A stretch of DNA of 64,000 nt. Origin: an uncultured Deferribacteraceae bacterium (GTDB lineage Bacteria > Chrysiogenota > Deferribacteres > CAMZNJ01). How positions within the stretch are numbered: position 1 is the first letter of the stretch; the number at the start of each line of letters is the position of its first letter. Of the stretch, positions 1-64,000 are shown piece by piece. The notes below the pieces were generated by a model. The model had not been told where the DNA came from and did not search any database. It was given only the letters and a program-made list of their open reading frames with translations. The stretch lies in the NCBI GenBank assembly GCA_947313825.1, contig CAMZNJ010000055.1, forward strand, positions 480 to 64,479. Direction: 5' to 3'. The position numbers and the translations under genes are program-made.

Positions 1-744
1 AAATAGTTTTGCTTGCTGAGTATGCTTGTCCTCCGCTTCGTTGTAGGATTCCTTCACAAGGTAATCGTACGATTCGTACGAATCGGTCAAATGGGCACCG
101 TCAACACTCAAGGCAGTGTTCGGTATGGCACCAAGGGTCTCAGCAAGAAACGTGCGGAACTCGCGAGGGTACGACCCCACAAGAACACCAACCGAACCCG
201 CCCCTTTAATGTGGGATGCGTGGTAGGTGTGAATATCTTCCATCGTGAGGGAACTAACACTGCTCGCTGTGCCAATGGTGGTAAGGGAGTACGGCGTACC
301 TGCATAGGTAAAAGATCGGAACAACCGACCAGCACGATACCGCGGAGAGTCCTCTGCACCCTGAATATCCAATACTGACAAGGCTTTTTCCGTTTCAAAA
401 ATATGGGGGTGGAGGGTTGGCTCAAGTAGAAACGCCTCCAAATCGATTTGGATGGCTGACAGGTGGTGGGATGGGATGGATATCCACACCGAAAGGTAAT
501 CGGCACTAACGGAAACATCTAGGGAGCCGCCACAGTGCTCAATTGTGTGCAGGAGGTTGCTACTCTTTGTCCACACCGAGGCAAACAGGGAGCCGACACC
601 GTTAATATTTTTCGATCTGCCCTGCCCGTACTCTGCCGTAAGCCCCCCAGAAAACAGAATAACTAAGCTGACTAACGAGCTATTCCCATACCCACCATCA
701 TCGCTACCGTAAGCATAAAAATTTAGCCCATTGTTTAAAATCAC
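1..744 (-). CDS. M16 (pitrilysin/insulinase) family protein, N-terminal ~245 aa only (gene runs off window start); zinc-binding HxxEH motif replaced, probably a non-catalytic M16 partner subunit
   Basis: A minus-strand frame absent from the ORF track (it has no in-window stop) is open from position 753 to the window edge. Its translation is GGSVILNNGLNFYAY...GVGSLFASVWTKSSNLLHTIEHCGGSLDVSVSADYLSVW...RYRAGRLFRSFTYAGTPY...MEDIHTYHASHIKGAGSVGVLVGSY. This fits the M16 N-domain consensus (NGL, EHxxGGxxNAxT.D.T.Y, R-Y pair, FHxxxYxPxNxxLxVVG). The position of GxAHfLEHmxFKG reads GVGSLFASVWTKS, so the ligands H,E,H are replaced by S,A,S. The probable start is GTG at 744. Confidence 0.55.
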   Translation of the reverse strand, partial: MILNNGLNFYAYGSDDGGYGNSSLVSLVILFSGGLTAEYGQGRSKNINGVGSLFASVWTKSSNLLHTIEHCGGSLDVSVSADYLSVWISIPSHHLSAIQIDLEAFLLEPTLHPHIFETEKALSVLDIQGAEDSPRYRAGRLFRSFTYAGTPYSLTTIGTASSVSSLTMEDIHTYHASHIKGAGSVGVLVGSYPREFRTFLAETLGAIPNTALSVDGAHLTDSYESYDYLVKESYNEAEDKHTQQAKLF

Positions 745-780
745 AGATCCACCTCAGTACTTTTGTTTACTGTATTAATT

Positions 781-913
781 CGTGTTGTCGGCGTTGCGTT
801 GCGTCGTTGTCGGCGTTGCGTTACGTTGCGTTACGTTGTTGCGTTGCGTTACGTTGTTGCGTTGCGTTGCGTTGTTGCGTTGTTGCGTTGCGTTGCGTTG
901 CGTTACGTCGTCG
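781..913. repeat. Degenerate tandem repeat (GTTGCGTT/GTTACGTT units, ~16 copies) immediately downstream of the stop of the REC-repeat gene
   Basis: Direct reading of the plus strand shows cgttgcgttacgttgcgttacgttgttgcgttgcgtt... The minus (transcribed) strand reads AACGCAAC-rich. Plus-strand ORF 782..1069 lies inside it and is taken as spurious. Confidence 0.85.
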
Positions 914-3619
914 TTAGCGTCCGGTTTCCATGAGCCTGCGAATCTCCTCACGAACAACTTTTTCTATCACAGTTTTTATGGATTCGTTAATGCCACCCTC
1001 CATGTACTGCTCCACCGCTTGCCCAACAAGGGCTTCCAACGCCTCTTGGTGCGGGGCATCTTGGTGTGAAACACCTTGGTGTGAAGCACCTTGGTGTGGG
1101 GCATCTTGGTGTGAAACACCTTGGTGTGAAGCACCTTGGTGCGGGGCATCTTGGTGTGAAACATCTTGGTGTGAAACACCTTGGTGTGAAGCACCTTGGT
1201 GTGGGGCATCTTGGTGCGGGGCATCTTGGTGCGGGGCATCTTGGTGCGGGGCATCTTGGTGTGAAGCACCTTGGTGCGGGGCACCTTGGGGAGTGCTCGG
1301 CAGTAGGTGTGCATCAAGTCCAGTTTTGGCGATGGTTCCGTCAAGGAGCTCCGTTTCGGCATCCACAGTCGCTGACCTGCTGTCTGCTTCCAACATACCC
1401 CTCAAGTTATCAATGGCGTCCATCTCTTGGGCACTGTGTGGCTCTGCATATTCGCTGATCGACTCACCAAAGACAAGGTCTTCGTCCATGCTGAGCCCAC
1501 CTCCAAGTATATCATCAGTAACATTTCCGTGCAAATCTTGTGGCATGGCGTCCACGTTGTTCATTGCGTCCACGTTGCTCATGGCGTCCACGTTGTTCAT
1601 GGCGTCCACGTTGCTCATTGCGTCCACGTTGTTCATGGCGTCCACGTTCCCCATAACTTCAGCGGGGAGGTTAGGGCTTGCAGGTGCAACACGGGGTGGT
1701 ATTTCGTTTGTAACAGCTGTGCCATCCAAGGTAAACGGTATTTCCATGAGCAATGCCTCTGCACTGAATTTTTCTTCATCCCCTTCCGTGCCAGTTTCGA
1801 GGGGGTATTTTGCGTTCTGTGCGGGTTGTTCGCCCGTCATTGCATACTCTGTGTTGTTCATATCGGCGTATCCTCCGCCAGAGTCGAGGCTTACTGTTTT
1901 CCCGCCGTCCTGCAGTAGGCTGTCGCCGAGCCCTTCCTCTAGCAGGTTGTCCACCAAGATGTCGAAATCCTTGGCGAATACTCCCGTTTGTTCCTGAGTG
2001 GTGTTTTCAAGTGGATCTTTTTCCTGCTGTGTGGTGGATGAGCCTATTAGTTGTTCAAGCTCGCGTATATCTGCATCTATGGCGTTCATGTCGGATGTAT
2101 CCACTGAGGTGTCATCTGCCTTCGTGGTTTTTTGATCATTGTTGTTGTCAACAATATCGGTTGTTAGTGCACTGTAGAACTCTTCCATATCGTCGCCCAT
2201 ATCGTCGTCCATATTGTCTATGTCGAAGTTCATGTGTGTATCATGTACGGAAGGTGTATCGTCGAGTTCGTCGCCCCCTATGGGTTCAACTCCCCCTCCC
2301 GGCGAAACCCTGTCACGTAGAAACGTCGAGTACCGATAATCTTCTTTCATGAGGTTGTCGAGTATTGATGTTTGGTTGTATTCAGGTGTTTTCAGGTCAT
2401 CGGGGTCGTTGTCGAAATCCGCAACGTCAGCGTCAGCAACGTCAGCGTCAGCAACGCCGGCATCAGCAACAAATCCAACAAAGCCAGTACCAACGCCGAA
2501 GTCAGCAGCGTCAGCATCCGCACCGAAGCCAGCAACGTCGACAACGTCGTCATCCGCACCAAGGTCAGCAACGTCAGCACCAGCACCGAAGCCAGCAACG
2601 CCAGCAACGTCGGCACCAGCAACGCCAGCAACGCCAGCAACGTCGGCATCCGCACCAGCACCAAGGTCAGCAACACCAGCGTTAACGCCAGTACCTCCCA
2701 CACTTTCCACCGGCTCGAGCTCTGCATGTTTCTTTATGTGTGCCAGCTCTTCATCGGTAAACATACCTTTGAGCATTGCGTCAAGCTGTTGCGAGTTGGT
2801 CTGCTCGGTGCCTTGGGGAGCACCACCAGCACCAGCACCAGCACCATCGGAGCCACCTACCATGCTTGACACCTCTTCCACACCGTCCGCACTTCCTAAG
2901 TTGTTACTTGCTTTTTTATTCTTTTTCCTAAACAACATACCTTGCTCCTCAGCCATCTCTTTGATATCATCGGGCATACTAGTGTTTTTATTCGATATAT
3001 CTGCACTGCCCCTGTGTTTATTGATACTGTTTTCGTTACGATTATTCGTGGTGTTATGATTATTCGTGGTGTTATGATTATTCGTGGTGTTATGATTATT
3101 CGTGGTGTTATGATTATTCGTGCCATACTCCATTGCAAACACGTCGGGCAGTCCGTCCAAGCCTTCGTACCCTTCCACAACGTCCAGTCTTTCGTCTGTT
3201 TTTGTATTAGCGTCAGTGTTGTGGTTTATCATCACAGAGGCATGATAGTTTATTTCGTCCTCGAGTTGTTTTTCGGTAAGTGGTTTTGCTAAAATACGGT
3301 ATCTGTGTGCAGGGATGTTGTGTTGTTTGAGGTGTTTTTTGATGTGTTCGTCGTCTCCAAAAAGCACAACACTTGTTTGTTTTGGAACAATGTGTTCTAG
3401 TTGGTGCAATGCTTGACTGAGTACAACACCTTCAATATTGGCATCCAGTATGATAATATTGGGCTCAGAGTTCTTTAATGCAACGGTTAAGTCCTCTATG
3501 GCGAAAAATTTCTTCAACGCAACAGACGCCATCCCATCGCAAATACTTGCAATGCTTTTGTGTACTGCCAAGCTATCATCAACAAGAAAAATTCGCGTAA
3601 CGTCTACTGCTGTGTTCAT
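914..3619 (-). CDS. CheY-like receiver (REC) domain protein with a ~700-aa acidic, multi-array tandem-repeat low-complexity region and a short conserved C-terminal helix
   Basis: The ORF is 901 aa. The N-terminal 125 aa carry REC hallmarks: LVDDS acidic pair, IIILDAN phospho-acceptor Asp, TSVVLFG, ILAKP Lys. In-frame repeat arrays follow: NNHNTT x6, GAGAGAGG, VAGVAG/ADVAD, NVDAM[NS] x6, and the pentapeptide HQ[DG][AV][PS] about 17 times. The C-terminus is LEALVGQAVEQYMEGGINESIKTVIEKVVREEIRRLMETGR. The many plus-strand ORFs inside this gene (930..1997, 1066..1458, 2349..3059 and others) are repeat artefacts. Confidence 0.75.
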   Translation of the reverse strand: MNTAVDVTRIFLVDDSLAVHKSIASICDGMASVALKKFFAIEDLTVALKNSEPNIIILDANIEGVVLSQALHQLEHIVPKQTSVVLFGDDEHIKKHLKQHNIPAHRYRILAKPLTEKQLEDEINYHASVMINHNTDANTKTDERLDVVEGYEGLDGLPDVFAMEYGTNNHNTTNNHNTTNNHNTTNNHNTTNNRNENSINKHRGSADISNKNTSMPDDIKEMAEEQGMLFRKKNKKASNNLGSADGVEEVSSMVGGSDGAGAGAGGAPQGTEQTNSQQLDAMLKGMFTDEELAHIKKHAELEPVESVGGTGVNAGVADLGAGADADVAGVAGVAGADVAGVAGFGAGADVADLGADDDVVDVAGFGADADAADFGVGTGFVGFVADAGVADADVADADVADFDNDPDDLKTPEYNQTSILDNLMKEDYRYSTFLRDRVSPGGGVEPIGGDELDDTPSVHDTHMNFDIDNMDDDMGDDMEEFYSALTTDIVDNNNDQKTTKADDTSVDTSDMNAIDADIRELEQLIGSSTTQQEKDPLENTTQEQTGVFAKDFDILVDNLLEEGLGDSLLQDGGKTVSLDSGGGYADMNNTEYAMTGEQPAQNAKYPLETGTEGDEEKFSAEALLMEIPFTLDGTAVTNEIPPRVAPASPNLPAEVMGNVDAMNNVDAMSNVDAMNNVDAMSNVDAMNNVDAMPQDLHGNVTDDILGGGLSMDEDLVFGESISEYAEPHSAQEMDAIDNLRGMLEADSRSATVDAETELLDGTIAKTGLDAHLLPSTPQGAPHQGASHQDAPHQDAPHQDAPHQDAPHQGASHQGVSHQDVSHQDAPHQGASHQGVSHQDAPHQGASHQGVSHQDAPHQEALEALVGQAVEQYMEGGINESIKTVIEKVVREEIRRLMETGR

Positions 3620-3717
3620 ACTTTAAACTTCCCTTGTAAAATAATGACCTCGTAAACACACATTATCAATACAGATTATTGCAAAAAAAAACAAATATTG
3701 CAAACAATTAACAAATT

Positions 3718-4212
3718 TTAATCCTTACTGTACTTACGTGGTATCTTCTCAAAATACCGCTTCACAACATCGGGGGCAAATGGGGATACGTCGCCACCGT
3801 TTATGTGAATGTCTCGCACAGCACTGGAGCTAGTGGTAAGGTGTAGTGCATCGGGCATGAGGAAAACAGTTTCGTACAGGGCATACATCTGCCTATTGAT
3901 GAACGTCATGCTGTACTCCATGTCGTAATCGGTGAGAACCCTGATACCACGTACAACGGTGGTGTAGCCGTTCCCCTTGAGGTAATCAACTAGCAACCCC
4001 CCAAAAGGCTCCACCGTTACACCCGACATATGCGAGGTGCACTCCTTTGCCATGGCAACACGATCATCCAACGTAAACATGGTGCTCTTCGACGGATTAT
4101 CGGAAATAGCCAAAACAACAGAGCCAAACAATCTTGTAGCACGATTTAATATATTCACATGACCATAGGTGATGGGGTCAAATGTTCCTGGGTATACAAC
4201 AGGATTAGTCAT
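3718..4212 (-). CDS. coaD: Phosphopantetheine adenylyltransferase
   Basis: MTNPVVYPGTFDPITYGHVNIL... carries the T/HxGH nucleotidyltransferase motif typical of CoaD. The ATG is chosen at the 9th codon of the listed ORF. The conserved rsmD-coaD adjacency is present. Confidence 0.85.
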   Translation of the reverse strand: MTNPVVYPGTFDPITYGHVNILNRATRLFGSVVLAISDNPSKSTMFTLDDRVAMAKECTSHMSGVTVEPFGGLLVDYLKGNGYTTVVRGIRVLTDYDMEYSMTFINRQMYALYETVFLMPDALHLTTSSSAVRDIHINGGDVSPFAPDVVKRYFEKIPRKYSKD

Positions 4213-4843
4213 CACGTGCCTCCTCAAAACAAACAAAACGAACTACAGTGTCCCCATACTTACGCTCCTTCAACACCTCAAACCCTGCAGGAACAGTGAA
4301 AGAACTGCGTGAAGACTCCTCGTAAACAACAACTCCATCGGGGGAAAGCAAACCATAACGCTGAACAATACTAAACACATCCTCAGACGTATATTCGCCG
4401 TAAGGGGGATCAACAAAAATAATGTCGTAAACACTGCCAGCGTTGCGTAAACGTGAATCAGCAAACCGACGCAAAGTAAATACATCGCCCTGAACAACAC
4501 TCACCGAACCGAAAGGCAACGCACTACCCATCTTCGAAATGTTACGCTCAACCAATGAAGTATTCGTGTCAACAAAAACAACACTCTTCGCACCACGACT
4601 AACACTCTCCAAACCCAAAGAACCAGAACCAGCAAACAGATCCAAAACCCTAGCACCATGAATATCATGATAAAGCATGGAAAAAATCGCAAGACGAACC
4701 TTATCTGTAGTGGGGCGTACAACTCTGCTGTTCTTCGACCCACTCGGATGCAAATCTATGGTACGACCCTTCAAAATTCCTGATGTAATCCGCAAAACTA
4801 TCTCCTTCGAAAGACTTGTGCAACCTCTCGCAAATAACCTCAT
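4205..4843 (-). CDS. rsmD: 16S rRNA (guanine966-N2)-methyltransferase RsmD
   Basis: Motifs RPTTDKVRLAIFSML, DLFAGSGSLGLE and DPPY are present. The start is uncertain (M7 of the listed ORF chosen). The N-terminal region overlaps the radical-SAM ORF in another frame. Confidence 0.8.
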   Translation of the reverse strand: MRLFARGCTSLSKEIVLRITSGILKGRTIDLHPSGSKNSRVVRPTTDKVRLAIFSMLYHDIHGARVLDLFAGSGSLGLESVSRGAKSVVFVDTNTSLVERNISKMGSALPFGSVSVVQGDVFTLRRFADSRLRNAGSVYDIIFVDPPYGEYTSEDVFSIVQRYGLLSPDGVVVYEESSRSSFTVPAGFEVLKERKYGDTVVRFVCFEEARDD

Positions 4844-5903
4844 AACTAATTCGTGCCTCATCGGAACCGAAACTTAACTCGGTACCCGATACAGCATTAA
4901 AACGTCCATAACCCAAAACCTGACCCTTATCCAAATGAGAAAAACGACTAACACCAACAACATTAATATAAAGACACATAACAACCGTTTTTACAATATC
5001 ACCAAAACTCGAATGCTCAAAACCAGCAACAATACTAGAATCAGCATCGCCAATGGGAGGAAGACCCATGCGTATAACAGAGACTCCCTTCGCAAGACTC
5101 AAAATATAACCGTAAACACAAAGACGAACCGCACGAGAAAAATCAATGGGCTCATAACCACCGCTACGATAAACATCCGCAAGACCTGTGCCATCCAAAA
5201 CAACACAAGGGTAAAAACGTATGGTGGAAACAATATTATCTGAAGGAACCAAACCACCGCAAGCCTCGCCATTAACACTCAAAAGACGACGCAAACCGCT
5301 GTAATACTCAATATCCGACTCGCCGTAAATACCAGGCATAATCTGAACACCAGCGGACAACGTAACCGTACCCCCTAACCCCAACACTGACAAACGGGCA
5401 AGACGCAATCTCTCCAACGACTCAAAAACACCGTTCGGATTGTAAGGACGCTCATTCAACACCAATGCTCGCTGAGTCAAACTCTGAACACCTATCTCAA
5501 CCAAATCAACACCGTAATCAGAAACATACTGACACATGTAGTCCAAAGGCTCCTTCGTAATGCAGTCCGGACGAGTGGAAAACCTAATACGAGTAAAACC
5601 ATAACTTTTTGCAAGATCCATTAACTCACCACGAAATTTACGAGGAATACAAGAAAAACTACCACCGTAAAAAGCAAGATGAGTGTAATCAGAAGAGTAC
5701 GACAGATACTCCTCAATCTGAGTGCGACAGTAATCAACCGAAAGAGTAGATTTCACGCCGGTGATAGTCGACTGCTGACAATACAAACAGTGGTGAGGAC
5801 AACCAGCAAATGGCAAAAATACCGGCAAAACTTTAGGCTTAACAGGAAAAGAAAGTGGCGAAAAAGATGTGCTAGATGTGCTGTGCTCAGATTTATCAAG
5901 CAT
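4701..5903 (-). CDS. Radical SAM protein (CX3CX2C; ELP3/HemN-like core), function not assigned
   Basis: The sequence FLPFAGCPHHCLYCQQ is a canonical radical-SAM cysteine triad. The ORF is 400 aa. Its 3' ~140 nt overlaps rsmD in a different frame. Confidence 0.65.
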   Translation of the reverse strand: MLDKSEHSTSSTSFSPLSFPVKPKVLPVFLPFAGCPHHCLYCQQSTITGVKSTLSVDYCRTQIEEYLSYSSDYTHLAFYGGSFSCIPRKFRGELMDLAKSYGFTRIRFSTRPDCITKEPLDYMCQYVSDYGVDLVEIGVQSLTQRALVLNERPYNPNGVFESLERLRLARLSVLGLGGTVTLSAGVQIMPGIYGESDIEYYSGLRRLLSVNGEACGGLVPSDNIVSTIRFYPCVVLDGTGLADVYRSGGYEPIDFSRAVRLCVYGYILSLAKGVSVIRMGLPPIGDADSSIVAGFEHSSFGDIVKTVVMCLYINVVGVSRFSHLDKGQVLGYGRFNAVSGTELSFGSDEARISYEVICERLHKSFEGDSFADYIRNFEGSYHRFASEWVEEQQSCTPHYR

Positions 5904-5906
5904 ATG

Positions 5907-6644
5907 CTAACCACCTCGACGAGGCTTTTTACGGCTTTTAAGAGAACTCGACGAAACGGGGATGATACCCATATCAATACCCATACCCATGGACTGCAAG
6001 GCAGACAAAGCAGCATCCTGCTCAGAACGCTTGATGGAACTACCCTTACCACGGGAAACAACCTCGCCACCCACCGAAAGAGACGACTCAAAAACACAAG
6101 CATGATCAGGACCACGACGACTAATCAACTTGTACTCAGGAAGCCGGGAATACTCCTTCAAAGAGTACTCCTGAACACTCTTTTTATAATCATAAGACGA
6201 ATGACTCTCAAAATCAACAAGAAGACGCGTGCCAAAGTGGGTGCAAAAAAGCTTCTTCGTGGTGGCAAAAGAGGAATCCTGCAAAACAGCACCAAACACA
6301 GCCTCAAACGTATTCGAAACTATGCGACTGTTTACATTGTTGCGTGAATGGTGTTTCTTGGGAAGGCTGGTGAGCAAAAACTCCGACAACCGTAACTCAG
6401 AACCCAATATCTGAAAATAGTCGCGACTCACAAAATACGATCGCTTTTGGGTCATAGCCCCTTCATCTAGGCTGTAGTGGTTGTAAATGAGGGTGGTGAT
6501 GATTAACTGCAAAACAGAATCACCCAAAAACTCTAAACGCTCGTTGTGGGGAAGACCTTTGTCGAGTGCAAAACTCTTGTGGGTAAGGGCCTCCAAAAGG
6601 AGACCCTTGTTTTTAAACCGATACCGAAGGAGAGACTCAAACAT
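5907..6644 (-). CDS. rnc: Ribonuclease III
   Basis: The ERLEFLGDSVLQL RNase III signature and a C-terminal dsRBD are present. The start is taken at MFESLLRYRFKNKGLLLEALTHKSF (M25 of the listed ORF) to avoid overlap with fabF. The gene sits downstream of acpP-fabF. Confidence 0.85.
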   Translation of the reverse strand: MFESLLRYRFKNKGLLLEALTHKSFALDKGLPHNERLEFLGDSVLQLIITTLIYNHYSLDEGAMTQKRSYFVSRDYFQILGSELRLSEFLLTSLPKKHHSRNNVNSRIVSNTFEAVFGAVLQDSSFATTKKLFCTHFGTRLLVDFESHSSYDYKKSVQEYSLKEYSRLPEYKLISRRGPDHACVFESSLSVGGEVVSRGKGSSIKRSEQDAALSALQSMGMGIDMGIIPVSSSSLKSRKKPRRGG

Positions 6645-6669
6645 GGAAATATGAGCCTGATACTCCTTA

Positions 6670-7914
6670 CTAACCTTCGTATTTTTTGACAATAAGTACA
6701 GAGTTTGTACCCCCAAATCCCAAGGAATTGCTCAAAGCATAACGAACTTCACGCTCAACACCTTTATTTGGTGTGTAGTTCAAATCGCACTCAGGGTCGG
6801 GTGTGTCCAAGTTGATTGTTGGCGGCACGAAATTGTCCCTTGTTGCAAAAGCGGAAAAGGCACACTCAACGCCTCCAGCAGCACCAAGCATGTGTCCAAC
6901 CATGGATTTGGTTGAGCTAATATTTAGCTTGTAAGCATGATCCCCGAACACAGCCTTGATAGCCTTGGTTTCGATGGAGTCGTTGTACTTTGTTGAAGTA
7001 CCGTGGGCGTTGATGTAGTCGATGTCAGTGGGTTCGATTCCGGCATCATCCAAGGCAAGCTTGATACAACGTATGGCACCGTCCCCATTTTCGTCTGGTG
7101 CTGTGATGTGGTAGGCATCGGATGTGGCAGCGTAACCAACTATTTCTGCAATAATGTTGGCACCACGAGCTTTCGCATGGTCGTACGATTCGAGAACAAG
7201 AACACCTGCTCCTTCACCCATAACGAACCCGTCGCGATCTTTGTCAAACGGACGACTAGCCCTAGTTGGCTCATCGTTGTACCCGCGGGAGAGTGCTTTC
7301 AAGGACGCAAAACCAGCAATACCAACGGCACAAACGCTCGATTCTGATCCACCAGCAAGCATAACATCTGCTGTACCGTATTGAATCATCCTAGTTGCTT
7401 CGCCGATGGAGTGGGCACCGCTAGCACACGCACTGACAATGGAGAAGTTGGGACCTTTGAACCCGTATTTTATGGAAACATTGCCACTTGCCATGTTAAT
7501 GATTGCACCGGGTATGAAAAAGGGTGTTACTTTAAAAGTATGATCACGAATAACCTTACTAATGTTGGGCTCCATAAACTGAAGACCACCGATACCAGAG
7601 CCGACTAGCACACCGACACGATAGGGGTCGTATGTGCCTTCAACAAGGTTGGCATCTTTTATGGCAAGCCCTGAGGCAGCCACGGAATAATTAACAAAAC
7701 CATCAAAACGCTTTAATTCTTTTGGGTCAACAAGACCGCTCTCTTCAAAGCCGCGTACTTCAGCGGCAACACGTACAGGGGATTCGCTAGCGTCGAAGTT
7801 GCTTATTTCACTAAGCCCCGACTTCCCTGCTTTAATATTTTCCCATGTTGTTTCAGTATCTAATCCCAAAGGAGTTACTAGACCTATGCCAGTAATTACA
7901 ACCCTTTTTTTCAT
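6670..7914 (-). CDS. fabF: 3-oxoacyl-ACP synthase II
   Basis: MKKRVVITGIGLVTPLG... with active-site region SACASG and HGTSTKYND/GHMLGAAG motifs. Confidence 0.9.
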   Translation of the reverse strand: MKKRVVITGIGLVTPLGLDTETTWENIKAGKSGLSEISNFDASESPVRVAAEVRGFEESGLVDPKELKRFDGFVNYSVAASGLAIKDANLVEGTYDPYRVGVLVGSGIGGLQFMEPNISKVIRDHTFKVTPFFIPGAIINMASGNVSIKYGFKGPNFSIVSACASGAHSIGEATRMIQYGTADVMLAGGSESSVCAVGIAGFASLKALSRGYNDEPTRASRPFDKDRDGFVMGEGAGVLVLESYDHAKARGANIIAEIVGYAATSDAYHITAPDENGDGAIRCIKLALDDAGIEPTDIDYINAHGTSTKYNDSIETKAIKAVFGDHAYKLNISSTKSMVGHMLGAAGGVECAFSAFATRDNFVPPTINLDTPDPECDLNYTPNKGVEREVRYALSNSLGFGGTNSVLIVKKYEG

Positions 7915-8008
7915 TACGACAAACCTCCGCAATACTTTCAACAGCACACAGAGCACTGGAAATAATATCCACAGTGCCCATATGTGCTGCTAAAATATTG
8001 TATGAAAA

Positions 8009-8242
8009 CTACGATTGTGTAGATTCTATGTATTTAATAACGTCAGCAACAGTTTTGATGTTTGCAAGGTTTTCGTCGTCAACGTCGATACCAAACTCAT
8101 CTTCAAAACTCATCATAATCTCTGTAACGTCCAAAGAATCGGCACCAAGGTCGTCCAAAAGGGATGACTCAGGTTTAACCTTTGCTTCGTCAAGATTTAG
8201 TTGTTTCGCGATTACTTCTCTTACTTTACTTTCAATAGACAT
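8009..8242 (-). CDS. acpP: Acyl carrier protein
   Basis: A 77-aa protein with the DLGADSLD phosphopantetheine attachment motif. Confidence 0.9.
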   Translation of the reverse strand: MSIESKVREVIAKQLNLDEAKVKPESSLLDDLGADSLDVTEIMMSFEDEFGIDVDDENLANIKTVADVIKYIESTQS

Positions 8243-8294
8243 TTTATGCCTCCTTCCTTTGTAATATGGAACTTTACTTTACTTTACAATAACA

Positions 8295-9047
8295 TTAAGA
8301 CATTAGCAAGCCACCATTTACGTGAACTGTTTCCCCAGTTACGTAAGAGGCAAGTGGTGAAGCCAAAAACAGTACCGCATTGGCAATATCGTCGGGAGAG
8401 CCCATGGAGCCCAAGGGGATTTGCGATACAAGCTTCTCTTTTATGGTGTCGCTGAGGTCGTTGGTCATATCGCTAGCGATAAATCCGGGGGCAACAGCGT
8501 TTACACGTATGCCACGTTTGGCATATTCGTGTGCTAATGATTTCGTCAAACCGATAATACCGGCTTTAGCTGAGCAGTAGTTTGCTTGACCAGCGTTGCC
8601 GGTAAACCCCACAACGGATGAAATATTGATAATACTACCACTACGAGCACGCATCATGGTTTTGATGGCGTACTTGCTACATAAAAACGCTCCGGCAAGA
8701 TTAACATCAAGCACAGATTTGTAGTCCTCAAGGGACATGCGATTTACAAGCATATCTTTCGTAATACCTGCGTTATTAACGAGGATATCCGCCGATTTGC
8801 CAAACTCCTCTGCAACAGCCTCGAACATACTCGAAACCGAAGACTCATCGGAAACGTCGCACTGTACAACAAAAGCACGACGACCAAGAGCTCGCACTGA
8901 ATTAGCAACTTCCTCCGCCTTCCCTGAGGATGCTGTGTAGTTGACCACAACATCGGCACCTGCATGAGCCAACTTCAAGGCAATGGATGCACCGATACCA
9001 CGGGAGCCACCTGTTACGATGGCAAGTTTATCTGATAAGTTCAACAT
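8295..9047 (-). CDS. fabG: 3-oxoacyl-ACP reductase
   Basis: An SDR with TGGSRGIG cofactor motif and YCSAKAG active site. Confidence 0.9.
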   Translation of the reverse strand: MLNLSDKLAIVTGGSRGIGASIALKLAHAGADVVVNYTASSGKAEEVANSVRALGRRAFVVQCDVSDESSVSSMFEAVAEEFGKSADILVNNAGITKDMLVNRMSLEDYKSVLDVNLAGAFLCSKYAIKTMMRARSGSIINISSVVGFTGNAGQANYCSAKAGIIGLTKSLAHEYAKRGIRVNAVAPGFIASDMTNDLSDTIKEKLVSQIPLGSMGSPDDIANAVLFLASPLASYVTGETVHVNGGLLMS

Positions 9048-9129
9048 AATTCGCTCTCCATAAATAAAACATTACTTCCGACAATAAGTCAACCAAAAAT
9101 ACGACAAGAACCTAAAGTAGAGCTTGAAA

Positions 9130-10086
9130 CTACCCCAGAGCGTCAAGCTTGGAGATATCATCAAGCTTGGAGATGCTTATGGCGGTTACGTTCGGATCGA
9201 TTTTCTTGATGAGACCCGTCAAAACAGAGCCTGAACCTATCTCGATGAACGTATCAACACCACTAGCAACAAGGTTGGTAATGGTATCTGTCCAACGAAC
9301 CGAACTCGTTACCTGAAGCTTCAACGCCGACTTTATCTCGTCAACATCAGACGACGAAACACCAGTAACGTTGCTCACAATGGGAACAGATGGTGCAGCA
9401 AACGTAAGCTTGTCCAAATATGGCGACATCTTCGCCTGAGCTCCAACCATCAGACTAGAGTGGAACGGGGCACTCACCGGCAACTTGATTACACGCTTCG
9501 CACCACGCTCTTTAATGGCAACACCAAACGACTCCAATGCAGAAAGATGACCAGATACAACAACCTGACCAGGGCAGTTGAAGTTCGCAACCTCAACCAC
9601 TGAATCTGAAGACGACATGGTACTAGCAACCTCTGAAACATCGCTGTCAGATGCACCCAAAATCGCCGACATACCGCCAACACCCGAAGGCACTGCACTC
9701 TGCATAAACGATCCGCGATGGTAAACAGCAAGCAAAGCAGACTCCAACGACAAAACACCACCAGCAACCAAGGCAGAGTATTCGCCAAGGGAATGACCAG
9801 CATAGTAAGAAACTCCTGAACCATCACCAAGGGACGCAATACGCGACCTAACATGCTCATGCAACGCCGTGCTAACAAGAACCATGGCAGGCTGAGTGTT
9901 TTGAGTGCTACCTAAAGCCTCCTTGTCCTCGCCAAACATTATCGACGTCAAGGAGTAGCCCAGAGACGAATCGGCACTATCGAAAAGGGCACGTATCTCA
10001 GGGGAAACGCTCTCAGATGTGTAAACATCATGACCCATGCCCAATACCTGAGAACCCTGACCAGGGAAAACAACTGCTATTTTCAT
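9130..10086 (-). CDS. fabD: Malonyl-CoA:ACP transacylase
   Basis: MKIAVVFPGQGSQ... with the GHSLGEYSAL active-site motif. The C-terminus carries an in-frame 18-nt tandem duplication (ISKLDDISKLDALG). Confidence 0.85.
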   Translation of the reverse strand: MKIAVVFPGQGSQVLGMGHDVYTSESVSPEIRALFDSADSSLGYSLTSIMFGEDKEALGSTQNTQPAMVLVSTALHEHVRSRIASLGDGSGVSYYAGHSLGEYSALVAGGVLSLESALLAVYHRGSFMQSAVPSGVGGMSAILGASDSDVSEVASTMSSSDSVVEVANFNCPGQVVVSGHLSALESFGVAIKERGAKRVIKLPVSAPFHSSLMVGAQAKMSPYLDKLTFAAPSVPIVSNVTGVSSSDVDEIKSALKLQVTSSVRWTDTITNLVASGVDTFIEIGSGSVLTGLIKKIDPNVTAISISKLDDISKLDALG

Positions 10087-10139
10087 AATAAAAACCACCA
10101 AAAATATAAAATCAAAAACAATACGTCAATAAAAATAAA

Positions 10140-11171
10140 TCAATACGTCAGCAGGAACGAACCGTAAGAGATACCACCACCAAGGGTCGCACCAACAACA
10201 TTGTCGCCACGCTTAATCTTACCAGAACGAATACCCTCATCCAAAACCGTTACAATACTAGCAGCGATAACGTTACCACGGCGATCAAGGTTGATGATAG
10301 CATTATCCATGTCAAGGTTTATCGCCTTGGCAGCAGCGGAAATAATGCGTATATTCGCCTGATGGGGAACAAACCAGTCCACATCCTCCAAACGCAACCC
10401 AGCACCGTGAATCGCCTCCTCAGTGATAGAAGCAAACTTACGCACAGCAAGCTTGTACATCGCCTGACCATCCATACCCAAGGGTGCATGGGTACAGCTA
10501 TCATCACCGTCGGCACAGCTGTTGCTCGCCTCGGGGGCGTTGGGAGCAAGAGCGTGTGTGGTTACGGGGGAGTTCGACTTCACGCCAACACCAAGGGTAA
10601 GCATGGACGCGTGGTACGGATCAGCACCAATGGACGAGTATCGCACACCGGGGGAGTTATCAGCGGAAAGAACAACAGCACCGGCACCGTCCCCGAATAG
10701 CACAACTGTACTACGATCTGTCCAGTCAAGTATGGAGGACGATTTATCCGCAGCGATTAGGAGAAGGTTTTTCGCCGAGCCCCCTTCAATCATCATCTTC
10801 CCCATGTGTAGGGCGTAGCTGAAGCCGGAGCAGGCGGCGGAAAGATCGTAGCCGAAGCAGCCGTTTTTGATACCGAGGCGACCGATGAGTGCACAGGCAT
10901 TGCTGGGCATCATGGTGTCGGGGGTGATGGTCGCATAAATCACACCGTCAATACTCTCCAAACTAATACCCGAAGCCTTCACAGCCTTTTTCGCGGCATT
11001 CACAGCCATGTCAAGATTGGTTTCGTCCACAGCAATATGACGCGATAGGATACCTGTACGAGTGCGTATCCACTCGTCATTCGTTTCTAGGAATGAGCTA
11101 AACTCGTCGTTTCGCATAACTCGAGGTGGAAAGTAAGACCCTGTGCCTGTAATTCTAGCATATTTTTTCAT
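10140..11171 (-). CDS. fabH: 3-oxoacyl-ACP synthase III
   Basis: KAS III fold with the ACSGF Cys motif and C-terminal GATLGGGISYGSFLLTY. Confidence 0.85.
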   Translation of the reverse strand: MKKYARITGTGSYFPPRVMRNDEFSSFLETNDEWIRTRTGILSRHIAVDETNLDMAVNAAKKAVKASGISLESIDGVIYATITPDTMMPSNACALIGRLGIKNGCFGYDLSAACSGFSYALHMGKMMIEGGSAKNLLLIAADKSSSILDWTDRSTVVLFGDGAGAVVLSADNSPGVRYSSIGADPYHASMLTLGVGVKSNSPVTTHALAPNAPEASNSCADGDDSCTHAPLGMDGQAMYKLAVRKFASITEEAIHGAGLRLEDVDWFVPHQANIRIISAAAKAINLDMDNAIINLDRRGNVIAASIVTVLDEGIRSGKIKRGDNVVGATLGGGISYGSFLLTY

Positions 11172-11187
11172 TATAATTGCACCTAGC

Positions 11188-12240
11188 TTAAATTGAGGGT
11201 GCAGTATCCATGGTATTTAGGTCGTTCAGATAGTCAACGGATTCGGATACCTCAGCATTAAGCTTCCCAATAATATCTTTTTTCGACAGGTGTTCGCACA
11301 TCTTGATACCGTTGGCAATGGCGAAAGCGTTGGCTGAGCCGTGCCCGATGATACTGATGCCATTGACCCCAAGAAACGGAGCACCGCCATAGCTATGGTA
11401 GTCTGCTTTTTTGGAGAATGCACGCAACGCACGAAACATGAATAACGCCCCTATCCATGCAAGGGGATCGTATTTTATCTGCCCTTTGATGGACGACATT
11501 GCCATCTTGCCAACAGATTCGGTTATTTTGAGGGTAATATTGCCAGTGAAACCGTCGCAAACAACAACGTCTGCACCGTCGAGGTAGAACTGTTTCGCCT
11601 CAACATTGCCAACGAAATTAATAGCACCCTCTTTGCCCAATTCGCTGAGCATAATGTGGGAGCGTTTGGTAAGATCGTTACCTTTAACAGCCTCTTCCCC
11701 AATATTGAGGAGTCCGACGGTGGGTTTCTCCACACCTTTGAGAAGGCTGAAATAAACAGAGCCCATTACGCCGAACTGAAGAAGGTTCAGGGGTTTGCAG
11801 TCAACGTTGGCACCAAGATCGAGGATGAGGGATTCACCTTGCATGGTCGGCAGCATGGTCGCAATGGCTGGACGGTCGATACCGTTGATGCGTCGAAGAA
11901 TCATCAGTGAGCAAGCCATGACCGCACCAGTATTGCCGGCACTGTAAAAACCGCTCGCAAGCCCCTCTTTCACGAGCCCAAGACCGACGTGCACAGATGA
12001 CTGACGTTTCCCACGCAAAACTTTGGCGGGCTGATCATCCATGGTAATTACTTCGTCGGCGTGATAGATTTCGAATGTGCCTGAGGGGAGTTTCGGATAT
12101 TTACGCAGTTCAATCTCGATAACTTCAGTATCGCCAACAAGGATAGATCGTACCTTATATTTTTTGGCAGCTAAAACAGCTCCCTTGATAACAACAGAGG
12201 GACCACCATCGCCACCCATAACATCTACTGCTACTCGCAT
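11188..12240 (-). CDS. plsX: Phosphate acyltransferase PlsX
   Basis: MRVAVDVMGGDGGP... is typical PlsX. Its position between rpmF and fabH matches the conserved order. Confidence 0.9.
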   Translation of the reverse strand: MRVAVDVMGGDGGPSVVIKGAVLAAKKYKVRSILVGDTEVIEIELRKYPKLPSGTFEIYHADEVITMDDQPAKVLRGKRQSSVHVGLGLVKEGLASGFYSAGNTGAVMACSLMILRRINGIDRPAIATMLPTMQGESLILDLGANVDCKPLNLLQFGVMGSVYFSLLKGVEKPTVGLLNIGEEAVKGNDLTKRSHIMLSELGKEGAINFVGNVEAKQFYLDGADVVVCDGFTGNITLKITESVGKMAMSSIKGQIKYDPLAWIGALFMFRALRAFSKKADYHSYGGAPFLGVNGISIIGHGSANAFAIANGIKMCEHLSKKDIIGKLNAEVSESVDYLNDLNTMDTAPSI

Positions 12241-12262
12241 ATTAATAGTTGAGGTGAATAGC

Positions 12263-12436
12263 TTACTGAGCTATCACCGCTTTCCCTTTATAATAGCCAC
12301 ATGATGGGCATACGGTATGAGGTACAACAAGCTCACTACAGTTTGTGCATTTGGTTGGCGTAACGATTATAGCCCTATGATGGCTACGTCTGTTGTTGCG
12401 AACCCTTCTGCTTGTTTTCTTCTTTGGATTAGGCAT
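12263..12436 (-). CDS. rpmF: 50S ribosomal protein L32
   Basis: Missing from the ORF track because it is shorter than 60 aa. Manual translation of the minus strand gives MPNPKKKTSRRVRNNRRSHHRAIIVTPTKCTNCSELVVPHTVCPSCGYYKGKAVIAQ*, preceded by a GGAGG ribosome-binding site. The coordinates carry about 1 nt of uncertainty. Confidence 0.8.
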   Translation of the reverse strand: MPNPKKKTSRRVRNNRRSHHRAIIVTPTKCTNCSELVVPHTVCPSCGYYKGKAVIAQ

Positions 12437-12636
12437 AACAAGCCTCCTACAGCGTGTATTTATTTATAAAAACAGCAACCATGCATACAAAAATGAGATG
12501 CAGGTGGCTTCCGTCAATACTTCAGTTCAAAACCTTAAGTTTATCAAGGTGTTACATTGTACACCAGTTTTTAAATAAAATCAAATTATAATCCCTGCCG
12601 ACCTCAAACGCTACCAATAACGGGGCTCCAAGCCTA

Positions 12637-13269
12637 CTACGAACTACTATCGCGATCCTCTCGTTTGCCCAAAGCCTCGCCAAGATTTTTAAACGGCGTA
12701 CGGACATCCTCTTTGCCAAAACCGGAATCATCCCCTGAAACGTAATCCCCCACTGATGCACAATCCGGGGAGCAAACATAACGATAAGGGAGGTTCAGCA
12801 TGAGCTCTTCGCCGATAATATCCCAAGGATCAAACTCCTCGGAATCAACAATATAATACTCTGAGTCGTTATTGTCCTCGCCAGCTAAGCCATCGGTATC
12901 GTCAACGTCAACGTCGCCTTCACCAGAACCAGAACCAGAACCGTAACCATAACTATAGTGTTCCTCAGTGCCAGCTTCAAACATGGACTCAGAAAAACCA
13001 CCGCCAGCCTCGAAACTTACGTAAACCTCGAGCTCAACAGAAGAACAATGGGTAAAACCCGCAAAACACCTGTCGCACACAGTGGGCATAGAGTATTCCA
13101 GCTTACCCGCCAAAATGGCACTCGTGGACGAAACACCCCTCGCAACACCAACAAATGTGGCAGAAAACACACCAACACCATCAACATCGAGGCTGTTGGA
13201 CAGATCAAGATCCTCTTGACCGGTATTACTGTCGTACAAGCTTGCGAAGTCTATCATCATCACCACCAC
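12637..13269 (-). CDS. yceD: DUF177/YceD-family protein (large ribosomal subunit accumulation protein), with an acidic GSGSGS/D-rich insert
   Basis: Its position upstream of rpmF-plsX matches the conserved yceD context. Cys pairs (VCDRC..HC and VCSPDCAS) and the tail TPFKNLGEAL are present. Confidence 0.6.
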   Translation of the reverse strand: MVVMMIDFASLYDSNTGQEDLDLSNSLDVDGVGVFSATFVGVARGVSSTSAILAGKLEYSMPTVCDRCFAGFTHCSSVELEVYVSFEAGGGFSESMFEAGTEEHYSYGYGSGSGSGEGDVDVDDTDGLAGEDNNDSEYYIVDSEEFDPWDIIGEELMLNLPYRYVCSPDCASVGDYVSGDDSGFGKEDVRTPFKNLGEALGKREDRDSSS

Positions 13270-13550
13270 CGTGCACCGTGCCCCTTACTTATTGAATTGA
13301 ATCACAACAGCTAAGTTATCAGCTTTAGCAATAACCTTAATTTTACAACCATACCGACCAAGCTGTCAAGATAAATAAATCCAACAACAAAAAGAGATGA
13401 CCACAAATACAAAAAATAACACCAAAACCTACACCGCAACGCAGGAAAGCCCTCGACAGCGGAACTTATCCACCACCGAAGGCTTCCCTAATCGTGCATC
13501 GTCCAGAGGTACAAACTAGCGATTTACATAACGCCAATCAGCACTCCAAA

Positions 13551-15104
13551 CTATTTCGAACCAAGAATAACGTTGATACGGTTTTTAATATTGTCCGACC
13601 TTGTGCCGTAAACAATCTGCACGCCGTTACCAATAATATGGTGCTTGCCACCGGATACAGCTTTCAGCTTGTCCATATCGATATTCGCAGCCGAAACAAC
13701 TGTAATACGCAAACGTGTAATGCATGCATCAACATTCTTCAAGTTGCTCAAACCGCCCAATGCCTCGATAACACTGTCCGCAACGTTCTCTGTCTCTGAA
13801 CCGCTGGACGAAACATCAGCCGCATCAACAACCTCATCACGACGACCAGGGGTAGCAAGGTCGAACTTCACAATAATGAAACGGAAACCGAAGTAGTAAA
13901 TAACCGAGTAGAATACTCCAACAACAGGAATCATCATCCAGTTAGTACGATCCTGACCCTGCAATATGCCGAATAGAGTCAAGTCGATTATACCACCCGA
14001 AAACGTTTGACCAACTGTTACGTTGAAGTAGTCCATGAGCATGAACGACAACCCCGCAAACAAAGCGTGTACAACGTAAAGAAGGGGAGCAACAAACAGG
14101 AACAAGAACTCTATGGGCTCAGTAATACCTGTAACAAACGCTGTCAATGCTGCCGAAAACAGAATACCACCAACAACCTTGCGATGCTTAAGCATGGACG
14201 TATGATACATAGCAAGAGCAGCTGCCGGAAGACCGAATATCATAAACGGCATCTTTCCTGCCATGAAACGTGAAGTCCCCTCATAGAAAGGACCTGTGCC
14301 GTGATCAGCTAGCTGAGCAAAGAAAATATTCTGAGTACCAACATAAACATGACCACCAACCTCAAGGGTACCACCAACAGCCGTCTGCCAGAAAGGAAGG
14401 TAGAAAACATGGTGCAAACCGAATGGAATCAACGAACGCTCAATGAAACCATAAAGGAATGTTCCTGCAAGTCCGCTAGAAAGAACAAGGGAGCCCAAAC
14501 CCTCAATACCGGTCTGAACGAACGGCCATACTATTGTGGCAATATAACCAACAAACAGGAATGTGAACGATACGACGATGGGAACAAAACGAGTACCACC
14601 GAAGAACGCCAACGCTTGTGGCAATTCAACATCGTAAAACTTATTGTGCAGTGCCGCAGTAATGAAACCAGCGATAATACCACCAAAAACACCCATCTCA
14701 AGGGTCTGGATACCAAGAACACTACCCTGACCAACAGATGCCAAACCTTCAGTTGCCAAGTTGCCCTGAATACCAAGAACAGCGTTGATTGTTTGGTGCA
14801 TCACCAAAAAACCGATGGCAGCAGCCAAAGCAGATGTACCACGCTCCTGCTTAGCAAAACCGATGGCAACACCGATGGCAAACAACAGGGGCAGGTTCGC
14901 AAAAACAACTACACCGGTTTTTGTCATAACGGTAAAGATGGCTTGCATCACCGCAACATCAAGAACAGGGTAGGCAACAATCGTGTTGGGGTTGGATAGT
15001 GCACCACCAATTCCCAACAAAAGACCTGCCGCTGGCAATAACGCAATGGGCAGCATAAACGAACGACCGACCTGCTGCATAATTACAAAAAATTGAGCTC
15101 TCAT
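13551..15104 (-). CDS. PTS glucose/GlcNAc-family transporter subunit EIICB
   Basis: A multi-TM EIIC with the QQVGRSFMLPIALLPAAGLLLGIG N-terminus, and a C-terminal EIIB with the CITRLR phospho-Cys motif. The start is taken at M20 of the listed ORF. Confidence 0.8.
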   Translation of the reverse strand: MRAQFFVIMQQVGRSFMLPIALLPAAGLLLGIGGALSNPNTIVAYPVLDVAVMQAIFTVMTKTGVVVFANLPLLFAIGVAIGFAKQERGTSALAAAIGFLVMHQTINAVLGIQGNLATEGLASVGQGSVLGIQTLEMGVFGGIIAGFITAALHNKFYDVELPQALAFFGGTRFVPIVVSFTFLFVGYIATIVWPFVQTGIEGLGSLVLSSGLAGTFLYGFIERSLIPFGLHHVFYLPFWQTAVGGTLEVGGHVYVGTQNIFFAQLADHGTGPFYEGTSRFMAGKMPFMIFGLPAAALAMYHTSMLKHRKVVGGILFSAALTAFVTGITEPIEFLFLFVAPLLYVVHALFAGLSFMLMDYFNVTVGQTFSGGIIDLTLFGILQGQDRTNWMMIPVVGVFYSVIYYFGFRFIIVKFDLATPGRRDEVVDAADVSSSGSETENVADSVIEALGGLSNLKNVDACITRLRITVVSAANIDMDKLKAVSGGKHHIIGNGVQIVYGTRSDNIKNRINVILGSK

Positions 15105-15580
15105 ACTTCTTCCTCCTAATAAACAAAAATGTACTAAGACTATTAGATTTGCAAAGAACAATATAACACCAAACTAGTACTAAATTGTAATTGCGAAGCC
15201 ATACCAGCTCTCTGCACTACCTGAGGGTATCTTATAAGATATTACAAGGCGTGTCAACAGGGGCAAGACATACCCAAGAATATAGAACAGTGTTTTGTGT
15301 TAGATATTTATACCGTATGTTTTGAAAAATAAAAAAGGAAGAAAGAGGGAGAATTCTATCGCCAAGGGGCAATTTTCCCGCCAATTCGTAAATATAAAGG
15401 GAGCCCGCCATTAGCATTCAGTAGAAATAAAAATTAGATAACAATAAGTACTCTGGGAGCTACCGAATAGCAACCGACCCACTTTTTAAACATGGGAAAG
15501 CACCACTGCACAAGGGTATTACCCCCATACAGCGATGCTTTCTTAGAAAATTAGGAGCATGCAGTATTATAAACAAACTT

Positions 15581-17299
15581 TTATTTATAAACTACATCGC
15601 CATTATTGTTATACATATCCACATCCACGGGTGAGTGCTCTGTTAGGTACTGCATGAGCACCTCTGCGTCAACAAACCCTGTGTTTACGTATGTTGGGTG
15701 GTCAGAGAGTTTGGGGTAACCATCGCCACCAGCGGCGTTGAAGCTAGGCACAGCTAGGCGGTATGTTTTCCCCATGTCGATGGGTTCCCCGCCTATCTTA
15801 ACGTTGCTCACTCCGCTACCGTCGGCAACAAATGAAACGCCGGCAAACTGTGCGAATCCACCTGATCCTGCTGGGATATTTGCGACAACAGCTAAGTAGT
15901 CCATAACTTCTTTGCCGGTGAGGTCAGCGTATGTGATGATGTTGCCGAATGGTTGGACGATGAGTACGTCGCGATAGGTAACGTCCCCTGCAGGGATGGA
16001 GTCCCTTACTCCGCCGGAGTTCATTACGCCGATGTCGGCATTGGCACGTTCCATTTGTGCTACTGCGATGAGGTGTCCGAGGTTGGTTGGTTGCAGTCTG
16101 ACAACACTTCTATCCCCTTCGAGTTTGCCGTTGATTGATGCTTTGACAACATTGAGTTCGTCGCTTCCTTTGTCTTGGAATGGTTTGAGGAATGCTAGCA
16201 TGTCGGCGTCTTCCATGATTTCGTCTTGGATGAAGACACGTTGTGTTTCGCCGTCAATTTCCACTTTCTTTTTGAGGTTAACGGGTATGAGTTGGTAGTT
16301 GGTGAGAGTGAGTTCGCCGTCTTTGAACTGGAAGTCGGCACGTCCTACGTATTTGCCCCATTCGTGTGCTTGCACAATCCATGCACCGTTTTGGAAGTCG
16401 GGCATGCATTCGTCGCCGGGTTTGTAGCCTTTGTTGACAACGTTTGGAGCTTCCATGCAGAGTGGTTCTTGTGAGTGTCCGCCCACGATCATGTCTAGGT
16501 CGCCTTCAGTTACGTACTGTGCTAGTGCCACGTCTCCCATTTGCATATTGCCGTCGTAGTGTCCCATGTGGGTTGCGGCGAAGATGAGGTCGGGTTGTTC
16601 GTCTTGTTTTAGTTTGGCGATGACTTTTACTGCTTCAGCTTTGGGATCGCGGAATTCTATTCCGACTGTGTATTCGGGGTTACCGATGGTTGCAGTGGTT
16701 TCGGTGGTTAGTCCGATTACGGCGATTTTGATACCTTGTTGCATGAAGATGGCGTAGGGTTGGAACATGCGTTCGCCGGTTTCTTTGTCGTAAATGTTTG
16801 CTGAGAGTAGAGGGAAGTCTGCCCATTCTTCTTGTTTTTTGAGTGTTTCTAGTGGGTTGTCGAATTCGTGGTTACCGATGGCCATTGCGTCGTAGCCTAG
16901 TTTGGTCATCCCTTTGAAGTCTGGTTCGGCGTCTAGTAGGTCGGATTCAGGCACACCTGTGTTGATGTCGCCGCCGGATAGTAGTAGTAGTGAGCCGCCG
17001 TTGGCGTCAACTTCTGCTCTAAGGGAGTCGATGAGTGTTTTGCGTGCTGCCATTCCGTATTCGCCGTTGTTGTTTTGCCAGAATCGTCCATGGTGGTCGT
17101 TGGTGTGTAGAACGGTGAGGTTGTAGGTTACTCCTTTTTCCCATGTTTGTGTGCTTTCGGGCTTATTTTTGGTACATGCCACAGTTGTTGCGAGGGCGAC
17201 TGTGATTATGCTTCCTAGTAGTAGAGTGTTGAGTATTTTGTTTCGGGGTTGCGTAGTGCTGTTCCCCTTGCTGGTGCTAACCGAAAAACCTAGTTTCAT
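15581..17299 (-). CDS. Bifunctional 5'-nucleotidase/UDP-sugar hydrolase family lipoprotein (UshA-like)
   Basis: A signal peptide with lipobox-like TVAC is followed by metallophosphatase motifs LHTNDHHG and GNHEFD and a C-terminal 5'-nucleotidase domain. Confidence 0.8.
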   Translation of the reverse strand: MKLGFSVSTSKGNSTTQPRNKILNTLLLGSIITVALATTVACTKNKPESTQTWEKGVTYNLTVLHTNDHHGRFWQNNNGEYGMAARKTLIDSLRAEVDANGGSLLLLSGGDINTGVPESDLLDAEPDFKGMTKLGYDAMAIGNHEFDNPLETLKKQEEWADFPLLSANIYDKETGERMFQPYAIFMQQGIKIAVIGLTTETTATIGNPEYTVGIEFRDPKAEAVKVIAKLKQDEQPDLIFAATHMGHYDGNMQMGDVALAQYVTEGDLDMIVGGHSQEPLCMEAPNVVNKGYKPGDECMPDFQNGAWIVQAHEWGKYVGRADFQFKDGELTLTNYQLIPVNLKKKVEIDGETQRVFIQDEIMEDADMLAFLKPFQDKGSDELNVVKASINGKLEGDRSVVRLQPTNLGHLIAVAQMERANADIGVMNSGGVRDSIPAGDVTYRDVLIVQPFGNIITYADLTGKEVMDYLAVVANIPAGSGGFAQFAGVSFVADGSGVSNVKIGGEPIDMGKTYRLAVPSFNAAGGDGYPKLSDHPTYVNTGFVDAEVLMQYLTEHSPVDVDMYNNNGDVVYK

Positions 17300-17420
17300 G
17301 TATATCTCCTATGTTTTATTATTCGCCTAGTTGCCGTCATGCTCAGGTTTTGCAGAGGAATAAAGGCAAAGGCGTTTTATAAATATTTATCTCTACGCAT
17401 CACCATTAATACACACGTAA

Positions 17421-17449
17421 ATACTATCATAGTTGCAACTTTAAGTCAA
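17421..17449 (-). promoter_or_regulatory. Candidate sigma70-type promoter for the UshA-like gene (-35 TTGACT, 17-bp spacer, -10 TAGTAT on the minus strand)
   Basis: Read directly: plus-strand agtcaa at 17444-17449 and atacta at 17421-17426, about 120 nt upstream of the start codon. Confidence 0.35.
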
Positions 17450-17537
17450 TAATATTTTCCAACGCCGAAACATGGCAAATGGTGTTTTCAGAAAATAATT
17501 ACTATTCGTGGGTTTTGTTATATTTTTGCAAAAATAC

Positions 17538-18479
17538 CTACGCTGTTACCTTGGCGAACAGTGTTCGAACGTTCTTCTCTGTTTGGCGAACAATCTCTTC
17601 CATTGATACCCCTTTTACGCGTGCAACGGTGTAGGCTGTGTAGATTGTGTTGTGTGGTTTGTTCCCTTGTCCGCGGAACGGTGATGGTGTTAGGTATGGT
17701 GCGTCTGTTTCCACTAGGATGAGTTCCATGGGTGTGTTGGCGATATCTTCGCGAATGAGTTCGGCGTTTTTGAATGTTGCGTTCCCTGCGTATGACACGT
17801 GGAAGTTGTTTTCGAGGCACCATTTTAGGAGTTCGGCGTTTCCGGGGAAGCAGTGCATGACTCCCCCTTTGCATTTCGGGTGCGAGGTGTATGTTTCCTG
17901 CAGTATTTTCATTGTGTCTGTGTGTGCGTCGCGGTTGTGTATTGCCACGGGCAAACCTGTTTGCAATGCGACTTCTAGTTGTTCGCGGAATGCTTGTTGT
18001 TGTAGTGTTTTGCTTGGTGCGTTGTCGTAATGGTAGTCTAGCCCTATTTCGCCAATACCTACAACTCCATCTTGTTTTGCTAGTATTGCGAGTTGTTCTG
18101 CGTCTGTTGTTGTGTAGTTGAATACGTCTGAGGGGTGCAGTCCTACTGTGGCGTAAACATGTAAGTCGTCCCTGTTTTTGTTGGTATTGACGTACTTTAC
18201 TAGTTCGATGTTTTGCTGTGAGTCTTCCAAGCTGATGCCTATGGCTATGGTTCTGTTTACGCCGAGGTTGGCACCCTGCTCCAACACTTCCAACGCCTCA
18301 GCATAGGTGTCCATGTACGGTTTGACCATGTGTGCGTGCGTGTCTGTGAGGAATAGCCCCTGCTTGCCGAGTCTGGTCATCTCTTCGTGCAGTCTGATTA
18401 CCTCTGCTTTGTGTTGCTTCCCTAACAGTGTCGGTGCTTCGTTCCCCTCTGCACTTTTGCTTCCGGCATTGGTGGTCAT
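17538..18479 (-). CDS. tatD: TatD-family metal-dependent DNase/hydrolase
   Basis: The DTHAHM motif is present, with TIM-barrel hydrolase motifs (ETDAPY near the C-terminus). A GAGGGG ribosome-binding site lies 7 nt before the first ATG. Confidence 0.8.
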   Translation of the reverse strand: MTTNAGSKSAEGNEAPTLLGKQHKAEVIRLHEEMTRLGKQGLFLTDTHAHMVKPYMDTYAEALEVLEQGANLGVNRTIAIGISLEDSQQNIELVKYVNTNKNRDDLHVYATVGLHPSDVFNYTTTDAEQLAILAKQDGVVGIGEIGLDYHYDNAPSKTLQQQAFREQLEVALQTGLPVAIHNRDAHTDTMKILQETYTSHPKCKGGVMHCFPGNAELLKWCLENNFHVSYAGNATFKNAELIREDIANTPMELILVETDAPYLTPSPFRGQGNKPHNTIYTAYTVARVKGVSMEEIVRQTEKNVRTLFAKVTA

Positions 18480-18654
18480 GGTTGATCCCCTCGGCTAAGA
18501 TGGTGCTTGCCTAAATGGTGGTATTTTTATATAATGTTGTTGTTTAGGTGGCAGTGTGGTTTGCGGTAACGTCAACTGCACTCAACAGATATATAATACT
18601 TTGTTACGTCATTTTATTCAACACACAAATTCATAACACACGGTGGTAACAACC

Positions 18655-19587
18655 ATGATTACAACGCGGAAAGATACATCTATTCTCAGAAACCTAGGCA
18701 TACCCACCACTCCCATTACGTTTACAAAAATGAGTGGTAGTGGTAACGACTTTATTTTTATAAACCTTGTTGCCCACCCCATTGCTGATGAGTTCCGTAG
18801 TGAGATTGCCGTACTGTTGGCGGAGCGACGCATGTCTGTTGGTGCCGACGGTGTCATATTTTTGGAGCCACTGGACACCTCCAAAGGTGAGTTCAAGTGG
18901 TACTTTTACAACAACGACGGAAGTGTTGCCGAAATGTGTGGTAACGGTAGCCGTTGTGCTTTCGCATACGCAAGGGCACAGGGGTGGCTCAACGACGACG
19001 GAACGGGCACATTACACACCATTGCAGGGCTGATTCAGGGGCAGGCGTTCGACGAAAGGAACGTGCGTATTCGCATGGTTGAGTATCGCGACTACAACGA
19101 CAACGTTACCCTCCATGCCGAAGGTGCTGTTTTCGTTGGTGCAACGGTGGACACAGGTGTGCCCCATGTTGTTGTGCAGGTGGATGACGTGGACAACTTC
19201 GACGTACACACGTACGGTGCTGGCATACGGAACCACCCCCTCCTTGCACCACGAGGCTCCAACGTGAACTTCATGGAACGTGTGGACAACATCCATGGTG
19301 CAACTAGTGCCGGTGGGGGGAGCCTCTACCGTGTCCGCACGTTTGAACGTGGCGTTGAAGCCGAAACACTAGCATGCGGCACAGGGTTTTCCGCCGTGGG
19401 GGTACACCTCGTACTGTCAGGGCGATGCACCTCACCTGTTGCAATCAAAACATCCTGTGGCGACATCGTATGGGTTGCCGTGGAGCCCATGGACAATAAC
19501 CACAAAAACAACACAGGGGCAAAATACAACATCTACCTCAGGGGCGACGTGGACTTCATCTACGACGCAACGCTAAGGCTAACATAA
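18655..19587 (+). CDS. dapF: Diaminopimelate epimerase
   Basis: FTKMSGSGNDFIFIN is the DapF N-terminal motif, and the catalytic Cys pair (CGNGSRC, CGTGFSA) is present. The ATG at 18655 (GGTGG ribosome-binding site) is preferred over the GTG at 18643. Confidence 0.85.
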   Translation: MITTRKDTSILRNLGIPTTPITFTKMSGSGNDFIFINLVAHPIADEFRSEIAVLLAERRMSVGADGVIFLEPLDTSKGEFKWYFYNNDGSVAEMCGNGSRCAFAYARAQGWLNDDGTGTLHTIAGLIQGQAFDERNVRIRMVEYRDYNDNVTLHAEGAVFVGATVDTGVPHVVVQVDDVDNFDVHTYGAGIRNHPLLAPRGSNVNFMERVDNIHGATSAGGGSLYRVRTFERGVEAETLACGTGFSAVGVHLVLSGRCTSPVAIKTSCGDIVWVAVEPMDNNHKNNTGAKYNIYLRGDVDFIYDATLRLT

Positions 19588-19627
19588 CACAACGAACACA
19601 GCAACGAACACAGCAACGAACACAACC
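19588..19627. repeat. Short tandem repeat (CAACGAACACAG x3) in the dapF-dapA spacer
   Basis: Read directly from the sequence. Confidence 0.8.
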
Positions 19628-19666
19628 GCAATCATGCACAACAACCATACACAAAGGGGCAGACTC

Positions 19667-20575
19667 ATGAACAACAAACACCTACTACAAGGGTGCATAC
19701 CCGCAATGGTTACACCATTCCAAACATCACCTGCAGGGAACTCCACCGTGGACTACAAATCCCTCACAAAACTCACCGAACACCTAATCAACGGCAACGT
19801 CGGCGGAATATGCCTACTCGGAACAACAGGGGAAAGTGTTACAATAAACTCTGGCGAACGTACAAAAATAATCCAACACGTCGTAAACACAGTAAACGGA
19901 CGGGTGCCCATCCTCCTCGGGAGCGGATCAAACAACACTGCAACAACAATTGAGCTCACCAAAGAGGGGGCAGACCTAGGCGTCGACGCCGTAATGATCG
20001 TAACACCATACTACAACAAACCCCAAGAATCGTTCTACATCAAACACTACGAAACCCTTGCGGATACAAGCACACTCCCCGTTATAATGTACAACATCCC
20101 CAGCCGCACAGGGGTGGACATGACCACCAATGCAATAACACTCCTAGCACAACACACAAATATTATCGGTATCAAAGAGGGTGCCGACTCACTCGAAAAA
20201 ATAGCCACAATCATCAGCCAAACTGACGACTCCTTCGCTCTCTACAGTGCCAGCGACTCCACAAACCTACCCATACTCGCACTCGGAGCAACAGGGGCAA
20301 TCACCGTACTCGGCAACATCGTGCCACAAAACGTTGCCCAAATATGCCAACTCATCAGCAAAGGCAACCTACACCAAGCTCAAACAGAATACTACAAAAC
20401 CCTCGAACTCGCCAAAATCATCTTCAGAGAAAGCTCCCCAGCACCAACAAAACTCGCACTAACACTAATGGGCATCATCGAAAACGAACTCAGAGCACCA
20501 CTCTACACAGCCTCAAAAGAAACTGAACAACTAATACGCACAGAACTCAACAAACTCAACTTGCAACTAAAATAA
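19667..20575 (+). CDS. dapA: 4-hydroxy-tetrahydrodipicolinate synthase
   Basis: IPAMVTPF... and the GTTGES motif are present. The start is at M12 of the listed ORF, with an AGGGG ribosome-binding site. Confidence 0.85.
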   Translation: MNNKHLLQGCIPAMVTPFQTSPAGNSTVDYKSLTKLTEHLINGNVGGICLLGTTGESVTINSGERTKIIQHVVNTVNGRVPILLGSGSNNTATTIELTKEGADLGVDAVMIVTPYYNKPQESFYIKHYETLADTSTLPVIMYNIPSRTGVDMTTNAITLLAQHTNIIGIKEGADSLEKIATIISQTDDSFALYSASDSTNLPILALGATGAITVLGNIVPQNVAQICQLISKGNLHQAQTEYYKTLELAKIIFRESSPAPTKLALTLMGIIENELRAPLYTASKETEQLIRTELNKLNLQLK

Positions 20576-20612
20576 TACGCCAAAAATAGAACACAGGCAC
20601 AGGCAGGGGAAT

Positions 20613-21590
20613 ATGAACAACACTGTAGGCGAAAACAAAGGAGCAACCATCAACGTGGCACTAGTCGGGGCAACAGGTCGAATGGGACGAGAAATCGCAC
20701 AACTCGCAACTAGTATGCCGAATATTCGCATCGTCGAGGCGTTCGACAAACACACCTCTAAACACCTCGGAACACCACTGCAAGAACTACTCCCAAACAC
20801 ACACGAAAACCATGACAACATACCACCCACCGTTATCGTATCCTCCCTGCCAACACCCGAAACCGCTAACACATACCTGCAATCAGTGCAACCAAACAGC
20901 ATGCCCCACGTACTCGTGGACTTCACCTCACCCGAAGGCACAATGGCAAACATCAACACCTACCACGCACTAAGAATACCCGTTGTCATCGGATCCACAG
21001 GCACAAGCCAGCAACTCCATGACAAAATCGCTGAACTCAGCACCAAAATACCCGTGTTCTACTCAGCAAACATGAGCATGGGGGTGCACATCATGAAACA
21101 ACTCACAATACACCTAGCACAACTCGCAACCCTAATGCAAAATACGGGCACACACACAACTCAAAATGGGAACAATCATGACGAAAACGTAAACCCAACC
21201 TACGACTTTGAAGTGATAGAAGCACACCACAACCGAAAACAAGACGCACCCAGCGGAACAGCAGTAATGTTGGCACAAAATATTGTCGATAACTTTGGCA
21301 ACAGCAGACAGCTGTCGGATCGTGCAAAATACTCCCGCCACGGCGACAATACCAAACGCACACCTTACGAAGTTGGCGTACAATCTATTCGCGGGGGCTC
21401 AATTGTTGGCGAACACACAGTAATGTGCATCGGGAGCAACGACCGCATCGAAATTACACACCGAGCGTCGTCGCGACGTATATTTGCTGAAGGGGCACTG
21501 CAGGCGGCGGCATGGTTGGCGTTGCAACACAGAAACAACTGTCCGAACTCACTCTACACCATGGACGACCTACTCCCTGCACAGCAGTAG
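20613..21590 (+). CDS. dapB: 4-hydroxy-tetrahydrodipicolinate reductase (unusually long, 325 aa, with N/T/H-rich inserts)
   Basis: NVALVGATGRMGREI is the NAD(P) motif, and EAHHNRKQDAPSGTA is the DapB signature. Confidence 0.8.
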   Translation: MNNTVGENKGATINVALVGATGRMGREIAQLATSMPNIRIVEAFDKHTSKHLGTPLQELLPNTHENHDNIPPTVIVSSLPTPETANTYLQSVQPNSMPHVLVDFTSPEGTMANINTYHALRIPVVIGSTGTSQQLHDKIAELSTKIPVFYSANMSMGVHIMKQLTIHLAQLATLMQNTGTHTTQNGNNHDENVNPTYDFEVIEAHHNRKQDAPSGTAVMLAQNIVDNFGNSRQLSDRAKYSRHGDNTKRTPYEVGVQSIRGGSIVGEHTVMCIGSNDRIEITHRASSRRIFAEGALQAAAWLALQHRNNCPNSLYTMDDLLPAQQ

Positions 21591-21877
21591 CACGCACACG
21601 CCACACGCCTGCACGGCAGTAGCACACACGCACACGCCACACGCCACACGCACACGCCTACACGCCACACGCCACACGCCACACGCCACACGCCTGCACG
21701 GCACACGCCTGCACGGCAGTAGCACGCACGCACACGCCACACGGCACACGCACACGCCTGCACGGCAGTAGCACACACGCACACGCCACACGCCACACGC
21801 CACACGCCACACGCCACACGCCACACGCCTGCACGGCAGTAGCACGCACACACACGCCACACGGCACACGCACACGC
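21591..21877. repeat. Tandem-repeat array (CACGCCA heptamer runs interleaved with 4 extra copies of CCTGCACGGCAGTAGCAC, a near-copy of the dapB 3' end) filling the dapB/kef convergent junction
   Basis: Read directly: copies at 21608, 21708, 21757 and 21838, plus the original at 21576. Minus-strand ORFs 21554..21915 within it are taken as artefacts. Confidence 0.85.
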
Positions 21878-23875
21878 CTACACGGCGAATGTTCGTGCGT
21901 AAATGCCCAGCACACGCTCAGTGGGGAGGGACGTTCCCATTACGATCCTGTCAGCCTCTTCCACAACGTTGTCGTGCTTAGGCATGGGTATGAGACTGTT
22001 CCCTCGAATGATGGCAACAATATGCACCGTTACCGCTGGTCGTTCCTCCAACAGCATCTCCCGCAAGGTTTTCCCCACTAGCATCCCGTAATGTTCTGTG
22101 TGCACGATTGCAAAGTATGAGTTGGGGAGTTCCACTTCGTACCGCTCTAGTAGGTTATCGATACTGAGCTCTAGCGTATTGTTGACGGCTTCTTTGGAGA
22201 TATGCTTATCCAGCACCCTTTTGCTAATCCTAGCTTTCGACTTTTCCGCAATCCCCTTGACGCTAAACATGTGGTAGATCATATCGTACCCCACAAGGTC
22301 GTCGGAAACAATAACATGGCTTGCCCCAACATCCAGCATCCCCTCGGCAACCCCTTTGCTTGTGGACTTTGTGATGACGTAAATATCTTCGTTCATGCTT
22401 TTCGCCGCCAAAATAATATCTTTGGTGATACCCGCATCGGGCACTGAAATACTTATTCCTAGGGCATCACATGCTCGTAAGTGTTTCAGTACCCCCTTTT
22501 TCCTTGCGTCGCCGTAGATAATCGGCTCAGTGGATCGATACCTTTTGACCGTCTCAGGGTTGGTTTCCGTGATAACATAGGTCATGCCAAACCCCTTAGC
22601 GGCACGGGCAAGCATCTGCCCCGTTGGTCCGTACCCTACGATAATAATGTGGTCGTGGAGGTGTTCGTAATCGGGGTTGTCAATGCTTTTGGCGTAAAGA
22701 CCGTGTGCCCAGATACCCTTGAGGTCGGAAAGCTCCATACGCTCCTCTATTTTTGCCGCCAACGACGCTATGAACGGTGTAACGAAAAAACCGGACAGTG
22801 CCAAAGTTACGAGGAAGCTGTGTATTGCGGGGTTTATCGGATGGTAGACGTTGGTCAAGGTCAGAATCACGAGGAAAAACTCCGACAACTGACCCATAAG
22901 CAACCCCACACGCAACGACGACGCCAACGGCAAACCTATCAAAAACGCAACAACCGCAATCACCACAAACTTCAAAAAATAAACAATGGGGAGACTAATC
23001 AACACTATGCCCACGTTGTCCACAATGAAATTAATGTCCAAAGATAAGCCGATAAATATGAAGAAAAACGCAATCATCAAATCCTTAATGGCTAGAATGT
23101 CCGCACCAGCCTCATGGGCAAAATCGGTGTCAGCCAAAACCATGCCAGCTATAAACGCACCAAAAGTGTTGGGGAGCTCCAAAGCCAACGACGCCACAAC
23201 TATCACAGCACACAACCCCAATATGGACATGATGAACATCTCAGGATCACGCTTCTTCGCAACAGTCAAAAGCAGGAACGGTATCACATACCGACCCATG
23301 AAATACACCACTACAACAAGAATAATCGCCTTCAACAAGACAAAACCCATGCCGAGCAAACCATCAGACTCGAAATAAATAGGGATGAACGACAACAAAA
23401 ATACGCTGGCAACATCCTGCATAATCAAAATACCGATGGTAGTGCGACCGAATGGCGTATGTTGCTGTTTGCTCTGCGAAATAATCTTAAACAGCATCGC
23501 CGACGAACTCAAAGCTATCCCAACGCTGATTATCCCCGCAACAACACCCGACAAACCGAAAAGCATGGTCAAAGGTAGAAATACCACCGCCGTAACAAAA
23601 ATCTGAAGCGTGCCCGCAACAAGAACCTCACGCTTTAACTTCGCAATCTCCCTGAACGAAAACTCCATGCCGATACTGAACAACAGCAGGATTATCCCTA
23701 TCTCACCCATAATCTCAATAACATGGGAATAATCCGAACCCTGACCAAGAACAAGACCAGCAATAATGCCTGTCGTAAGGTACGCCAACACTGTGGACAG
23801 ATTGAGAACCTTAAAAATAAAAACTAAAAGACCAGTCAACGCCATCAATAACGCAATATTATAAATTGTATCCAT
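21878..23875 (-). CDS. Monovalent cation:proton antiporter (CPA2/Kef-type) with C-terminal TrkA-N/TrkA-C (RCK) domains
   Basis: A multi-TM N-terminal half is followed by the IIIVGYGPTGQMLARAAK Rossmann motif. Confidence 0.8.
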   Translation of the reverse strand: MDTIYNIALLMALTGLLVFIFKVLNLSTVLAYLTTGIIAGLVLGQGSDYSHVIEIMGEIGIILLLFSIGMEFSFREIAKLKREVLVAGTLQIFVTAVVFLPLTMLFGLSGVVAGIISVGIALSSSAMLFKIISQSKQQHTPFGRTTIGILIMQDVASVFLLSFIPIYFESDGLLGMGFVLLKAIILVVVVYFMGRYVIPFLLLTVAKKRDPEMFIMSILGLCAVIVVASLALELPNTFGAFIAGMVLADTDFAHEAGADILAIKDLMIAFFFIFIGLSLDINFIVDNVGIVLISLPIVYFLKFVVIAVVAFLIGLPLASSLRVGLLMGQLSEFFLVILTLTNVYHPINPAIHSFLVTLALSGFFVTPFIASLAAKIEERMELSDLKGIWAHGLYAKSIDNPDYEHLHDHIIIVGYGPTGQMLARAAKGFGMTYVITETNPETVKRYRSTEPIIYGDARKKGVLKHLRACDALGISISVPDAGITKDIILAAKSMNEDIYVITKSTSKGVAEGMLDVGASHVIVSDDLVGYDMIYHMFSVKGIAEKSKARISKRVLDKHISKEAVNNTLELSIDNLLERYEVELPNSYFAIVHTEHYGMLVGKTLREMLLEERPAVTVHIVAIIRGNSLIPMPKHDNVVEEADRIVMGTSLPTERVLGIYARTFAV

Positions 23876-23993
23876 AAGTAACTAAAATAGTACAAAGGGT
23901 ACTTTTTTGCAACCACTTTAAACACTTTAATCACTAAAATACTACTAAACAAAAATAAATATCTCGCTAGAAGGAATATCTGTAATTTATACG

Positions 23994-24022
23994 TTGCAAC
24001 ACGCACCGTTTATGTGTATAAT
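23994..24022 (+). promoter_or_regulatory. Near-consensus sigma70 promoter (-35 TTGCAA, 17-bp spacer, TG-TATAAT -10) for the membrane-protein gene at 24142
   Basis: Read directly: TTGCAA at 23994-23999 and TATAAT at 24017-24022, preceded by TG. Confidence 0.5.
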
Positions 24023-24141
24023 CGTTGCATGTGAGTATGGAAATACGCGAAACAAAACCACTCACATCACCCAAACCACTAACTAAAATATATCTAAGTA
24101 GCTACAAAAACAAAAACTTGAACGCTACTGGAGGAACAACA

Positions 24142-24840
24142 ATGTCATCAAGAACATCCAGAGCCGTAAAACGCCACAACAGTGCCAAAAACAAACAGCA
24201 CAACGAACACATCCCAACACCAAACACCATGGCAACTGAAGGCGAAATCATCCAAACACCAAGCAAACTCGCAACAATGGCAACAAAATACAAACTGCAA
24301 CTCATGATCGTAGCACCAATACTACTCGTGCTCATCGTACTCGCAACAACAACATACCTCAACACAAGCAACAAAAACTCAACACCTGTGGCGTACGGAC
24401 AATTCTTTGCCGCACTCGACAACTACAACCCAAATACCGGCAACTTTACTCTCAATAAAGCGTACGAAAATGCCAAAAACTCGGTGGACACGAAAACAGG
24501 CGACTACCTCACATACATCGTCGGAGTAGTCAAGTACGAAAACGCAAACTCCACACAGGAAGGGTTACAACTACTGCAAACCATCGTAACCGAACCATAC
24601 AAATCCGCAGCACAAGGGTATATTGCTGACGCAACAGGAAGCCTCGACGACGGCTACAATGGCGACTCAGCCGACAAAAACTCCCTCGAAACACTCATCC
24701 CGTCCCTATGGGATTACCGACTAATCGTAAGCAACATCACTAACATCGACCCCAAAGAGCAGATGGAATTTGTGGGCGAACACCCCGAATCAAACTTGGC
24801 TGCACTGCTCAACGTTATTGCAGCAGGGGAGATGGAGTAG
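24142..24840 (+). CDS. Hypothetical membrane-anchored protein (single N-terminal TM helix, ~170-aa extracytoplasmic domain)
   Basis: A GGAGGA ribosome-binding site precedes the ATG at 24142. The TM segment is LQLMIVAPILLVLIVLATTTYL. No recognisable catalytic motif was found. Confidence 0.5.
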   Translation: MSSRTSRAVKRHNSAKNKQHNEHIPTPNTMATEGEIIQTPSKLATMATKYKLQLMIVAPILLVLIVLATTTYLNTSNKNSTPVAYGQFFAALDNYNPNTGNFTLNKAYENAKNSVDTKTGDYLTYIVGVVKYENANSTQEGLQLLQTIVTEPYKSAAQGYIADATGSLDDGYNGDSADKNSLETLIPSLWDYRLIVSNITNIDPKEQMEFVGEHPESNLAALLNVIAAGEME

Positions 24841-24847
24841 CCGACAG

Positions 24848-25265
24848 TGGCTGACGTGGTGGCGTGGCTGGCGTGGTGGCGTGGCTGGCGTGGTGGCGTG
24901 GCTGACGTGGTGGCGTGGCTGACGCGGTGGCGTGGCTGGCGTGATGGCGTGGCTGACGTGGTGGCGTGGCTGACGTGATGGCGTGGCTGACGTGGTGGCG
25001 TGGCTGACGTGGTGGCGTGGCTGACGTGGTGGCGTGGCTGACGCGGTGGCGTGGCTGGCGTGGTGGCGTGGCTGACGTGGTGGCGTGGCTGACGTGGTGG
25101 CGTGGTGGCGTGGCTGACGTGGTGGCGTGGCTGGCGTGGTGGCGTAGCTGACGTGATGGCGTAGCTGACGCGGTGGCGTGGCTGGCGTGGTGGCGTAGCT
25201 GACGTGATGGCGTGGCTGGCGTGGCTGACGTGGTGGCGTGGCTGGCGTGGTGGCGTGGCTGACGC
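24848..25265. repeat. 17-nt tandem repeat (GGCGTGGCTGACGTGGT and variants, ~24 copies)
   Basis: Read directly. Minus-strand ORFs 24714..25325 and 24815..25552 give 17-aa-periodic products and are judged artefacts. Confidence 0.85.
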
Positions 25266-25290
25266 ATCGGGAATAAGAATACGAACATAC

Positions 25291-25338
25291 AAATAGGGGG
25301 GGGTATCAACAAACGTGTTGTCCATACCCCCCCTATTT
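25291..25338. terminator. Bidirectional intrinsic terminator hairpin (G8/C7 stem, 17-nt loop, T-runs on both sides) between convergent genes
   Basis: Read directly: aaataggggggggtat-caacaaacgtgttgtcc-ataccccccctatttta. Confidence 0.7.
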
Positions 25339-25548
25339 TACATTTACAACACGGCAACACCTGTGCAACACGGCAACACCTGTGCCACACGGCAACACAT
25401 GTCCCACGCTCTCTGCATCTTACAACACGGCGACACCTGTGCAACACGGCAACACCTGTGCCACACGGGAACACATGTCCCACACGGCAACACATGTTCC
25501 ACGCTCTCTGCATCTTACAACACGGCAACACCTGTGCCACACAAGCGT
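25339..25548. repeat. 19-nt tandem repeat (ACACGGCAACACCTGTGCC and variants), organised as a ~96-nt higher-order unit x2.3, ending 7 nt from the ackA stop
   Basis: Read directly from the sequence. Confidence 0.85.
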
Positions 25549-25554
25549 GCACGC

Positions 25555-26790
25555 CTACTTAAACGAGTAGCCCAAATCCATATGACTCTTGTAGGTGCCA
25601 CGGATAACAGCCGCCGTATCCTCAATAATCACAATCTCTTCATTAGTAGGTATTACGTAAACCTTAACCTTCGATTCCGGTGCCGAAACCAATGTTTCAC
25701 CGTGTTTGCCCAGTGTGTCCATATTTTTCTTAGTATCGAGAACAATACCTAGCCCCTCGAGACCCTCAAGTGCTTTTTCGCGAAGTGGACCTGAGTTTTC
25801 GCCCACGCCAGCAGTGAATACGATGGCGTCCACACCACCTAACACGGCCATGTACGATCCGATATATTTCTTGATACGGTATGTTTCCATGTTAAACGCG
25901 AGTGCACACCTTGGATCGTCGAGGTTCCCTTCAATATCTCGCCTGTCGGAATACTGTTCGCTAATGCCTAGCACTCCCGATTCTTTGTTGAGTATGTTGA
26001 GAACTTCGTCGGCATTTTTGCCTAGTTGTTGTGATAGCAGTTGCACGACAGTTGCATCAACGTCGCCACTACGTGTGCCCATTACGAGTCCTTCCAGCGG
26101 TGAGAGTCCCATGGATGTGTCGACGCTTACGCCGTTTTTGATGGCACAGGCAGACGCACCGTTCCCGATGTGCATGGATATGATATTGCTTGCCTCGGCA
26201 GGTTTGCCCATTAGTTTGGCAGCCCGTTTTGCGACGTAAAGGTGTGATGTGCCGTGGAATCCGTATCGACGCACGGCGTAATCGCGGTAGTAGGACAGTG
26301 GTAGTGCGTACATGTATGCATGTTCGGGTAGTGTTTGGTGGAATGCGGTGTCAAACACGGCAACGTTGGGGAGTTTTGGCAGTAGTGTACGGATGGCGTT
26401 GATGCCGATGATGTTGGCGGGGTTGTGTAGGGGTGCGAGGTAGGATATTTTTTCTAGGTTGGCGATAACCTCGTCGTCAATGAGTACGCTCCCTGCGTAA
26501 GTTTCGCCACCATGGACGATGCGGTGTCCAACGGCGTTTATTTCGTCCAAGGAGGACAGTACGCCAAAATCTTTGTGTGTCAATAGTTTTAGTACGTAGT
26601 CTATTGCTTGGGCATGATCGTCGAAGGGGTGTTCCCCTTTTTCGGTATGGTTTTGTGTTTTGTGGCTGAATATGGAGCCACCGATGGCGATACGTTCTAC
26701 CAAGCCGGTTGCGAGTAGTTGGTCTGTGTCTTGGTTGTGTAGTTGGTACTTCAGCGACGAACTACCCGAGTTTAATACTAGTATAATCAT
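25555..26790 (-). CDS. ackA: Acetate kinase
   Basis: MIILVLNSGSSSLKYQL... is the AckA N-terminus. ASKHA-fold motifs are present. The gene lies downstream of pta. Confidence 0.9.
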   Translation of the reverse strand: MIILVLNSGSSSLKYQLHNQDTDQLLATGLVERIAIGGSIFSHKTQNHTEKGEHPFDDHAQAIDYVLKLLTHKDFGVLSSLDEINAVGHRIVHGGETYAGSVLIDDEVIANLEKISYLAPLHNPANIIGINAIRTLLPKLPNVAVFDTAFHQTLPEHAYMYALPLSYYRDYAVRRYGFHGTSHLYVAKRAAKLMGKPAEASNIISMHIGNGASACAIKNGVSVDTSMGLSPLEGLVMGTRSGDVDATVVQLLSQQLGKNADEVLNILNKESGVLGISEQYSDRRDIEGNLDDPRCALAFNMETYRIKKYIGSYMAVLGGVDAIVFTAGVGENSGPLREKALEGLEGLGIVLDTKKNMDTLGKHGETLVSAPESKVKVYVIPTNEEIVIIEDTAAVIRGTYKSHMDLGYSFK

Positions 26791-26874
26791 GCTATCCCCT
26801 TGCAAGGTTGCGTTAATAAGGTTGTGTTCATTATCATTATTGTTGTGCTTACAGTCTGCCTTTACGTGTTCCCC

Positions 26875-27858
26875 CTAGAGTACCTGCACGGCAACGAGGT
26901 TTGCGATGTCCTCGGCTGTTGTTCCCCGTGAGAGGTCGTTCATGGGTTTCCGTAGCCCTTGGATGATGGGTCCAACAGCGTTTGCTCCTGCTAGCTTTTC
27001 CACTAATTTGTAGGAGATGTTCCCCGCTTCTAGGGATGGGAATATTAGGCAGTGGGCGTTACCTGCAACACTGGACATGGGTGCTTTTTGTCGTGCAATG
27101 GATGGGATGAGTGCTGCATCGGCTTGTAGTTCGCCGTCAATCTGAATATCGGGGCGACGTTCCTGCACAAGGGATACGGCATCGGCAACATTTGTGGCTA
27201 TCTCCAACACACTGCTCCCTTTGGTGGAGAACGATAGCATGGCAACGTTGGGGGTAATGCCGAGGAGTCGTTTTGCGGTATCGGATGTGGCGATGGCAAT
27301 GTCGGCTAGTTCAGAGGCTGTTGGTGTTGGGTTTACGGCACAGTCTGCAAAGAATATTACGCCGTTGTGTCCGAAGTCGGGGTTGTCGAGTTCCATGAGG
27401 AAGGTGGAGGATACTGTTTTGGTGCCTTCAGCCGCTCCAACGCCTGTGAAAGCTGCCTTGAGCACATGGGCTGTGGAGTACTGTGCTCCAACAATGCATA
27501 CGTCCACGTCATCTGTGGCAAGCATCATAGTGCCGAAGTAGAGTGGGTCTCGCAGTATTTCGACGGCATCTTCTAGGAGTATCCCTTTGTGTTTGCGTTT
27601 TTCGTAGAAGTATTCGGCGTATTTGGCACCGTCGCTATGGGTACGGGGATCCATCGCCGTGTAGTCAAAGTTGATCCAGTTGTTTTCTTTCAGGGTATCT
27701 TCAATGGCGTCCACGTCTCCTAAAATAACGGGGTGGGCAAGATCGGCACACGACACCATGTATGCTGCTTCTAGCACTCGCGTATCCCCCCCTTCCGGGA
27801 ACACAACCTTTTTCCCTGATCCTTTCGCTTTGTCCCAACATGATTCCAAAAATGACAT
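26875..27858 (-). CDS. pta: Phosphate acetyltransferase (short-form Pta)
   Basis: A 327-aa PTA_PTB-family protein, adjacent to ackA. Confidence 0.85.
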   Translation of the reverse strand: MSFLESCWDKAKGSGKKVVFPEGGDTRVLEAAYMVSCADLAHPVILGDVDAIEDTLKENNWINFDYTAMDPRTHSDGAKYAEYFYEKRKHKGILLEDAVEILRDPLYFGTMMLATDDVDVCIVGAQYSTAHVLKAAFTGVGAAEGTKTVSSTFLMELDNPDFGHNGVIFFADCAVNPTPTASELADIAIATSDTAKRLLGITPNVAMLSFSTKGSSVLEIATNVADAVSLVQERRPDIQIDGELQADAALIPSIARQKAPMSSVAGNAHCLIFPSLEAGNISYKLVEKLAGANAVGPIIQGLRKPMNDLSRGTTAEDIANLVAVQVL

Positions 27859-27946
27859 ATTTTTAATGCCCCCAAATTATATTATAAATTTTAATATATT
27901 CTATTATTTCCATAAGTACACAGGGGAGCGTCGCAAAATATGGACA

Positions 27947-27997
27947 CAAAAATACCCCTTCTATCATAATAGTTTATAATAAAAGGGGTTATTTTTA
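27947..27997. terminator. Possible intrinsic terminator for nhaC (CCCCTT/AAGGGG stem, long loop, T-tracts)
   Basis: The inverted repeat caaaaataccccttc...aaaggggttattttt was read directly. The loop of about 22 nt is long. Confidence 0.3.
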
Positions 27998-28059
27998 CAA
28001 CAATTAAAATACAATTAGTGTATTTTATTCAGCAGCCTTGCATCCAAAAGCACTGCCGA

Positions 28060-29709
28060 CTACTCCCCTGCGTCAAACACTGGCACAGGCTTGGAGATTA
28101 CATAGAATATTACTAGTGTGGTAGATACCCCCGCAACAAGGGCAACCATCAGAGGAACACCACTCCCAGCCAAACCATAACCAACAATTGTACCAAACCC
28201 TGCCAACAATGCGTACGGAATCTGTGTTTTTACGTGCACAATAACGTCGCAGTTGGAGAAAATGCTGGACATGATAGTTGTATCGGATATGGGGGAGGAG
28301 TGATCCCCAAGTATTGCACCAGCAAAAAGAGCACCAAAGATGAGCGTAACCATGGCAATATCAACAACACCCGCAACCGTTGCCAACGGAATAGCAAGGT
28401 TTGCAACGATGGGCATCAGGATAGCAATGGAGCCGAACGATGTGCCTGTGGAGATGGATATTATTGCTGCCAATATAAATGCTATGATGGGCAGTAGAGC
28501 TATGGGGAGGGAGTCGCCCAAGGTGCTAACAAGGTATTGGGAAAGCTGTAGCTCCGAAATTGCACCACCCAACGTCCATGCAAATATCAGAATAAACACA
28601 CCGATGGACACAGACTTGACCCCCGATGAATACACCACTGCAATACTCTTTGGTGAGCCCAAGCGTTGGGATAGGTAGAATACGACGGTGGAAACACTCG
28701 CAACAAAAGCACCAACAACCATTGCCTTAGACACATCAGCATTCAAAAACGCCTCAAAGGCACCAACAGCACCATAACCACCACTGTAAAACATGTAAGC
28801 GATGGTTGTTGTCATGAATATGCCTAGGGGGATGAAGAAATTTATACCGCGACGGGCACCATCCAAAAGAACGATATTCGTACTCTCGCCATGGCTTTTG
28901 TTCGCCGATTGAGGGTGCAAAACACCTGTCGTCCTAGCCTCTAGCTCAATCTTGTGCATCAAACCCATATCACGACTGGTCGCTAATGCAAAAAACATTA
29001 ACGCAAACGTTACAAATGCGTAAAATATTGCGGGGATGGACATGAGGTACAGCTGAAACGGCTCCACACCGAGGGAATACCCCTCAACTGCACCACTTAT
29101 TTGCCCGATGTAAAAAACTGTCCACGTTGTAAGAACAGCCACCGTTGCCATAGGTGCCGCCGTGGCATCAACGATGTACGCCAACTTCGCCTTGGATACA
29201 CGCAACTTGCCCGTAATGGACGACATTGCCGACCCGATGGCGATGGTGTTGATGTAGTCATCAAAAAATAGCATCAAGCCGTAAAGAGCCGTCAACACAG
29301 AGGACGACCGCGATGTGTGGGCATACTTTAGGGGCATGGAGAACGCACGCTCAATCGAACCGCTGGACGTTATCAAGCCGATAAAACCACCCAAAAGAAG
29401 CACGGAAATAATCAGCCCAAGGTTCCACGGATCACTCACCGAGCTCCAAAACAGGGAGAAAAACATAACAACAACCTGCTTCGTTGCTTCAATAAATTGA
29501 CTAACCATACCCAAGGAGTGGATCTCAGGTTTTCGAAAAACGATTATTATTATTGCCGAAACAATACCAATATTAAGAGCGATTATCATGCGTCTAAAAA
29601 TAACAGCCATCATAATCGTTAAAACCGTCGGAATTAGGGTTATCCACCCGTACCCAAAACCACCAATAGCCACTTCATTCATGGAAGTCTCCCTACTCGC
29701 CCACAACAT
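28060..29709 (-). CDS. nhaC: Na+/H+ antiporter NhaC family
   Basis: A polytopic membrane protein (~12 TM) with NhaC-like sequence throughout. The start is uncertain (M1 or M10). Confidence 0.75.
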   Translation of the reverse strand: MLWASRETSMNEVAIGGFGYGWITLIPTVLTIMMAVIFRRMIIALNIGIVSAIIIIVFRKPEIHSLGMVSQFIEATKQVVVMFFSLFWSSVSDPWNLGLIISVLLLGGFIGLITSSGSIERAFSMPLKYAHTSRSSSVLTALYGLMLFFDDYINTIAIGSAMSSITGKLRVSKAKLAYIVDATAAPMATVAVLTTWTVFYIGQISGAVEGYSLGVEPFQLYLMSIPAIFYAFVTFALMFFALATSRDMGLMHKIELEARTTGVLHPQSANKSHGESTNIVLLDGARRGINFFIPLGIFMTTTIAYMFYSGGYGAVGAFEAFLNADVSKAMVVGAFVASVSTVVFYLSQRLGSPKSIAVVYSSGVKSVSIGVFILIFAWTLGGAISELQLSQYLVSTLGDSLPIALLPIIAFILAAIISISTGTSFGSIAILMPIVANLAIPLATVAGVVDIAMVTLIFGALFAGAILGDHSSPISDTTIMSSIFSNCDVIVHVKTQIPYALLAGFGTIVGYGLAGSGVPLMVALVAGVSTTLVIFYVISKPVPVFDAGE

Positions 29710-30035
29710 AACCTGAGCGAATTTTGTTATATTTTTACGCTGGCAACCGATTGCTGCACCGGTAGTAAGTTATAAGACCTACTATTTTACCACAACCGGC
29801 TAGCTAAGTCAATAACTAAATGTCAAGGGTAAAAACTTGTAGCTTACTTGCCAAATATGAACTAGAATACTGTACAATTGTTCATAGTTTTTGTAAAATA
29901 AACAGCTAATTGCAGACTTACAACAACTACCAACAACTTACAACGTCCTCGCAACGGACTACTGCAGTACTAACATACGAAATACGGAAATACGGAAATA
30001 CTATTGCCATGTTTTAATAAAGGAGTACAGGCACT

Positions 30036-31013
30036 ATGATTTTCATGGGCACACCCGAAACAGCAGCATACACCCTAGAATTACTAGTCAAATCTGGATT
30101 CAACATACGCCTAGTGGTTACAGCACCAGACAAACCCGCAGGACGTGGACACAAAACAACACCACCACCAACCAAAACCATGGCAACAAATCTAGGTATC
30201 AAAGTTGTACAACCGAAATCCGTACAAGACGACAGCTTCATCCAACTGCTTGAAAGCTACAAACCTACTTTCATCATTGTTATTGCGTACGGGAAAATAC
30301 TCCCCCAAAAAGTGCTCGATGTTCCCACAAAAGCTTGCATCAACGTGCACTACTCCCTACTCCCAAAACACCGCGGGGCATCACCCGTCCATAGTTCCAT
30401 CCTGTGCGGAGACAAACAAACTGGCGTAACAACAATGCTCATGAGCCTAGGGATGGACGAAGGCGACATACTCCAACAACGAGCTATGGACGTCGGAAAC
30501 CACACCACGGCAACCCTACTGGAAGAACTCACACTCTTAGGTGGTCGTGTCATTGTCGAAACCATGAAAAATTTTGACGCAATACTCCCAAAACCACAAG
30601 ACAATACGCAAGCAACTTACACATCAATAATACAAAAAACTGACGGCAAAATCCACTGGGAAATGGACGCTCACACCATCGAAAGAATGGTCAGAGGATA
30701 CGCACCTTGGCCTTCAGCCTACACAACTCTTGACTCCAAAATATTCAAAATCACAACAGCAAACGTAATCAACAACAAACAACTACTCGAAGCAGGAATC
30801 AATACCGAAACACTGCCACAAACCCAACCATGTGGCACCATCCTACACGCTTCTGCCAAAGCAGGACTCATCATTCTATGCGGAAACAACACCATGCTAC
30901 AGGTGCACAACGCTCAACTCGAAGGGAAAAGAAACATGCCCGTGAAGGACATTCTCAACGGAAAAACAGACCTTGCACAACAAATACTAGGGGGGAACAA
31001 TGACGCAACCTAA
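30036..31013 (+). CDS. fmt: Methionyl-tRNA formyltransferase
   Basis: MIFMGTPE... with formyltransferase motifs NVHYSLLPKHRGASP. AAGGAG ribosome-binding site. Confidence 0.85.
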   Translation: MIFMGTPETAAYTLELLVKSGFNIRLVVTAPDKPAGRGHKTTPPPTKTMATNLGIKVVQPKSVQDDSFIQLLESYKPTFIIVIAYGKILPQKVLDVPTKACINVHYSLLPKHRGASPVHSSILCGDKQTGVTTMLMSLGMDEGDILQQRAMDVGNHTTATLLEELTLLGGRVIVETMKNFDAILPKPQDNTQATYTSIIQKTDGKIHWEMDAHTIERMVRGYAPWPSAYTTLDSKIFKITTANVINNKQLLEAGINTETLPQTQPCGTILHASAKAGLIILCGNNTMLQVHNAQLEGKRNMPVKDILNGKTDLAQQILGGNNDAT

Positions 31014-31668
31014 CAACAAACACACCATCGTTGCACCATCGTTGCTAAGTGCAGACTTTGCACAAGCAGGGCAACAGGTCAAAGACCTACAAAACGCCGG
31101 TGCAACACACCTACATCTGGACGTTATGGACGGATCATTCGTGCCCGACATAACTTTCGGACACAAACTCATCGCAGATATTGCCAAAAACACAACCCTA
31201 ACACTCGACACACACCTAATGGTGGACAACCCCTACCATATGCTGGAAAATTTCGCACTAGCAGGATCGGACATCATCACTGTGCACGCCGAAGCAAGGG
31301 GAATAACACACCTACATCGCACAATAATGAAAATCAGGGAACTAGGGAAAAAAGCAGGCATCGCTCTCAACCCCGCAACACACGAATCAACCATCGAATA
31401 CCTAATGCCACACCTAGACCTAATACTCATCATGACGGTAAACCCTGGGTACGGTGGACAAAAATTCATACCCGAAATGATGGACAAAGTGAGGAATGTG
31501 AGCAACATGATAGGCTCGCGAAACATACTCCTAGAGGTGGACGGCGGCGTCAATGCAAACAACGCAACCGACCTGCGTAACGCTGGGGCAAACATGCTCG
31601 TTGCTGGCAATTACGTGTTCAGTGGCGACTACCGACAGCGGATTGCGTCCCTCATGGGAGAAGCGTAA
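31000..31668 (+). CDS. rpe: Ribulose-phosphate 3-epimerase
   Basis: Motifs HLDVMDG and VDGG are present. The gene overlaps fmt by 14 nt. Confidence 0.9.
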   Translation: MTQPNNKHTIVAPSLLSADFAQAGQQVKDLQNAGATHLHLDVMDGSFVPDITFGHKLIADIAKNTTLTLDTHLMVDNPYHMLENFALAGSDIITVHAEARGITHLHRTIMKIRELGKKAGIALNPATHESTIEYLMPHLDLILIMTVNPGYGGQKFIPEMMDKVRNVSNMIGSRNILLEVDGGVNANNATDLRNAGANMLVAGNYVFSGDYRQRIASLMGEA

Positions 31669-31680
31669 CACGCAACACAC

Positions 31681-31832
31681 GGTCGGCGGTCGGCGGTCGT
31701 GGTCGGCAGTCGTGGTCGGCGGTCGTGGTCGGCGGTCGTGGTTGGCGGTCGGCGGTCGTGGTCGGCGGTCGTGGTCGGCGGTCGTGGTCGGCGGTCGTGG
31801 TCGGCAGTCGGCGGTCGTGGTCGGCGGTCGGC
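31681..31832. repeat. 13-nt tandem repeat (GGTCGGCGGTCGT/GGTCGGCAGTCGT, ~12 copies) in the rpe/gmhB convergent junction
   Basis: Read directly. ORFs 31531..31948 and others inside it are taken as artefacts. Confidence 0.85.
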
Positions 31833-31866
31833 AACAAGAACACACGGAACACACGCAACCCGCGAG

Positions 31867-32466
31867 CTATCGTATGTGTAGCACCCCGTCGTTCACACCT
31901 GCAAGTAGCTGTCTCATGGTGGCAAAGTGGTGGGTAGCCTCGTCGCACCCGTCAACGCCAATTTTCACACGCGTGCCAACGCCAGCAGTAAGCCCAGCCT
32001 CAATGTCCCTATTTGAGTCGCCAACAATCACCGACTTTGCCACTGAGATACCTAGCTGTGCGGCACTCTCCAGTATCATACCAGGATTAGGCTTGCGACA
32101 TGGTTGCGTTGCGTCTAGATAGGGGCAGTGGTATACGTTTTCCTGAGGTATGTGTATTCCGTTTCGCTCGAATATACCAAGCATATGTTTTGTTATGTTT
32201 TGGAAGTCTTCTTCTGAGAAGTACCCCCTTTCGATGCCCGACTGATTTGTTACGATTACGATGGTGTAGTTTTTGTCCAGAAATCTTTTACATATGGGGA
32301 ATATTTCGGGGTAGCAGAAGAAGTCTTCTATTCGGTGGACGTAACCGTGATCCACGTTGATTATGCCGTCTCTGTCGAGGAACAGCCCTTTTTTGCCCAC
32401 AGCTGTTCCTATGGCGTTAGTGGCGTCTTTGCGTTTGCTCCACCTGTCTTTATATTTTTGTATCAA
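31867..32466 (-). CDS. gmhB: D-glycero-D-manno-heptose 1,7-bisphosphate phosphatase (HAD-IIIA)
   Basis: FLDRDGIIN and CxCRKPNPGM motifs. The gene is tail-to-head with phoU, overlapping it by 17 nt. Confidence 0.75.
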   Translation of the reverse strand: MIQKYKDRWSKRKDATNAIGTAVGKKGLFLDRDGIINVDHGYVHRIEDFFCYPEIFPICKRFLDKNYTIVIVTNQSGIERGYFSEEDFQNITKHMLGIFERNGIHIPQENVYHCPYLDATQPCRKPNPGMILESAAQLGISVAKSVIVGDSNRDIEAGLTAGVGTRVKIGVDGCDEATHHFATMRQLLAGVNDGVLHIR

Positions 32467-33124
32467 GTTTGCGTCCTGTAATTGCGTAGTAGGTTAGGTC
32501 GGCCATGTTGACACAGTGGTCGGCGATGCGTTCTAGTCGTGAGGAGGAGCTAATCATGAAGAAGGCGAAGTCTTGGTAGTCGGTCAGTGTTTTTTTGACC
32601 CCTTCAGCTGTGAGGCTAGTGAATGCGTCTTGTATGAGCATTTTTCGCAGATTGTCCATTTCGTCGTCCATTGTTATGACCTGTTGTGCGAGTTTTGGTG
32701 TCCAATCCACGAACGATTCGATTACGAGCTCCAGCATATTGACTGATGTTTCGCTCATTTTGATGATGGCATTTTTCTGTATGCTGCTGAATGGTACTTC
32801 CACGTCCATCATTCTTTGGTAGAATTTGCGACAGTGCTCACCGATACGAATCAGGTCGAGTGTCATCTGCATCATTGCGATAATCGCCCTTAGGTCTGAG
32901 GCTTTCGGCTCAAATTTTGCGATGATGAAGATGGCGTCTGTTGTGAGGTGGTCTCCTATTGCCGATACGTTGCTGGACATTTTGCGTATTTCGCGGTAAC
33001 GCTTGTACTTGTTTGTTTCCATGTCATTGGAGATAATTTGTAGCATTTGCGTGCTTACTGTTACCATCTCTTTTAGGTCGTGTTCTAGTATAGTTAAATT
33101 TTCCCTTAGCAATTTATAAACCAT
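32450..33124 (-). CDS. phoU: Phosphate transport system regulator PhoU
   Basis: A two-repeat PhoU-fold protein immediately downstream of pstB. Confidence 0.85.
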   Translation of the reverse strand: MVYKLLRENLTILEHDLKEMVTVSTQMLQIISNDMETNKYKRYREIRKMSSNVSAIGDHLTTDAIFIIAKFEPKASDLRAIIAMMQMTLDLIRIGEHCRKFYQRMMDVEVPFSSIQKNAIIKMSETSVNMLELVIESFVDWTPKLAQQVITMDDEMDNLRKMLIQDAFTSLTAEGVKKTLTDYQDFAFFMISSSSRLERIADHCVNMADLTYYAITGRKLDTKI

Positions 33125-33173
33125 TACCCCTTCCTTTGAGCAAGCTACATTTGTGTTACGCCATTTTGCTTGC

Positions 33174-33202
33174 TGCGTTTGTGGCGTTTGTGGCGTTTGT
33201 GG
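33174..33202. repeat. Short tandem repeat (GCGTTTGTG x3) in the pstB-phoU spacer
   Basis: Read directly from the sequence. Confidence 0.8.
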
Positions 33203-33204
33203 CT

Positions 33205-33987
33205 TTACCCGAACATGCCACGAACGTATCTTTCGGTCATTTCTTCTTGTGGTTGTGTGAATAGTTTGTCGGTGCCACCGTATTCGATGAGTTCCCCTAG
33301 GTACATGAACGCCGTGTAGTCTGAGAGTCTTGCTGCTTGGTGCATGTTGTGGGTAACCATCACGATACTTACCTTTTCTTTGAGTTCTACGACGAGTTCT
33401 TCGATTTTGTTTGTTGCGATGGGATCCAGTGCTGATGTTGGTTCGTCGAGGAGTAGTATTTCGGGTTCGACGGCTAGTGCACGAGCGATAACGAGTCGTT
33501 GTTGTTGTCCACCTGAGAGTCCCATGGCACTGTGTTTGAGTCGTTCTTCCACTTCGTTCCAGAGTGCGGCGTCTTTGAGTGCTTTTTCCACTCGGTCAGC
33601 TATTTCTCTTCTGTTTCGTAATCCGCCGAGTCTGAGTCCGTAAGCGATGTTGTCGAATATGCTCATGGGGAATGGTGTTGGTCGTTGGAAAACCATCCCT
33701 AATCGGCTACGTAACTTGATGAGGTCTTCCTCTTTGAGTAGGTTTTCGCCGTTGTGAATAATCTCCCCTTCGTACCTGTTACCGGGGTAGAGGTCGTGCA
33801 TGCGGTTGAAGGTTCGTAAGAATGTGGTTTTCCCGCACCCTGAGGGTCCGATTAGTGCTGTTACGCGACCTTCGTATATATCCATTGTAACATTTTTTAA
33901 TACTTGTGTGTTGCCGTAAAAGAAGTTCAGCCCCCGAACGGAAAGGATAGTAGTCTCTTCGGCACTCCTCACTCTACCTATTGCCAT
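33205..33987 (-). CDS. pstB: Phosphate ABC transporter ATP-binding protein
   Basis: Walker [10 protein letters not shown] and signature LSGGQQQR. The start is chosen at M14 of the listed ORF to limit the overlap with pstA. Confidence 0.9.
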
Positions 33988-34852
33988 CGTTACCATACCT
34001 CCAAGATACCAAGAGCCTGCTGACAATATTAATAAAAAGCACGAATGCCGTAATAATAAATGCCCCTGCCCATGCTAAGGATTGCCAATTTTCATAAGGC
34101 GAGCCTGCATAGTTAAATATTGTAACTGTGAGGGACGCCATGGGTTCTGTTAAGTCTGTTGTAAAATAGTTGTTGTTGAATGATGTGAAGAGTAGTGGTG
34201 CTGTTTCCCCTGCAACTCTGCCTATGGCCAAAATTACACCGGTGATGATTCCGCTAGCTGCTGAGCGGTAAACAATGGAGAAGATTACCTTGTAGTAAGG
34301 GGCACCAAGGGCAAAACCTGCCTCACGAAGCTCCTTGGGTACAAGGTTCATCATGTCTTCGGTAATACGCAAAACAACGGGGAACATGATAATTGCCAAC
34401 GCGAGGGAGCCTGCAAGGGCACTGTAGGTGCCGAAAGGAACAACAGCAATGGCGTAAACAAATGTGCCGATAACGATGGAGGGGATACTCAGCATCATGT
34501 CTGAAAAAATTGTTATGAAGGTTTTAATGCGTGAATTTTTGCCGTACTCAGCCAGAAATGTGCCCGCAAGGATACCCAACGGAATACCGAGAAGAATCGC
34601 CAACGCCGTAATGATTAGGTGCCCAACAATGGCAAAACGCAAACCACCAAGCTCAGGCATAAATGGAGGAACCTGATCTTGAGTGAATATCATGGGGCTA
34701 AGTGCGGCGATACCATTGATAAACACATCAACGGTAATAAATGCCAAAAATGCAATACCGATAATGGCAAAAACACTAAAGACAAACATCCATAATGCAC
34801 TTTTCAACTTGCGATAAGAGTATGTATTCACTGCTTCAACCCTCCCTGCCAC
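33974..34852 (-). CDS. pstA: Phosphate ABC transporter permease PstA
   Basis: An ABC type-I permease with the EAAxxLGA-type motif ([10 protein letters not shown]). Confidence 0.85.
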
Positions 34853-34890
34853 AAACTAATGTGGGAAAATAACACCAAATATAATCAATA

Positions 34891-35886
34891 TTATGAAAAC
34901 CTATTGGCACGTTTGTGAATGTAGTACTTAAACAGAGCCAAAATTATGAAATTGGCCATGAAAAGAATGGTCGCAAGGAAAAATAAGGACGATCGGTGCA
35001 AGCCATCACTTTCGTTAAACTCGTTGGCCAAAACAGAAGTAATGGTGGAGTACGGCGAATACAATGTTTGCAAAGCCGCGTAGCTATTGCCGATGATAAA
35101 CGCGACGGCCATGGTTTCACCCAAGGCACGACCTAACGCAACAATTATGCTACCCATGATACTTATGCTACTGTAAGGGATCATAACATCACGAACAACC
35201 TCCCACCTTGTGGCACCTAGCCCGTAAGCCGATTCTTTGATGACGCGGGGAACACGGGCAAACGTTTCAACAGCAACCATGGTAATAAAAGGCAAAACCA
35301 TAATCGCAAGGATAATCCCTGCCGTCAGGATATTAACACCACTAGTGTTGACACAGGGGTCGGCACCACCGCAATCTACAGAGAAAAAATGACCAACAAA
35401 TGGCAACCAAGAAAGTGTGAAATCTAGGAATGGCTCAATAAACTTGTTGGAAAAACTGGAAAAAGTGAACAAAGCCCACATACCGTAGATAATGGAGGGG
35501 ATGGCCGCCAAAAGCTCTATGGTTGTGGTGATAGGACGCTTTAACGCTTTGGGGCATACTTCAACAATGAAAATCGCAATACCGATACCGAAGGGAACGG
35601 CGATGACTATGGCGATGATGGTGGTGATGAGGGTTCCCATGAGGGGGCGAAATGCACCGTAAATACCCTGAGACGGTGCCCACACTGTACCAAAAATAAA
35701 GTCGATGAAGCCTATTCCACCAATGGCCTCTCTGGAGTAATACAGCAGGGTAAAGAATATGGAAAAAATAAGCACAAGGCTCAGCAAAGCACTAACGAAA
35801 CTGATGGACTTAAAAGCACGATCAAATGTTTTAACCACAAAGATTCCCTCTACGAATGAGTAACTCAATAATCTCGAAACGCTCAC
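34891..35886 (-). CDS. pstC: Phosphate ABC transporter permease PstC
   Basis: A permease with ESAYGLGATRWE. Its position upstream of pstA-pstB-phoU fits. Confidence 0.85.
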   Translation of the reverse strand: MSVSRLLSYSFVEGIFVVKTFDRAFKSISFVSALLSLVLIFSIFFTLLYYSREAIGGIGFIDFIFGTVWAPSQGIYGAFRPLMGTLITTIIAIVIAVPFGIGIAIFIVEVCPKALKRPITTTIELLAAIPSIIYGMWALFTFSSFSNKFIEPFLDFTLSWLPFVGHFFSVDCGGADPCVNTSGVNILTAGIILAIMVLPFITMVAVETFARVPRVIKESAYGLGATRWEVVRDVMIPYSSISIMGSIIVALGRALGETMAVAFIIGNSYAALQTLYSPYSTITSVLANEFNESDGLHRSSLFFLATILFMANFIILALFKYYIHKRANRFS

Positions 35887-36012
35887 TCTGACATCTAATA
35901 CCTAATATCAATATCGCTCAATATTAGTTGCCCGCATGGCAAACACTCAACGAAGACAAGCAATAACGATGCCATCACAAAAACTAATCGCCGTTAGTCT
36001 AAAGGTTTAATT

Positions 36013-37761
36013 TCAGTTTGTAAACACCTTTTTTAAAACGAACCCCCTTACCCAAAGAAACACACCTAAAAATAAGGGGAAAGCTAGCCACCAGTAGCGT
36101 ATTTTGGCAAACAGGGGTATCGCCTCACTAGTCTGAAAATTCTGCTGTATAAATGCTACACCATCCGTTTCACTACCCTCGTAAGCCCCACTAGGACGGA
36201 TTACTGTGGTGATACCCGTTTGACCTGAACGCAAAATATATTTACGCGACTCAACAGCGCGCATAACATGCATGGCAAGGTGTTGCTCCTTGGCACGATC
36301 AGACTTGAACCAGTCGTCGTTACCCATAATGGCGACCACATTGAAGCTGTCCGGCTGATAGCGAGTAATAGCACTGCTAAACGACGCCTCCATGCATAAA
36401 AGTGGTAAGATGCGGAACTTATTTGCGATGTTAATTGCACCTATCTGCTCCCCTGACGAATACCCCTCCCCCGAATCAAACCCGTAAAACAGGCTGTAAA
36501 CAGGCTTTAACAACGAGTACAACGGGAGGTATTCCCCCAGCAGAACAAGCCTATTTTTGTCGTACAAGGTGTATTTCTCGTAAACACTGCGATGGGCATA
36601 AACCGACGTAAAGCTTTTCGTCGCAACCCTTCTTGTGAAGTAAGATTTCTCTGTGGCGTTGGAGGACAGATCGGTAACAGAGCCGTTGGCAGGACGGTTG
36701 TAGATTACGCCAAGGAGCACAGGCGTTGTGGGGAAATAGGTGTTCAGGAGCACCTCAATCTCCTCTACTCCGTTCATGTTTTGGGGGTACACCGATTCCG
36801 GGAAAACAACAATGTCGGGGTTCGTTTGAGTTGCGATGCGAGCCGCCTCACGAATAACATCACCAACGTACGACATCACTTCCACATGACGTCGAACGCT
36901 CCACTTGTATCGCTGATCCAGACCGGTTTGCACTAGTAGAACGGAGTATTCGTCAGCACCACCAGCAACACCAACATTATCAGCAACACCAACACCAGCC
37001 CACGAATACCCGTCGTAATAGCTTGGCAGATCCGTATGCAACTGTGAAGCACCACTCACACCGACAGAACCATACTCATACGGAGCATAATAAAGGTTAG
37101 GCAAGAGCAACCCCGCAAGCCCCAAGGCAACATAGACAAGGTTGCGACGCGAATACACGATGGCACGATAAACCCCAAGGCTGACCGTTATCACCAGAAC
37201 CGAAAGCCCTATCTCCCCGTAAAAGGATGCACCCTGAATAAGTGCCAACTCACCATGGAGCATGACACCAACGTTGCCGAACGGGTAACCGGTTAGGAGA
37301 ACCCCCTTGAGGAGCTCCACGCCGCCGACAAAACTACCCACCAGTAAGGGGGATTTAACGCGAGAATAAAACAAGGCTATTAATGCGTAATAAAATGCTA
37401 AACCGAAAAGTACAACATACACCACAAGACCAACCATGGCGGGTAATCCGTATTGGTAAGCAGTGTTGTAGAGCCACATGGAGTTGACAAAAAAGTAGGC
37501 AAACCCAAAAATGTACCCCTTGGTGAAGGTGGAGAGGGATCGAACATTGTCCCATGCCCAAAACATGGGGATGAACGCCACAAAGGCGAAGTACGGTGTT
37601 GGCGAAATACCGGGGGTGCCTAACCCAGCGAATACCCCCGCCAAGACGAGAGCCACGACACCTACTCGTTTGCTTGTTATGTCCACGAGGAGGGTATTTC
37701 TACCACTATTCACGCCATCGCGGGCACCACGGGTGCGGGCACGCCTATTCATATCAGCCAT
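36013..37761 (-). CDS. lnt: Apolipoprotein N-acyltransferase
   Basis: An N-terminal polytopic membrane domain is followed by a C-terminal CN-hydrolase domain. The protein is 582 aa. Confidence 0.75.
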   Translation of the reverse strand: MADMNRRARTRGARDGVNSGRNTLLVDITSKRVGVVALVLAGVFAGLGTPGISPTPYFAFVAFIPMFWAWDNVRSLSTFTKGYIFGFAYFFVNSMWLYNTAYQYGLPAMVGLVVYVVLFGLAFYYALIALFYSRVKSPLLVGSFVGGVELLKGVLLTGYPFGNVGVMLHGELALIQGASFYGEIGLSVLVITVSLGVYRAIVYSRRNLVYVALGLAGLLLPNLYYAPYEYGSVGVSGASQLHTDLPSYYDGYSWAGVGVADNVGVAGGADEYSVLLVQTGLDQRYKWSVRRHVEVMSYVGDVIREAARIATQTNPDIVVFPESVYPQNMNGVEEIEVLLNTYFPTTPVLLGVIYNRPANGSVTDLSSNATEKSYFTRRVATKSFTSVYAHRSVYEKYTLYDKNRLVLLGEYLPLYSLLKPVYSLFYGFDSGEGYSSGEQIGAINIANKFRILPLLCMEASFSSAITRYQPDSFNVVAIMGNDDWFKSDRAKEQHLAMHVMRAVESRKYILRSGQTGITTVIRPSGAYEGSETDGVAFIQQNFQTSEAIPLFAKIRYWWLAFPLFLGVFLWVRGFVLKKVFTN

Positions 37762-37816
37762 TCGAAGACACTCCTAGTACAAACACAACGGGGCTCAAGC
37801 ATTGTTATTCGTATGT

Positions 37817-39640
37817 TTATTTTTTGCCGTTATAGTTTTCGATGTATTGGAATACCCCTTTGCTGATGCCTTCGGCATACTTATCCAGATTACGAGAACT
37901 TTTGAACCTTGCGGCGTCGTTTTTGTTTGACAGAAACCCTGTTTCGATGAGTATGGATGGCATACGTGCCCCTACAAGTACGTAGAATGGTGCCTGTCGA
38001 ACCCCTTTGTCGTATGAGCGTCCTAGTTTGAGTTCCCCAAGGATACCTTTTTGCACATAGTTTGCCAACAGCAATGATTCTTCTAATTTTGAGCCCAGAA
38101 TAATGTCGTACATTATCCCTTGTAGGTCGCTCATGGCTTTGGTTGTTGCTTGGTTTTCGAATGCGGCAATATCCAAGGATGTTTTGTCTTTTGTAATGTT
38201 TAGGACAAATGTCATGACGCCGTATAGGTTGGGGTTGGTGTGGGCATTGGCGTGCACTGAGAGGAATAGATCGGCATGACGTTTGTTTGCAAAGGCTGTG
38301 CGTTCGTCGAGTTCTATGAATTTGTTGGAGCTACGAGTTAGGTATACGCTCAGATCTTTGTTGGTGGCGAGTTGCTTGGCGAGCCTTTTGCTAATATCTA
38401 GGACGATGTCTTTCTCTTTGAGCCCGTAATAAATGGCACCGGGATCTTTTCCGCCATGACCGGGATCCACAACAACATTGCGAATTTTAACGCCGATGAC
38501 CTGTGCTAGTGTTTCGATGTCCACGTCTTTGGATACTAGCGTTGTGCTTCCGCCTAGTGTTGCACGAAGGGGTGCGTCGTCGGAGATATCCACAACAATT
38601 CTGCGTGGTGAGCTCAGTTCAAACACCCTGTACCCTGTGGGTTTGTCTAGTCCGAGTACGACACGTACGACCCCAGGGCGATTTACTGCCCAGCGTATTT
38701 GTTGTAGGTGCGAGTCGTTGACGTTGACTGTTGCGGGGATATCTTTGTTGACTGTTGTGTTTTTGAGGTCGATGAAGATGCGTGCGGAGCGGTTGAATTT
38801 TGGATCTGGTGGCAGGTCTTTGAAGGTGTAGCTCACGGAGTCGGAGAGGTCGATAACGAGGCGTGTGTAGTTCTCCCCTGAGTAGTGTCGGAACGATTTT
38901 AGTAGTTCGAACCCATTGGCGAGGTTGTCTTCTTGTGCTTGTGTGTTGCTGTTGGCGGGTATGACAAGTCCGAAGCTTGCGTCGCCAAGGGGATCGCCGT
39001 TGTTTGTTTTGGAGTTTGCAATTGGTTGTATTATTTCGTCAACAACGCCTCTGTTTATGCCATTAGTGTTTTTGAGTTGTGCTGCTGTTTCTTTTGGCAG
39101 GGGTGCTCCCCCGAATTTTTTGGTTAGGGTGTCGATTTTTTTTAAGGCTTCATCGGCATACGGTGAGCCTGAGAATCGTGTTAGGACGCGATTGTAGTTG
39201 TAGAGTGCGGAGGCGTAATCTTCTTGGAGTTCGTAGATGGCGGATGTTTCGAGGTAGCCCCTTGCTGCTAGGTCGGTTTCGTAGTTGGTTGCCACGAGTC
39301 GGTAGTATCGCAGTGCGTTGTCCATGTCGGATTTGACTGCATAGCGTGTGTATGAGTCCCAGTAGATGGTTGCACAGGCGAAGATGTAGTCGGGAGCGTC
39401 GTCGCTTTGAGGGTTGTCGGAGTATTTTTTGCACACTTCAGTTGCGAAGGTTGTGTACTGCTTACGCATGGCATTTTTGTTGTCCCTGAGATCGCCTAAG
39501 ATGGTGTAGTATTTGGCGGTGGAGACAGGGTTGGCGTACGCTGAGAGCATAGGGATAGGTGCAAGCGTGAGCATACCCATCGTAATTAGGGTAATCATGG
39601 TCATGATTTGCATATTTATTTGTTGCAATACAAACTTCAA
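37817..39640 (-). CDS. N-acetylmuramoyl-L-alanine amidase (Amidase_3) fused to an N-terminal TPR (YbgF/CpoB-like) domain
   Basis: A signal peptide is followed by TPR-like repeats (YYRLVATNYETDLAARGYLETSAIYELQEDYASALYNYNRVL). The C-terminal amidase carries VVDPGHGGKDPGA...SVHANAH. Confidence 0.75.
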   Translation of the reverse strand: MKFVLQQINMQIMTMITLITMGMLTLAPIPMLSAYANPVSTAKYYTILGDLRDNKNAMRKQYTTFATEVCKKYSDNPQSDDAPDYIFACATIYWDSYTRYAVKSDMDNALRYYRLVATNYETDLAARGYLETSAIYELQEDYASALYNYNRVLTRFSGSPYADEALKKIDTLTKKFGGAPLPKETAAQLKNTNGINRGVVDEIIQPIANSKTNNGDPLGDASFGLVIPANSNTQAQEDNLANGFELLKSFRHYSGENYTRLVIDLSDSVSYTFKDLPPDPKFNRSARIFIDLKNTTVNKDIPATVNVNDSHLQQIRWAVNRPGVVRVVLGLDKPTGYRVFELSSPRRIVVDISDDAPLRATLGGSTTLVSKDVDIETLAQVIGVKIRNVVVDPGHGGKDPGAIYYGLKEKDIVLDISKRLAKQLATNKDLSVYLTRSSNKFIELDERTAFANKRHADLFLSVHANAHTNPNLYGVMTFVLNITKDKTSLDIAAFENQATTKAMSDLQGIMYDIILGSKLEESLLLANYVQKGILGELKLGRSYDKGVRQAPFYVLVGARMPSILIETGFLSNKNDAARFKSSRNLDKYAEGISKGVFQYIENYNGKK

Positions 39641-39801
39641 AATACACCCCGACTGTTAACACCAATGGCTAACATGGTTGACTCAGCACACAGAACTCGC
39701 TTTGAACAGCGTACAAGCATACTTATGCACATTATACCACAAAACATTGTATTACTCAACCATGTATTTGCCCTTAATATTTCGGTTGTGTTCTTTGGTG
39801 T

Positions 39802-42618
39802 TTATTTGTGTTGTGCTAGTTTGGTTTTCATGTATTTGCCTGTGTGGGAGTGTTTCGCCTTGGCTATCTCTTCTGGCGTGCCTTCAAATATTACCATTCC
39901 GCCACCTGTGCCGCCATCTGGTCCCATGTCGATGATGTGGTCGGAGCATTTGATAATATCTAGGTTGTGTTCGATGACTACAACGGTGTTCCCTTCGTCT
40001 ACAAGTGCGTTGAAGATGTGTATTAGTTTGGCGATATCGTGGAAATGGAGCCCTGTTGTGGGTTCGTCGAATATGTAGAGTGTGTTGTCGGTGGATCGTT
40101 TGTTGAGTTCGCGACTGAGTTTGAGGCGTTGTGCTTCTCCCCCCGAGAGTGTTGTGGACGACTGCCCTAGTTTGAGGTAGCCGAGACCAACATCTTGGAG
40201 CACCACCAACTTCCCTTTGATGCGTGATATGTTGTCGAAGAAGTCGCACGCCTGATTGATGGTCATGTCCAACACTTCTGCAATGGATTTGTGGTTAAAC
40301 TTGATATCTAGGGTATCGCGATTGTATCGGCTCCCCTTGCAGGTGTCGCACTTGACGTACATGTCGGGCATAAAGTGCATCTCTATTTTGATAGAACCGT
40401 TGCCGGCACACTCTTTGCAACGTCCGTGTTTTGTGTTGAATGAGAAACGTCCGGAGGTGTACCCACGTTTTTTCGCTTCAGGGAGTGTTGCAAACACCTC
40501 GCGAATATCGGTGAGAACGCCTGTGTAGGTGGCAGGGTTGGAGTGTGGCGTACGACCGATGGGGGCTTGATCGATGTGTATGATTTTGTCCACAAGCTCG
40601 ATACCCTCAATGGAGTCGCACTTCCCAGGGATAAACGCACCACCGTACAGGGTTTTCGCAATGTTGGCGTAAAGAACATCCATGACGAGGGACGACTTAC
40701 CCGAACCGCTAACGCCTGTTACAGTGGTGAACACGCCCAAGGGGAATGAAATATCCACACCTTGAAGGTTGTTTTCGCAGGCATTGCGTACAACAATCTC
40801 CCCTTTCGTGGTTGATCGTCGTGTTGTTGGAACTTCAATTTTCATCCGCCCTGAGAGGTATGCACCTGTGAGGGATTTTTCGCTAAGTAGGAGCTCTTCA
40901 GGTGTGCCAGCAAAAATTACTTCACCACCATGAACGCCGGCGTAAGGACCGATATCAACAACGTAATCGCACTGTTTTAACGTGTCTTCATCGTGCTCAA
41001 CCACTAGAACGGAGTTACCGAGATCCCTTAGCCCTTTCAGGGTTGTGAGTAGTTTGTCGTTGTCCCGTTGGTGTAGTCCGATGGATGGTTCGTCCAGAAC
41101 ATACAGCACACCTGTGAGCCCTGATCCTATTTGGCTTGCGAGGCGTATGCGTTGTGCTTCTCCCCCTGAGAGTGTGCCGGATCTTCGTCCTAGGCTAATG
41201 TAGTGCAGTCCCACGTCGTTGAGGAATGAGAGTCGTTGAATTATTTCTTGCACTATTTTGTCGGCAACAAGCTGTCGGAACCCGTCTAGCGTTAGGTTTT
41301 GGTAGAAGGTCAACGCTTCGGTGGTGCTCATCTCCATAATATCTGCAACGTTTTTGCCACCAACGTAAACGGCTAGGGATTCGGGTGAGAGTCGTTTACC
41401 TTTGCAGGAGGGGCATGGTTTTGCTAGCATGTACCTTTCGGTTTTTTCTTTGTCTTTTGCTATTCCACTTTTTAGCATGGATTGCAGGTGTCCCATAACC
41501 CCTTTGAAGGGTTTCTCAATGGTAATTTTCTCTTTATCGGAGTACATGTGTATGACGATTTTTTCGTCAACGCCGTTAATCATAATATCTTTGTGTTTGT
41601 CGCTAAGAAGATCCCAAGGTTTGTCCATATCTATGCCATAGGTGGACGATACAGCGTTGAGGGTATTGTAGAAGTGGTAACTTTCCATCTTTTTCCAGGG
41701 GAGTATCGCCCCTTCTTGAATACTTAGGCTCCCATCGGGCACGATTAGGGCAACATCCAGCTCGTTGCTCTCCCCCAAGCCATCACACGCTTTGCAGGAG
41801 CCGTAAGGGTTGTTGAATGAGAAGTTGCGTGGTTCCATGTCGGTAATGGCAACGCCACAGTCGAGGCAGGATAGGTGTTCGCTCATGAGCACAACTTCTT
41901 CGTCAAACTTCAGCTCAACCAAGCCGGAACTAAGCTCTAACGCTACTTCCACAGACTCAGTGAGGCGACGCTTGTTTTCTGAGTCAACTTTTAAGCGGTC
42001 AACAACAACGCTTATGGTGTGTTTCACGGTTTTTGCAATTTTAATCTCTTCGTCCAAGCGGTAAAGTTTGGAGTCAACATAAACACGAACAAAGCCCTGC
42101 TTGAACAGATCTTCAAACAGTTTGCGTTGCTCACCTTTGCGACCACGAACCACGGGCGACATAATTTCGAGCTTGGCACCAGCACTGCGTGTCAGAATGT
42201 AGTCAACAATCTCTTGGGGGGAGTAGGAGTGTATTCGCTTGCCGCATGAATGGCAGTGAACGTCGCCAACACGAGCATACAAAAGGCGAATGTAGTCGTA
42301 TATTTCCGTAACAGTGGCAACGTTGGAGCGTGGGTTGCGAGACACAGACTTCTGCTCAATACTGATGGCAGGGGACAGGAACTGAATCGAATCCACGTCG
42401 GGCTTGTTCATTAGCTCCAAAAATTGACGTGCATAAGCCGACAGAGACTCCACGTACCGACGTTGCCCCTCGGCATAAAGCGTGTCAAACGCAAGGGTGG
42501 ACTTACCCGAACCGCTCACACCACTAATCACAACTAGTTTGTTTTTCGGAATATCAAGGCTGATGTCTTTTAAGTTGTGCTCACGTGCACCCTTGATAAT
42601 AATTTTGTCATTCACCAT
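39802..42618 (-). CDS. uvrA: Excinuclease ABC subunit A
   Basis: A 938-aa protein with two ABC modules (GVSGSGKST x2) and zinc-finger Cys clusters. Confidence 0.95.
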   Translation of the reverse strand: MVNDKIIIKGAREHNLKDISLDIPKNKLVVISGVSGSGKSTLAFDTLYAEGQRRYVESLSAYARQFLELMNKPDVDSIQFLSPAISIEQKSVSRNPRSNVATVTEIYDYIRLLYARVGDVHCHSCGKRIHSYSPQEIVDYILTRSAGAKLEIMSPVVRGRKGEQRKLFEDLFKQGFVRVYVDSKLYRLDEEIKIAKTVKHTISVVVDRLKVDSENKRRLTESVEVALELSSGLVELKFDEEVVLMSEHLSCLDCGVAITDMEPRNFSFNNPYGSCKACDGLGESNELDVALIVPDGSLSIQEGAILPWKKMESYHFYNTLNAVSSTYGIDMDKPWDLLSDKHKDIMINGVDEKIVIHMYSDKEKITIEKPFKGVMGHLQSMLKSGIAKDKEKTERYMLAKPCPSCKGKRLSPESLAVYVGGKNVADIMEMSTTEALTFYQNLTLDGFRQLVADKIVQEIIQRLSFLNDVGLHYISLGRRSGTLSGGEAQRIRLASQIGSGLTGVLYVLDEPSIGLHQRDNDKLLTTLKGLRDLGNSVLVVEHDEDTLKQCDYVVDIGPYAGVHGGEVIFAGTPEELLLSEKSLTGAYLSGRMKIEVPTTRRSTTKGEIVVRNACENNLQGVDISFPLGVFTTVTGVSGSGKSSLVMDVLYANIAKTLYGGAFIPGKCDSIEGIELVDKIIHIDQAPIGRTPHSNPATYTGVLTDIREVFATLPEAKKRGYTSGRFSFNTKHGRCKECAGNGSIKIEMHFMPDMYVKCDTCKGSRYNRDTLDIKFNHKSIAEVLDMTINQACDFFDNISRIKGKLVVLQDVGLGYLKLGQSSTTLSGGEAQRLKLSRELNKRSTDNTLYIFDEPTTGLHFHDIAKLIHIFNALVDEGNTVVVIEHNLDIIKCSDHIIDMGPDGGTGGGMVIFEGTPEEIAKAKHSHTGKYMKTKLAQHK

Positions 42619-42777
42619 AATGCTATTTCACCCCAAAGGCGAGCCTATTGCTCCAACCCCACGTAACGATAACGATACCGAACCGAAAACAATTTAAACA
42701 CCGAAACAGCTCAGTTATAAATTATAACAAACTATAACAGAAAATTAAACATAAACAGTAAATACTTACCAAGACGG

Positions 42778-44583
42778 CTAAGATATTAGCCCAGCTAAGC
42801 CCGGAACATCGGATATGGACACACAGCTAATACCTTTTATGTAGCGTGTGGCAAAGTCGTCAATGCTAGGGGCACTGAAATAATTTATGGCAACCATGGC
42901 ACCGTCGTAAGTAACATTATCCAACTTACCATGGTATGTTTTGTCGATTATCCCAAGGTATTGAGCAAATGCGGAAATATCACCAACAGACGCTCCTGTG
43001 TAGATGCGAATGCCAACAAGGGGGGATATCTCAGAAGCAACAAGGGGGAGGAGTGCACGCACAGCTTTGCCGTATTTGTCCACACCACGAATATACTCAC
43101 CATCAACAGATACAAGGGAATGCCTATCACGGTATATGTTGAACAGGTTACCCTTCGACTTCGCCGCAACCTTAAGGGCTAACTCCAAGGGGATGCGTTC
43201 CGAAAGCTCTGAACGGGGGTAAAACTGGTAAGTTTCGTCCAAAAAACCGCGACCCAAAAGAATATGGATACAATGCAACATCGCCACAAAAGTTATGCCG
43301 TTAGGTGGCATATCGGGATCCAAAATGCCAACGTCAACAATACCCTTATGCATGCTGATTATGGGGTTCGTTGCCGAAAACTCAGGCAACTCCAAGGACG
43401 GTGGCAACTCCAATGGTGCCGTGGAAAACTCGTAATAACCCGACTTAGCATAGTAATAAACCCTATCAGTATGCTGTGTGCTCAAAACCAAAGTACCATT
43501 GCTATGCAAATTTGAAAGAAGCAAAAAATGCTCCAAATTCGAAGGGGTAGTGTCAGTGGCAAGGGGCTGTAAATACTCGATGCTAACACCGTCAACACTC
43601 TCTGATGCGTAAAAAGCAAGACCGAATAAATTCTTCTTAACATCAACCGTAACCATCTCAGAATACTCACGAATAATACAAATCACACGCTCAGAATGCT
43701 GAATATTAAGCATGCGATTAATCACTTGAGGCAACAAACCCTCGGCGATAACTCGATGCAAAAACTGGGACGCTGTGGTAATCTCGGAGCCTGAAGCGGA
43801 ACCATCTTGGGAGGGAACAATATACCCAACCAAACTGGACACAGGGATTGTTGTATCGTTAATTATGCTGTCCAAGGGGGCACTGTACTGCAAAATACGA
43901 ACGGTATCACCATTGTCGTACACAACTATGCCGTCCGTAAGCCCCGAAGCAGTAGGCTCGGGATGGGTAATGTCGTCGATGGTCGCTTCCGCAAGGTGGG
44001 GCACATCTCTGTAGTAGGATGAGTGGGTTGCACCACTGGACGAGCCTGCCTGAGAGGCGATGGTGTGAGCTGATGACGGTGCTGACGCTGACGCTGACGA
44101 TACCGCTGGCGACGCCGTTTCTGCTGGTGTCTGGGCACCACCACCCCCAACGTAGTCGAACATCCCCTGTGGGCTAGTCGCTGACGGTGCTGACATTGCT
44201 GACGCTGACGAGCCTACCCCTGCACCCCCATCGTACTGCCCCCCATCGTTGTGGCGAGCGTCGTACTCTTGCTGTGTATTGTTGGTGCTACTGTCGGGGA
44301 GCGATATTTCCACGTCGTGTCCAACGCTGTATCGACAAGCTAATCGGTAGCCGTTATTGAGTAGTAGTTGTCCCACATGCAGTCTATCTGCCTTGCTTAT
44401 GCGTTCCCCATCCGCGGAGAACTGCACCTGACATTTACCGCATCGCCCCTTACCGTTGCACATAGTTGTGTGCATAATATTTTTATCACGCAGTGCTTGG
44501 TATAGGGTTGCCCCTTTCGGTACAGAGATAACTTTGTTTGTCCCACGAATACTAACGCGGTACTCACGATTGAAGATACGCAT
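42778..44583 (-). CDS. 2Fe-2S ferredoxin-domain / ASKHA (DUF4445) protein of the corrinoid-activation (RACo)-like family, with a low-complexity S/A/G linker
   Basis: The N-terminus VSIRGTNKVISVPKGATLYQAL...CNGKGRCGKCQV is a plant-type ferredoxin fold. The large C-terminal domain is typical of ASKHA ATPase-like proteins. Confidence 0.6.
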   Translation of the reverse strand: MRIFNREYRVSIRGTNKVISVPKGATLYQALRDKNIMHTTMCNGKGRCGKCQVQFSADGERISKADRLHVGQLLLNNGYRLACRYSVGHDVEISLPDSSTNNTQQEYDARHNDGGQYDGGAGVGSSASAMSAPSATSPQGMFDYVGGGGAQTPAETASPAVSSASASAPSSAHTIASQAGSSSGATHSSYYRDVPHLAEATIDDITHPEPTASGLTDGIVVYDNGDTVRILQYSAPLDSIINDTTIPVSSLVGYIVPSQDGSASGSEITTASQFLHRVIAEGLLPQVINRMLNIQHSERVICIIREYSEMVTVDVKKNLFGLAFYASESVDGVSIEYLQPLATDTTPSNLEHFLLLSNLHSNGTLVLSTQHTDRVYYYAKSGYYEFSTAPLELPPSLELPEFSATNPIISMHKGIVDVGILDPDMPPNGITFVAMLHCIHILLGRGFLDETYQFYPRSELSERIPLELALKVAAKSKGNLFNIYRDRHSLVSVDGEYIRGVDKYGKAVRALLPLVASEISPLVGIRIYTGASVGDISAFAQYLGIIDKTYHGKLDNVTYDGAMVAINYFSAPSIDDFATRYIKGISCVSISDVPGLAGLIS

Positions 44584-44635
44584 ACACACACTCCCACCCT
44601 ACTCCCAAGCGGGAGTTTCGCCATGATGCCCGTAT

Positions 44636-44899
44636 TTAATTTAGGGATGTATTTTCCACAATTGTAATGTAGTCATCAATATATTTTTTGTTAATGCTGT
44701 TGGTGCTCGGAACCTGTACAACGTCAACACTGATACGTCGTGTAGGTGTTTCCATGACCACACGATCCCCCACTTTAACAACGTAGGATGCCTTGACTTT
44801 GGATCCATTTACACTTACGAACCCCTCTTTTGCTGCCTCAGAGGCAACTGAGCGACGTTTTGCAATCATGGTAACTTTCAAGAATTTGTCTAAACGCAT
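44636..44899 (-). CDS. S4-domain RNA-binding protein (Hsp15/YlmH-like)
   Basis: MRLDKFLKV...KRRSVASEAAKEGFVSVNGSKVKASYVVKVGD is an S4 fold. The start is chosen at M14 of the listed ORF. Confidence 0.7.
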   Translation of the reverse strand: MRLDKFLKVTMIAKRRSVASEAAKEGFVSVNGSKVKASYVVKVGDRVVMETPTRRISVDVVQVPSTNSINKKYIDDYITIVENTSLN

Positions 44900-44918
44900 A
44901 AAGCCTCCTAAGGTCGAC

Positions 44919-45908
44919 CTATTCGAACACCTGAACAATTGAAAACCGCATCTGCATCTCTAGCCACTGCTCGTAAGTTGCTTGCACCTTTGCGGCGTAT
45001 AGTTCTTGTAAGATTCTCCCGCTTAGGTCGTAAAATGACGCTATCGTGCGGGGGTTGGAGGTAATGTAGAATCGGTATGCGTTACCATCCACAACACGCA
45101 CGGGGGAGATGGTTTTTGCTTTCAGGGTTTGTACGATGGGTTGCAAGTCGTCGCGAATGTCGCCAATCTTGTCGTAAGGGATGACCACTGCTTGGGCAAC
45201 ACGGCTTAGTGCTGCCAACTCTTGATCCCGCAATCCGTCTCGAAACAGCTCTGTGATTTGGGTGTCGTATTTGGGATCGTAAATAATATTGATAACATAC
45301 GGCTTGGCCTCAGTGTATTCGCCAAACCCGTACTCAAGGATGTCCCGACTGGAGATAACAATCGTGGGGGCGATAACATTTTGGGCGACGCTTTGTCGTT
45401 TGAGTTCGAGGTTGATGCGTGCCAAGTAGCTTTCGTAACTCAAACCGCTGTCTTTGAGGTCTTGCAGAAGCTGTTCCCGCGTTGCCCCTTGTGAGTCGAG
45501 TATTGCTTGAATGTACCTATCTTGATCGTCTTGTGTGGGCTCAGGCAGGCGAACTTGCTTGAGCACCTTGGTGAGTATTTCGCTTTCGATAATCGACTTG
45601 CGTAATGACTCGTTGTTGGTCAAGCTCTTGTCAATTGAGCCACTTCCAGCACTGAAGGTGCCCCCTGTGTTTTGCGAGGAGAGATCGAACCCCATGTCGG
45701 CAATATCCTTGTACGTTATGGGGTTTTGGTTAATCACCAATGCCAAGGCTGTGCTACTATGGCGTGGGGTATCGGCTCCCCTAGCGGTAAGGGGGAGGAT
45801 TACGCCAACAGTTGCCACCAAGCTAAGGAGTGCTATTGCTGTTGTGAGCAGTATTTTGCTCGTTATTGTCGGGGTTGTGTGCCCCTGTTTTTGGGAATAT
45901 ATGGTCAT
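44919..45908 (-). CDS. Periplasmic chaperone, SurA N-terminal-domain-like protein without PPIase domain
   Basis: An N-terminal TM/signal sequence is followed by SurA_N-like helices (...SYESYLARINLELKRQSVAQNVIAPTIV...). Confidence 0.5.
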   Translation of the reverse strand: MTIYSQKQGHTTPTITSKILLTTAIALLSLVATVGVILPLTARGADTPRHSSTALALVINQNPITYKDIADMGFDLSSQNTGGTFSAGSGSIDKSLTNNESLRKSIIESEILTKVLKQVRLPEPTQDDQDRYIQAILDSQGATREQLLQDLKDSGLSYESYLARINLELKRQSVAQNVIAPTIVISSRDILEYGFGEYTEAKPYVINIIYDPKYDTQITELFRDGLRDQELAALSRVAQAVVIPYDKIGDIRDDLQPIVQTLKAKTISPVRVVDGNAYRFYITSNPRTIASFYDLSGRILQELYAAKVQATYEQWLEMQMRFSIVQVFE

Positions 45909-45931
45909 AACGCTGTCCGCCTAGAGTCTCG

Positions 45932-45995
45932 CCATAACACATACAGCACAGTAGCACAGTAGCACAGTAGCACAGTAGCTGTGTGTGGTGTTATG
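45932..45995. repeat. Imperfect palindrome (CCATAACACATACAGC / GCTGTGTGTGGTGTTATGG) enclosing a CACAGTAG x4 tandem repeat, overlapping the stop of the upstream chaperone gene
   Basis: Read directly from the sequence. Confidence 0.75.
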
Positions 45996-47022
45996 GGTTT
46001 ATGATTGTGTTGATTACCGTTCCGTCTGGTATGTAGTATTGTATATCAGTAGTAGTGTACAATATTTCAATATAGTCGTCTACATAAGAGTTCACCTTTT
46101 GGTGGTAGAGGGATTTGCCAATACTGTCGCGTAGCAGGTCTAAGGGGATAAAGTTTTTGCTACTGTTGTACACCCCTAGCACTTGGTAGATGTGGTGCAC
46201 GCCCCCTTGGTCGTATAGGTGCGTTTCACCTTGAGGCATTCCGTCTGCAGGGAGGATACCCTTGGGGGTACTCCCTTGCAACAAAAACCCTTCCTGAAGA
46301 AAAACGTTACTGTACCCTTCATCATACCTACGTGCCACCTCTTCGAAATCGTACTCTTTGAGCTCTTCAAGTATCTCTTGTTGCAGTGCGTTGCTATCGG
46401 TAACAATACCTAGGATATGGCGAATGGGGTAGTTGTCGAACTCGTTTTTCATCCTATCGTATTCTTGGGCAATTTCATCAGACGAGATGGTTATCGCCCT
46501 GTAGAAGTTGTCCACCATGTAACCGTGGATAATGCTGTCTTGGTAGGTTATCCCCAAGAAGCTATTGAACACCTGCGAGTTGCTGAGAATTCTGACGGTG
46601 TCCGCCTTGGAGGCATTCTCTTCCAGTGCGTTCCTCACTTCGCTTTCGGCTACGGGGGGTATGGTTGAGCCCCCCCGCTGAGCATCCTGATAGATAAGGT
46701 TATAACGCACAAAATCATGGAGATAAAACTGAAAAATCTCAGTGCTGTTTAGGAGTTTGGGTGAGATGTCGCCCATTTTGAGGGACATGTAATCAGAAAA
46801 ATCTGAAGAGTAGTACATCTTGCCGTTAATAGACACAAACTTGACATGACTAGCAGCATACCGCTGAGCCAACACGTACGTAAGACCAGCAACAAGAAGC
46901 ACCAGTATCGAAACAGAAACAATCAGAGCACGATACTTCTTTGCCGTAACAAAAATGCTATTCCTCATACCCACGTTGGATGTATCCTTGGCTTGTGTCG
47001 CTAACTTATGCATAGAAAGCAC
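45991..47022 (-). CDS. Peptidyl-prolyl cis-trans isomerase (parvulin/PpiC-type) with SurA-like N-domain, membrane-anchored
   Basis: An N-terminal TM helix is followed by a parvulin segment (...NYPIRHILGIV...GGVHHIYQVLGV). Confidence 0.6.
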   Translation of the reverse strand: MLSMHKLATQAKDTSNVGMRNSIFVTAKKYRALIVSVSILVLLVAGLTYVLAQRYAASHVKFVSINGKMYYSSDFSDYMSLKMGDISPKLLNSTEIFQFYLHDFVRYNLIYQDAQRGGSTIPPVAESEVRNALEENASKADTVRILSNSQVFNSFLGITYQDSIIHGYMVDNFYRAITISSDEIAQEYDRMKNEFDNYPIRHILGIVTDSNALQQEILEELKEYDFEEVARRYDEGYSNVFLQEGFLLQGSTPKGILPADGMPQGETHLYDQGGVHHIYQVLGVYNSSKNFIPLDLLRDSIGKSLYHQKVNSYVDDYIEILYTTTDIQYYIPDGTVINTIINP

Positions 47023-47182
47023 AGTTTACACGAAAAAGCACCAATAGCAAAGGGGATTTTTACTCCCACAATAAATTATGACCGGCGAAAGCTCGTTAGA
47101 TGTGTTGATTTTTAACGCAATCAATTATAACATAGCAAACACAAAAACAAAATTCACGGAGACCAAAAACAACCGCAACCGT

Positions 47183-47713
47183 ATGAATATGAATAACACT
47201 AACACAAACCTCAACCACAAACCTAACACCGAAAATTACACCCCCGAAGATATTTATTTCATGGAATATGTACTAAAATTAGCAAAAAATGCCTATGATA
47301 ATGGTGAAGTACCAATCGGTGCAATAGTAGTCGTGGAGGGCAAAATAGTGGGGGAAGGACAAAATCGGAAAGAAACACAGCAAGATACTGTCGCACACGG
47401 CGAAATACTAGCAATACAAAACGCTAGCAAAAACCTCGGAACATGGCGACTCAACAACTCAACTCTGTACACAAATATCGAACCGTGTATAATGTGCTGT
47501 GGTGCAATCATACACGCACGCATCAACCGTGTTGTCTTCTGCACCGACGAACCCAAATTCGGAGGCGTCATCAGCCAAACAAACCTATTCGACATACCAA
47601 CTCTCAACCACAAAGTAAACTACCAATACGGACTCATGCAGAACGAATCACAAACACTAATACGAAAATTTTTTCGCGAAATACGCACAAAACTAAACAA
47701 CAAAAATAAATAA
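47183..47713 (+). CDS. tadA: tRNA-specific adenosine deaminase
   Basis: HAEILAIQ and PCIMCCGAI are CDA-fold zinc motifs. The start is taken at 47183; the N-terminal 35 aa of the listed ORF are an N/T-rich extension. Confidence 0.85.
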   Translation: MNMNNTNTNLNHKPNTENYTPEDIYFMEYVLKLAKNAYDNGEVPIGAIVVVEGKIVGEGQNRKETQQDTVAHGEILAIQNASKNLGTWRLNNSTLYTNIEPCIMCCGAIIHARINRVVFCTDEPKFGGVISQTNLFDIPTLNHKVNYQYGLMQNESQTLIRKFFREIRTKLNNKNK

Positions 47714-47760
47714 GTAAACCAACAGACGCACAGACAAATAATGAAGGAGCCGTGCTGACT

Positions 47761-49260
47761 ATGGACATGGACATAGACATGGACAACAACCCAAACCGCA
47801 ACAAACAACAAAACAGCATGGAACAAAACCTCATCATCATGGTGTACTCTGTGTACTACCTTTCACGAAAAGTATTCCGATCACACCGCAAAGAACGACA
47901 CATATCCGAATACATCTGCGTTGCCCTGAAAAAGAAATACAACTCCATACCAAACAAAGACGACTTCATCATCGACCTCGTCAACAACATACAATCCCAA
48001 GGGATGACCGAAAAAGAACTACTCTCCAAACTACTCGAACTCACATTCGAAATGGGGGAACCACAACGCGAAAAAATACTCAGTATCGCCGAAAACCTCG
48101 TAACCTTTGCACACGGACAAGAACTCAACCGCATTCACGACGCCTTCAACATCGAACGAAAAATCTCATACCAAATAAAATCCTCAGTAATGAGTGGCAT
48201 CACTGAAAACGCCGGTATCCGTGGCATCATCATGGCAGCACTAACCGTAACTTTCACACTAATCGCCATCACCATGCCCGTTGTAGGGATACTACTCGAC
48301 GACGACGAGGCTATCCCAGCAGTAAGCCTCGTCCACGCCACAGGGAACACCACGGCGAACACCACAGACGAACAGGCACGCAACGCCATATACCCAGTGT
48401 TACAGCGTATCGAGTTCGATAAGTTCATCATCAACGGCGTTCTGTCCCAAGACAATATTGCCTCAGCAACAACCAACAGCTCTGTTTACAATATTCAAGG
48501 CTATGCGGACATATCCATCGACCTGCACGAGTTTAGCTACCTCAACTCAGTCGTATCCCACAAATCAGACCTCAACCTAGTCCCATTTCGCATCAAAGTT
48601 ACCATCGATAACACAACCCTTACCAGAGTGGGTTTCGCCCAAAGCTACATCGAGCCCAATACGGGGAAAACAGTAAGCTCCCTGCCCCTGCAAACCTTTA
48701 GCACACCCGATGGTTGGCTTCGGCTACAACCCAAAAGGTTGCGTACACAGACCACAGAAGAGACGCAAAACAGTACCGCTGACACACCCGACACACCCGA
48801 CACACCCGACACACCCGACACCAAAAACATTAGCAATATACAGTACACCTCTACTAGCTCCTTGTTCTATCAGATTAGCGACCATTCAAAAATTATTCAC
48901 TACCTCGCACCAGTACCAAACACAGCCAACACAGCCAACACAGCCAACACAGCCACGAACACCACTGCAAACGTAAACACATCCAACACTACCGAACAAA
49001 GCACCATCCTTGCCACCCCCTCTACCTCTGCCATAAACTACCTTGTCGTTAATACAGTTTTGTCGTCCGATACAGTTGCCGCATCCGAGTACGGTGCAAG
49101 CCTCGCAATCGACGTCAACAGGCTCAACGAACAGATAGCCATTAGCCTACTGTCGGACAAGCAGATTTACAGCACCATGGTTGATACTTTAAGGGTATTT
49201 TTGTACACTGAGTATGCTCGCAACGGGCTCTATGTCGGAACCATAAGCCTAAACCCTTAA
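47761..49260 (+). CDS. Hypothetical bitopic membrane protein (~150-aa cytoplasmic N-domain, one TM, ~330-aa extracytoplasmic domain with TPDT and NTA repeats)
   Basis: An AAGGAG ribosome-binding site lies 11 nt before the ATG at 47761. The N-terminus is MDMDIDMD. The TM segment is GIIMAALTVTFTLIAITMPVVGILL. No recognisable domain was found. Confidence 0.6.
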   Translation: MDMDIDMDNNPNRNKQQNSMEQNLIIMVYSVYYLSRKVFRSHRKERHISEYICVALKKKYNSIPNKDDFIIDLVNNIQSQGMTEKELLSKLLELTFEMGEPQREKILSIAENLVTFAHGQELNRIHDAFNIERKISYQIKSSVMSGITENAGIRGIIMAALTVTFTLIAITMPVVGILLDDDEAIPAVSLVHATGNTTANTTDEQARNAIYPVLQRIEFDKFIINGVLSQDNIASATTNSSVYNIQGYADISIDLHEFSYLNSVVSHKSDLNLVPFRIKVTIDNTTLTRVGFAQSYIEPNTGKTVSSLPLQTFSTPDGWLRLQPKRLRTQTTEETQNSTADTPDTPDTPDTPDTKNISNIQYTSTSSLFYQISDHSKIIHYLAPVPNTANTANTANTATNTTANVNTSNTTEQSTILATPSTSAINYLVVNTVLSSDTVAASEYGASLAIDVNRLNEQIAISLLSDKQIYSTMVDTLRVFLYTEYARNGLYVGTISLNP

Positions 49261-49289
49261 CAACCCCTTGCAACACGGAGACACTTACT

Positions 49290-50873
49290 ATGACGCAACT
49301 AATCTTACGAAAACTATCCTCACCAGTGCTACTTATTTCAGCGTTTGCACTCATGGTTGCCCTATCCTTGCCCCTACAGCAACGTTTGCGTAGTATTCCG
49401 TCCATGTCCCCCATCAATGGCAGTATTCAAAACATGTACAATCAATCTGAGCTCACCCTCGCCCTTACCCAAGTTGATCTGTACCTCGACATCCCCCGCG
49501 TATCACGCATCACACCCTACCTCGTTACCGCCAAAATCGCCACCAAAGGCATTAGCACTCACTACATCACAAATAAAACCGATTCTGAAGCCCCCAAAGA
49601 GCTCGTCATGGTAATACCGCCACCCATCATCAGCGTACTCCCCACCGATAATAGCAATGCCTTCACCATCCGCGAAAGCAACGCCAGTGTTGCCTACCGC
49701 AAAGGGTTATCCGACTTCGGACTCATCTATGCAAAACGCAAAGCCTTGCAAGAAGGGTTACTGGAGCAAGCAAACAGCTACTTGCAAAAACTTGCCACTG
49801 AATCAGAAAAATACAGCAACACCGTAATCCACATCGACACAGACTCATGGGAGACACCCCTGCCTCCTGCAATAAATATCACGGGAACACGCTTCAGCCT
49901 CTACCCCGATCGCAACAGCAACCTCTCCTACAACACCAACTACACCTCCGACAAACTCTCATACTACTTTGCAAATATCACAGACAACACCACCAGCTCC
50001 ACCCTCACCATGTCCCTCTACGACATAGACATAGACATAGACATGGACATGGACACGGACATAGACAAGGCGAACACAGAAACAAACAACACCCCATGGA
50101 CACACAATACTCTACGCACATACGACGGCAAAAACATGATAAGCATATCCTTTACCCCCACAGGGTTTAACGCAATGATAAAGGACGATACCAGAACATA
50201 CCTCCTTGCCGCACAATCCCCCTCCCCCAGCGATTTTTCCAGCTTCCTACCCGTCGCCCTCAACACCATATCTTCTTTGCGAATTAACACCAACCAAACC
50301 AATATCCAAGAAAGTTGTACAGATATTTTTCAAAATAATATTGACGCGTGGTTGAACTCAGACGCGATAAGCATTAACGATTACGTCAAAGGGCTGTTGC
50401 TTTCCAAGTACTTTAATCCCGATAAAATATTTCAAACCGTTGACATTCAGAACACAACAGTGCTATATGATAGTAAAACCTTGGACGAATACCAAGGGAA
50501 CATACGACAACTCACCATACGATTACAAAATATCGGTCAATCCAACGCCCTAACACAGCAGACAGCAAATTTTGCACTTTACAGCAAGAATGCCTTGGCA
50601 AACAACGAAGATATCTATATACTGTTTTTAAAAACAAGGGCTTACGTTTACGTTTACGACAACTCTGGTAATAATATTCTAAATAAAACTATGAACTTTT
50701 ACCAGCTCCCGAACAACTATAAGGTAGTTATTGATAACCAGTCCTCGTGTTCTAGCGGTCGACTCTACAAACACGAAGACGACATGTTCTGCTTTAGCAA
50801 AACATATGTGGCAGACTTTATCGACAAGCTCATCAATGACTCCTTTGTTGCTCTATTTAAATGTGGGTTATAA
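49290..50873 (+). CDS. Hypothetical secreted/envelope protein (signal peptide or TM anchor, 527 aa, internal DIDIDIDMDMDTDID repeat)
   Basis: A GGAGA ribosome-binding site is present. The N-terminal hydrophobic segment is VLLISAFALMVALSLP. The gene lies 38 nt upstream of the ECF sigma gene on the same strand. Confidence 0.6.
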   Translation: MTQLILRKLSSPVLLISAFALMVALSLPLQQRLRSIPSMSPINGSIQNMYNQSELTLALTQVDLYLDIPRVSRITPYLVTAKIATKGISTHYITNKTDSEAPKELVMVIPPPIISVLPTDNSNAFTIRESNASVAYRKGLSDFGLIYAKRKALQEGLLEQANSYLQKLATESEKYSNTVIHIDTDSWETPLPPAINITGTRFSLYPDRNSNLSYNTNYTSDKLSYYFANITDNTTSSTLTMSLYDIDIDIDMDMDTDIDKANTETNNTPWTHNTLRTYDGKNMISISFTPTGFNAMIKDDTRTYLLAAQSPSPSDFSSFLPVALNTISSLRINTNQTNIQESCTDIFQNNIDAWLNSDAISINDYVKGLLLSKYFNPDKIFQTVDIQNTTVLYDSKTLDEYQGNIRQLTIRLQNIGQSNALTQQTANFALYSKNALANNEDIYILFLKTRAYVYVYDNSGNNILNKTMNFYQLPNNYKVVIDNQSSCSSGRLYKHEDDMFCFSKTYVADFIDKLINDSFVALFKCGL

Positions 50874-50910
50874 AAAACCACACCTACTCAAAAAGGGGTT
50901 CACAGGGGTT

Positions 50911-51504
50911 ATGATTCCAGATAATACTGGTGATAAAGCTATCATCGATAAGGTTTTGAGTGGATCAACAAACGATTTTGAGGCACTTGTTTTAAAGTAT
51001 CAAAATCCTTTGCTAGCATTAGTAATGCGAATCACTCGCAATGAAGATGCGTCCAAGGACATTGTGCAGAATAGTTTCGTGGCAGCCTACATCAACCTGA
51101 GGTCCCTCAAAGACCCAAACAGCTTTTACCCATGGTTGAGACGAGTTGCCATCAATAACTCATACTCGTACTTCAGAACCGTCAAACACCAATACTCTTT
51201 CGCCGACGGTGAACATCACGACAACGTCATAAACAGCATTGTCGCAGAGAAAAACCCCGAAGATATTCAAGCAAACACCGACGTGTCCGAAATACTAGAA
51301 GCTATTTACAACACTCTCCCCGAACGGTTGCAAACAGTTTACTACTTACGCGAGGTGGAGGGGTTGTCGTACGAAGAGATAGCCGAAGCACTGTATATCC
51401 CCGTTGGTACGGTGCGTAGCAGGCTGTTCAACGCTAGACGTATTTTTAAAGATAAACTAATAAAAAAAGGAGTTATTTCAGATGCAGCCACCTCGATTAA
51501 GTAG
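50911..51504 (+). CDS. RNA polymerase ECF-type sigma-70 factor
   Basis: Region 2 is DIVQNSFVAAYINL. Region 4 is LPERLQTVYYLREVEGLSYEEIAEALYIPVGTVRSRL. The ATG at 50911 (AGGGG ribosome-binding site) is preferred over the 50731 start, which would overlap the previous gene. Confidence 0.85.
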   Translation: MIPDNTGDKAIIDKVLSGSTNDFEALVLKYQNPLLALVMRITRNEDASKDIVQNSFVAAYINLRSLKDPNSFYPWLRRVAINNSYSYFRTVKHQYSFADGEHHDNVINSIVAEKNPEDIQANTDVSEILEAIYNTLPERLQTVYYLREVEGLSYEEIAEALYIPVGTVRSRLFNARRIFKDKLIKKGVISDAATSIK

Positions 51505-52033
51505 CTGTGAAGAGTACAAACACAACATCTCTACACTCATGGACGACGCATTGACTCAACAGGATGAGGAATCACTGATGCAACACACACAGAGCTGTTC
51601 CCACTGCTTTTCAGAGCTCCAAGCACAAAAACAAATATGTAGTCTCGTGCGTTCTAATATCCATTTCCTTGCCGCAAACCCCATGTCCCAAGAAGAAGGC
51701 ACCTCCATGGCAAGCTCCATTATGGCTCGAATAGCACAGCAAGATAAGGTTATGGACGACTATCGCAAACACCCAGCTAATCACCTTGGCAGACTTAACC
51801 CTAGCCATAACGCCACACAAGGCAACAACAACAATAGCGACAACAGTACCTCTCACCCAAAATATGAATTTCTTTTTAACCCTCGCCCACTAATCATTAC
51901 CTCTGCGGCGAGCCTTTTATTACTTGTGGGGAGCAGTACCAGCATGCTCTACTCGTTCTCCAGCATACAGCACGAGTCTTTAAACGACGGGTCATTGGTT
52001 ATCATGGTGTCGGATATTGATATTGAAAAGTAG
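51482..52033 (+). CDS. Anti-sigma factor, zf-HC2 type, single-pass membrane protein
   Basis: The HTQSCSHCFSEL motif is of the HxxxCxxC type. The TM segment is LIITSAASLLLLVGSS. The gene overlaps the end of the sigma gene. Confidence 0.7.
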   Translation: MQPPRLSSCEEYKHNISTLMDDALTQQDEESLMQHTQSCSHCFSELQAQKQICSLVRSNIHFLAANPMSQEEGTSMASSIMARIAQQDKVMDDYRKHPANHLGRLNPSHNATQGNNNNSDNSTSHPKYEFLFNPRPLIITSAASLLLLVGSSTSMLYSFSSIQHESLNDGSLVIMVSDIDIEK

Positions 52034-52083
52034 GCTAGTCAACAGCTACTAGTCAACAGCTACTAGTCAACAACCGTTGACCC
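52034..52083. repeat. Tandem repeat (TAGTCAACAGCTAC x3) ending in the palindrome GTCAAC-AACC-GTTGAC, immediately after the anti-sigma stop
   Basis: Read directly from the sequence. Confidence 0.8.
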
Positions 52084-52154
52084 TCGCCCATATTGCCCCA
52101 TACAGCTTCACATTGCCACACCCTTTGTGCCCACGATAATTATTCCCCCATGTC

Positions 52155-52182
52155 TTGCATTTTCCCTTCAGTTTTGTATAAT
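52155..52182 (+). promoter_or_regulatory. Near-consensus sigma70 promoter (-35 TTGCAT, 16-bp spacer, -10 TATAAT) upstream of htrA
   Basis: Read directly: TTGCAT at 52155-52160 and TATAAT at 52177-52182. Confidence 0.45.
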
Positions 52183-52221
52183 AAACCGCACCCTATTTTT
52201 CACTCAGGAGGATATATCACA

Positions 52222-53784
52222 ATGCACACAAACACAAAACCCCCATTGCGTATTCAATACCTTGCGATCCCCATACTTTTAGCCCTAGCCATTATTGTTT
52301 TAGTGGCACTCCAAGGATGCAGTGCCCCGAAACAAACCTCAACAACCACCGACAACCAAAACTCAAATACAGATACACCCACCCTTAACATAGATAACGG
52401 CAACAACGCCCAAGCTAATGTTAACGCTAACACCCCGTACCCTAATTTCGTGGAGATTATCAACAGAACCCGCAACGGCACCGTAAACATCGTCGTAACG
52501 CAAATCGTGGAGCAACAAACCATGTCGAGCCTCTTCGACGGCGTTCCTAACGATTTTTTCGGCGAATTCTTCGGTGAATTCTTCCAACAACCACCCTTCC
52601 CCCAACACCCACAAACACCGCAACCACGCCAATCTCAGTCCCAAGGTTCAGGGTTTGTCATCAACCAAGATGGTTACATCGTTACCAACAACCATGTTGT
52701 GGACAACCAAACTAGCATCGTCGTAACCCTATCCAGCGGCAACGCATACAACGCCACACTCATCGGAACAGACCCCCTCACCGACCTTGCCCTCATCAAA
52801 ATTGAAGCCAACGAAACCCTTACGCCACTACCCCTAGGAGACTCTGACGCCACTAATATCGGCGAATGGGTACTGGCAATCGGCTCACCTTACGGACTCG
52901 ACGCCACTGTTACCGCTGGAATCATCTCCGCAAAGGACAGAAGCATACAAAGCGGACCATTCGACAGCTTCCTGCAAACAGATGCCTCCATCAACCCCGG
53001 TAACTCTGGCGGTCCACTAATCAACATGGCAGGCGAGGTCATCGGCATCAACACCGCAATATTTCGAAGTGCACACGGACTCGGCTTCTCCATACCCATC
53101 AACACGTTCACAACACTAATGCCACAACTACTCAATAACTCTGTTGTACACGGCTGGATAGGTGTTACACTGCAGGAGCTCACCCCCGAACTATCAGCCT
53201 CGTTCAACGTGCCTGAAGGGTACAACAACGCAATTGTTATCGCTGATGTAGTGCCCGGCGATCCCGCTGACAAAAGTGGACTACTACCCGGCGACGTTAT
53301 CCTCGATGTCAACAAAATGCCCGTGAACGGCTTCAGAGGCTTTGCACAAACCGTGGGAAGCACCAAACCGGGCAAAACTGTTGCACTCGGAATACTACGA
53401 AACAACAAACGGATAACAATCAAAGTAACTGTGGGCGAACGACCCGAAACCGCTGGACGAAAAAACAATAACAACAACCCAAACAACAACCAAAACCAAA
53501 ACTCCACAACCGTGGACGGTATATCGGTACAAAATATCGATAACAAAACTGCCGTGGAATACGACGTTAAATACGGCGTTGGCGTATGGGGTGTTGAAGC
53601 CGAATCAAACGCAAGCAGTGTCGGACTAAAAGCAGGGGTAATCATCATGGATATTAATGGCACGAAGATAACCTCTGTTGCAGACTTCAAAGCTGTTTAC
53701 TCCAAAATTAAATCTGGCGATACGGTCAACATGCGTGTTGCCACACCTAGGGGCAAAACCTACATCGCCTACAACAAAGACTAG
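52222..53784 (+). CDS. htrA: Periplasmic serine endoprotease DegP/HtrA family with two PDZ domains
   Basis: An AGGAGG ribosome-binding site is present. The trypsin-like triad region includes GNSGGPLIN, and two C-terminal PDZ-like segments follow. Confidence 0.85.
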   Translation: MHTNTKPPLRIQYLAIPILLALAIIVLVALQGCSAPKQTSTTTDNQNSNTDTPTLNIDNGNNAQANVNANTPYPNFVEIINRTRNGTVNIVVTQIVEQQTMSSLFDGVPNDFFGEFFGEFFQQPPFPQHPQTPQPRQSQSQGSGFVINQDGYIVTNNHVVDNQTSIVVTLSSGNAYNATLIGTDPLTDLALIKIEANETLTPLPLGDSDATNIGEWVLAIGSPYGLDATVTAGIISAKDRSIQSGPFDSFLQTDASINPGNSGGPLINMAGEVIGINTAIFRSAHGLGFSIPINTFTTLMPQLLNNSVVHGWIGVTLQELTPELSASFNVPEGYNNAIVIADVVPGDPADKSGLLPGDVILDVNKMPVNGFRGFAQTVGSTKPGKTVALGILRNNKRITIKVTVGERPETAGRKNNNNNPNNNQNQNSTTVDGISVQNIDNKTAVEYDVKYGVGVWGVEAESNASSVGLKAGVIIMDINGTKITSVADFKAVYSKIKSGDTVNMRVATPRGKTYIAYNKD

Positions 53785-53886
53785 CAACAACTAGTCAACA
53801 CTACTGTGGCAGTACCTTTTACCGGGCACTGCCACACACCTAAACACACAGCCAAGTACACAGCCCGACTTACGGGGAGAACACAT

Positions 53887-55578
53887 ATGACAGCACGCCA
53901 ACGCCAACAACAACCCAAACACAAACTCCCCATGCTCTCCACAGTTGCACTTGCTGTTCTCACACTAACCATGCTCCCCCTAATTGTAGGTGCGTGCACC
54001 AAAACCAACAACACAACAACCAAAAACTACAGTACTGAAACCCTAAATATTCGCATCCCACAAGATATGGACACCCTCGATCCCCACAAAGCCTCGTCCG
54101 CAGGCACCAAAGAGGTGATGTTCAACGTTTTTCGCGGACTACTTACGCCAACACCCGACGGCACCCTCGTGGGGGGTATTGCCAGCAACTATAGCGTCAA
54201 CAACAACCGCACACAGTACACATTCCACATTCGACCTAATGTTCTGTTTCACAACGGCAACCCCGTGGAGTCCAAAGATGTTGTCTACAGTTACCGCAGG
54301 CTAATGGGCAGTATCGACCCTAGCATACGTTATAAATCCCTTGATATTGTAACCGGCGTGGAGGCGATCAACACCACCACCGTACGCTTTACCCTATCTG
54401 AGTCCAACAACTCCATCTTAACCGAGTTTACCCGTGCCATTATCCCCGAAAATAGTGGCGATACCATCGGAACCAACCCCATCGGAACAGGACCCTATCG
54501 CTTGCAGAACTACTCCCCAACACAGTTCATTGCCATGGAAGCATTCCCACAGTTTTACCTCGGCGAAGCTCCCATCAAAAACGTTACTTTCCGAATCATC
54601 CCCCACATAACAACCACCATACTTGCCGCCAACAGCCAAAGTAGCAACAGCCTCGACATTATCCCCGACCTACCGTACAACAACTTCGCAATGCTAAACA
54701 TGTCAAACTTCAACAACATTGCCGAAAACCTCAACCTTGTGCAAATACTCGCATACAACCACACGTACGCACCCCTTGCCAACAAAGACGTTCGCATCGC
54801 CATCAGCCAAGCAATCAACAAAACCCGCATCATCGACCTACTCACAAACTCTGAAGGCACCCCCCTAGAATCACACATGACGCCACTCATGGGGGCATAC
54901 TACAACAACTCCATCGCCACACCATACCCATACAACGAAACTGAAGCACTACTCAGCCTCAAACGCTCACCCTACAAAAACGGCTTCAACCTCACAATAA
55001 CTGTCCCCTCCAACTACCAACTACACGTGGACACAGCCGTACTAATCGCCGAAAACCTCAACACAATCGGCATCAACACTACTATCAAAACCGTGGAATG
55101 GGGGGTATGGCTCAACGATGTTTACAAATCGGCAAACTATGAGGCAACCGTTGTGGGCTTTGCAGGGAAACTGGACCCATACCAAACCCTACGCCGATAC
55201 TCATCAACCTACAGCAACAACTTCTTCCACTACAACAACGCTACTTTTGACCAATTAATCAACACCGCACTGCGTGGGAATACCTCCCAAAGCGAAAAAG
55301 CATACCGCGATGCCCAAGGTGTTTTGGCTGAGGATTTAGCCGCATACTTTATCATGGATCCAGCGGTGCACACAGCAGTGCGAAAGGGTATCGCTGGCTG
55401 GACAACCTACCCCATTAGCGTAATCGACGTGTACGCACTCTACAACACCAATGCCATACTCCAAGGATCAAACAGAACCATCACCAACACCAACAGTAAA
55501 ACCTCCAACACCCCTGATGATGCCAACAGCAGTATCGACAACGGGAACCCGCGGGAACCCTCGGGAACCCGCACCTAA
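53887..55578 (+). CDS. ABC transporter substrate-binding lipoprotein, family 5 (oligopeptide/dipeptide/nickel)
   Basis: A signal peptide with LIVGAC lipobox is followed by an SBP_bac_5-like sequence. The C-terminal tail contains a GGGAACCC x3 nucleotide repeat. Confidence 0.8.
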   Translation: MTARQRQQQPKHKLPMLSTVALAVLTLTMLPLIVGACTKTNNTTTKNYSTETLNIRIPQDMDTLDPHKASSAGTKEVMFNVFRGLLTPTPDGTLVGGIASNYSVNNNRTQYTFHIRPNVLFHNGNPVESKDVVYSYRRLMGSIDPSIRYKSLDIVTGVEAINTTTVRFTLSESNNSILTEFTRAIIPENSGDTIGTNPIGTGPYRLQNYSPTQFIAMEAFPQFYLGEAPIKNVTFRIIPHITTTILAANSQSSNSLDIIPDLPYNNFAMLNMSNFNNIAENLNLVQILAYNHTYAPLANKDVRIAISQAINKTRIIDLLTNSEGTPLESHMTPLMGAYYNNSIATPYPYNETEALLSLKRSPYKNGFNLTITVPSNYQLHVDTAVLIAENLNTIGINTTIKTVEWGVWLNDVYKSANYEATVVGFAGKLDPYQTLRRYSSTYSNNFFHYNNATFDQLINTALRGNTSQSEKAYRDAQGVLAEDLAAYFIMDPAVHTAVRKGIAGWTTYPISVIDVYALYNTNAILQGSNRTITNTNSKTSNTPDDANSSIDNGNPREPSGTRT

Positions 55579-55706
55579 TGGCTAGAGTGGGCACAGTGGC
55601 TAGCCCCATCGGGGGCACACGCCCTGCACACACCGTCGCACACACATTCCACACATTGGCACAAAATAATAACACTTCCCGTAACTTCTGATGTATAATA
55701 CTTACC

Positions 55707-56708
55707 ATGTCTACCCCTACCATACGAATCATAACTAAACTTGTGAAAAACACTCTGGATGCCTTACTGCTACTCCTTGGCGTCAGTGTTGTTGTGTTTT
55801 CGCTCTTGTATCTAACCCCCGGTAATGCCTTGCTCATTCAGGTTGGTGTTGGATCAGATCGTGCCCTCACCGAGTCGTATCAGGCACTGTTTTCCCTCAA
55901 TACTTCACCTGTCATACAGTATTTTGAGTGGTTGCAAGGTCTGTTGCGAGGTAATTTCGGCGTTTCGTACGTTTACCATGCCCCTGTTTTCACCATTGTT
56001 CTCCATGCCTTAGGTGTTACAGCCGCAATTGCTAGTGTTGCAATGATTATTGCTGTTGGCGTATCCTTGCCCCTCGGTCTTTACCTTGGGGGGAGCGGTT
56101 CACAGGTGTTACGTGCTCCCCTTAGTGGTATTATTACCCTTGGCGTGGCTGTTCCGCAATTTTTATGGGGCATACTCCTTCTTTACTTATTCGGCAACGT
56201 GTTTTCCGCTTTTGTACCAGGTGTGTACGCCCCCCTGAGCAGCATTCTCCCCATGGCAATGGCAGGAAGCAGCGGGAACAACGCCATCCCCGCACTAGCA
56301 TACCTCTTAGCACCCGCATTGGCACTCGCCCTGCCCGCCATAGCAATACTCAGCCGGTACACCTACAACTCTGTTCGCGAACTAAACGCACAACCCTTCA
56401 TGCTCGCACTACAGTGTCGTGGCATCGGCGGTTGGCAACTCTTACGTCGCCATACCCTACGCAACCTCCTTGTGGGGTACACCTCGTTCAGTGGCATCCT
56501 CCTCATCGATCTCCTTGCAGGGTCAGTGCTCGTTGAGTACATCTTCAACATTCCGGGGCTAGGCAACACACTCGTTACAGGTATTCATCAGCGAGACACC
56601 CTTCTTGTGCAAGGTGCTGTGCTGTATGTTGCGTTTCTGGTGGTGGTCATCAACAAAATCACCGACGGACTCTACTACATACTCAACCCCAAGCTAAGGA
56701 GAGCCTAA
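55707..56708 (+). CDS. ABC transporter permease (DppB/OppB-like)
   Basis: A six-TM type-I permease following the family 5 binding-protein gene. Confidence 0.85.
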   Translation: MSTPTIRIITKLVKNTLDALLLLLGVSVVVFSLLYLTPGNALLIQVGVGSDRALTESYQALFSLNTSPVIQYFEWLQGLLRGNFGVSYVYHAPVFTIVLHALGVTAAIASVAMIIAVGVSLPLGLYLGGSGSQVLRAPLSGIITLGVAVPQFLWGILLLYLFGNVFSAFVPGVYAPLSSILPMAMAGSSGNNAIPALAYLLAPALALALPAIAILSRYTYNSVRELNAQPFMLALQCRGIGGWQLLRRHTLRNLLVGYTSFSGILLIDLLAGSVLVEYIFNIPGLGNTLVTGIHQRDTLLVQGAVLYVAFLVVVINKITDGLYYILNPKLRRA

Positions 56709-57563
56709 ATGCACCACAGCCAAGAATCAGCACACTTACCACCACTCACCCTCGCGTTAGGCATCATCCTTGCAGGCATACCCCTAGCCATGGGACTAAT
56801 CTCACTGCTCTACACACCATTCGAACCCAACCTCATCATCGCAAACGCCGTTTCAGCACCCATAACGCCTACGCACCCCCTTGGAGGCGACTACCTCGGA
56901 CGAGATACACTCAGCAGACTCATGACTGGAGCACGCATCACAATCACGATGGCAACAATGGCAATAACTACTGCAACCATTACCGCTTTTGCCCTCAGTG
57001 CAACATCCGTGGCAGCACTCAACACGCCAACACCATCACGCACAGGACAACTTACACACAAAACAATCACCTTCCTCACAAACACACTAATGGGAATACC
57101 ATCCCTACTACTAGCACTAGCTGTGGTATCTATCCTAGGGGGAGGAATCGCAAACACAACCATCGCCATAACCATCATGCTCGTACCGGGGCTCACAAGA
57201 GTAATGCAGGCAGCTCTAATACAGGTGTACGCTGAAGACTACATCAAAGTAGCCAAAACTTGGGGAGTCAGCAACATCAACATCGCACTCAAACACGCCC
57301 TGCCAAACGCGGCACCAAGCATCATCGTCGCAATACCAATCTACATGAGTGCAGCCATACTCGTCGAAGCAGGACTCAGCTACCTCGGACTCGGCGTAGC
57401 ACCACCAACACCAAGCTGGGGAATAATGCTCAACCAATCAATACCACACATCAACGCACAACCCATGGCAGCCATCGCACCCGCAACAATGATAATCTTC
57501 ACAATACTAGGGCTAAACCTGATTAGCGACGGACTAAACCAAAAACTCAGGGGTAAAAAATGA
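56709..57563 (+). CDS. ABC transporter permease (DppC/OppC-like)
   Basis: A type-I permease with an AAGGAG ribosome-binding site. Confidence 0.85.
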   Translation: MHHSQESAHLPPLTLALGIILAGIPLAMGLISLLYTPFEPNLIIANAVSAPITPTHPLGGDYLGRDTLSRLMTGARITITMATMAITTATITAFALSATSVAALNTPTPSRTGQLTHKTITFLTNTLMGIPSLLLALAVVSILGGGIANTTIAITIMLVPGLTRVMQAALIQVYAEDYIKVAKTWGVSNINIALKHALPNAAPSIIVAIPIYMSAAILVEAGLSYLGLGVAPPTPSWGIMLNQSIPHINAQPMAAIAPATMIIFTILGLNLISDGLNQKLRGKK

Positions 57564-59275
57564 CCCAAAAACCGAAACAATCAAAACAACCACTGCTTAC
57601 CCTACAAAACCTCAACACAACCCTCTACGCAAACAACTCAACAACAAAACTACTCCAAAACGTTGACCTACAACTCAACGAAAACGAAATAATGGCCCTC
57701 GTCGGACTCTCGGGAAGCGGAAAAACAATGCTGTGGAAATCCATGGTCGGTGTACTGCAACACAAAACAACAAAACAACCAAACAACAGCTTCATCACCG
57801 AAGCAACAATGGACGGCTCCATCACAAACAACACTCAAACACAATCACTAAACAAACTACTCGGACAAAAAAACGGCATCGGTATCATATTCCAAGAACC
57901 ACACGCATCACTCGACCCACTCATGACAATAGGGGAACAAATAAGCGAAGTCCTCAAGCTACACAGTAGCGAGCCACACAGTAGCAAGCCACACAGTAGC
58001 AAGCCACACCGTCGAAAAAAATTGACCAAACAGGAGCTAACAAACAAAGTACACGACGCCCTAACACAAGTCGAACTCAACCCAAACTACAACAACCGAT
58101 ACCCACACCAACTCTCTGGCGGTGAAGCACAACGCGTCGCAATCGCACTGGCAATCGCAAACAAACCCAAACTCATCATCGCTGACGAACCAACTTCAAA
58201 CCTAGACGAAACAAACCAAACACTCATCATCAACATGCTACAAAAACTCTGCCAACAAAATAGCACATCCCTGATTCTCATTACCCACAACATCGCCATG
58301 GCAGCATCTGTTGCACAAAAAATCGCCATTCTACAAAATGGCACCATCATCGAAACAATAAACAACATACCAAACAACAACATGGACAAACTCATCGCCA
58401 ATGCCAAACAAAAACACACCAAAAACCTACTCATCGCAAACCAATTTCAACCAAAACACAAAACAACCCACAACGCTGACAACAAAAAAGCACGATTCTT
58501 CACCGTGCTCGAAAACAATACCCAAACAAATACAAACAATCCACTAACGCCAAAAGGGGAAAATATTACGCAAACAATGTGGGTCAAAGGTGCCACAAAT
58601 CAACAAATTAACCTCAACAAATGCACCAACGCCATCGAAATCAAAAACCTTACCAAAATATACAACAACCGTAAAGGGAACGCCACAGCACTGAAAAACA
58701 TCAACCTAAACATACCCGCAGGAAAAATCACAACACTAGTCGGACAATCAGGGAGAGGCAAATCAACCCTCGCAAACATACTCGCAGGGCTGGAAACACC
58801 CTCTGAAGGAACAATCACCGTATGGGGAGAAAAAACAAACCCAACACAACGCTACAAACATATCAGAATCGTAACACAATACCCAAACACAATGCTCAAC
58901 CCAAAAATGACCATCAAAAATATACTGCGTAACAGTGCCACAAACAACTACAACCCCGCAATACACCCATACCACGTGAAATACCTGATGAACGAATTCA
59001 TACTGCCAACAAACACACTCAACAAATACCCACACCAACTCTCTGGCGGACAAAAACAACGTATCGCAATAATGACAGCACTCATGGGGGGAGCAACAAT
59101 CCTCATCGCAGACGAAATCACTTCCGCCCTCGACGCCAACGCAGCCGCAACAATACTAAATATGCTACTGGACATCAACGAACGAATGGGCACAACAATA
59201 CTGCTCACAACACACAACACAGCAATAATTAAAGGGTTTGCAGACCATACCGCAACGCTGGATAGCCACGGCTAA
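57560..59275 (+). CDS. ABC transporter ATP-binding protein, fused double ATPase (DppD-DppF-like) with low-complexity inserts
   Basis: Two Walker A motifs (GLSGSGKT, GQSGRGKST) and two signature motifs (LSGGEAQR, LSGGQKQR). An in-frame HSSEPHSSKPHSSKPH repeat is present. Confidence 0.85.
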   Translation: MTQKPKQSKQPLLTLQNLNTTLYANNSTTKLLQNVDLQLNENEIMALVGLSGSGKTMLWKSMVGVLQHKTTKQPNNSFITEATMDGSITNNTQTQSLNKLLGQKNGIGIIFQEPHASLDPLMTIGEQISEVLKLHSSEPHSSKPHSSKPHRRKKLTKQELTNKVHDALTQVELNPNYNNRYPHQLSGGEAQRVAIALAIANKPKLIIADEPTSNLDETNQTLIINMLQKLCQQNSTSLILITHNIAMAASVAQKIAILQNGTIIETINNIPNNNMDKLIANAKQKHTKNLLIANQFQPKHKTTHNADNKKARFFTVLENNTQTNTNNPLTPKGENITQTMWVKGATNQQINLNKCTNAIEIKNLTKIYNNRKGNATALKNINLNIPAGKITTLVGQSGRGKSTLANILAGLETPSEGTITVWGEKTNPTQRYKHIRIVTQYPNTMLNPKMTIKNILRNSATNNYNPAIHPYHVKYLMNEFILPTNTLNKYPHQLSGGQKQRIAIMTALMGGATILIADEITSALDANAAATILNMLLDINERMGTTILLTTHNTAIIKGFADHTATLDSHG

Positions 59276-59297
59276 GGGCAAGATGACCACAGGACGG

Positions 59298-59573
59298 ACG
59301 TGCGTGTGTGTGCTGACGCTGGACGTGTGCGTTGCTGACGCTGGACGTGTGCGTTGCTGACGCTGGATGCGTGTGCGTTGCTGACGCTGGACGTGTGTGT
59401 GTTGCTGACGCTGGATGCGTGTGCGTGCTAACGCTGGATGCGTGTGCGTGCTGACGCTGGACGTGTGTGCGTGCTGACGCTGGACGTGTGTGCGTGCTGA
59501 CGCTGGACGCGTGTGTGTTGCTGACGGACGGCACCGCGGACGGCAACCACGGACGGCACCGCGGACGGCACCA
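59298..59573. repeat. 22-nt tandem repeat (TGCTGACGCTGGACGTGTGCGT variants, ~10 copies) followed by GACGGCACCGCG x4, filling the ABC-ATPase/dnaB convergent junction
   Basis: Read directly. ORF 59229..59594 within it is taken as an artefact. Confidence 0.85.
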
Positions 59574-59594
59574 CAAAACCAAGAAGAGCGTCAA

Positions 59595-61013
59595 CTACCG
59601 ACCCTGATTGTAGGAGCCCTGATAAGGCGTCTTATCCTTGAACCGCACGTAAGTGCTCTCAAACAGCAACTCAACCATGCCTGTAGGTCCATTACGGTGT
59701 TTCGAGATTATCACCTCGGCAATACCCGGTTTGGTGCACTTCTCCTTGGTGTAAACCTCGTCGCGATAAAGGAACATGATTATATCCGCATCCTGCTCGA
59801 TGGCACCACTCTCACGCAGATCAGATGGGTTTGGTCGTTTGTCGGCACGTTTTTCCACATCACGATTGAGCTGAGATAGTGCTACAATGGGCAGTTCGAG
59901 TTCTTTGGCAAGGGCTTTCAGCGATCGTGATATTTGTGAGATTTCTTGCTCGCGGTTATCCCCACCGATGCCCGACATGAGTTGCAAGTAGTCGATTATG
60001 ATGAGGTCGAGCCCGCTGCGAGCTTTAAGGCGTCGTGCTTTGGAGCGAAGTTCTGAGATGGTTATGGATGGTGTATCGTCGATATAAAACGGGAGTTCGG
60101 CGAATTCGTTTGCTGCATTACGGATGAGTGTCCAAGTCTCTTTTTTGAATTTGCCTGAGCGTATTTCAGAGGCGGGCACACCTGCACTTGTTGAGATTAA
60201 GCGTTGAACAAGCTGTCCACTGCTCATTTCGAGGGAGAAAACCGCAACAGATTTACCCTCCTTGGCAACATTTAGCCCCATGCTGAGAGCGAACGCTGTT
60301 TTCCCCATGGCAGGACGACCTGCAACGATAATTAGGTCAGTAGGTTGCAGTCCACTGGTGATTTGGTCAAGCTCAGAAAATTTTGTTGCAAGCCCTGTAA
60401 TCCCTTCGTGGGTTTGGTTTAGCCATAGTGAGTCGAGGTTTTCGAGGAACCCCACAACAATATCTTCCATGGGCACAAGGTCGGAGCGATTTTGTTGTTG
60501 CGTTATGTCCAGAATCTCTTTCTCAACGCTGTCGATGAAATCTTCCATGTGCACACTTTTGTCGGACTCAGTACGGCAACGCTCAACAATATGACCGCAC
60601 GATTTGACAAGTTTGCGTAATGTGGAGTAGAAGTAAACAACCTTGATGTAGTCGCCAATATTGATTGTTTCGGGGTATGTGAAGCTGAGTTCGTGAATGA
60701 ATTCGGCAAAGCCGTGCACGTCCATTTGCGACCGCTCTTGTAGGATATGGATTAGTGAGGGCATGTCTAGGGGTCGTTCGGATTGGAAGAGTTTTTTGAG
60801 TGCACTGAATGTTGTTGCGTGGTTTGATTGTGCGAAATCGGCTTCGGTGAGTTTGGAGAAAACTTCGTCGGCAACGGTGGCGTCGGTGATGAGTGATGCC
60901 AGCACGGCTCTCTCCATCTCTGTCGCCTTCATGAAGCCGTAACTTAGTGCCCCGCCGGCTTCATAGTTGTTGTTGTCCATGATTGTGTTGTCGTTGTCGT
61001 TGTAGTTGTCCAT
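59595..61013 (-). CDS. dnaB: Replicative DNA helicase
   Basis: Walker A GRPAMGKT, adjacent to rplI. The N-terminus is the N/D-rich MDNYNDNDNTIMDNNNYE. Confidence 0.9.
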   Translation of the reverse strand: MDNYNDNDNTIMDNNNYEAGGALSYGFMKATEMERAVLASLITDATVADEVFSKLTEADFAQSNHATTFSALKKLFQSERPLDMPSLIHILQERSQMDVHGFAEFIHELSFTYPETINIGDYIKVVYFYSTLRKLVKSCGHIVERCRTESDKSVHMEDFIDSVEKEILDITQQQNRSDLVPMEDIVVGFLENLDSLWLNQTHEGITGLATKFSELDQITSGLQPTDLIIVAGRPAMGKTAFALSMGLNVAKEGKSVAVFSLEMSSGQLVQRLISTSAGVPASEIRSGKFKKETWTLIRNAANEFAELPFYIDDTPSITISELRSKARRLKARSGLDLIIIDYLQLMSGIGGDNREQEISQISRSLKALAKELELPIVALSQLNRDVEKRADKRPNPSDLRESGAIEQDADIIMFLYRDEVYTKEKCTKPGIAEVIISKHRNGPTGMVELLFESTYVRFKDKTPYQGSYNQGR

Positions 61014-61022
61014 GTTGAGTAT

Positions 61023-61478
61023 CTACTCGGCGACGATGCCTTTTACGGCCAGGGTAAATTCGCCTTTTACCCCTTTGTACAGGTTGACAACAATGGTGTG
61101 TTCCCCTGTCTTTTTAATACCTTTGCGTTCCACTTCGATCATACGTTTGTCCATTTCGATGCCACGTTCGGCGAGCATTTTGGCGATATCGTTGTTTGTG
61201 ATGGCACCGAATAGTGAACCCCCTTTCCCTGCTTTGGCGGTGGTTTCAATGCGTATGTCTCTTAGTGTGCGAGCCAAGTCCACGGCTTCTTGTAGTCGAG
61301 CGTCTTCAGCGGCTTGCACCTTTGCTGCTTCGGCGGCGATACGTTTGAGGTTTGAGGGTGTTGCCCTTGTTGCCATTTTTTGTCGAAAGAGCACGTTATT
61401 GGCGTAACCGTCCTTCACTTCTTTGATATCGCCTTTTTTGGCGATACCCTTCATATCTTTAAGAAATATTACTTTCAT
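61023..61478 (-). CDS. rplI: 50S ribosomal protein L9
   Basis: [28 protein letters not shown] is the canonical L9 N-terminus. The start is taken at M12 of the listed ORF. Confidence 0.85.
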
Positions 61479-61586
61479 AACAACCCCCCCTCTTTTCAGG
61501 GTATTTTTCATTTTCAGTAGTTATGCATTGTAGCACATTTTTTGCCAATACTGTAGTGGTAACTTTTATAATGGGTAAAACCTATG

Positions 61587-62450
61587 TTATGCTCCCATTA
61601 TTTTGTCGATGGCTTCACCAACGGTTGCAACAATGTGTGTGGCGTGTTCTTTGACGTCGTCTGAGGCATTGTCCATTGCGAAAGATACTTTCACAGCTTG
61701 AAACATGGGTATGTCGTTGCCATTGTCGCCAACAGCGTAGCAATTGTCGAGGTTGAAATTGGCATGTTTTGCGACAAATTTGAGTCCTGCACCTTTGGTG
61801 GAAGCGAGGGGAACAACTTCCACAGTATTGGGGCTAGTCATGGGGTAGTAGAATTTGCCAGGGAAGAGCGATTCTATGCCCTCTTTTTCTGCACTGAATT
61901 CGGGTGTGTTCTTGAAGATAACGTATTTCACGGGGCGAATACTTTGGATACGATTGGCAAAGCCGTTAACGTCTTCGAATATGGGTGTTCTGCCGATATC
62001 GCCACCGAGGTAGCCGGTGAGTTCGGGTCGTGTGGTGATGATGTACCTGTTGGCGTCGTTGGTGAACTCTAGTCGAATGTAGCTCGGATCGTCAAGGGCA
62101 ACTGTGCGTTCGTTGGACAGCCCCTCCAAGTGGTTGTAAAGGGCAACGGTTACGTCATCGTCGATGCGAATATCTTGCAGTGTATTCCCTTCAGCGTCGA
62201 GGATAACAGCTCCGTTTTGCGAAACACGGTAGTTGCCACCGCGATCGATTCGCCGTTCGAAATGGGTAATATCATCGTACTGTCGACCTGTGGCGATGAT
62301 GAATTCGTTACCAGCATCACAAAACTGACGAATTCTTGTTAGCGTGTATTCATCAATCTCCCCTAGGTGGTTGATGAGCGTGCCATCCAAGTCGCAAAAA
62401 AGTATTTTTTTACTGCTGTCCGTATTTGCTGTATTTGCCGTCGTTGCCAT
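61587..62450 (-). CDS. Cof-type HAD-IIB family phosphatase
   Basis: FCDLDGTLIN is motif I. The C-terminal GDNGNDIPMF is motif IV. Confidence 0.75.
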   Translation of the reverse strand: MATTANTANTDSSKKILFCDLDGTLINHLGEIDEYTLTRIRQFCDAGNEFIIATGRQYDDITHFERRIDRGGNYRVSQNGAVILDAEGNTLQDIRIDDDVTVALYNHLEGLSNERTVALDDPSYIRLEFTNDANRYIITTRPELTGYLGGDIGRTPIFEDVNGFANRIQSIRPVKYVIFKNTPEFSAEKEGIESLFPGKFYYPMTSPNTVEVVPLASTKGAGLKFVAKHANFNLDNCYAVGDNGNDIPMFQAVKVSFAMDNASDDVKEHATHIVATVGEAIDKIMGA

Positions 62451-62523
62451 AGTTGCACCTTGCCTTAACTATTTATTTCATCCTGTCTAACGCATACTTG
62501 TGAGGTTGTGGTGGGGGACGGGG

Positions 62524-64000
62524 TTATGAACTAGTATTGTCGCCGTTACCGTTACCATCGTCCTCGTCCTCGCCATCATCGTCTATGCCGGGGGGCAAAA
62601 CAGCAAACGTAATAATGGAGTCGCCACCGGTAGACATGAGCTTGACGCCTTGGGTTGCTCGACCTAATAGGGATATCTCGCCAACATTCAGCTTAATCAG
62701 CTTGCCCGACTTGGATACAAGAACCAGATCGTTCTCAACAGTAACAACATTCGCACCAACTATCTCCCCTGTTTTTTCCGTAACATTGGAGAGTTTCGTA
62801 CCCTGTCCGCCACGTGCTTGCAAGCGGTAGTCGTCCAAGGAGGATCGTTTGCCGTACCCGTTTTCGGTAACGGTCAGTATTTGGTCGGCTTGAGTGGCAA
62901 CGTTGATGCTCACAACAGCATCCCCTTCCGACAGGGTAATACCACGGACACCTTGTGCAACTCGACCGATGGCACGAACGTCTGACAGCTTGAACTGTAT
63001 GGATTTACCCTGCCTTGTGGCAATGAATACGTAGGAGTCTTCACTTGCTGAAACATGTCCGATTATTTCGTCGCCGTCCCTCAAGTTGATACCGCGAATA
63101 CCCGAGCGTTCGCTTTTGAATACTGAGAATGGTGAGCGTTTGATCATCCCATTTTTGGTAACAACAACGGAGTCTAGTTTCATAATATCTTTGGTCAGGG
63201 GCAGAATGCTTACGATACGTTCGTCTTCATTGAGTGAGAGTGAGTTGGAGATATGTCGACCGCGGGCAACACGACCCATCTCAGAGATTTCGTAAGCTTT
63301 GAGGTAGTGTACGCGACCCTGATTGGTGAATATAAATAACTTGGTGTGGTTGGTGGTATGGATAACATCCGTAACAAAGTCTTCGCCGTCTCCCGAGGTG
63401 GACGAGCTCATTTTGCCCTTACCGCCACGACGTTGCGACTGGAACGCATCACTAGGCATACGTTTAATGTATCCGTAATGGGTAAATGTGATGATAGCGT
63501 TGTCGTCGGCAACAAGGTCTTCCATGCTAATCTCCCCTTCAACAGGGATGATTTCCGTACGCCTATCGTCGCCATAAGCCTCTTTGACACCCGCAAGCTC
63601 ATCGCGAACAACACCCATGAGAACCTCACGACTATTGAGGATACCCATGAGGTATTCAATATTTTTCAGTATCTCTTGGTATTCTTCGTTGAGTTTGTCT
63701 ATTTCTAGGCTAGTGATTTTCGCCAAACGCATGTCGAGAATCGCCTGTGCTTGGATATCGGACAAACTGAATCGCTCTTTCAACCGACGTTTCGCCTCAG
63801 GCGTATCGGCAGAGGTGCGGATAATGCTTACAACTTCGTCGATGTTTGACACAGCTGTACGCAAGCCTTCAATGAGGTGCAACCTGTCGTTAGCCTTGCG
63901 TAAGAAGAACTCTGTACGACGACGAACAACGATAACACGGTGTGCCTTAAACTCCTCCAAAAGCCCAATAAGGTTCATCACCTTAGGACGACCGTTAACA
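62524..64000 (-). CDS. gyrA: DNA gyrase subunit A, C-terminal portion (gene continues beyond the window end)
   Basis: Repeated beta-pinwheel blades are visible (e.g. ...DIVQAFA-like repeats...QGRGGKG), with an acidic D/E/G tail. The frame is open past 63981 to the window edge. Confidence 0.85.
   Translation of the reverse strand, partial: VNGRPKVMNLIGLLEEFKAHRVIVVRRRTEFFLRKANDRLHLIEGLRTAVSNIDEVVSIIRTSADTPEAKRRLKERFSLSDIQAQAILDMRLAKITSLEIDKLNEEYQEILKNIEYLMGILNSREVLMGVVRDELAGVKEAYGDDRRTEIIPVEGEISMEDLVADDNAIITFTHYGYIKRMPSDAFQSQRRGGKGKMSSSTSGDGEDFVTDVIHTTNHTKLFIFTNQGRVHYLKAYEISEMGRVARGRHISNSLSLNEDERIVSILPLTKDIMKLDSVVVTKNGMIKRSPFSVFKSERSGIRGINLRDGDEIIGHVSASEDSYVFIATRQGKSIQFKLSDVRAIGRVAQGVRGITLSEGDAVVSINVATQADQILTVTENGYGKRSSLDDYRLQARGGQGTKLSNVTEKTGEIVGANVVTVENDLVLVSKSGKLIKLNVGEISLLGRATQGVKLMSTGGDSIITFAVLPPGIDDDGEDEDDGNGNGDNTSS

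Follow-up and report, generated by a model that had tools for sequence, protein, structure and literature searches.

The question raised by this locus is what kind of protein joins a receiver-like N terminus to a very long repetitive region and a C-terminal helix. The window is the whole stretch of DNA analyzed, 64,000 nucleotides from an uncultured Deferribacteraceae bacterium. The minus-strand open reading frame at 914..3619 was confirmed; it starts with ATG, encodes 901 amino acids and closes with the stop codon at 914–916. The initial annotation divided the product into a receiver, an acidic disordered repeat region and a C-terminal self-association helix, and this three-part anatomy is correct. 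The features of the locus are as follows.

914..3619, minus strand: RomR-like response regulator, whole open reading frame (ORF list; intact orthologs L001, L004 and L005; dN/dS).
3620..3717, minus strand: upstream intergenic region, 98 nt, in which AAGGGA resembles a ribosome-binding site and TTGCAA-17-AATAAT (3703–3675) resembles promoter hexamers.
3230..3619, minus strand: receiver (REC) domain, amino acids 1–130 (Pfam Response_reg, family profile, AlphaFold2, invariant columns).
1049..3229, minus strand: acidic, mostly disordered linker, amino acids 131–857, about 727 residues (composition, pLDDT).
3029..3122, minus strand: NNHNTT array, four perfect copies and one degenerate copy (Tandem Repeats Finder 4.9 copies, 18-nt period, 98% matches).
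2918..2971, minus strand: conserved helical island, amino acids 217–234, DDIKEMAEEQGMLFRKKN (AlphaFold2, ortholog comparison).
2819..2845, minus strand: GAGAGAGGA run (Tandem Repeats Finder, regular expressions).
2723..2797, minus strand: helical island, amino acids 275–299, NSQQLDAMLKGMFTDEELAHIKKHAE, the best-conserved linker segment (AlphaFold2, ortholog alignment).
2411..2680, minus strand: degenerate VAG / ADVAD / GFGA repeat region, amino acids 314–403 (Tandem Repeats Finder, regular expressions).
1934..2095, minus strand: conserved helical islands, amino acids 509–526, SDMNAIDADIRELEQLIG, and 546–562, GVFAKDFDILVDNLLEE (pLDDT up to 74).
1541..1648, minus strand: NVDAM[NS] array, six copies (Tandem Repeats Finder 5.8 copies, 18-nt period, 90% matches).
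1373..1432, minus strand: conserved helical island, amino acids 730–749, AQEMDAIDNLRGMLEADSRS (pLDDT about 79).
1044..1289, minus strand: HQ[DG][AV][PS] array, 15.5–16 units (15-nt period, 45-nt higher-order unit).
923..1054, minus strand: RomR-C-like helix, amino acids 856–899 (AlphaFold2, RomR-C HMM, DUF2497, dN/dS).

A promoter consensus scan of the upstream region returned 5 sites against a shuffle mean of 4.5, which is no excess. An ortholog of the gene lies on contig CAMZNS010000038.1 of the uncultured Deferribacteraceae bacterium isolate M_Rainbow_MAG_00001, named Ca. Rimicarispirillum atlantis, a midgut symbiont of Rimicaris exoculata (PMC9636832). The gene comes from Ca. Rimicarispirillum, a member of the Deferribacteraceae that lives as a symbiont in the gut of the vent shrimp Rimicaris.

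The isolated N terminus matched Response_reg at 29.4 bits (E 9.6e-7, profile positions 1–110 of 111), 0.8 bits short of the gathering cut-off of 30.2 bits, and the Pfam scan of the full-length protein did not report Response_reg. The family profile matched solved REC domains at E 3e-12, and AlphaFold2 gave the domain a (beta-alpha)5 fold with a pLDDT of about 80. The claim that every CheY hallmark is present held for the acidic pair D14/D15, for D59 (codon 3443–3445) and for K112-P113, all of which are invariant across the RomR-like family, but not for Thr/Ser. The Thr of TSVVLFG, T82, starts the predicted strand beta4 (81–88) and is at the wrong end; the hallmark position at the end of beta4 is occupied by F87-G88. 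Every family member has the Gly of G88, and the relatives have Leu in front of it. At the aromatic switch position (K-3) the target has I109, and a 4-residue insertion precedes beta5. The canonical CheY-type five-position switch is therefore incomplete, with DD, D59 and K112 kept and the Thr/Ser and aromatic residues missing. REC identity to the nearest relatives is 28–32%. These data identify the domain as a divergent receiver.

The predicted C-terminal helix bears out the earlier reading. It comprises 44 residues, 9 of them Glu, with a pLDDT of 78–88 (AlphaFold2), and the last 37 residues of the protein are almost invariant between the two species compared below. An HMM built from 19 RomR-C-type C termini, with the target's lineage left out, scored the target C terminus at 23.3 bits (E 2.6e-9); none of 2000 shuffles reached this score, the best being 11.0. 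The residues described for Myxococcus RomR-C are E390, K391, W394 and E402, and W394 is critical for MglC binding. The target retains E874 and E886, and the positions of K391, W394 and P398 are occupied by G875, N878 and K882. It consequently lacks the Trp and Pro that Keilberg's definition treats as invariant. The Pro is present in 19 of the 19 other RomR-C-type sequences, and the target alone has Lys there. The Trp occurs in about half of the 19; Geovibrio, L008, L009, P0005 and P0007 do not have it.

RomR, the polarity response regulator of Myxococcus and Bdellovibrio, serves the MglA/MglB polarity module as its scaffold at the pole. Its definition comprises a REC domain, an unstructured lineage-specific linker and a RomR-C that is alpha-helical, rich in Glu and carries Trp and Pro (Keilberg et al. 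2012, PMC3441718). The initial annotation did not recognize the target's architecture as described; the same layout is that of published RomR, with Deferribacterales among the hosts, and the three-part design is not new. The RomR genes listed for Deferribacterales are Calni_0658, DEFDS_0166, Flexsi_0107 and Dacet_3018 (Keilberg et al. 2012, PMC3441718), and the Deferribacterales homologs found here would correspond to the locus tags of Keilberg's Table S3. The C-terminal motif of the relatives is E-K-x-x-W-E-V-V-P-x-x-x-E, which is fitted by the profile matches P0016, P0018 and P0022. The four Myxococcus residues and a primer-derived REVIEKIA[W]EVV also fit it. The basis for the link to Myxococcus RomR is a set of published descriptions, the numbers of those four residues and 12 residues translated from a primer. 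The target itself has a REC domain, a non-conserved unstructured linker, a Glu-rich C-terminal helix and orthology to RomR-type genes of its own taxonomic order, the Deferribacterales.

When the REC domain was searched against 1.84 billion representatives, six matches were obtained, one of them Geovibrio thiophilus WP_128465201.1 (P0010). Five of the six combine a REC domain, with Response_reg above the Pfam cut-off, an acidic linker and a C-terminal '...WEIVPELAEKLILEEIERIKKG' helix. The gene order in the window and in L001, L004 and L005 is ...rsmD-coaD-target-M16. The order in L009 is fabF-rnc-rSAM-rsmD-coaD-homolog-purM-purN-M16, and L011 has the same order plus one inserted HD-domain gene. 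The purM and purN genes that lie 3' of the homolog in relatives are missing from the target locus. These data establish the target as the positional ortholog of clear RomR-type genes in other Deferribacterales, after fabF-rnc-rSAM-rsmD-coaD. Immediately upstream of the homolog in L010 and L015 are genes for a CheA-REC hybrid kinase and a CheW-like protein, and the Rimicarispirillum MAGs carry one cheA apiece. We did not detect an MglA-, MglB- or RomX-like gene within the 64-kb window.

The linker carries a net charge of -108 with a pI of 4.06, in agreement with the strongly acidic region first noted; D, A, G, N and V are abundant. The whole protein has 166 D+E and 51 K+R and a pI of 4.25. AlphaFold2 gave a pLDDT below 50 across most of amino acids 136–856, and comparison with the linkers of eight Deferribacterales homologs detected no significant similarity. 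All five in-frame tandem-repeat arrays were confirmed by regular expressions on the protein and by Tandem Repeats Finder, whose scores exceeded its threshold by a wide margin. The six NVDAM[NS] copies were counted correctly and the HQ array, put at about 17 units, is present; the NNHNTT array is also present, but not with the six copies first assigned to it. The island at amino acids 275–299 contains predicted helices at 275–286 and 289–299 (pLDDT 62–84) and is nearly invariant in four orthologs.

The expectation of a length-variable locus was supported by three other assemblies, in which the orthologs are 810, 900 and 924 amino acids long and the array copy numbers differ. The exact copy numbers are unreliable, since short-read assemblies break and may collapse at these repeats: NNHNTT has 2 copies in L001, L004 and L005; NVDAM[NS] has 9 copies in L001, and L004 and L005 have a related [ND]GMDAM array that differs in length; the HQ array has 2 units in L001, about 19 HQDTS/YQDTP units in L004 and about 7 in L005. 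Tandem repeats are abundant throughout the Ca. Rimicarispirillum genome, and short-repeat slippage is seen throughout it.

Outside the arrays, dN/dS values of 0.08–0.35 indicate purifying selection. The overall values against L004 and L005 were 0.20–0.26. By segment they were 0.17–0.22 for the REC domain, 0.08–0.09 for amino acids 268–313 of the linker, 0.11–0.15 for the unique linker stretch at amino acids 404–657 and 0.08–0.16 for the C terminus. The VAG/ADVAD/GFGA region is the most divergent between species, with values of 0.31–0.48 and many indels.

These comparisons bear on two alternative explanations. The long ORF could be an assembly artefact of collapsed or chimeric repeats: the short-read contig L002 ends inside the NNHNTT array and L003 ends at or just before it, and same-species assemblies differ widely in copy number (HQ about 16 versus 2). 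However, the orthologous ORFs are unbroken in L001, L004 and L005, the four independent assemblies are colinear, the order and reading frame of their unique segments agree, and the selection pattern is typical of coding sequence. The uncertainty is limited to copy numbers, the existence of the ORF is secure, and an artefact is very hard to credit. The gene could instead be what is left of a RomR in a symbiont restricted to its host, decaying or functionally relaxed, with its REC domain and helix drifting, its polarity function gone and its linker a product of slippage. Such a remnant would account for a REC domain below the Pfam cut-off with neither the Thr/Ser nor the aromatic switch residue, for the loss of the RomR-C Trp and Pro, for the disappearance of purM and purN from the locus and for a genome rich in tandem repeats, and Ca. 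Rimicarispirillum cells are long non-dividing filaments wedged among host microvilli (PMC9636832). Against decay, the 2.7-kb frame is kept in four assemblies of two species with dozens of indels, every one in frame; dN/dS is 0.08–0.22 in the REC domain, unique linker and helix; and the C-terminal 37 residues are nearly unchanged between species. We consider a remnant distinctly improbable.

A third explanation takes the C-terminal helix as a true PopZ homolog and the protein as a pole-organizing hub that forms an autonomous polar matrix or condensate, with REC phosphorylation and linker length setting client recruitment or material state independently of MglA/MglB. The resemblance to the PopZ C terminus claimed at the outset is reproducible, but it stays below every curated threshold and decoy families can give nearly as many sub-threshold matches. 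DUF2497 matched the isolated C terminus at 17.6 bits (E 0.0055) and the full protein at 12.8 bits, against curated cut-offs of 27 bits for DUF2497 and 125 for PopZ_fam, and the NCBIfam scan of the target gave no match. DUF2497 nevertheless ranked first among Pfam families with 7 of the 8 C termini of the target's family (best E 0.0045) and with 7 of the 19 other RomR-C-type C termini (best E 3.8e-4), and the alignments always involved the last 45 or so profile positions at the extreme C terminus. None of 19 reversed-sequence controls matched DUF2497, whereas the unrelated DUF3819 drew 4 of 19 at E 9e-4, so chance matches among related Glu-rich helices reach sub-threshold scores as high as these. 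Searched against 5.8 billion sequences, the family profile found the small proteins P0014 and P0015, named PopZ by JGI (E about 1e-5), and P0015 matches both DUF2497 (E 5.9e-4) and NCBIfam PopZ_fam (E 3.9e-4). An hhalign comparison of the family profile with the Caulobacter PopZ C terminus gave 92% probability over 41 ungapped columns, which is a lead only. The parallel three-part layout and the lack of the MglC-binding Trp also favor a PopZ hub. It is opposed by the absence of a PopZ-like N-terminal helix, by a lineage that is not alphaproteobacterial and by the closer, statistically solid relationship to RomR-C, and it is unlikely.

A broader and tentative possibility is that RomR-C and the PopZ C-terminal domain are a single helix module for pole clustering, old and reused in many proteins, and that the target, its MglC-binding Trp lost and its 727-residue acidic linker hypervariable, is a phosphorylation-gated condensate scaffold. 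A connection between RomR-C and the PopZ C terminus was not found in the literature searched. Many of the uncharacterized 40–120-amino-acid proteins retrieved, P0023, P0028, P0032 and P0036 for instance, would, on that reading, end in the same module. If true, the similarity would link two textbook bacterial polarity systems, RomR-type proteins would be PopZ-like self-assembling hubs with a phospho-receiver, and repeat number would tune the material properties of condensates in giant, polyploid, non-dividing symbiont cells.

The architecture, the positional orthology, the RomR-C match, the purifying selection and the repeat-length differences between assemblies point to the RomR reading: the target is probably the Ca. 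Rimicarispirillum ortholog of the RomR cell-polarity response regulators, a cytoplasmic three-part scaffold. The earlier guess of a phosphorylation-linked scaffold agrees with the known role of this family. The receiver has probably kept its capacity for phosphorylation at D59, with a CheA-type kinase as the likeliest donor. In Myxococcus, RomX docks on the RomR receiver domain. The RomR linker and C-terminal helix are each a pole-targeting determinant (PMC3441718), and the target's acidic linker may act as a spacer and as a pole-targeting or multivalent-interaction region whose short conserved amphipathic helices probably bind clients. The linker would have grown to its present length by in-frame slippage of short DNA repeats, which is tolerated since the arrays fall in the stretches that separate the conserved islands. 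RomR helix 371–420 is a homotrimer (PMC12719032), polar localization and C-terminal helix oligomerization are known from the Myxococcus and Bdellovibrio proteins, and phase-separated droplets were seen from RomR in crystallization drops. By analogy, the target helix probably self-associates and nucleates polar clusters. Since the MglC-binding Trp is absent, the partners of this helix must differ from those in Myxococcus. A helix that lacks Trp and Pro and is still under purifying selection seems to have a conserved role beyond MglC binding, and this role is probably self-association.

The main value of these results is classification: an apparent 'CheY-disordered-PopZ' protein belongs to the RomR polarity-scaffold family. 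The target is a natural RomR variant under purifying selection without the MglC-binding Trp and the otherwise invariant Pro. It indicates that a RomR disordered region can reach about 727 residues through tandem-repeat slippage with short helical islands conserved, and the orthologs provide a natural linker-length series for relating disordered-region length to polar clustering. On their own, the findings open no long-standing question.

PopZ (Caulobacter crescentus Q9A8N4) and the target have analogous layouts, with a partner-binding module at the N terminus, then an acidic disordered region, and an oligomerizing helix region at the C terminus. Their last 45 or so residues show weak, repeated similarity, with every score below the curated threshold, and in light of the decoy control this similarity is not secure statistically. 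They differ at the N terminus, which is a 130-residue REC in the target and the short client-binding H1 helix in PopZ, where a Pro/Glu-rich linker comes next and no further domain is present, and PopZ is alphaproteobacterial whereas the target comes from a different phylum. The Deferribacterales relatives (WP_128465201.1, L008, L009, L010 and P0005–P0008) share with the target the sequence of REC, acidic linker and C-terminal helix, the position after coaD and before purM-purN/M16, and the REC signature DDS..(I)H, F..ED, LD...EG, Gly at position 88 and KP. Unlike the target, they have REC domains above the Pfam cut-off (42–59 bits), the RomR-C Pro in every case and Glu-rich linkers of 125–480 amino acids (D+E 25–40%) without tandem arrays. 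Myxococcus RomR and the target have in common an N-terminal REC with acidic pair, acceptor Asp and Lys, an unstructured, lineage-specific linker without sequence conservation between lineages, and a Glu-rich C-terminal alpha-helix with an E...E core and an '(A/I)E(K/R)(L/V)(I/V)REEI(E/R)RL' tail. The target departs from Myxococcus RomR in the three substituted helix positions (W394 to N878, Pro to K882, K391 to G875), in a REC with the 4-residue insertion and without the Thr/Ser and aromatic switch residues, and in a linker of about 727 rather than about 190–250 residues. That linker is Asp/Ala/Gly/Asn-rich and consists in part of five tandem-repeat arrays, whereas the RomR linker is Pro-rich or Glu-rich.

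The minus strand of the window contains one uninterrupted open reading frame of 901 codons that starts with ATG (914-3619). The protein has 166 Asp+Glu versus 51 Lys+Arg and a pI of 4.25. It is not recorded as a called gene, and the ortholog in the same species (L001) is absent from the protein collection searched. Orthologs were found through the product of the adjoining coaD gene, which gave the same locus in three further assemblies. The L001 ortholog is 810 residues long and 98% identical, and the sister-species (Ca. Rimicarispirillum) orthologs have 924 (L004) and 900 (L005) residues. The four proteins are colinear, their unique segments share order and frame, and all length differences are inside repeat arrays or low-complexity stretches. 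Nei-Gojobori dN/dS values between the window and L004/L005 were 0.17-0.22 for the receiver domain (REC), 0.11-0.15 for the unique acidic linker stretch 404-657, 0.08-0.09 for linker segment 268-313, and 0.08-0.16 for the C-terminal 44 residues. The open reading frame is a real gene, and the regional values show that its "disordered" part is under constraint as strong as that on the folded domain.

The initial annotation described at least five tandem-repeat arrays within an acidic middle region. The acidity is borne out by a net charge of -108 for residues 131-857. Tandem Repeats Finder, in agreement with regular expressions run on the protein, confirmed five arrays in frame, with NNHNTT at 4.9 copies and not 6.

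Repeat arrays within the open reading frame
3029-3122, minus strand: NNHNTT array, 18-nt period, 4.9 copies, 98% matches
2819-2845, minus strand: GAGAGAGGA run
2411-2680, minus strand: degenerate VAG/ADVAD region
1541-1648, minus strand: NVDAM[NS] array, 6 copies
1044-1289, minus strand: HQxxx array, about 16 units, 45-nt higher-order unit

Copy numbers are unreliable because two short-read contigs end at the NNHNTT array and the HQ array falls from about 16 units here to 2 in L001. AlphaFold2, run on an alignment including distant homologs, gave 647 residues a pLDDT below 50 and predicted short linker helices at residues 217-234, 275-299, 416-435, 476-494, 509-526, 546-562, and 730-749. These helices coincide with segments that do not vary between the two Rimicarispirillum species. 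Outside the genus, none of the linker islands showed detectable similarity to any linker in the other Deferribacterales homologs. There the linkers are 125-480 residues long and rich in Glu (D+E 25-40%), whereas the linker of about 727 residues in this protein is unusual in being Asp-rich and laden with tandem repeats.

The sister species carries extra DGAP[LH] and TENxS arrays (approximately 10593-10760 in L004 and 12060-12260 in L005) at protein alignment columns 560-605, where the window's protein has no array. Thus, new arrays arise de novo at different linker sites. The whole window is rich in tandem repeats, both intergenic and in frame within other open reading frames, so repeat expansion looks like a property of the genome that is tolerated where a protein is disordered. 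Long GC-rich intergenic arrays include (CACGCCA)n with about 41 copies, a 17-nt unit repeated 25.6 times, and 19-nt (10 copies), 13-nt (10 copies), and 23-nt (9.7 copies) units. Tandem-repeat sites are found at 21591-21884, 24847-25264, 25349-25542, 31681-31830, and 59302-59526, and further sites at 48781-48955, 50022-50067, and 57955-58009. Other open reading frames hold short in-frame repeats with periods of 6, 9, 12, and 15, and several apparent ones (e.g. 21554-21862 and 24815-25552) are mere translations of arrays. An (AACGC)n pentanucleotide microsatellite of about 24 copies (791-908) lies directly past the stop codon, upstream of the next gene, an M16 peptidase (744..1, minus strand). 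This intergenic region is 169 nt here, 127 nt in L001, 195 nt in L004, and 200 nt in L005. The microsatellite may affect how strongly the peptidase gene downstream is expressed, or may be no more than slippage.

An exhaustive HMMER search with residues 1-135 returned six matches with 23-32% identity. Five of the six, including annotated proteins of Geovibrio thiophilus and of a Deferribacterota MAG, consist of REC (Pfam 42-59 bits), an acidic low-complexity linker, and a C-terminal helix of the form '...(W)E(I/V)VP(E/D)(L/I)AEKLI.EEIE.(I/L)KKG'. A genome scan with the REC and C-terminus alignment found four loci, the L005 contig and three Deferribacterales MAGs. The L005 contig comes from isolate M_Rainbow_MAG_00001, an uncultured Deferribacteraceae bacterium identified as Ca. 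Rimicarispirillum atlantis, a midgut inhabitant of the vent shrimp Rimicaris exoculata (PMC9636832). Its cells are long, polyploid, non-dividing filaments that retain flagellar and chemotaxis genes (PMC9636832). Each Rimicarispirillum MAG has one cheA, two cheW, one cheY, and two mcp genes.

The architecture had been taken as unrecognised, but it is already known as RomR and catalogued in Deferribacterales (PMC3441718). Keilberg et al. (2012) describe RomR as a REC domain, an unstructured linker of lineage-specific length and composition, and an alpha-helical, Glu-rich C-terminal region (RomR-C) with an invariant Trp and Pro; the linker as well as RomR-C targets the protein to the pole (PMC3441718). 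RomR is listed in Myxococcales, Geobacter/Pelobacter, Acidobacteria, Deferribacterales, and Aquificales, and the Deferribacteres entries are Calni_0658, DEFDS_0166, Flexsi_0107, and Dacet_3018 (PMC3441718). The dissimilarity of our linker to those of other Deferribacterales fits the published lineage specificity. Kodesia et al. (2025) show that residues 371-420 of RomR assemble as a homotrimeric helix and bind dimeric MglC, for which W394 is indispensable; E390, K391, and E402 are conserved residues (PMC12719032). The mutagenesis primers in that study translate to K-A-S-R-E-V-I-E-K-I-A-[W]-E-V-V (PMC12719032). In the Deferribacterales relatives, 'LEKAVWEIVPELAEK' shows precisely this primer-derived spacing (E, K, x, x, W, ..., E at +8), which 'SREVIEKVVWEVVPDLAE' in C-terminal-profile matches from a search of 5.8 billion proteins also follows. 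An HMM of 19 RomR-C-type C-termini, with the target lineage excluded, scored the last 60 residues of the protein at 23.3 bits (E 2.6e-9, one sequence), compared to 11.0 for the best of 2000 shuffles. The RomR-C alignment has the Pro in every sequence and the Trp in roughly half. The family is RomR, and the gene is probably an ortholog of the catalogued Deferribacterales RomR-type genes.

Gene order gives the same assignment.

Gene order around the RomR-like gene
L009 (Deferribacterales locus): fabF-rnc-radical SAM-rsmD-coaD-636-aa homolog-purM-purN-M16 peptidase
L011 (Deferribacterales locus): plsX...fabF-rnc-rSAM-rsmD-coaD-HD-RomR-like P0005-purM-purN
Window, L001, L004, and L005: ...fabF-rnc-rSAM-rsmD-coaD-901-codon gene or its ortholog-M16

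The common order identifies the gene as a positional ortholog. The purM-purN pair is missing at this position in all Rimicarispirillum assemblies; other Deferribacterales keep both genes between the RomR-like and M16 genes (L001 11254-11382 versus L009 7905-9548). No MglA, MglB, or chemotaxis genes were found in the 64-kb window, where the neighbors are housekeeping genes, and Rfam and tRNA scans found no RNA genes in it. A secreted acidic repeat adhesin was ruled out because the protein begins with a cytoplasmic REC domain and not with a signal peptide. A phage or mobile-element gene was ruled out by the conserved, chromosomal, housekeeping neighborhood.

Pfam analysis of the full protein reported no Response_reg domain, and its sole report was a weak DUF2497 (PopZ C-terminal domain) match. 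The isolated N-terminus matched the whole Response_reg profile at 29.4 bits (E 9.6e-7; cut-off 30.2), and the family profile matched solved receivers at E 3e-12. A PDB search with this REC domain alone gave a best E of only about 0.5, and one with an approximate Myxococcus RomR N-terminus returned generic REC domains and no RomR entry. NCBIfam has no RomR model, and the relatives' matches are confined to the REC portions of unrelated regulators and fall far short of the cut-offs. AlphaFold2 predicts strands beta1 (9-14), beta3 (55-59), beta4 (81-88), and beta5 (107-112) with a pLDDT of about 80. The CheY hallmarks claimed initially are present at D14/D15, D59, and K112-P113, all invariant in the family, but beta4 does not end in the hallmark Thr/Ser. 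The protein has F87-G88 at this position, where the Gly is invariant and the preceding residue is Leu in relatives; T82, the Thr previously cited in TSVVLFG, lies where beta4 starts. The aromatic switch position is I109. Phosphorylation of D59 is plausible, and canonical Thr/Tyr coupling is not.

A candidate phosphodonor comes from another Deferribacterales branch. The homologs in L010 and L015 follow genes for a CheA-REC hybrid kinase (794-795 residues, FrzE-like architecture) and a small CheW-like protein.

Clusters of CheA-REC kinase, CheW-like, and RomR-like genes
L010: 3272-7428
L015: 2163-6031

The RomR-like gene overlaps the CheW-like gene in L014-L016, and a 718-aa gene precedes the kinase gene in L015. 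The CheA-REC adjacency in L010 and L015 offers the best lead so far on the phosphodonor and suggests that RomR has its own dedicated chemosensory input outside Myxococcales.

A resemblance of the C-terminus to PopZ had also been proposed. The isolated C-terminus scored 17.6 bits against DUF2497 (E 0.0055), short of the cut-off of 27. DUF2497 matched 7/8 family C-termini and 7/19 other RomR-C-type C-termini (best E 3.8e-4), and the matches always aligned to the profile end. Reversed-sequence controls gave 0/19 for DUF2497, but an unrelated family gave 4/19 at E 9e-4, which leaves a thin margin. The C-terminal profile also retrieved small proteins that JGI names PopZ, with sub-threshold matches to DUF2497 and NCBIfam PopZ_fam, and hhalign of the family profile to an approximate Caulobacter PopZ C-terminus gave 92% probability over 41 ungapped columns, which counts as a lead and not as a test. 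No DUF2497-RomR connection was found in the searched literature that mentions DUF2497 or in a RomR study using PopZ as a tool. The resemblance between RomR-C and PopZ is thus real at the pattern level; homology is possible but unproven, and the protein does not belong to the PopZ family. Of the findings, only this possible relationship could be of wider importance.

Searching the PDB with the C-terminal profile gave chance matches only (e.g. myosin light chain, E 0.08). Hydrophobic residues recur every 4 residues in the helix (x-Phi-Phi-x, Phi being hydrophobic), no single heptad register fits, and the 100-degree hydrophobic moment does not exceed that of shuffles, so a coiled coil is not claimed. 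Many uncharacterised 40-123-aa proteins end in '(I/V)P(D/E)(I/V)AER(V)IREEIE(R/K)LKK' without a REC domain. Examples among the C-terminal-profile matches are P0023, P0028, P0032, P0036, P0047, and P0033; some share an N-terminal '...IYDL(V/I)D(V/I)VE...' motif, and P0033 has two tandem copies of the module. Several protein families thus seem to share the RomR-C helix as a portable module.

A RomR-type polar scaffold is the best-supported model for the protein on these analyses. The C-terminal helix would self-associate, as the Myxococcus trimer does. The acidic linker may aid clustering and offer short helical motifs to partners, a role suggested by its conservation and by the ability of the Myxococcus linker to target the pole. 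To judge from gene adjacency in relatives and Myxococcus biochemistry, REC may be phosphorylated by a CheA-type kinase and/or dock a RomX-like adaptor. The protein is unusual in having lost the RomR-C Trp and Pro and the REC switch residues, and it remains under purifying selection despite these losses. It keeps E874 and E886, the equivalents of Myxococcus RomR E390 and E402, whereas G875, N878, and K882 replace K391, W394, and the Pro. Lacking the MglC-binding Trp, the helix must have partners other than those in Myxococcus.

Follow-up and report, generated by a model that had tools for sequence, protein, structure and literature searches.

The window, a 64-kb stretch of DNA that was analysed as a whole, belongs to the genome of Candidatus Rimicarispirillum, a Deferribacterota gut symbiont of Rimicaris vent shrimp with a reduced genome of ~1.3 Mb (PMC9636832). 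Four gene pairs converge in the window, and the tandem-repeat arrays found between them and in co-directional gaps were called by Tandem Repeats Finder (TRF) and are listed in Table 1. The flanking genes were assigned through NCBIfam as dapB, a CPA2/Kef transporter (kef), ackA, rpe, gmhB, a two-domain ABC ATPase, and dnaB; for the 232-aa gene opposite ackA, which the first-pass annotation of this DNA had called a membrane protein, the NCBIfam search returned no family match. The units of A1 include copies of the last ~14 nt of dapB with its TAG stop, consistent with local seeding, and the kef stop codon falls within an array-like unit of the same array.

Table 1. Tandem-repeat arrays (TRF) and the hairpin at convergent junctions and in co-directional gaps of the window
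Feature	Position	Location	Unit or structure	Copies	TRF span, if different
A1	21591-21877	dapB/kef, convergent; fills the entire junction	7-nt CACGCCA-type units in 49/100/149-nt higher-order repeats		21591-21884
A2a	24847-25264	232-aa gene/ackA, convergent; starts 6 nt past the stop of the 232-aa gene	17-nt GTGGCTGACGTGGTGGC	25.6	
Hairpin	25291-25345	between A2a and A2b	GC stem, A-rich 5' side, T-rich 3' side		
A2b	25347-25542	ends 12 nt short of the ackA stop	19-nt units in 95-nt higher-order repeats		
A3	31681-31830	rpe/gmhB, convergent	13-nt GGTCGGCGGTCGT	9.9	
Mini-repeat	31838-31859	adjoins the gmhB stop	GAACACACG	2.4	
A4a	59302-59523	ABC ATPase/dnaB, convergent	23-nt GCGTGTGCGTGCTGACGCTGGAC	9.7	59302-59526
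A4b	59524-59574	near the dnaB stop codon	12/25-nt units CGGACGGCACCG		
Array	791-908 (118 bp)	co-directional gap, - strand genes	(GCGTT)n / 18-nt		
Mini-array	3677-3716	1 nt past the stop of - strand gene 3718-4236			
Mini-array	19590-19624	2 nt past the stop of + strand gene 18655-19587; dapA downstream	CAACGAACACAG	2.9	
Mini-array	33175-33203	1 nt past the pstB stop, within the likely pst-phoU operon	GCGTTTGTG	3.2	
Mini-array	45945-45979	11 nt past the stop of - strand gene 45991-47022	AGCACAGT	4.4	
Mini-array	52035-52072	1 nt past the stop of + strand gene 51482-52033	CTAGTCAACAGCTA	2.7	

The placement of the arrays follows the orientation of the neighbouring genes. Arrays make up 88% of the sequence in the convergent gaps of the window (1331 of 1518 bp, n = 4; 100%, 87%, 76%, and 86% of the individual junctions in the order of Table 1), 5% in the co-directional gaps (177 of 3788 bp, n = 31), and none in the divergent gaps (0 of 927 bp, n = 4). 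Arrays of at least 100 bp are present in all four convergent gaps versus 1 of 36 other gaps (Fisher p = 5.5e-5). The first-pass annotation had reported arrays at all four convergent junctions and their absence from the four divergent ones (18480-18654, 23876-24141, 29710-30035, and 47023-47182), and both observations were borne out. Its sizes of 287 bp for the dapB/kef junction and about 700 bp for the ackA junction, with two arrays and a hairpin (714 bp by our count), hold as well. Other values had to be corrected: the units range from 7 to 23 nt rather than from 13 to 22 nt, the rpe/gmhB junction is 198 bp long with an array of 150 bp (previously 152 bp), and the ABC ATPase/dnaB junction is 319 bp long with 273 bp of arrays (previously 276 bp). 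The arrays do lie close to both stop codons of a convergent pair, but not always directly against them as described, the distances being 0–26 nt on one side and 0–36 nt on the other. Outside the window, one more convergent junction from this species, the fifth, is 85% array (contig L089, 11801-12135), and its counterpart in a sister species is 97% array; all five convergent junctions examined in this species are occupied, the species-level evidence covering ~85 kb of one species.

The shorter arrays of co-directional gaps are located 1–20 nt past stop codons, including in the interior of the pst operon. The six in the window begin 1–11 nt past the upstream stop codon, as had been noticed before, and uniform placement within the gaps would produce such stop-proximal starts only ~1e-6 of the time (hand calculation for the six arrays). 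The earlier statement allowed these gaps at most mini-arrays of 30–130 bp; a co-directional gap also holds the 118-bp array that starts 5 nt past the stop of a 901-aa gene (914-3619, - strand), with the next - strand gene 45 nt beyond. The window as a whole is prone to repeats: 4.2% of it is tandem repeat, and it holds 9 arrays of at least 100 bp. In a comparison set of 79 unrelated loci from bacteria (1.25 Mb in total), the median content is 0% and arrays of that length number only 10. Within genes, the repeat period is a multiple of three in 14 of 15 arrays (6, 9, 12, 15, 18, 21, or 33 nt), compared with only 4 of 12 intergenic arrays, which points to a general repeat-generating process under a selection filter.

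The GC content is 64–72% in the convergent gaps, 33–39% in the divergent gaps, and 47.6% in the window overall. Such a composition is not that of a neutral spacer and calls for rapid renewal or selection. Every array also shows a strong G+T/A+C strand skew, and at 4 of 5 convergent junctions the gene-adjacent part is G+T-rich in the sense of that gene, as seen for A2a with the 232-aa gene, A2b with ackA, A3 with rpe, the mini-repeat with gmhB, and A4a with the ABC ATPase gene. A1 is A+C-rich on the + strand (C 0.49, G 0.20). Most co-directional arrays (7 of 9) are A+C-rich in the transcript sense, as is the array at 791-908.

The hairpin between A2a and A2b folds as RNA at -27 and -33 kcal/mol on the two strands (z = -3.4 and -4.4), and a separate terminator scan (-25 and -27 kcal/mol) detected a T-rich tail on either strand. 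The inner stem differs in the sister species, but its pairing is retained (z = -7.6 and -8.5). Judged from its sequence, it is a conserved canonical bidirectional intrinsic terminator, so the arrays at this junction belong to 3' UTRs, the terminator is a separate element, and termination there does not depend on them. Strong intrinsic terminators number only two in 64 kb, and no recognisable canonical one was found at the other three convergent junctions of the window or at the fifth junction; at the three window junctions, transcription must therefore be ended by a feature within or near the arrays. The C-rich strands of the arrays have C/G ratios of 2.0–2.9 and give nearly unstructured RNA (in 3 of 4 arrays the centroid energies lie between 0 and -4.5 kcal/mol), whereas for the opposite, G/U-rich strands the folding energies are -57 to -75 kcal/mol per 150 nt.

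Among known systems, the arrays resemble bacterial VNTR or minisatellite loci, such as those used in MLVA strain typing, in their head-to-tail direct repeats of 7–23 nt units, mostly intergenic position, locus-specific units, copy number varying among close strains, and in-frame intragenic arrays. They differ in filling every convergent spacer examined, in amounting to ~4% of the sequence, and in being uniformly GC-rich and strand-skewed. REP elements, which are spread by a RAYT transposase, show a similar placement bias, and REP/BIME elements differ in being imperfect palindromes with one genome-wide consensus, whereas our arrays consist of direct repeats, have no palindromic units, and share no consensus. 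In E. coli, REP elements lie between convergent (~60%), tandem (40%), and divergent (1%) genes, and REP/BIME elements have been proposed to terminate transcription in 3' UTRs and to stabilise mRNA (bioRxiv 10.64898/2026.03.23.713779). The G-rich heptamer repeats of Xanthomonas and Nostoc are ~90% intergenic and lie on average 28 nt past the upstream ORF, much closer than to the downstream one, and matching gene pairs in related species carry repeats of other length and sequence (Rehm et al. 2015, PMC4692102). The proximity to the upstream stop and the turnover of units and lengths between species are shared with our arrays. However, the heptamers form one dispersed family (GGGAATC or GGGGAYT) that is G3-quadruplex-capable and in the majority lies between same-direction ORFs (PMC4692102), unlike the locus-own 7–23-nt units found here mainly in convergent gaps. 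The hairpin at the ackA junction is like the bidirectional intrinsic terminators known between convergent genes; the arrays themselves lack a hairpin and U-tract architecture. One strand of each array would give RNA of at least 100 nt that is C-rich and almost structure-free, as in rut regions, although tandem repeats are no feature of rut sites, the orientation of the arrays is not consistently useful, and Rho dependence is hypothetical here.

Comparison with close assemblies, as the first-pass annotation had suggested, revealed two- to four-fold differences in array length. In L081, which is ~99.8% identical to the window within genes, the dapB/kef junction measures 92 bp (287 bp in the window) and the ackA junction 375 bp (714 bp), with only a few copies of the A2a unit; the rpe/gmhB junction is 198 bp in the window, 149 bp in L081, 123 bp in L001, and 52 bp in L085. 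These copy numbers come from short-read MAG assemblies in which repeats are possibly collapsed, and the variation may be partly technical. Genes of the sister species are ~88% identical at the nucleotide level; divergent spacers with promoters can be aligned between the two species, but the junction arrays cannot. Matching junctions carry different units with common fragments, e.g., GGTCGG and GCTGACG: other units occupy the A2a position, two different arrays lie between the ABC ATPase gene and dnaB, and the array in the pstB-phoU gap is ~100 bp long rather than 29 bp. Two species at minimum thus carry arrays at matching junctions, and broken contigs hint at a third. This length variation and unit turnover would be typical of weakly constrained minisatellites.

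Could the arrays be artefacts of mis-extended low-complexity reads at contig joins? Five contigs end inside arrays or within ~50 nt of the stop codon preceding one, including a Logan contig broken by short-read assembly 51 nt past the dnaB stop, and copy numbers vary by assembly. Identical units and flanks nevertheless recur in assemblies made independently, namely the window, NCBI GCA_947313785.1, and Logan ERR7998035, and homologous arrays are present in two sister-species MAGs, limiting the doubt to copy number and leaving this explanation a very slight chance. We also consider it improbable that the arrays act as DNA, as Z-DNA, G-quadruplexes, R-loop-prone tracts, or GC-rich topological barriers that would take up supercoiling or hold up polymerases between convergent units, with instability as a by-product of the structures. 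The non-template strand past most convergent genes (window arrays and the fifth junction) is 39–53% G, a composition favouring R-loop extension, and dense GG-N-GG patterns occur in two arrays, but the G3+ quadruplex motif was found in none of the arrays, their single-stranded DNA folding is unremarkable against shuffles, and the polarity is reversed in co-directional arrays, whose non-template strand is rich in C. Alternating purine/pyrimidine cores, previously described as common to the arrays, were confirmed as long tracts only in A1 and A4a, where runs of at least 8 cover 43% and 56% of bases; in the other five of seven arrays the figure is 0–12%, so that Z-DNA propensity is restricted to two. 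Negative supercoiling, which promotes Z-DNA, cruciforms, and R-loops, builds at divergent junctions, while convergent junctions gather positive supercoiling.

Functional transcription stops or insulators of convergent genes, replacing hairpin terminators lost in the reduced genome, are a possibility that we regard as rather doubtful. The unstructured, C-rich, G-poor RNA read one way could serve as a Rho loading site, and the folded G/U-rich RNA read the other way could pause the polymerase, form serial weak hairpin terminators, or protect 3' ends from exonucleases as in REP. The scarcity of intrinsic terminators, the contrast in folding between the strands, the persistence of arrays at matching junctions, the tendency to a fixed polarity, and the analogy with similarly placed REP elements, which are partly Rho-dependent terminators and mRNA stabilisers (bioRxiv 10.64898/2026.03.23.713779), would all fit. 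However, arrays of this type are also found in gaps that probably lie within operons, namely pstB-phoU and the spacer preceding dapA, and a transcription stop there would do damage. At two-array junctions C-rich RNA appears only past the G/U-rich array and hairpin, which would have Rho act inside the opposing gene. Moreover, the z-scores of the G/U-rich RNAs (-0.6 to -3.2) are mostly unremarkable for their composition, and the length variation, down to 52 bp at one junction, speaks against this role.

We therefore favour, with a probability of roughly 0.55, the reading that the arrays are ordinary minisatellites (VNTRs), GC-rich, hypervariable, and particular to each locus, which slippage generates and which are tolerated only past stop codons. 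It is supported by direct observations, namely the placement, the in-frame filter within genes, the copy-number variation, the turnover between species, and the kept terminator hairpin, together with the repeat proneness of the window, the operon arrays, the local seeding, and the precedents above. Against it stand the 5/5 occupancy in a ~1.3-Mb genome, where deletion bias should purge useless DNA, the strand skew of every array, the GC-rich composition, and the three window junctions without an intrinsic terminator; the polarity, G+T-rich in gene sense at convergent junctions and A+C-rich in co-directional gaps, is not predicted by a pure tolerance model. The non-random placement emphasised in the first-pass annotation is thus upheld, being replicated in the sister species and at the junction outside the window, and its functional interpretations (terminator replacement, collision buffer, and Z-DNA/R-loop insulator) are weakened by the operon arrays, the retained hairpin, the restriction of Z-type tracts to two of seven arrays, the turnover of lengths and units, and the in-frame periods within genes.

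According to the minisatellite reading, replication slippage or unequal recombination would constantly create and resize tandem duplications from local seeds throughout the genome, and selection would purge them wherever they disturb function. Within genes only in-frame arrays would survive, and in divergent spacers with promoters none. Co-directional gaps would tolerate short arrays tight against the upstream stop, the 10–60 nt before the next gene being kept free, and convergent junctions, where neither a promoter nor a ribosome-binding site is needed, could be filled from stop to stop except for a terminator hairpin. The arrays would be transcribed as 3' untranslated tails, and their effects on termination or mRNA stability would be secondary. 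Given the junctions without a canonical terminator and the C-rich, G-poor, unstructured RNA from one strand of every array, a co-opted role in termination is possible.

Every array listed in the first-pass annotation was recovered with TRF and could also be read directly in the sequence. NCBIfam families identify the genes flanking the junctions (the gaps between convergent gene pairs) as dapB, a CPA2/Kef transporter, ackA, rpe, gmhB, a two-domain ABC ATPase, and dnaB. Tabulated over all gaps of the window, arrays take up 100, 87, 76, and 86% of the four convergent junctions (1331 of 1518 bp), 0 of 927 bp of the divergent junctions, and 177 of 3788 bp of 31 co-directional gaps. Arrays of at least 100 bp are present at 4/4 convergent junctions versus 1/36 other gaps (p = 5.5e-5), and the claim that convergent junctions carry arrays while divergent ones do not is borne out by these counts and by a fifth junction outside the window. 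The mini-arrays (short arrays) claimed for co-directional gaps were found as described: six of them start 1-11 nt past the stop codon of the upstream gene, and 9-57 nt separate their ends from the next gene. Two junction lengths had to be corrected, to 198 bp for rpe/gmhB and 319 bp for ABC ATPase/dnaB. The GC content is 64-72% at convergent junctions and 33-39% at divergent ones, with 47.6% for the window. Tandem repeats make up 4.2% of the window, including nine arrays of at least 100 bp; a comparison set of unrelated bacterial loci (79 loci, 1.25 Mb) has a median of 0% and ten such arrays overall. The placement of the arrays is a real, significant, and reproducible observation.

Coordinates of the arrays and other features in the window and in two related contigs (L089, the window's species beyond its right end; L088, a sister species)
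Sequence	Position	Feature	Remark
Window	746-913	further co-directional gap	(GCGTT)n array, 118 bp; left-hand gene on minus strand, running off window end
Window	914-3619	901-aa ORF	minus strand
Window	4205-5903	strand composition, example	compare 15581-18479
Window	15581-18479	strand composition, example	compare 4205-5903
Window	21591-21877	array A1	dapB/kef junction
Window	24847-25264	array A2a	junction before ackA
Window	25291-25345	hairpin	largest junction
Window	25347-25542	array A2b	junction before ackA
Window	27954-27989	second strong terminator	predicted
Window	31681-31830	array A3	rpe/gmhB junction
Window	32450-34026	pstB/phoU
Window	33974-35886	pstC/pstA
Window	59302-59523	array A4a	ABC ATPase/dnaB junction
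Window	59524-59574	array A4b	ABC ATPase/dnaB junction; 51 nt
L089	1-2133	mutS
L089	2181-3068	three publicly called ORFs	plus strand; 116, 55, and 29 aa; no family match
L089	2943-3037	seemingly convergent junction	no array
L089	5553-5837	divergent gap	firmly annotated
L089	6555-8408	ribosomal protein S2 + elongation factor Ts	one 617-aa ORF
L089	11801-12135	bla/iclR convergent junction	335 bp, 85% array
L089	16619-16751	divergent gap	firmly annotated
L088	8798-8935	(CCACGA)n / 21-nt array, about 135 bp	3' end of zinc-transporter ATPase gene

A search with the acetate kinase led to a 94% identical protein in the uncultured Deferribacteraceae bacterium M_Rainbow_MAG_00001 (L001), a sister-species assembly with about 88% identity to the window. 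The rpe product was matched exactly on contig CAMZNL010000046.1 of GCA_947313785.1 (L081) and on a Logan short-read contig of ERR7998035 (L082); L081 shows 98.5-99.6% identity to the window across 21 kb and about 99.8% in genes. These MAGs are from a Rimicaris exoculata gut study, which named Candidatus Rimicarispirillum (Microvillispirillaceae, Deferribacterota) and gave its MAGs as 46.7-47.6% GC and 1.25-1.36 Mb (PMC9636832). Tandem repeats and skew go unmentioned in both this genome paper and the R. kairei paper, and the array placement is reported in neither of these two papers on the lineage. Two Logan contigs (L086 from SRR23346875 and L087 from SRR23346874), which, judging by the date of their run numbers, may originate from the R. 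kairei gut project PRJNA931729, belong to a third, more distant relative with an AckA identity of 83%, and they end 0-34 nt past the ackA stop codon in a CTGCACG-type repeat. Exact-protein look-up with the radical-SAM protein, DnaB, and L9 returned only short Logan contigs ending at arrays or repeat-rich genes, and it gave no record for the 901-aa protein or a 287-aa hydrolase. When the two-unit pattern of A3 was searched in JGI metagenomes, the sole match was an unrelated high-GC contig, by chance.

The sequence was extended past the right end of the window via GyrB and then a beta-lactamase-family homologue. The next convergent junction, between bla and iclR, carries TTGTCGG in 33 copies, a short hairpin of G and C, and 2.1 copies of a unit of 25 nt. 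Its counterpart in L088 is 320 bp long and 97% array with quite different units; array filling also holds at a convergent junction outside the window. The dnaB/ABC ATPase junction of L088 (220 bp) is 91% array, in two arrays unlike those of the window. Along the rest of this L089 extension, both divergent gaps with firm annotation have weak repeats of at most 70 bp, and two co-directional gaps carry arrays of 35 and 142 bp, 8 and 20 nt past the stop codon. Pooled within the species, the counts are 5/5 convergent junctions versus 2/51 other gaps (p = 5.5e-6). The seemingly convergent junction of L089 that has no array stands outside this count. It is defined by three short ORF calls, none of them backed by a family match, and the opposite strand carries a 295-aa ORF on the minus strand with the usual A+C-rich sense strand, so that this region is probably annotated on the wrong strand and the array-free junction is probably an annotation artefact.

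The arrays are direct head-to-tail repeats without spacers, with periods of 7-23 nt (13-22 nt had been claimed), 4-42 copies, and 71-90% matches. Every locus has its own unit, and 9-mers are shared only by the pairs A1/A4a and A1/A2b. A1 contains repeated copies of the final ~14 nt of dapB, TAG included, and the kef stop codon sits within an array-like unit, which suggests that arrays grow from local sequence, abutting the coding ends. The proposed comparison of array lengths between assemblies revealed identical units in different numbers, with junction lengths of 287/92, 714/375, and 198/149 bp in the window and L081, respectively, as counted from short-read assemblies. In the sister species, genes and divergent spacers can be aligned to the window and junction arrays cannot; their units differ from those of the window, with some fragments in common, which fits descent with rapid turnover. 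The Rimicarispirillum assembly L085 has two junctions down to 52 and 55 bp with unit remnants present. Length variation may be partly technical. Five short-read contigs (L001, L082, L083, L086, and L087) stop in arrays or at most about 50 nt past the preceding stop codon, and because contigs end there, copy numbers in the MAGs are lower bounds, array lengths are probably underestimated, and the arrays are a main cause of MAG fragmentation. Since mutS is present on L089, the simple explanation that mismatch repair has been lost completely does not apply; minisatellite instability depends on functions other than mismatch repair.

Within genes, 14/15 arrays have a period that is a multiple of three, versus 4/12 outside genes (TRF and gap table). 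A frame bias of this kind marks a general process of repeat generation on which selection acts as a filter. The 901-aa ORF, whose N-terminus looks response-regulator-like by eye, contains no fewer than six distinct in-frame arrays (periods of 9, 12, 15, 18, 33, and 45 nt), which together span about 700 bp, and Logan contig L084 is broken within it. In the S2-Ts ORF, the two proteins are connected by about 100 low-complexity residues (Ala/Thr/Pro/Glu) whose coding sequence has short 9-nt repeats, and the ORF could be a gene fusion made by an in-frame intergenic array. The array in the zinc-transporter ATPase gene of L088 is another in-frame array that changes a protein C-terminus.

The arrays also show a polarity. 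At 4/5 junctions, the gene-adjacent segment is G+T-rich in the sense of that gene, the exception being the dapB side of dapB/kef, and in 7/9 co-directional arrays the strand in transcript sense is A+C-rich; with few independent loci, the tendency is suggestive only. Replication strand was rejected as its cause, as the G+T-rich strand is the plus strand in four arrays and the minus strand in three (window orientation). Strand composition is extremely heterogeneous between genes throughout the window, and the pst operon is itself split between pstC/pstA and pstB/phoU. Measured on the sense strand at third codon positions, (A+C)-(G+T) ranges from +0.69 to -0.54 among neighbouring genes, even inside the pst operon, and fourfold-degenerate sites vary just as widely (-0.57 to +0.64). 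The third-position value and the skew at positions 1+2 of the codon are correlated (r = 0.85); gene strand skew thus shapes amino-acid composition too. The sense strand is A+C-rich in all plus strand genes, and minus strand genes are bimodal. The between-gene SD of skew is 0.29-0.34 in four Rimicarispirillum sequences (the window, L001, L081, and L085), and its median in 58 other bacterial loci is 0.11 (maximum 0.22). Local inversions do not account for the gene-to-gene switches, because the pstC-pstA-pstB-phoU order is canonical, yet the skew switches within it. Substitutions between the window and L081, polarised with the sister species as outgroup, were too few (0-13 per gene) to be of use in identifying a mutational bias that causes the skew.

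The hairpin in the largest junction has an A-rich 5' flank, a T-rich 3' flank, and folding energies of -27 and -33 kcal/mol, one per strand. It was found independently by a custom scan, which replaced a consensus terminator scan whose match rate was not above that of shuffles and which missed this long-loop hairpin. The hairpin is kept in both sister-species assemblies with the same outer G/C stem and a different but pairing inner stem, and is predicted to be a conserved bidirectional terminator. Lying between it and the stop codons, A2a and A2b would be in 3' UTRs. One other strong terminator is predicted in the window; the scans found no recognisable intrinsic terminator at the other three convergent junctions and no GC-rich hairpin with a U-tract within any array. 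The arrays have composition in common, not sequence. Their C-rich strand has 0.36-0.53 C and 0.18-0.23 G (C/G 2.0-2.9, except 1.2 in A4b), and the G+T/A+C skew is strong in every array (0.29-0.56). For RNA of the C-rich strand, the MFE per 150 nt is -16 to -34 kcal/mol and the centroid is near 0 in 3/4 arrays, and the arrays have rut-site composition (at least 70-80 nt of C-rich, G-poor, weakly structured RNA) on a single strand only. RNA of the G/U-rich strand reaches -57 to -75 kcal/mol per 150 nt, mostly not better than shuffles. REP/BIME-type hairpin palindromes were not found in the arrays, whose A+C-rich strands are essentially unstructured with fold z-scores mostly in the shuffle range. 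Scans of the whole window gave no Rfam match at gathering score and no tRNA or tmRNA.

Taken together, the arrays are most likely ordinary hypervariable minisatellites (VNTRs), a known kind of element, with a placement shaped by selection. Slippage in a repeat-prone genome would make arrays that are kept only where harmless. Convergent spacers, where neither promoter nor ribosome-binding site is needed, would fill fully; co-directional gaps would admit only short arrays pressed to the upstream stop codon, divergent spacers none, and genes only in-frame ones. The contiguous head-to-tail direct repeats are those of VNTRs, as is a copy number that varies between close genomes with constant flanks (window and L081, where short-read collapse may contribute). 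Single-stranded DNA hairpins were rejected as the slippage driver, as folding is unremarkable. The 17-nt unit of A2a contains GCTGGCGTGGTGG, which presumably resembles the E. coli Chi site GCTGGTGG; it is an old observation that minisatellite cores look Chi-like. The placement logic is like that of E. coli REP elements, but REP/BIME disperse one consensus over many loci whereas the unit here differs per locus, and CRISPR repeats are parted by unique spacers of similar length whereas these units are contiguous. A documented case of the same placement logic is the heptamer repeats of Xanthomonas and Nostoc (PMC4692102). Unlike those repeats, which have G3+ quadruplex tracts, no array here contains a G3+ quadruplex motif (four or more tracts with short loops); two-tetrad GG patterns are found chiefly in arrays A2a and A3, and A1 and A4b have a few.

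We give about one chance in four that the arrays have a function at convergent junctions, in favour of which stand the complete occupancy despite a small genome, the GC-rich arrays against an AT-rich spacer background, the few hairpin terminators, and the polarity tendency, which tolerance alone does not predict. The Z-DNA version is the weakest of the functional readings. The alternating purine/pyrimidine cores suggested earlier occur in A1 (runs of up to 16, with 43% of its bases lying in runs of at least 8) and A4a (14 and 56%), but in the other five arrays such runs are essentially absent (0-12% of bases), leaving only two arrays that qualify. Moreover, convergent junctions gather positive supercoils, which disfavour Z-DNA. 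Rather improbable, in our estimate, is that the arrays at convergent genes are a selected, repeat-based substitute for hairpin terminators in a reduced symbiont genome. A gene tail with a G-rich non-template strand would then stall or release the polymerase via stable RNA structure or an R-loop, and transcription of the array from the opposing gene would yield C-rich RNA that is unstructured and loads Rho. A single array could thereby insulate both directions, and operon-internal arrays would be maintained in the A+C-rich orientation, which is harmless.

Even if the arrays are no more than slippage products that are tolerated, they break short-read symbiont assemblies at convergent junctions, offer ready-made VNTR markers to follow symbiont strains across shrimp hosts and vent fields, and show selection shaping where repeats can persist in a compact genome. 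If they do stop transcription, they would constitute an unusual repeat-based bacterial terminator system and a natural experiment on the avoidance of mutual read-in between convergent genes where hairpin terminators are scarce.

Follow-up and report, generated by a model that had tools for sequence, protein, structure and literature searches.

One described system that resembles the locus analysed here is the envelope-stress operon rpoE-rseA-rseB-rseC of E. coli, in which RseB serves as periplasmic partner of the anti-sigma factor. In both, the gene for an ECF sigma factor of RpoE-like type is translationally linked to that of a membrane anti-sigma factor, additional envelope proteins are encoded in the same operon and an HtrA-family protease is found nearby. 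Compact bacterial and phage operons are further known to couple translation by occlusion: the ribosome-binding site and AUG of one gene are base-paired with the last stretch of the preceding reading frame, and translation of the latter would open them. The DUF4230 family also proved relevant: a typical DUF4230 protein consists of a single domain of about 200 aa, and we know of no established function for the family. The only experimental mention of such a protein found in the literature concerns SMU_1803c of S. mutans, the deletion of which gave no significant biofilm phenotype.

We analysed a 64-kb stretch of DNA (hereafter the window) from a member of the Deferribacteres that lives as a symbiont in the gut of Rimicaris shrimp (Ca. 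Rimicarispirillum). In agreement with an earlier note, which had described a co-directional cluster reaching from tadA to an ABC importer, tadA, the genes for two large proteins termed P1 and P2, an ECF sigma factor gene, an anti-sigma factor gene, htrA and the genes of a peptide ABC importer follow one another on the plus strand, to which all coordinates given below refer. Gaps of 30-100 nt had also been reported; this range holds for tadA-P1 (47 nt) and P2-sigma (37 nt), but not for P1-P2 (29 nt), for the sigma and anti-sigma genes, which overlap by 23 nt, for anti-sigma-htrA (188 nt) or for the stretch of about 150 nt that separates htrA from the binding-protein gene of the importer. The first gene of the block, tadA (47078..47713), codes for a tRNA adenosine deaminase that scored 148 bits against the TadA model NF008113 (cut-off 150) and exceeded the cut-offs of MafB19-deam and dCMP_cyt_deam_1. 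At its N-terminus this protein is extended by about 55 aa rich in Asn. From tadA to the anti-sigma gene, the search for terminator-like sites on the plus strand returned none except one inside tadA. In the shrimp-symbiont clade, the genes tadA-P1-P2-sigma-anti-sigma are best explained as one tight operon, with htrA, which has a conserved upstream region of its own, and the peptide importer as separate downstream units. The locus as a whole is best explained by a membrane module of DUF4230 type, P1-P2, that is operon-linked to the sigma/anti-sigma pair and would be coupled to it through an mRNA helix, an explanation to which we assign a probability of roughly 0.55. The P1-P2 pair is rare and its family poorly known, and this lineage is the only one in which the pair was found to share an operon with a stress sigma factor.

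The sigma factor (197 aa, 50911..51504) could be placed in ECF group 4, as it consists of regions 2 and 4 only (Sigma70_r2, 38.4 bits; Sigma70_r4_2, 56.6 bits) and scored 77.7 bits against TIGR02937 (cut-off 42.9). It reached 128.4 bits against the RpoE equivalog TIGR02939, for which the cut-off is 236, and is thus RpoE-like only. The sigma factors of the related lineages L001 and L009 are 92% and 87% identical to it. Its ATG at 50911, as well as the htrA start at 52222, was placed using the sequence and the gene calls in L001 and L002. The overlapping gene (51482..52033) encodes a membrane-anchored zinc-finger anti-sigma factor of 183 aa. Its zf-HC2 score was 21.8 bits (cut-off 22.2), the RsrA model matched with an E value of 6.7e-8, and a readable HxxxCxxC motif (H-TQS-C-SH-C) and the adjoining ECF sigma gene identify it as a ZAS/zf-HC2 anti-sigma factor; domains, motif and overlap thus bear out the ECF sigma/zf-HC2 pair proposed earlier. 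Hydropathy placed a transmembrane segment at residues 137-156, with only some 27 residues beyond the membrane, and this segment and tail form the best-conserved part of the protein apart from the zinc finger. Compared with the E. coli system, the accessory genes are located upstream and not downstream, the anti-sigma factor is of the zinc-finger type with a very short periplasmic tail, unlike RseA, the sigma factor falls below the RpoE equivalog cut-off and P2 is not an RseB/MucB protein.

In P1 (499 aa, 47761..49260, ATG at 47761) only one hydrophobic segment was found, at residues 151-181. An all-helical cytoplasmic domain (residues ~20-150) precedes it, and on the periplasmic side it is followed by a beta-rich segment (~205-300), then by a linker of low complexity and finally by a pair of helices at the C-terminus. 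The linker (48781..48955) varies between homologues and harbours the repeats (DTP)4.6 at 48781-48821 and (NTA)4.1 at 48919-48955, as detected with TRF; in alignments with distant homologues its position is taken by a Gly/Ala-rich segment. The earlier picture of a 499-aa bitopic protein with one transmembrane helix and TPDT/NTA repeats was therefore accurate in the light of hydropathy and TRF. Direct searches of P1 against Pfam and NCBIfam returned no match, and only two sequence homologues were retrieved among 5.8 billion proteins. With one of these, P0002, the cytoplasmic domain shares 66% identity and the periplasmic part 31%, and the cytoplasmic helical domain is best regarded as the most constrained part of P1.

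P2 (527 aa, 49290..50873) starts with a hydrophobic segment at residues 8-31 that could be an anchor or a signal, which is as far as the earlier description of P2 as a secreted protein was substantiated by hydropathy. A putative divergent DUF4230-like domain at residues ~55-175 (nt ~49452-49814) is followed by a conserved, Cys-containing C-terminal region of about 340 aa with the final residues FVALFKCGL. Direct searches of P2 against Pfam and NCBIfam also returned no match. The AlphaFold models of P1 and P2 were unusable (pLDDT 31 and 36, respectively). P2 was considered as a candidate RseB/MucB protein and rejected: no MucB_RseB match was found in Pfam or NCBIfam, and the top Foldseek matches, which were to RseB and for which the low-confidence P2 model (pLDDT 36) served as the query, were noise (E 0.04, probability 0.14, TM 0.07-0.12, rmsd ~22 A). 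Comparison with the sister species yielded dN/dS values of 0.24 for P1 and 0.145 for P2, and judged by these ratios both are real proteins, encoded by genes under purifying selection.

The connection of P2 to DUF4230 (PF14014, gathering score 27 bits) came from profile searches. Neither the full-length protein of the window nor its N-terminal 187 aa matched PF14014 even at E<=10, and P0005 and P0006 gave no match to it. A profile of P2 orthologues was run exhaustively against 1.84 billion library proteins and, at E<=1e-3, recovered only five representatives. They include P0008 (query positions 14-421, E 1.2e-7), P0009 (5.2e-4) and P0010 (6.9e-4). The latter three proteins score 35.4, 32.3 and 36.9 bits, respectively, against PF14014 at residues ~65-190, and this stretch aligns to P2 residues ~55-175. 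Since P2 matches three DUF4230 carriers at the aligned position, it is best explained as a divergent DUF4230 protein, a transitive assignment, with an extra C-terminal region. It shares with the family an N-terminal anchor, a beta-rich segment, an 'LPxPxI' strand and a long helix at the aligned position; relative to a typical member, P2 adds the C-terminal region and P1 a cytoplasmic domain of about 150 aa and an inserted linker. The earlier statement that both proteins were unrecognisable thus applies to the direct searches, but for P2 it was overtaken by the profile search.

For P1 the relationship is less direct. P1 of the window gave nothing against PF14014, and hhalign found no relationship between the P1 and P2 families. 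Every distant P2 homologue, however, is immediately preceded by a gene whose product has 436-453 aa and the architecture of P1, and profile-profile comparison of P1 with these P1-like proteins gave a match over residues 213-290 (probability 88.5%, E 2.8e-6); homology between their cytoplasmic domains was not detectable (E 0.48). In their native form the distant P1-like proteins scored 18.5 bits against PF14014, below the gathering score of 27. After removal of the Gly-rich insert, two of the three matched DUF4230 co-linearly at profile positions 21-144 and 33-144, with E values of 2e-4 and 7e-4 and scores of 21.9 and 20.1 bits that are likewise below 27. The P1 periplasmic domain is accordingly best described as resembling a DUF4230 domain that is interrupted by a variable linker, the matches being sub-threshold.

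The same distant proteins raised the possibility that the pair belongs to a membrane-associated stress or conflict module of TerB/DjlA-N type, similar to phage defence, which moved between genomic islands and was captured beside the ECF system in the shrimp symbionts. Their helical cytoplasmic domain, located next to the transmembrane segment, showed weak similarity to TerB (PF05099; E 0.013 and 0.16) and to the TerB region of DjlA (E 0.015 and 0.019), their neighbours include small WCX, DUF2442, Zn-ribbon and HSDR_N-like genes, and the pair is rare and extremely patchy in distribution. Yet the scores, 16.2 and 12.7 bits for TerB (cut-off 24.4) and 14.9 and 14.5 bits for DjlA (cut-off 162), are far below the cut-offs, the N-terminal domain of P1 in the window is devoid of TerB signal, PADLOC reported nothing meaningful, no relatives were found in viral contigs, and the contexts observed come from short contigs. 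We consider this reading improbable.

Adjacency of a P1-like and a P2-like gene was observed in all lineages with a visible junction (7/7: window/L002, L001, L009, L003, L005/L010, L006/L008 and L007). Where the distance was measured, the two genes overlap or lie up to 29 nt apart; gene calls in L001, L003 and L009 put them 49-72 nt apart. P1-P2 is best explained as a conserved two-gene module, anchored in the cytoplasmic membrane and with most of its mass outside the cytoplasm. The order tadA-P1-P2-sigma-anti-sigma was retained wherever visible in the shrimp-symbiont clade (window, L002, L001 and L009), and the contig of L003, which covers only the tadA 3' end, P1 and P2, agrees that far. The downstream flank could be read in two distant lineages (L005/L010 and L007), and neither sigma, anti-sigma nor HtrA genes were found beside the pair there; L006 ends too soon to show this flank and L008 provides upstream context. 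Co-occurrence of the pair with the ECF genes, set beforehand as a check, therefore held within the symbiont clade and failed in two distant lineages, so that the linkage to ECF genes is clade-specific and the module as such has no inherent functional tie to ECF signalling. Of the uncharacterised envelope module suggested earlier, the conserved, membrane-anchored and mostly extracytoplasmic pair stands, whereas its ECF connection is restricted to this clade.

These distant contexts also favour a reading in which the adjacency is coincidental, an independent P1-P2 module having come to lie beside a housekeeping ECF pair, with gene order kept by relatedness and the predicted helix a by-product of compact packing. 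The syntenic genomes are close, as seen from the sigma factor identities and from the 86% nucleotide identity between the window and L001, so synteny could reflect inherited gene order alone, and tadA, an unrelated housekeeping gene, shares the tight block. On the other hand, the P2-sigma spacing has been kept in L001 and L009 (35-45 nt by gene calls) although P2 of L009 is only 61% identical. We regard coincidence as a serious but less likely explanation than a coupled operon.

Folding and conservation predicted a helix between the end of P2 and the start of the sigma gene (50831..50916), in which the last P2 codons (50831-50854) pair with the G-rich ribosome-binding region and AUG of the sigma gene (50895-50916) around an inner hairpin. 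When the sequences were folded separately, the outer helix was part of the minimum-energy fold in the window (z -3.05), L001 (-3.80) and L009 (-1.08); it also appeared in the consensus fold and persisted in a 230-nt context, and was missing from the centroid fold of L009. Positions -16 to +3 of the sigma gene had an unpaired probability of 0.167 (0.153 in L001 and 0.307 in L009), which makes this the most occluded of the 30 gene starts in the window and speaks against coincidence. The same holds for a 29-nt run at the P2 3' end (50839-50867) that is identical in three lineages, more than amino-acid conservation explains, given that overall 41% of the amino-acid-identical codons are identical. 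Covariation was not significant, with three sequences, one compensatory pair and 151 of 500 shuffles performing as well, which is in keeping with a by-product of packing. The helix suggests that translation of the sigma gene may be coupled to that of P2; it resembles occluded ribosome-binding sites in its pairing scheme and differs from them in being known from prediction alone, in three sequences.

Under the preferred explanation of a helix-coupled operon, P1 and P2, being inherited together and probably translated together, would most likely form one membrane complex. The 3' end of P2 would keep the start codon and ribosome-binding site of the sigma gene base-paired until translation of P2 opens them, and from the folding and conservation we infer that synthesis of the sigma factor and the overlapping anti-sigma factor would for the most part require ribosomes to read through P2. 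The envelope complex may thereby be produced in fixed proportion to the sigma and anti-sigma factors. As the anti-sigma factor is almost devoid of a periplasmic domain, P1-P2 is a plausible, if speculative, accessory or sensor partner for it. By analogy with RseB, the pair might even act as a DUF4230-type periplasmic sensing input for the anti-sigma factor, combined with P2-gated sigma synthesis; we consider this unlikely, but if true it would be a previously undescribed kind of module and the first functional setting for DUF4230 proteins.

Both genes contain short repeats. A (ATGGAC)4 microsatellite at 47761..47785 encodes MDMDIDMD at the P1 N-terminus and is absent in both orthologues (P0001 and P0002), conserved sequence starting at M20 of the window protein. 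In P2, (GACATR)7.7 at 50022..50067 encodes DIDIDIDMDMDTDID within a length-variable insert. P0003, although 99% identical, has one hexamer fewer, and in P0004-P0006 the repeat is absent or different. The earlier note had read these tracts as an MDMDID motif shared by P1 and P2 through GACATR; the hexamer does occur within the window at these two sites only (47764-47781 and 50022-50069), but sequence comparison shows that MDMDID stems from a hexanucleotide microsatellite specific to this lineage, whose genome is rich in repeats, and is not a conserved protein motif.

Such tracts could also indicate variable surface or host-interface proteins, in which repeats alter length or antigens and the location beside ECF genes reflects regulation of surface remodelling. 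The symbiont lives between the microvilli of the shrimp gut (PMC9636832), the (DTP)n, (NTA)n and (DI/DM)n tracts are extracytoplasmic and vary between strains or species, and the periplasmic part of P1 evolves much faster than its cytoplasmic domain. However, TRF reported 63 rows of tandem repeats across the 64-kb window, including intergenic DNA and genes for cytoplasmic proteins such as tadA, so repeats are not specific to P1 and P2, and units that are in-frame multiples of 3 exclude on/off phase switching. Both proteins moreover carry anchors of inner-membrane type, signatures of secretion or of the outer membrane were not detected in them, and their dN/dS values are well below 1. This reading appears improbable, and a helix-coupled membrane module remains our preferred explanation.

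Downstream of htrA, a family 5 (Opp/Dpp/Nik) peptide/nickel-type ABC importer is encoded at 53806..59275. It comprises a binding protein (ORF 53806-55578, probable start near 53932; SBP_bac_5, 232 bits), two BPD_transp_1 permeases (55707-56708 and 56709-57563) and a 571-aa ATPase with two ABC_tran stretches (57560-59275). Owing to this fusion the importer has four genes and not the five counted before. The best equivalog scores (GsiB, DppA and NikA) were all far below the cut-offs. Uptake of HtrA-released peptides by the importer, also put forward in the earlier note, is a conjecture from the adjacency of the genes.

The spacer before htrA begins, after the anti-sigma stop codon, with 2.7 copies of a 14-nt tandem repeat, CTAGTCAACAGCTA (52035..52076, TRF), that ends in a GTCAAC/GTTGAC hairpin; what had been described as a palindromic mini-array is thus a tandem repeat terminating in a hairpin. 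The repeat is hypervariable, its copy number differing in the 97.9%-identical L002 and unrelated repeats being present in L001. A near-consensus promoter had been assigned to htrA, and a promoter-like site, TTGCAT-16-TATAAT, can be read at 52155..52182. Its -35 hexamer agrees with TTGACA at only 3/6 positions and the site was consequently missing from the consensus scan, which found 11 promoter-like sites in the window against 10.3 expected, that is, chance level. About 95 nt before the htrA ATG, both hexamers included, are nevertheless conserved in the sister species (TTGCAA-16-TATAAT in L001), the rest of the spacer being unalignable. The htrA gene itself (52222..53784), its ATG placed by GGAGG spacing and orthologue gene calls, encodes a 520-aa serine protease of the HtrA/DegP (Do) type, with a Trypsin_2 domain (130 bits), a readable GNSGGPL, two PDZ_2 stretches and a TIGR02037 score of 428.4 bits (cut-off 416.2). 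A lipobox-like LQGC follows the signal segment of this protease.

The ORF listing and family scans matched the co-directional order described in the earlier note, all genes lying on the plus strand. The gene tadA (47078-47713) is followed by those of the two large envelope proteins, P1 (47761-49260, 499 aa) and P2 (49290-50873, 527 aa). Next come an ECF sigma gene (ATG at 50911, 197 aa; placed by junction reading and the gene calls of related contigs), a zinc-finger anti-sigma gene (51482-52033) and htrA (ATG at 52222, 520 aa), which codes for a DegP/HtrA protease scoring 428 bits against TIGR02037 (cut-off 416). The family 5 ABC importer found 3' of htrA had been counted as five genes, but it consists of four, a single 571-aa ATPase holding two ABC domains. 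Spacings from tadA onwards are 47, 29 and 37 nt, the sigma and anti-sigma genes overlap by 23 nt and 188 nt precede htrA; operon packing in the symbiont clade is thus tight. The anti-sigma factor has about 27 residues past its transmembrane segment, and this tail is conserved. Scanning the full window for Rfam families and tRNAs gave no matches.

In order to place P2, which gave no direct Pfam or NCBIfam match, a profile of its orthologues was run in a full HMMER scan against 1.84 billion representative proteins. Five proteins were recovered at E ≤ 1e-3, three of which were full-length distant relatives: P0008 (E 1.2e-7), P0009 and P0010. These three score 35.4, 32.3 and 36.9 bits, respectively, against DUF4230 (Pfam cut-off 27) over residues ~65-190, a stretch that aligns to P2 residues ~55-175. 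P2 and all three also share an N-terminal hydrophobic segment and a long C-terminal region ending in F-[VI]-x-L-[FM]. By transitive homology, P2 is thus a strongly diverged member of DUF4230, extended at its C-terminus by a family-specific region of ~340 aa. The earlier description of P2 as unrecognisable therefore holds for direct family matches but not for exhaustive profile searching. A literature search on DUF4230 function gave incidental mentions alone. Sequence-profile searches of the PDB with the P1 and P2 family alignments yielded nothing significant, and AlphaFold2 models of P1 and P2 built from shallow alignments were unusable (pLDDT 31 and 36). An RseB-like identity for P2 was considered and rejected: the protein fails every RseB test, and the RseB top matches obtained with Foldseek against the PDB, at a TM of about 0.1, are noise from the pLDDT-36 model.

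P1 likewise showed no Pfam or NCBIfam match. Its proposed bitopic topology was borne out, a single transmembrane segment separating cytoplasmic and extracytoplasmic parts. Directly 5' of the distant P2 homologue, in every contig carrying one, lies a gene for a 436-453-aa protein built like P1, the two genes either overlapping or being separated by up to 15 nt. The common architecture comprises a ~160-aa helical cytoplasmic domain, one transmembrane segment, a beta-rich segment, a variable middle and a C-terminal helical pair. Motifs shared by P1 and the distant proteins fall in the beta-rich segment (FDKFI-xG, GYAD-x-x-x-D/F and LPF-x-I-x-V), and profile-profile comparison of the close P1 group with the distant proteins gave a probability of 88.5% and an E-value of 2.8e-6 over window P1 residues 213-290. 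The variable middle consists of (DTP)n/(NTA)n low complexity in the window P1 and is Gly/Ala-rich in the distant proteins, where (contigs L005/L010, L006/L008 and L007) it forms a glycine-zipper-like stretch of ~60 aa with no Thr/Asn/Pro repeats. Once this Gly-rich insert was removed, two of the three distant P1-like proteins matched nearly the whole DUF4230 model (E 2e-4 and 7e-4). The scores, 21.9 and 20.1 bits, are under the cut-off, so that a DUF4230-like domain in the periplasmic part of P1 counts as a lead and not a result. Paralogy of P1 and P2 found no support when the two families were compared with hhalign, full-length or trimmed.

The cytoplasmic domain is the most constrained part of P1, being 66% identical to that of its orthologue P0002 (31% for the periplasmic part). 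The distant P1-like cytoplasmic domains gave weak TerB/DjlA signals (E 0.013 to 0.16); the window N-domain gave no such signal and showed no detectable relation to the distant N-domains. Estimates of dN/dS (0.24 for P1, 0.145 for P2) place both proteins under purifying selection. A phage-defence reading is considered unlikely; PADLOC returned only weak matches at chance level (JukA E 0.015, PDC-S48 E 0.011-0.028).

Homologues are few: two for P1 and four for P2 among 5.8 billion clustered proteins. One of the contigs bearing these homologues is labelled 'uncultured Deferribacteraceae bacterium M_Rainbow_MAG_00001', which belongs to the MAGs of Rimicaris exoculata gut symbionts that carry the name Ca. 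Rimicarispirillum (PMC9636832). Identity of the window is 86% to this MAG and 97.9% to another, GCA_947313785.1, a pattern that would fit Ca. R. nautilei, a two-MAG species (PMC9636832). Scans of a genome collection and of metagenomes each found one locus, with search patterns derived from small alignments and too specific to gauge wider distribution; a scan of viral contigs found none. A third, word-indexed homology search with a mixed P1 alignment recovered the two known orthologues and nothing further, probably because low-complexity words swamped the candidate list.

The linkage of the pair to an ECF envelope module, as suggested in the earlier note, held in part when synteny was compared. 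Within the shrimp-symbiont clade, the order tadA-P1-P2-sigma-anti-sigma is kept wherever it is visible (the window and contigs L002, L001, L009 and L003). In L009, sigma (87%) and anti-sigma (47%) genes come after a P2 of 61% identity, while L003 carries the 3' end of tadA, a P1 gene of 40% identity and the beginning of P2. The distant lineages, in contrast, keep P1-P2 amid small unrelated genes (WCX, DUF1232, DUF2442, Zn-ribbon, HSDR_N-like, pyrG), and no sigma, anti-sigma or HtrA gene was found in their visible flanks. P1-P2 is conserved as a unit, and since it persists without ECF neighbours, the pair is the robust unit; its association with the ECF system appears, from these gene neighbourhoods, to be specific to one clade. 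The contigs with distant pairs are low in GC (33-40%), and the small genes around the pair look accessory.

The last 29 nt of P2 before its final two sense codons were identical in three lineages; among amino-acid-identical codons elsewhere, only 41% were identical. Folding predictions place this 3' stretch in base pairing with the G-rich ribosome-binding region of the sigma gene and with its AUG. The predicted helix occurs in the minimum-energy fold of each of the three lineages taken separately (z -3.05, -3.80 and -1.08) and persists in longer context. The helix renders the sigma start the least accessible of 30 gene starts in the window (0.167 versus up to 0.77), with values of 0.153 in L001 and 0.307 in L009. 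Covariation across the three sequences did not reach significance. Together, the conservation of the P2 3' end and the predicted helix argue that the association in the symbiont clade goes beyond gene order. Should the helix exist, translation of sigma, and of the anti-sigma gene that overlaps it, would take place chiefly as ribosomes reach the end of P2. A separate 22-nt run inside P2 (50711-50732, GAACAACTATAAGGTAGTTATT) is identical in three lineages while synonymous sites diverge elsewhere, and is not accounted for by the sigma-occluding helix.

Promoter evidence was mixed. About 95 nt next to htrA, including TTGCA(T/A)-16-TATAAT, are conserved, lending some support to a promoter of its own for htrA; its description as near-consensus was too generous, the window -35 element having 3/6 consensus positions. 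A generic scan found promoter-like sites at chance frequency and no more, and sigma-70-like sites in the P2 3' region (50595-50623 and 50647-50675), candidates for an internal promoter of the sigma gene, lack strict conservation in L009. The whole cluster was searched in the window and in L001 for ECF-type promoters (GAAC-N15-19-TCnnA/CGT/GTC), and no conserved motif emerged. The sole orthologous site (window 48016, L001 10238) lies inside conserved P1 coding sequence and was rejected because a sigma-E-type promoter would need a spacing ~3 nt longer.

We propose that P1 and P2 would form one membrane complex, that tadA through anti-sigma would be co-transcribed and that sigma translation would be coupled to that of P2. 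More speculatively, P1-P2 might serve the sensor-poor anti-sigma factor as a sensor or accessory partner, HtrA might belong to the same pathway and its products might feed the importer. Among known kinds, the DUF4230 family itself comes closest, and P1 would be no more than a split relative of it; the likeness of the operon to rpoE-rseABC is confined to general logic. The locus is no categorically new system, and the finding is modest but real: an uncharacterised membrane family has a rare two-gene variant, which one symbiont clade has recruited into an ECF sigma operon. It would represent an enlarged two-protein DUF4230 variant whose operon also holds an ECF sigma/anti-sigma pair, in the uncultured symbiont that dominates the Rimicaris gut. 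Should the pair provide input to the ECF system, or require it, it would offer a testable handle on what DUF4230 proteins do and on envelope monitoring by a reduced-metabolism symbiont in its host. Its value is limited because the organism is uncultured and the family very rare, the P2 profile reaching five representative clusters in 1.84 billion proteins at E 1e-3.

The MDMDID motif said to be shared by P1 and P2 dissolved on comparison. Its coding repeat, (GACATR)n, occurs in the window at the start of P1 and inside P2 and nowhere else. In P1 it lies 5' of the first conserved residue and is missing in both orthologues; in P2 it falls within a length-variable insert and differs by one unit even in a 99%-identical protein. 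It is therefore a lineage-specific microsatellite rather than a conserved motif. Similarly, a 14-nt array 3' of the anti-sigma gene differs in copy number between two 97.9%-identical genomes and is replaced by unrelated repeats in the sister species. The window holds 63 TRF tandem-repeat rows per 64 kb, in coding and non-coding DNA. Repeat units are highly varied, from 5 to 149 nt (a 7-mer x41, a 17-mer x25.6, a 23-mer x9.7), with dense examples at 21591-21884, 24847-25264, 31681-31830 and 59302-59526, and copy number, even repeat identity, differs between near-identical genomes where compared.

Further features were observed around the cluster. In HtrA, a lipobox-like LQGC follows the signal segment (within 52222-52330), and the peptide-binding protein contains IVGAC (within 53932-54010); each may be a lipoprotein. 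Low-complexity inserts rich in Asn and Gln also occur in HtrA, close to the N-terminus and between the PDZ domains. Divergent from tadA, on the minus strand, are two tandem ORFs, 44919-45908 (329 aa), with faint SurA N-terminal similarity (E 0.008; SurA PRK10770 E 9e-4), and 45991-47022 (343 aa), with no match in family scans. Their products may be diverged periplasmic chaperones, which would add to the envelope theme of the neighbourhood; farther upstream, the syntenic contigs L001 and L002 have an Amidase_3 gene. A 603-aa ORF at 42778-44589 (minus strand) is recognisable solely by its N-terminal 2Fe-2S ferredoxin-type domain (Fer2, E 4.5e-6). A strong asymmetry of composition follows the direction of transcription and is accompanied by proteins with an unusual abundance of Thr, Asn, Pro, Gln and His; tadA and HtrA, too, contain Asn/Thr low-complexity tracts. 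Sense strands are A/C-rich (compare 48001-60000, with plus-strand genes, and for example 16001-18000), with a sense-strand GC skew of about -0.18 to -0.33 and an AT skew of about +0.16 to +0.31.
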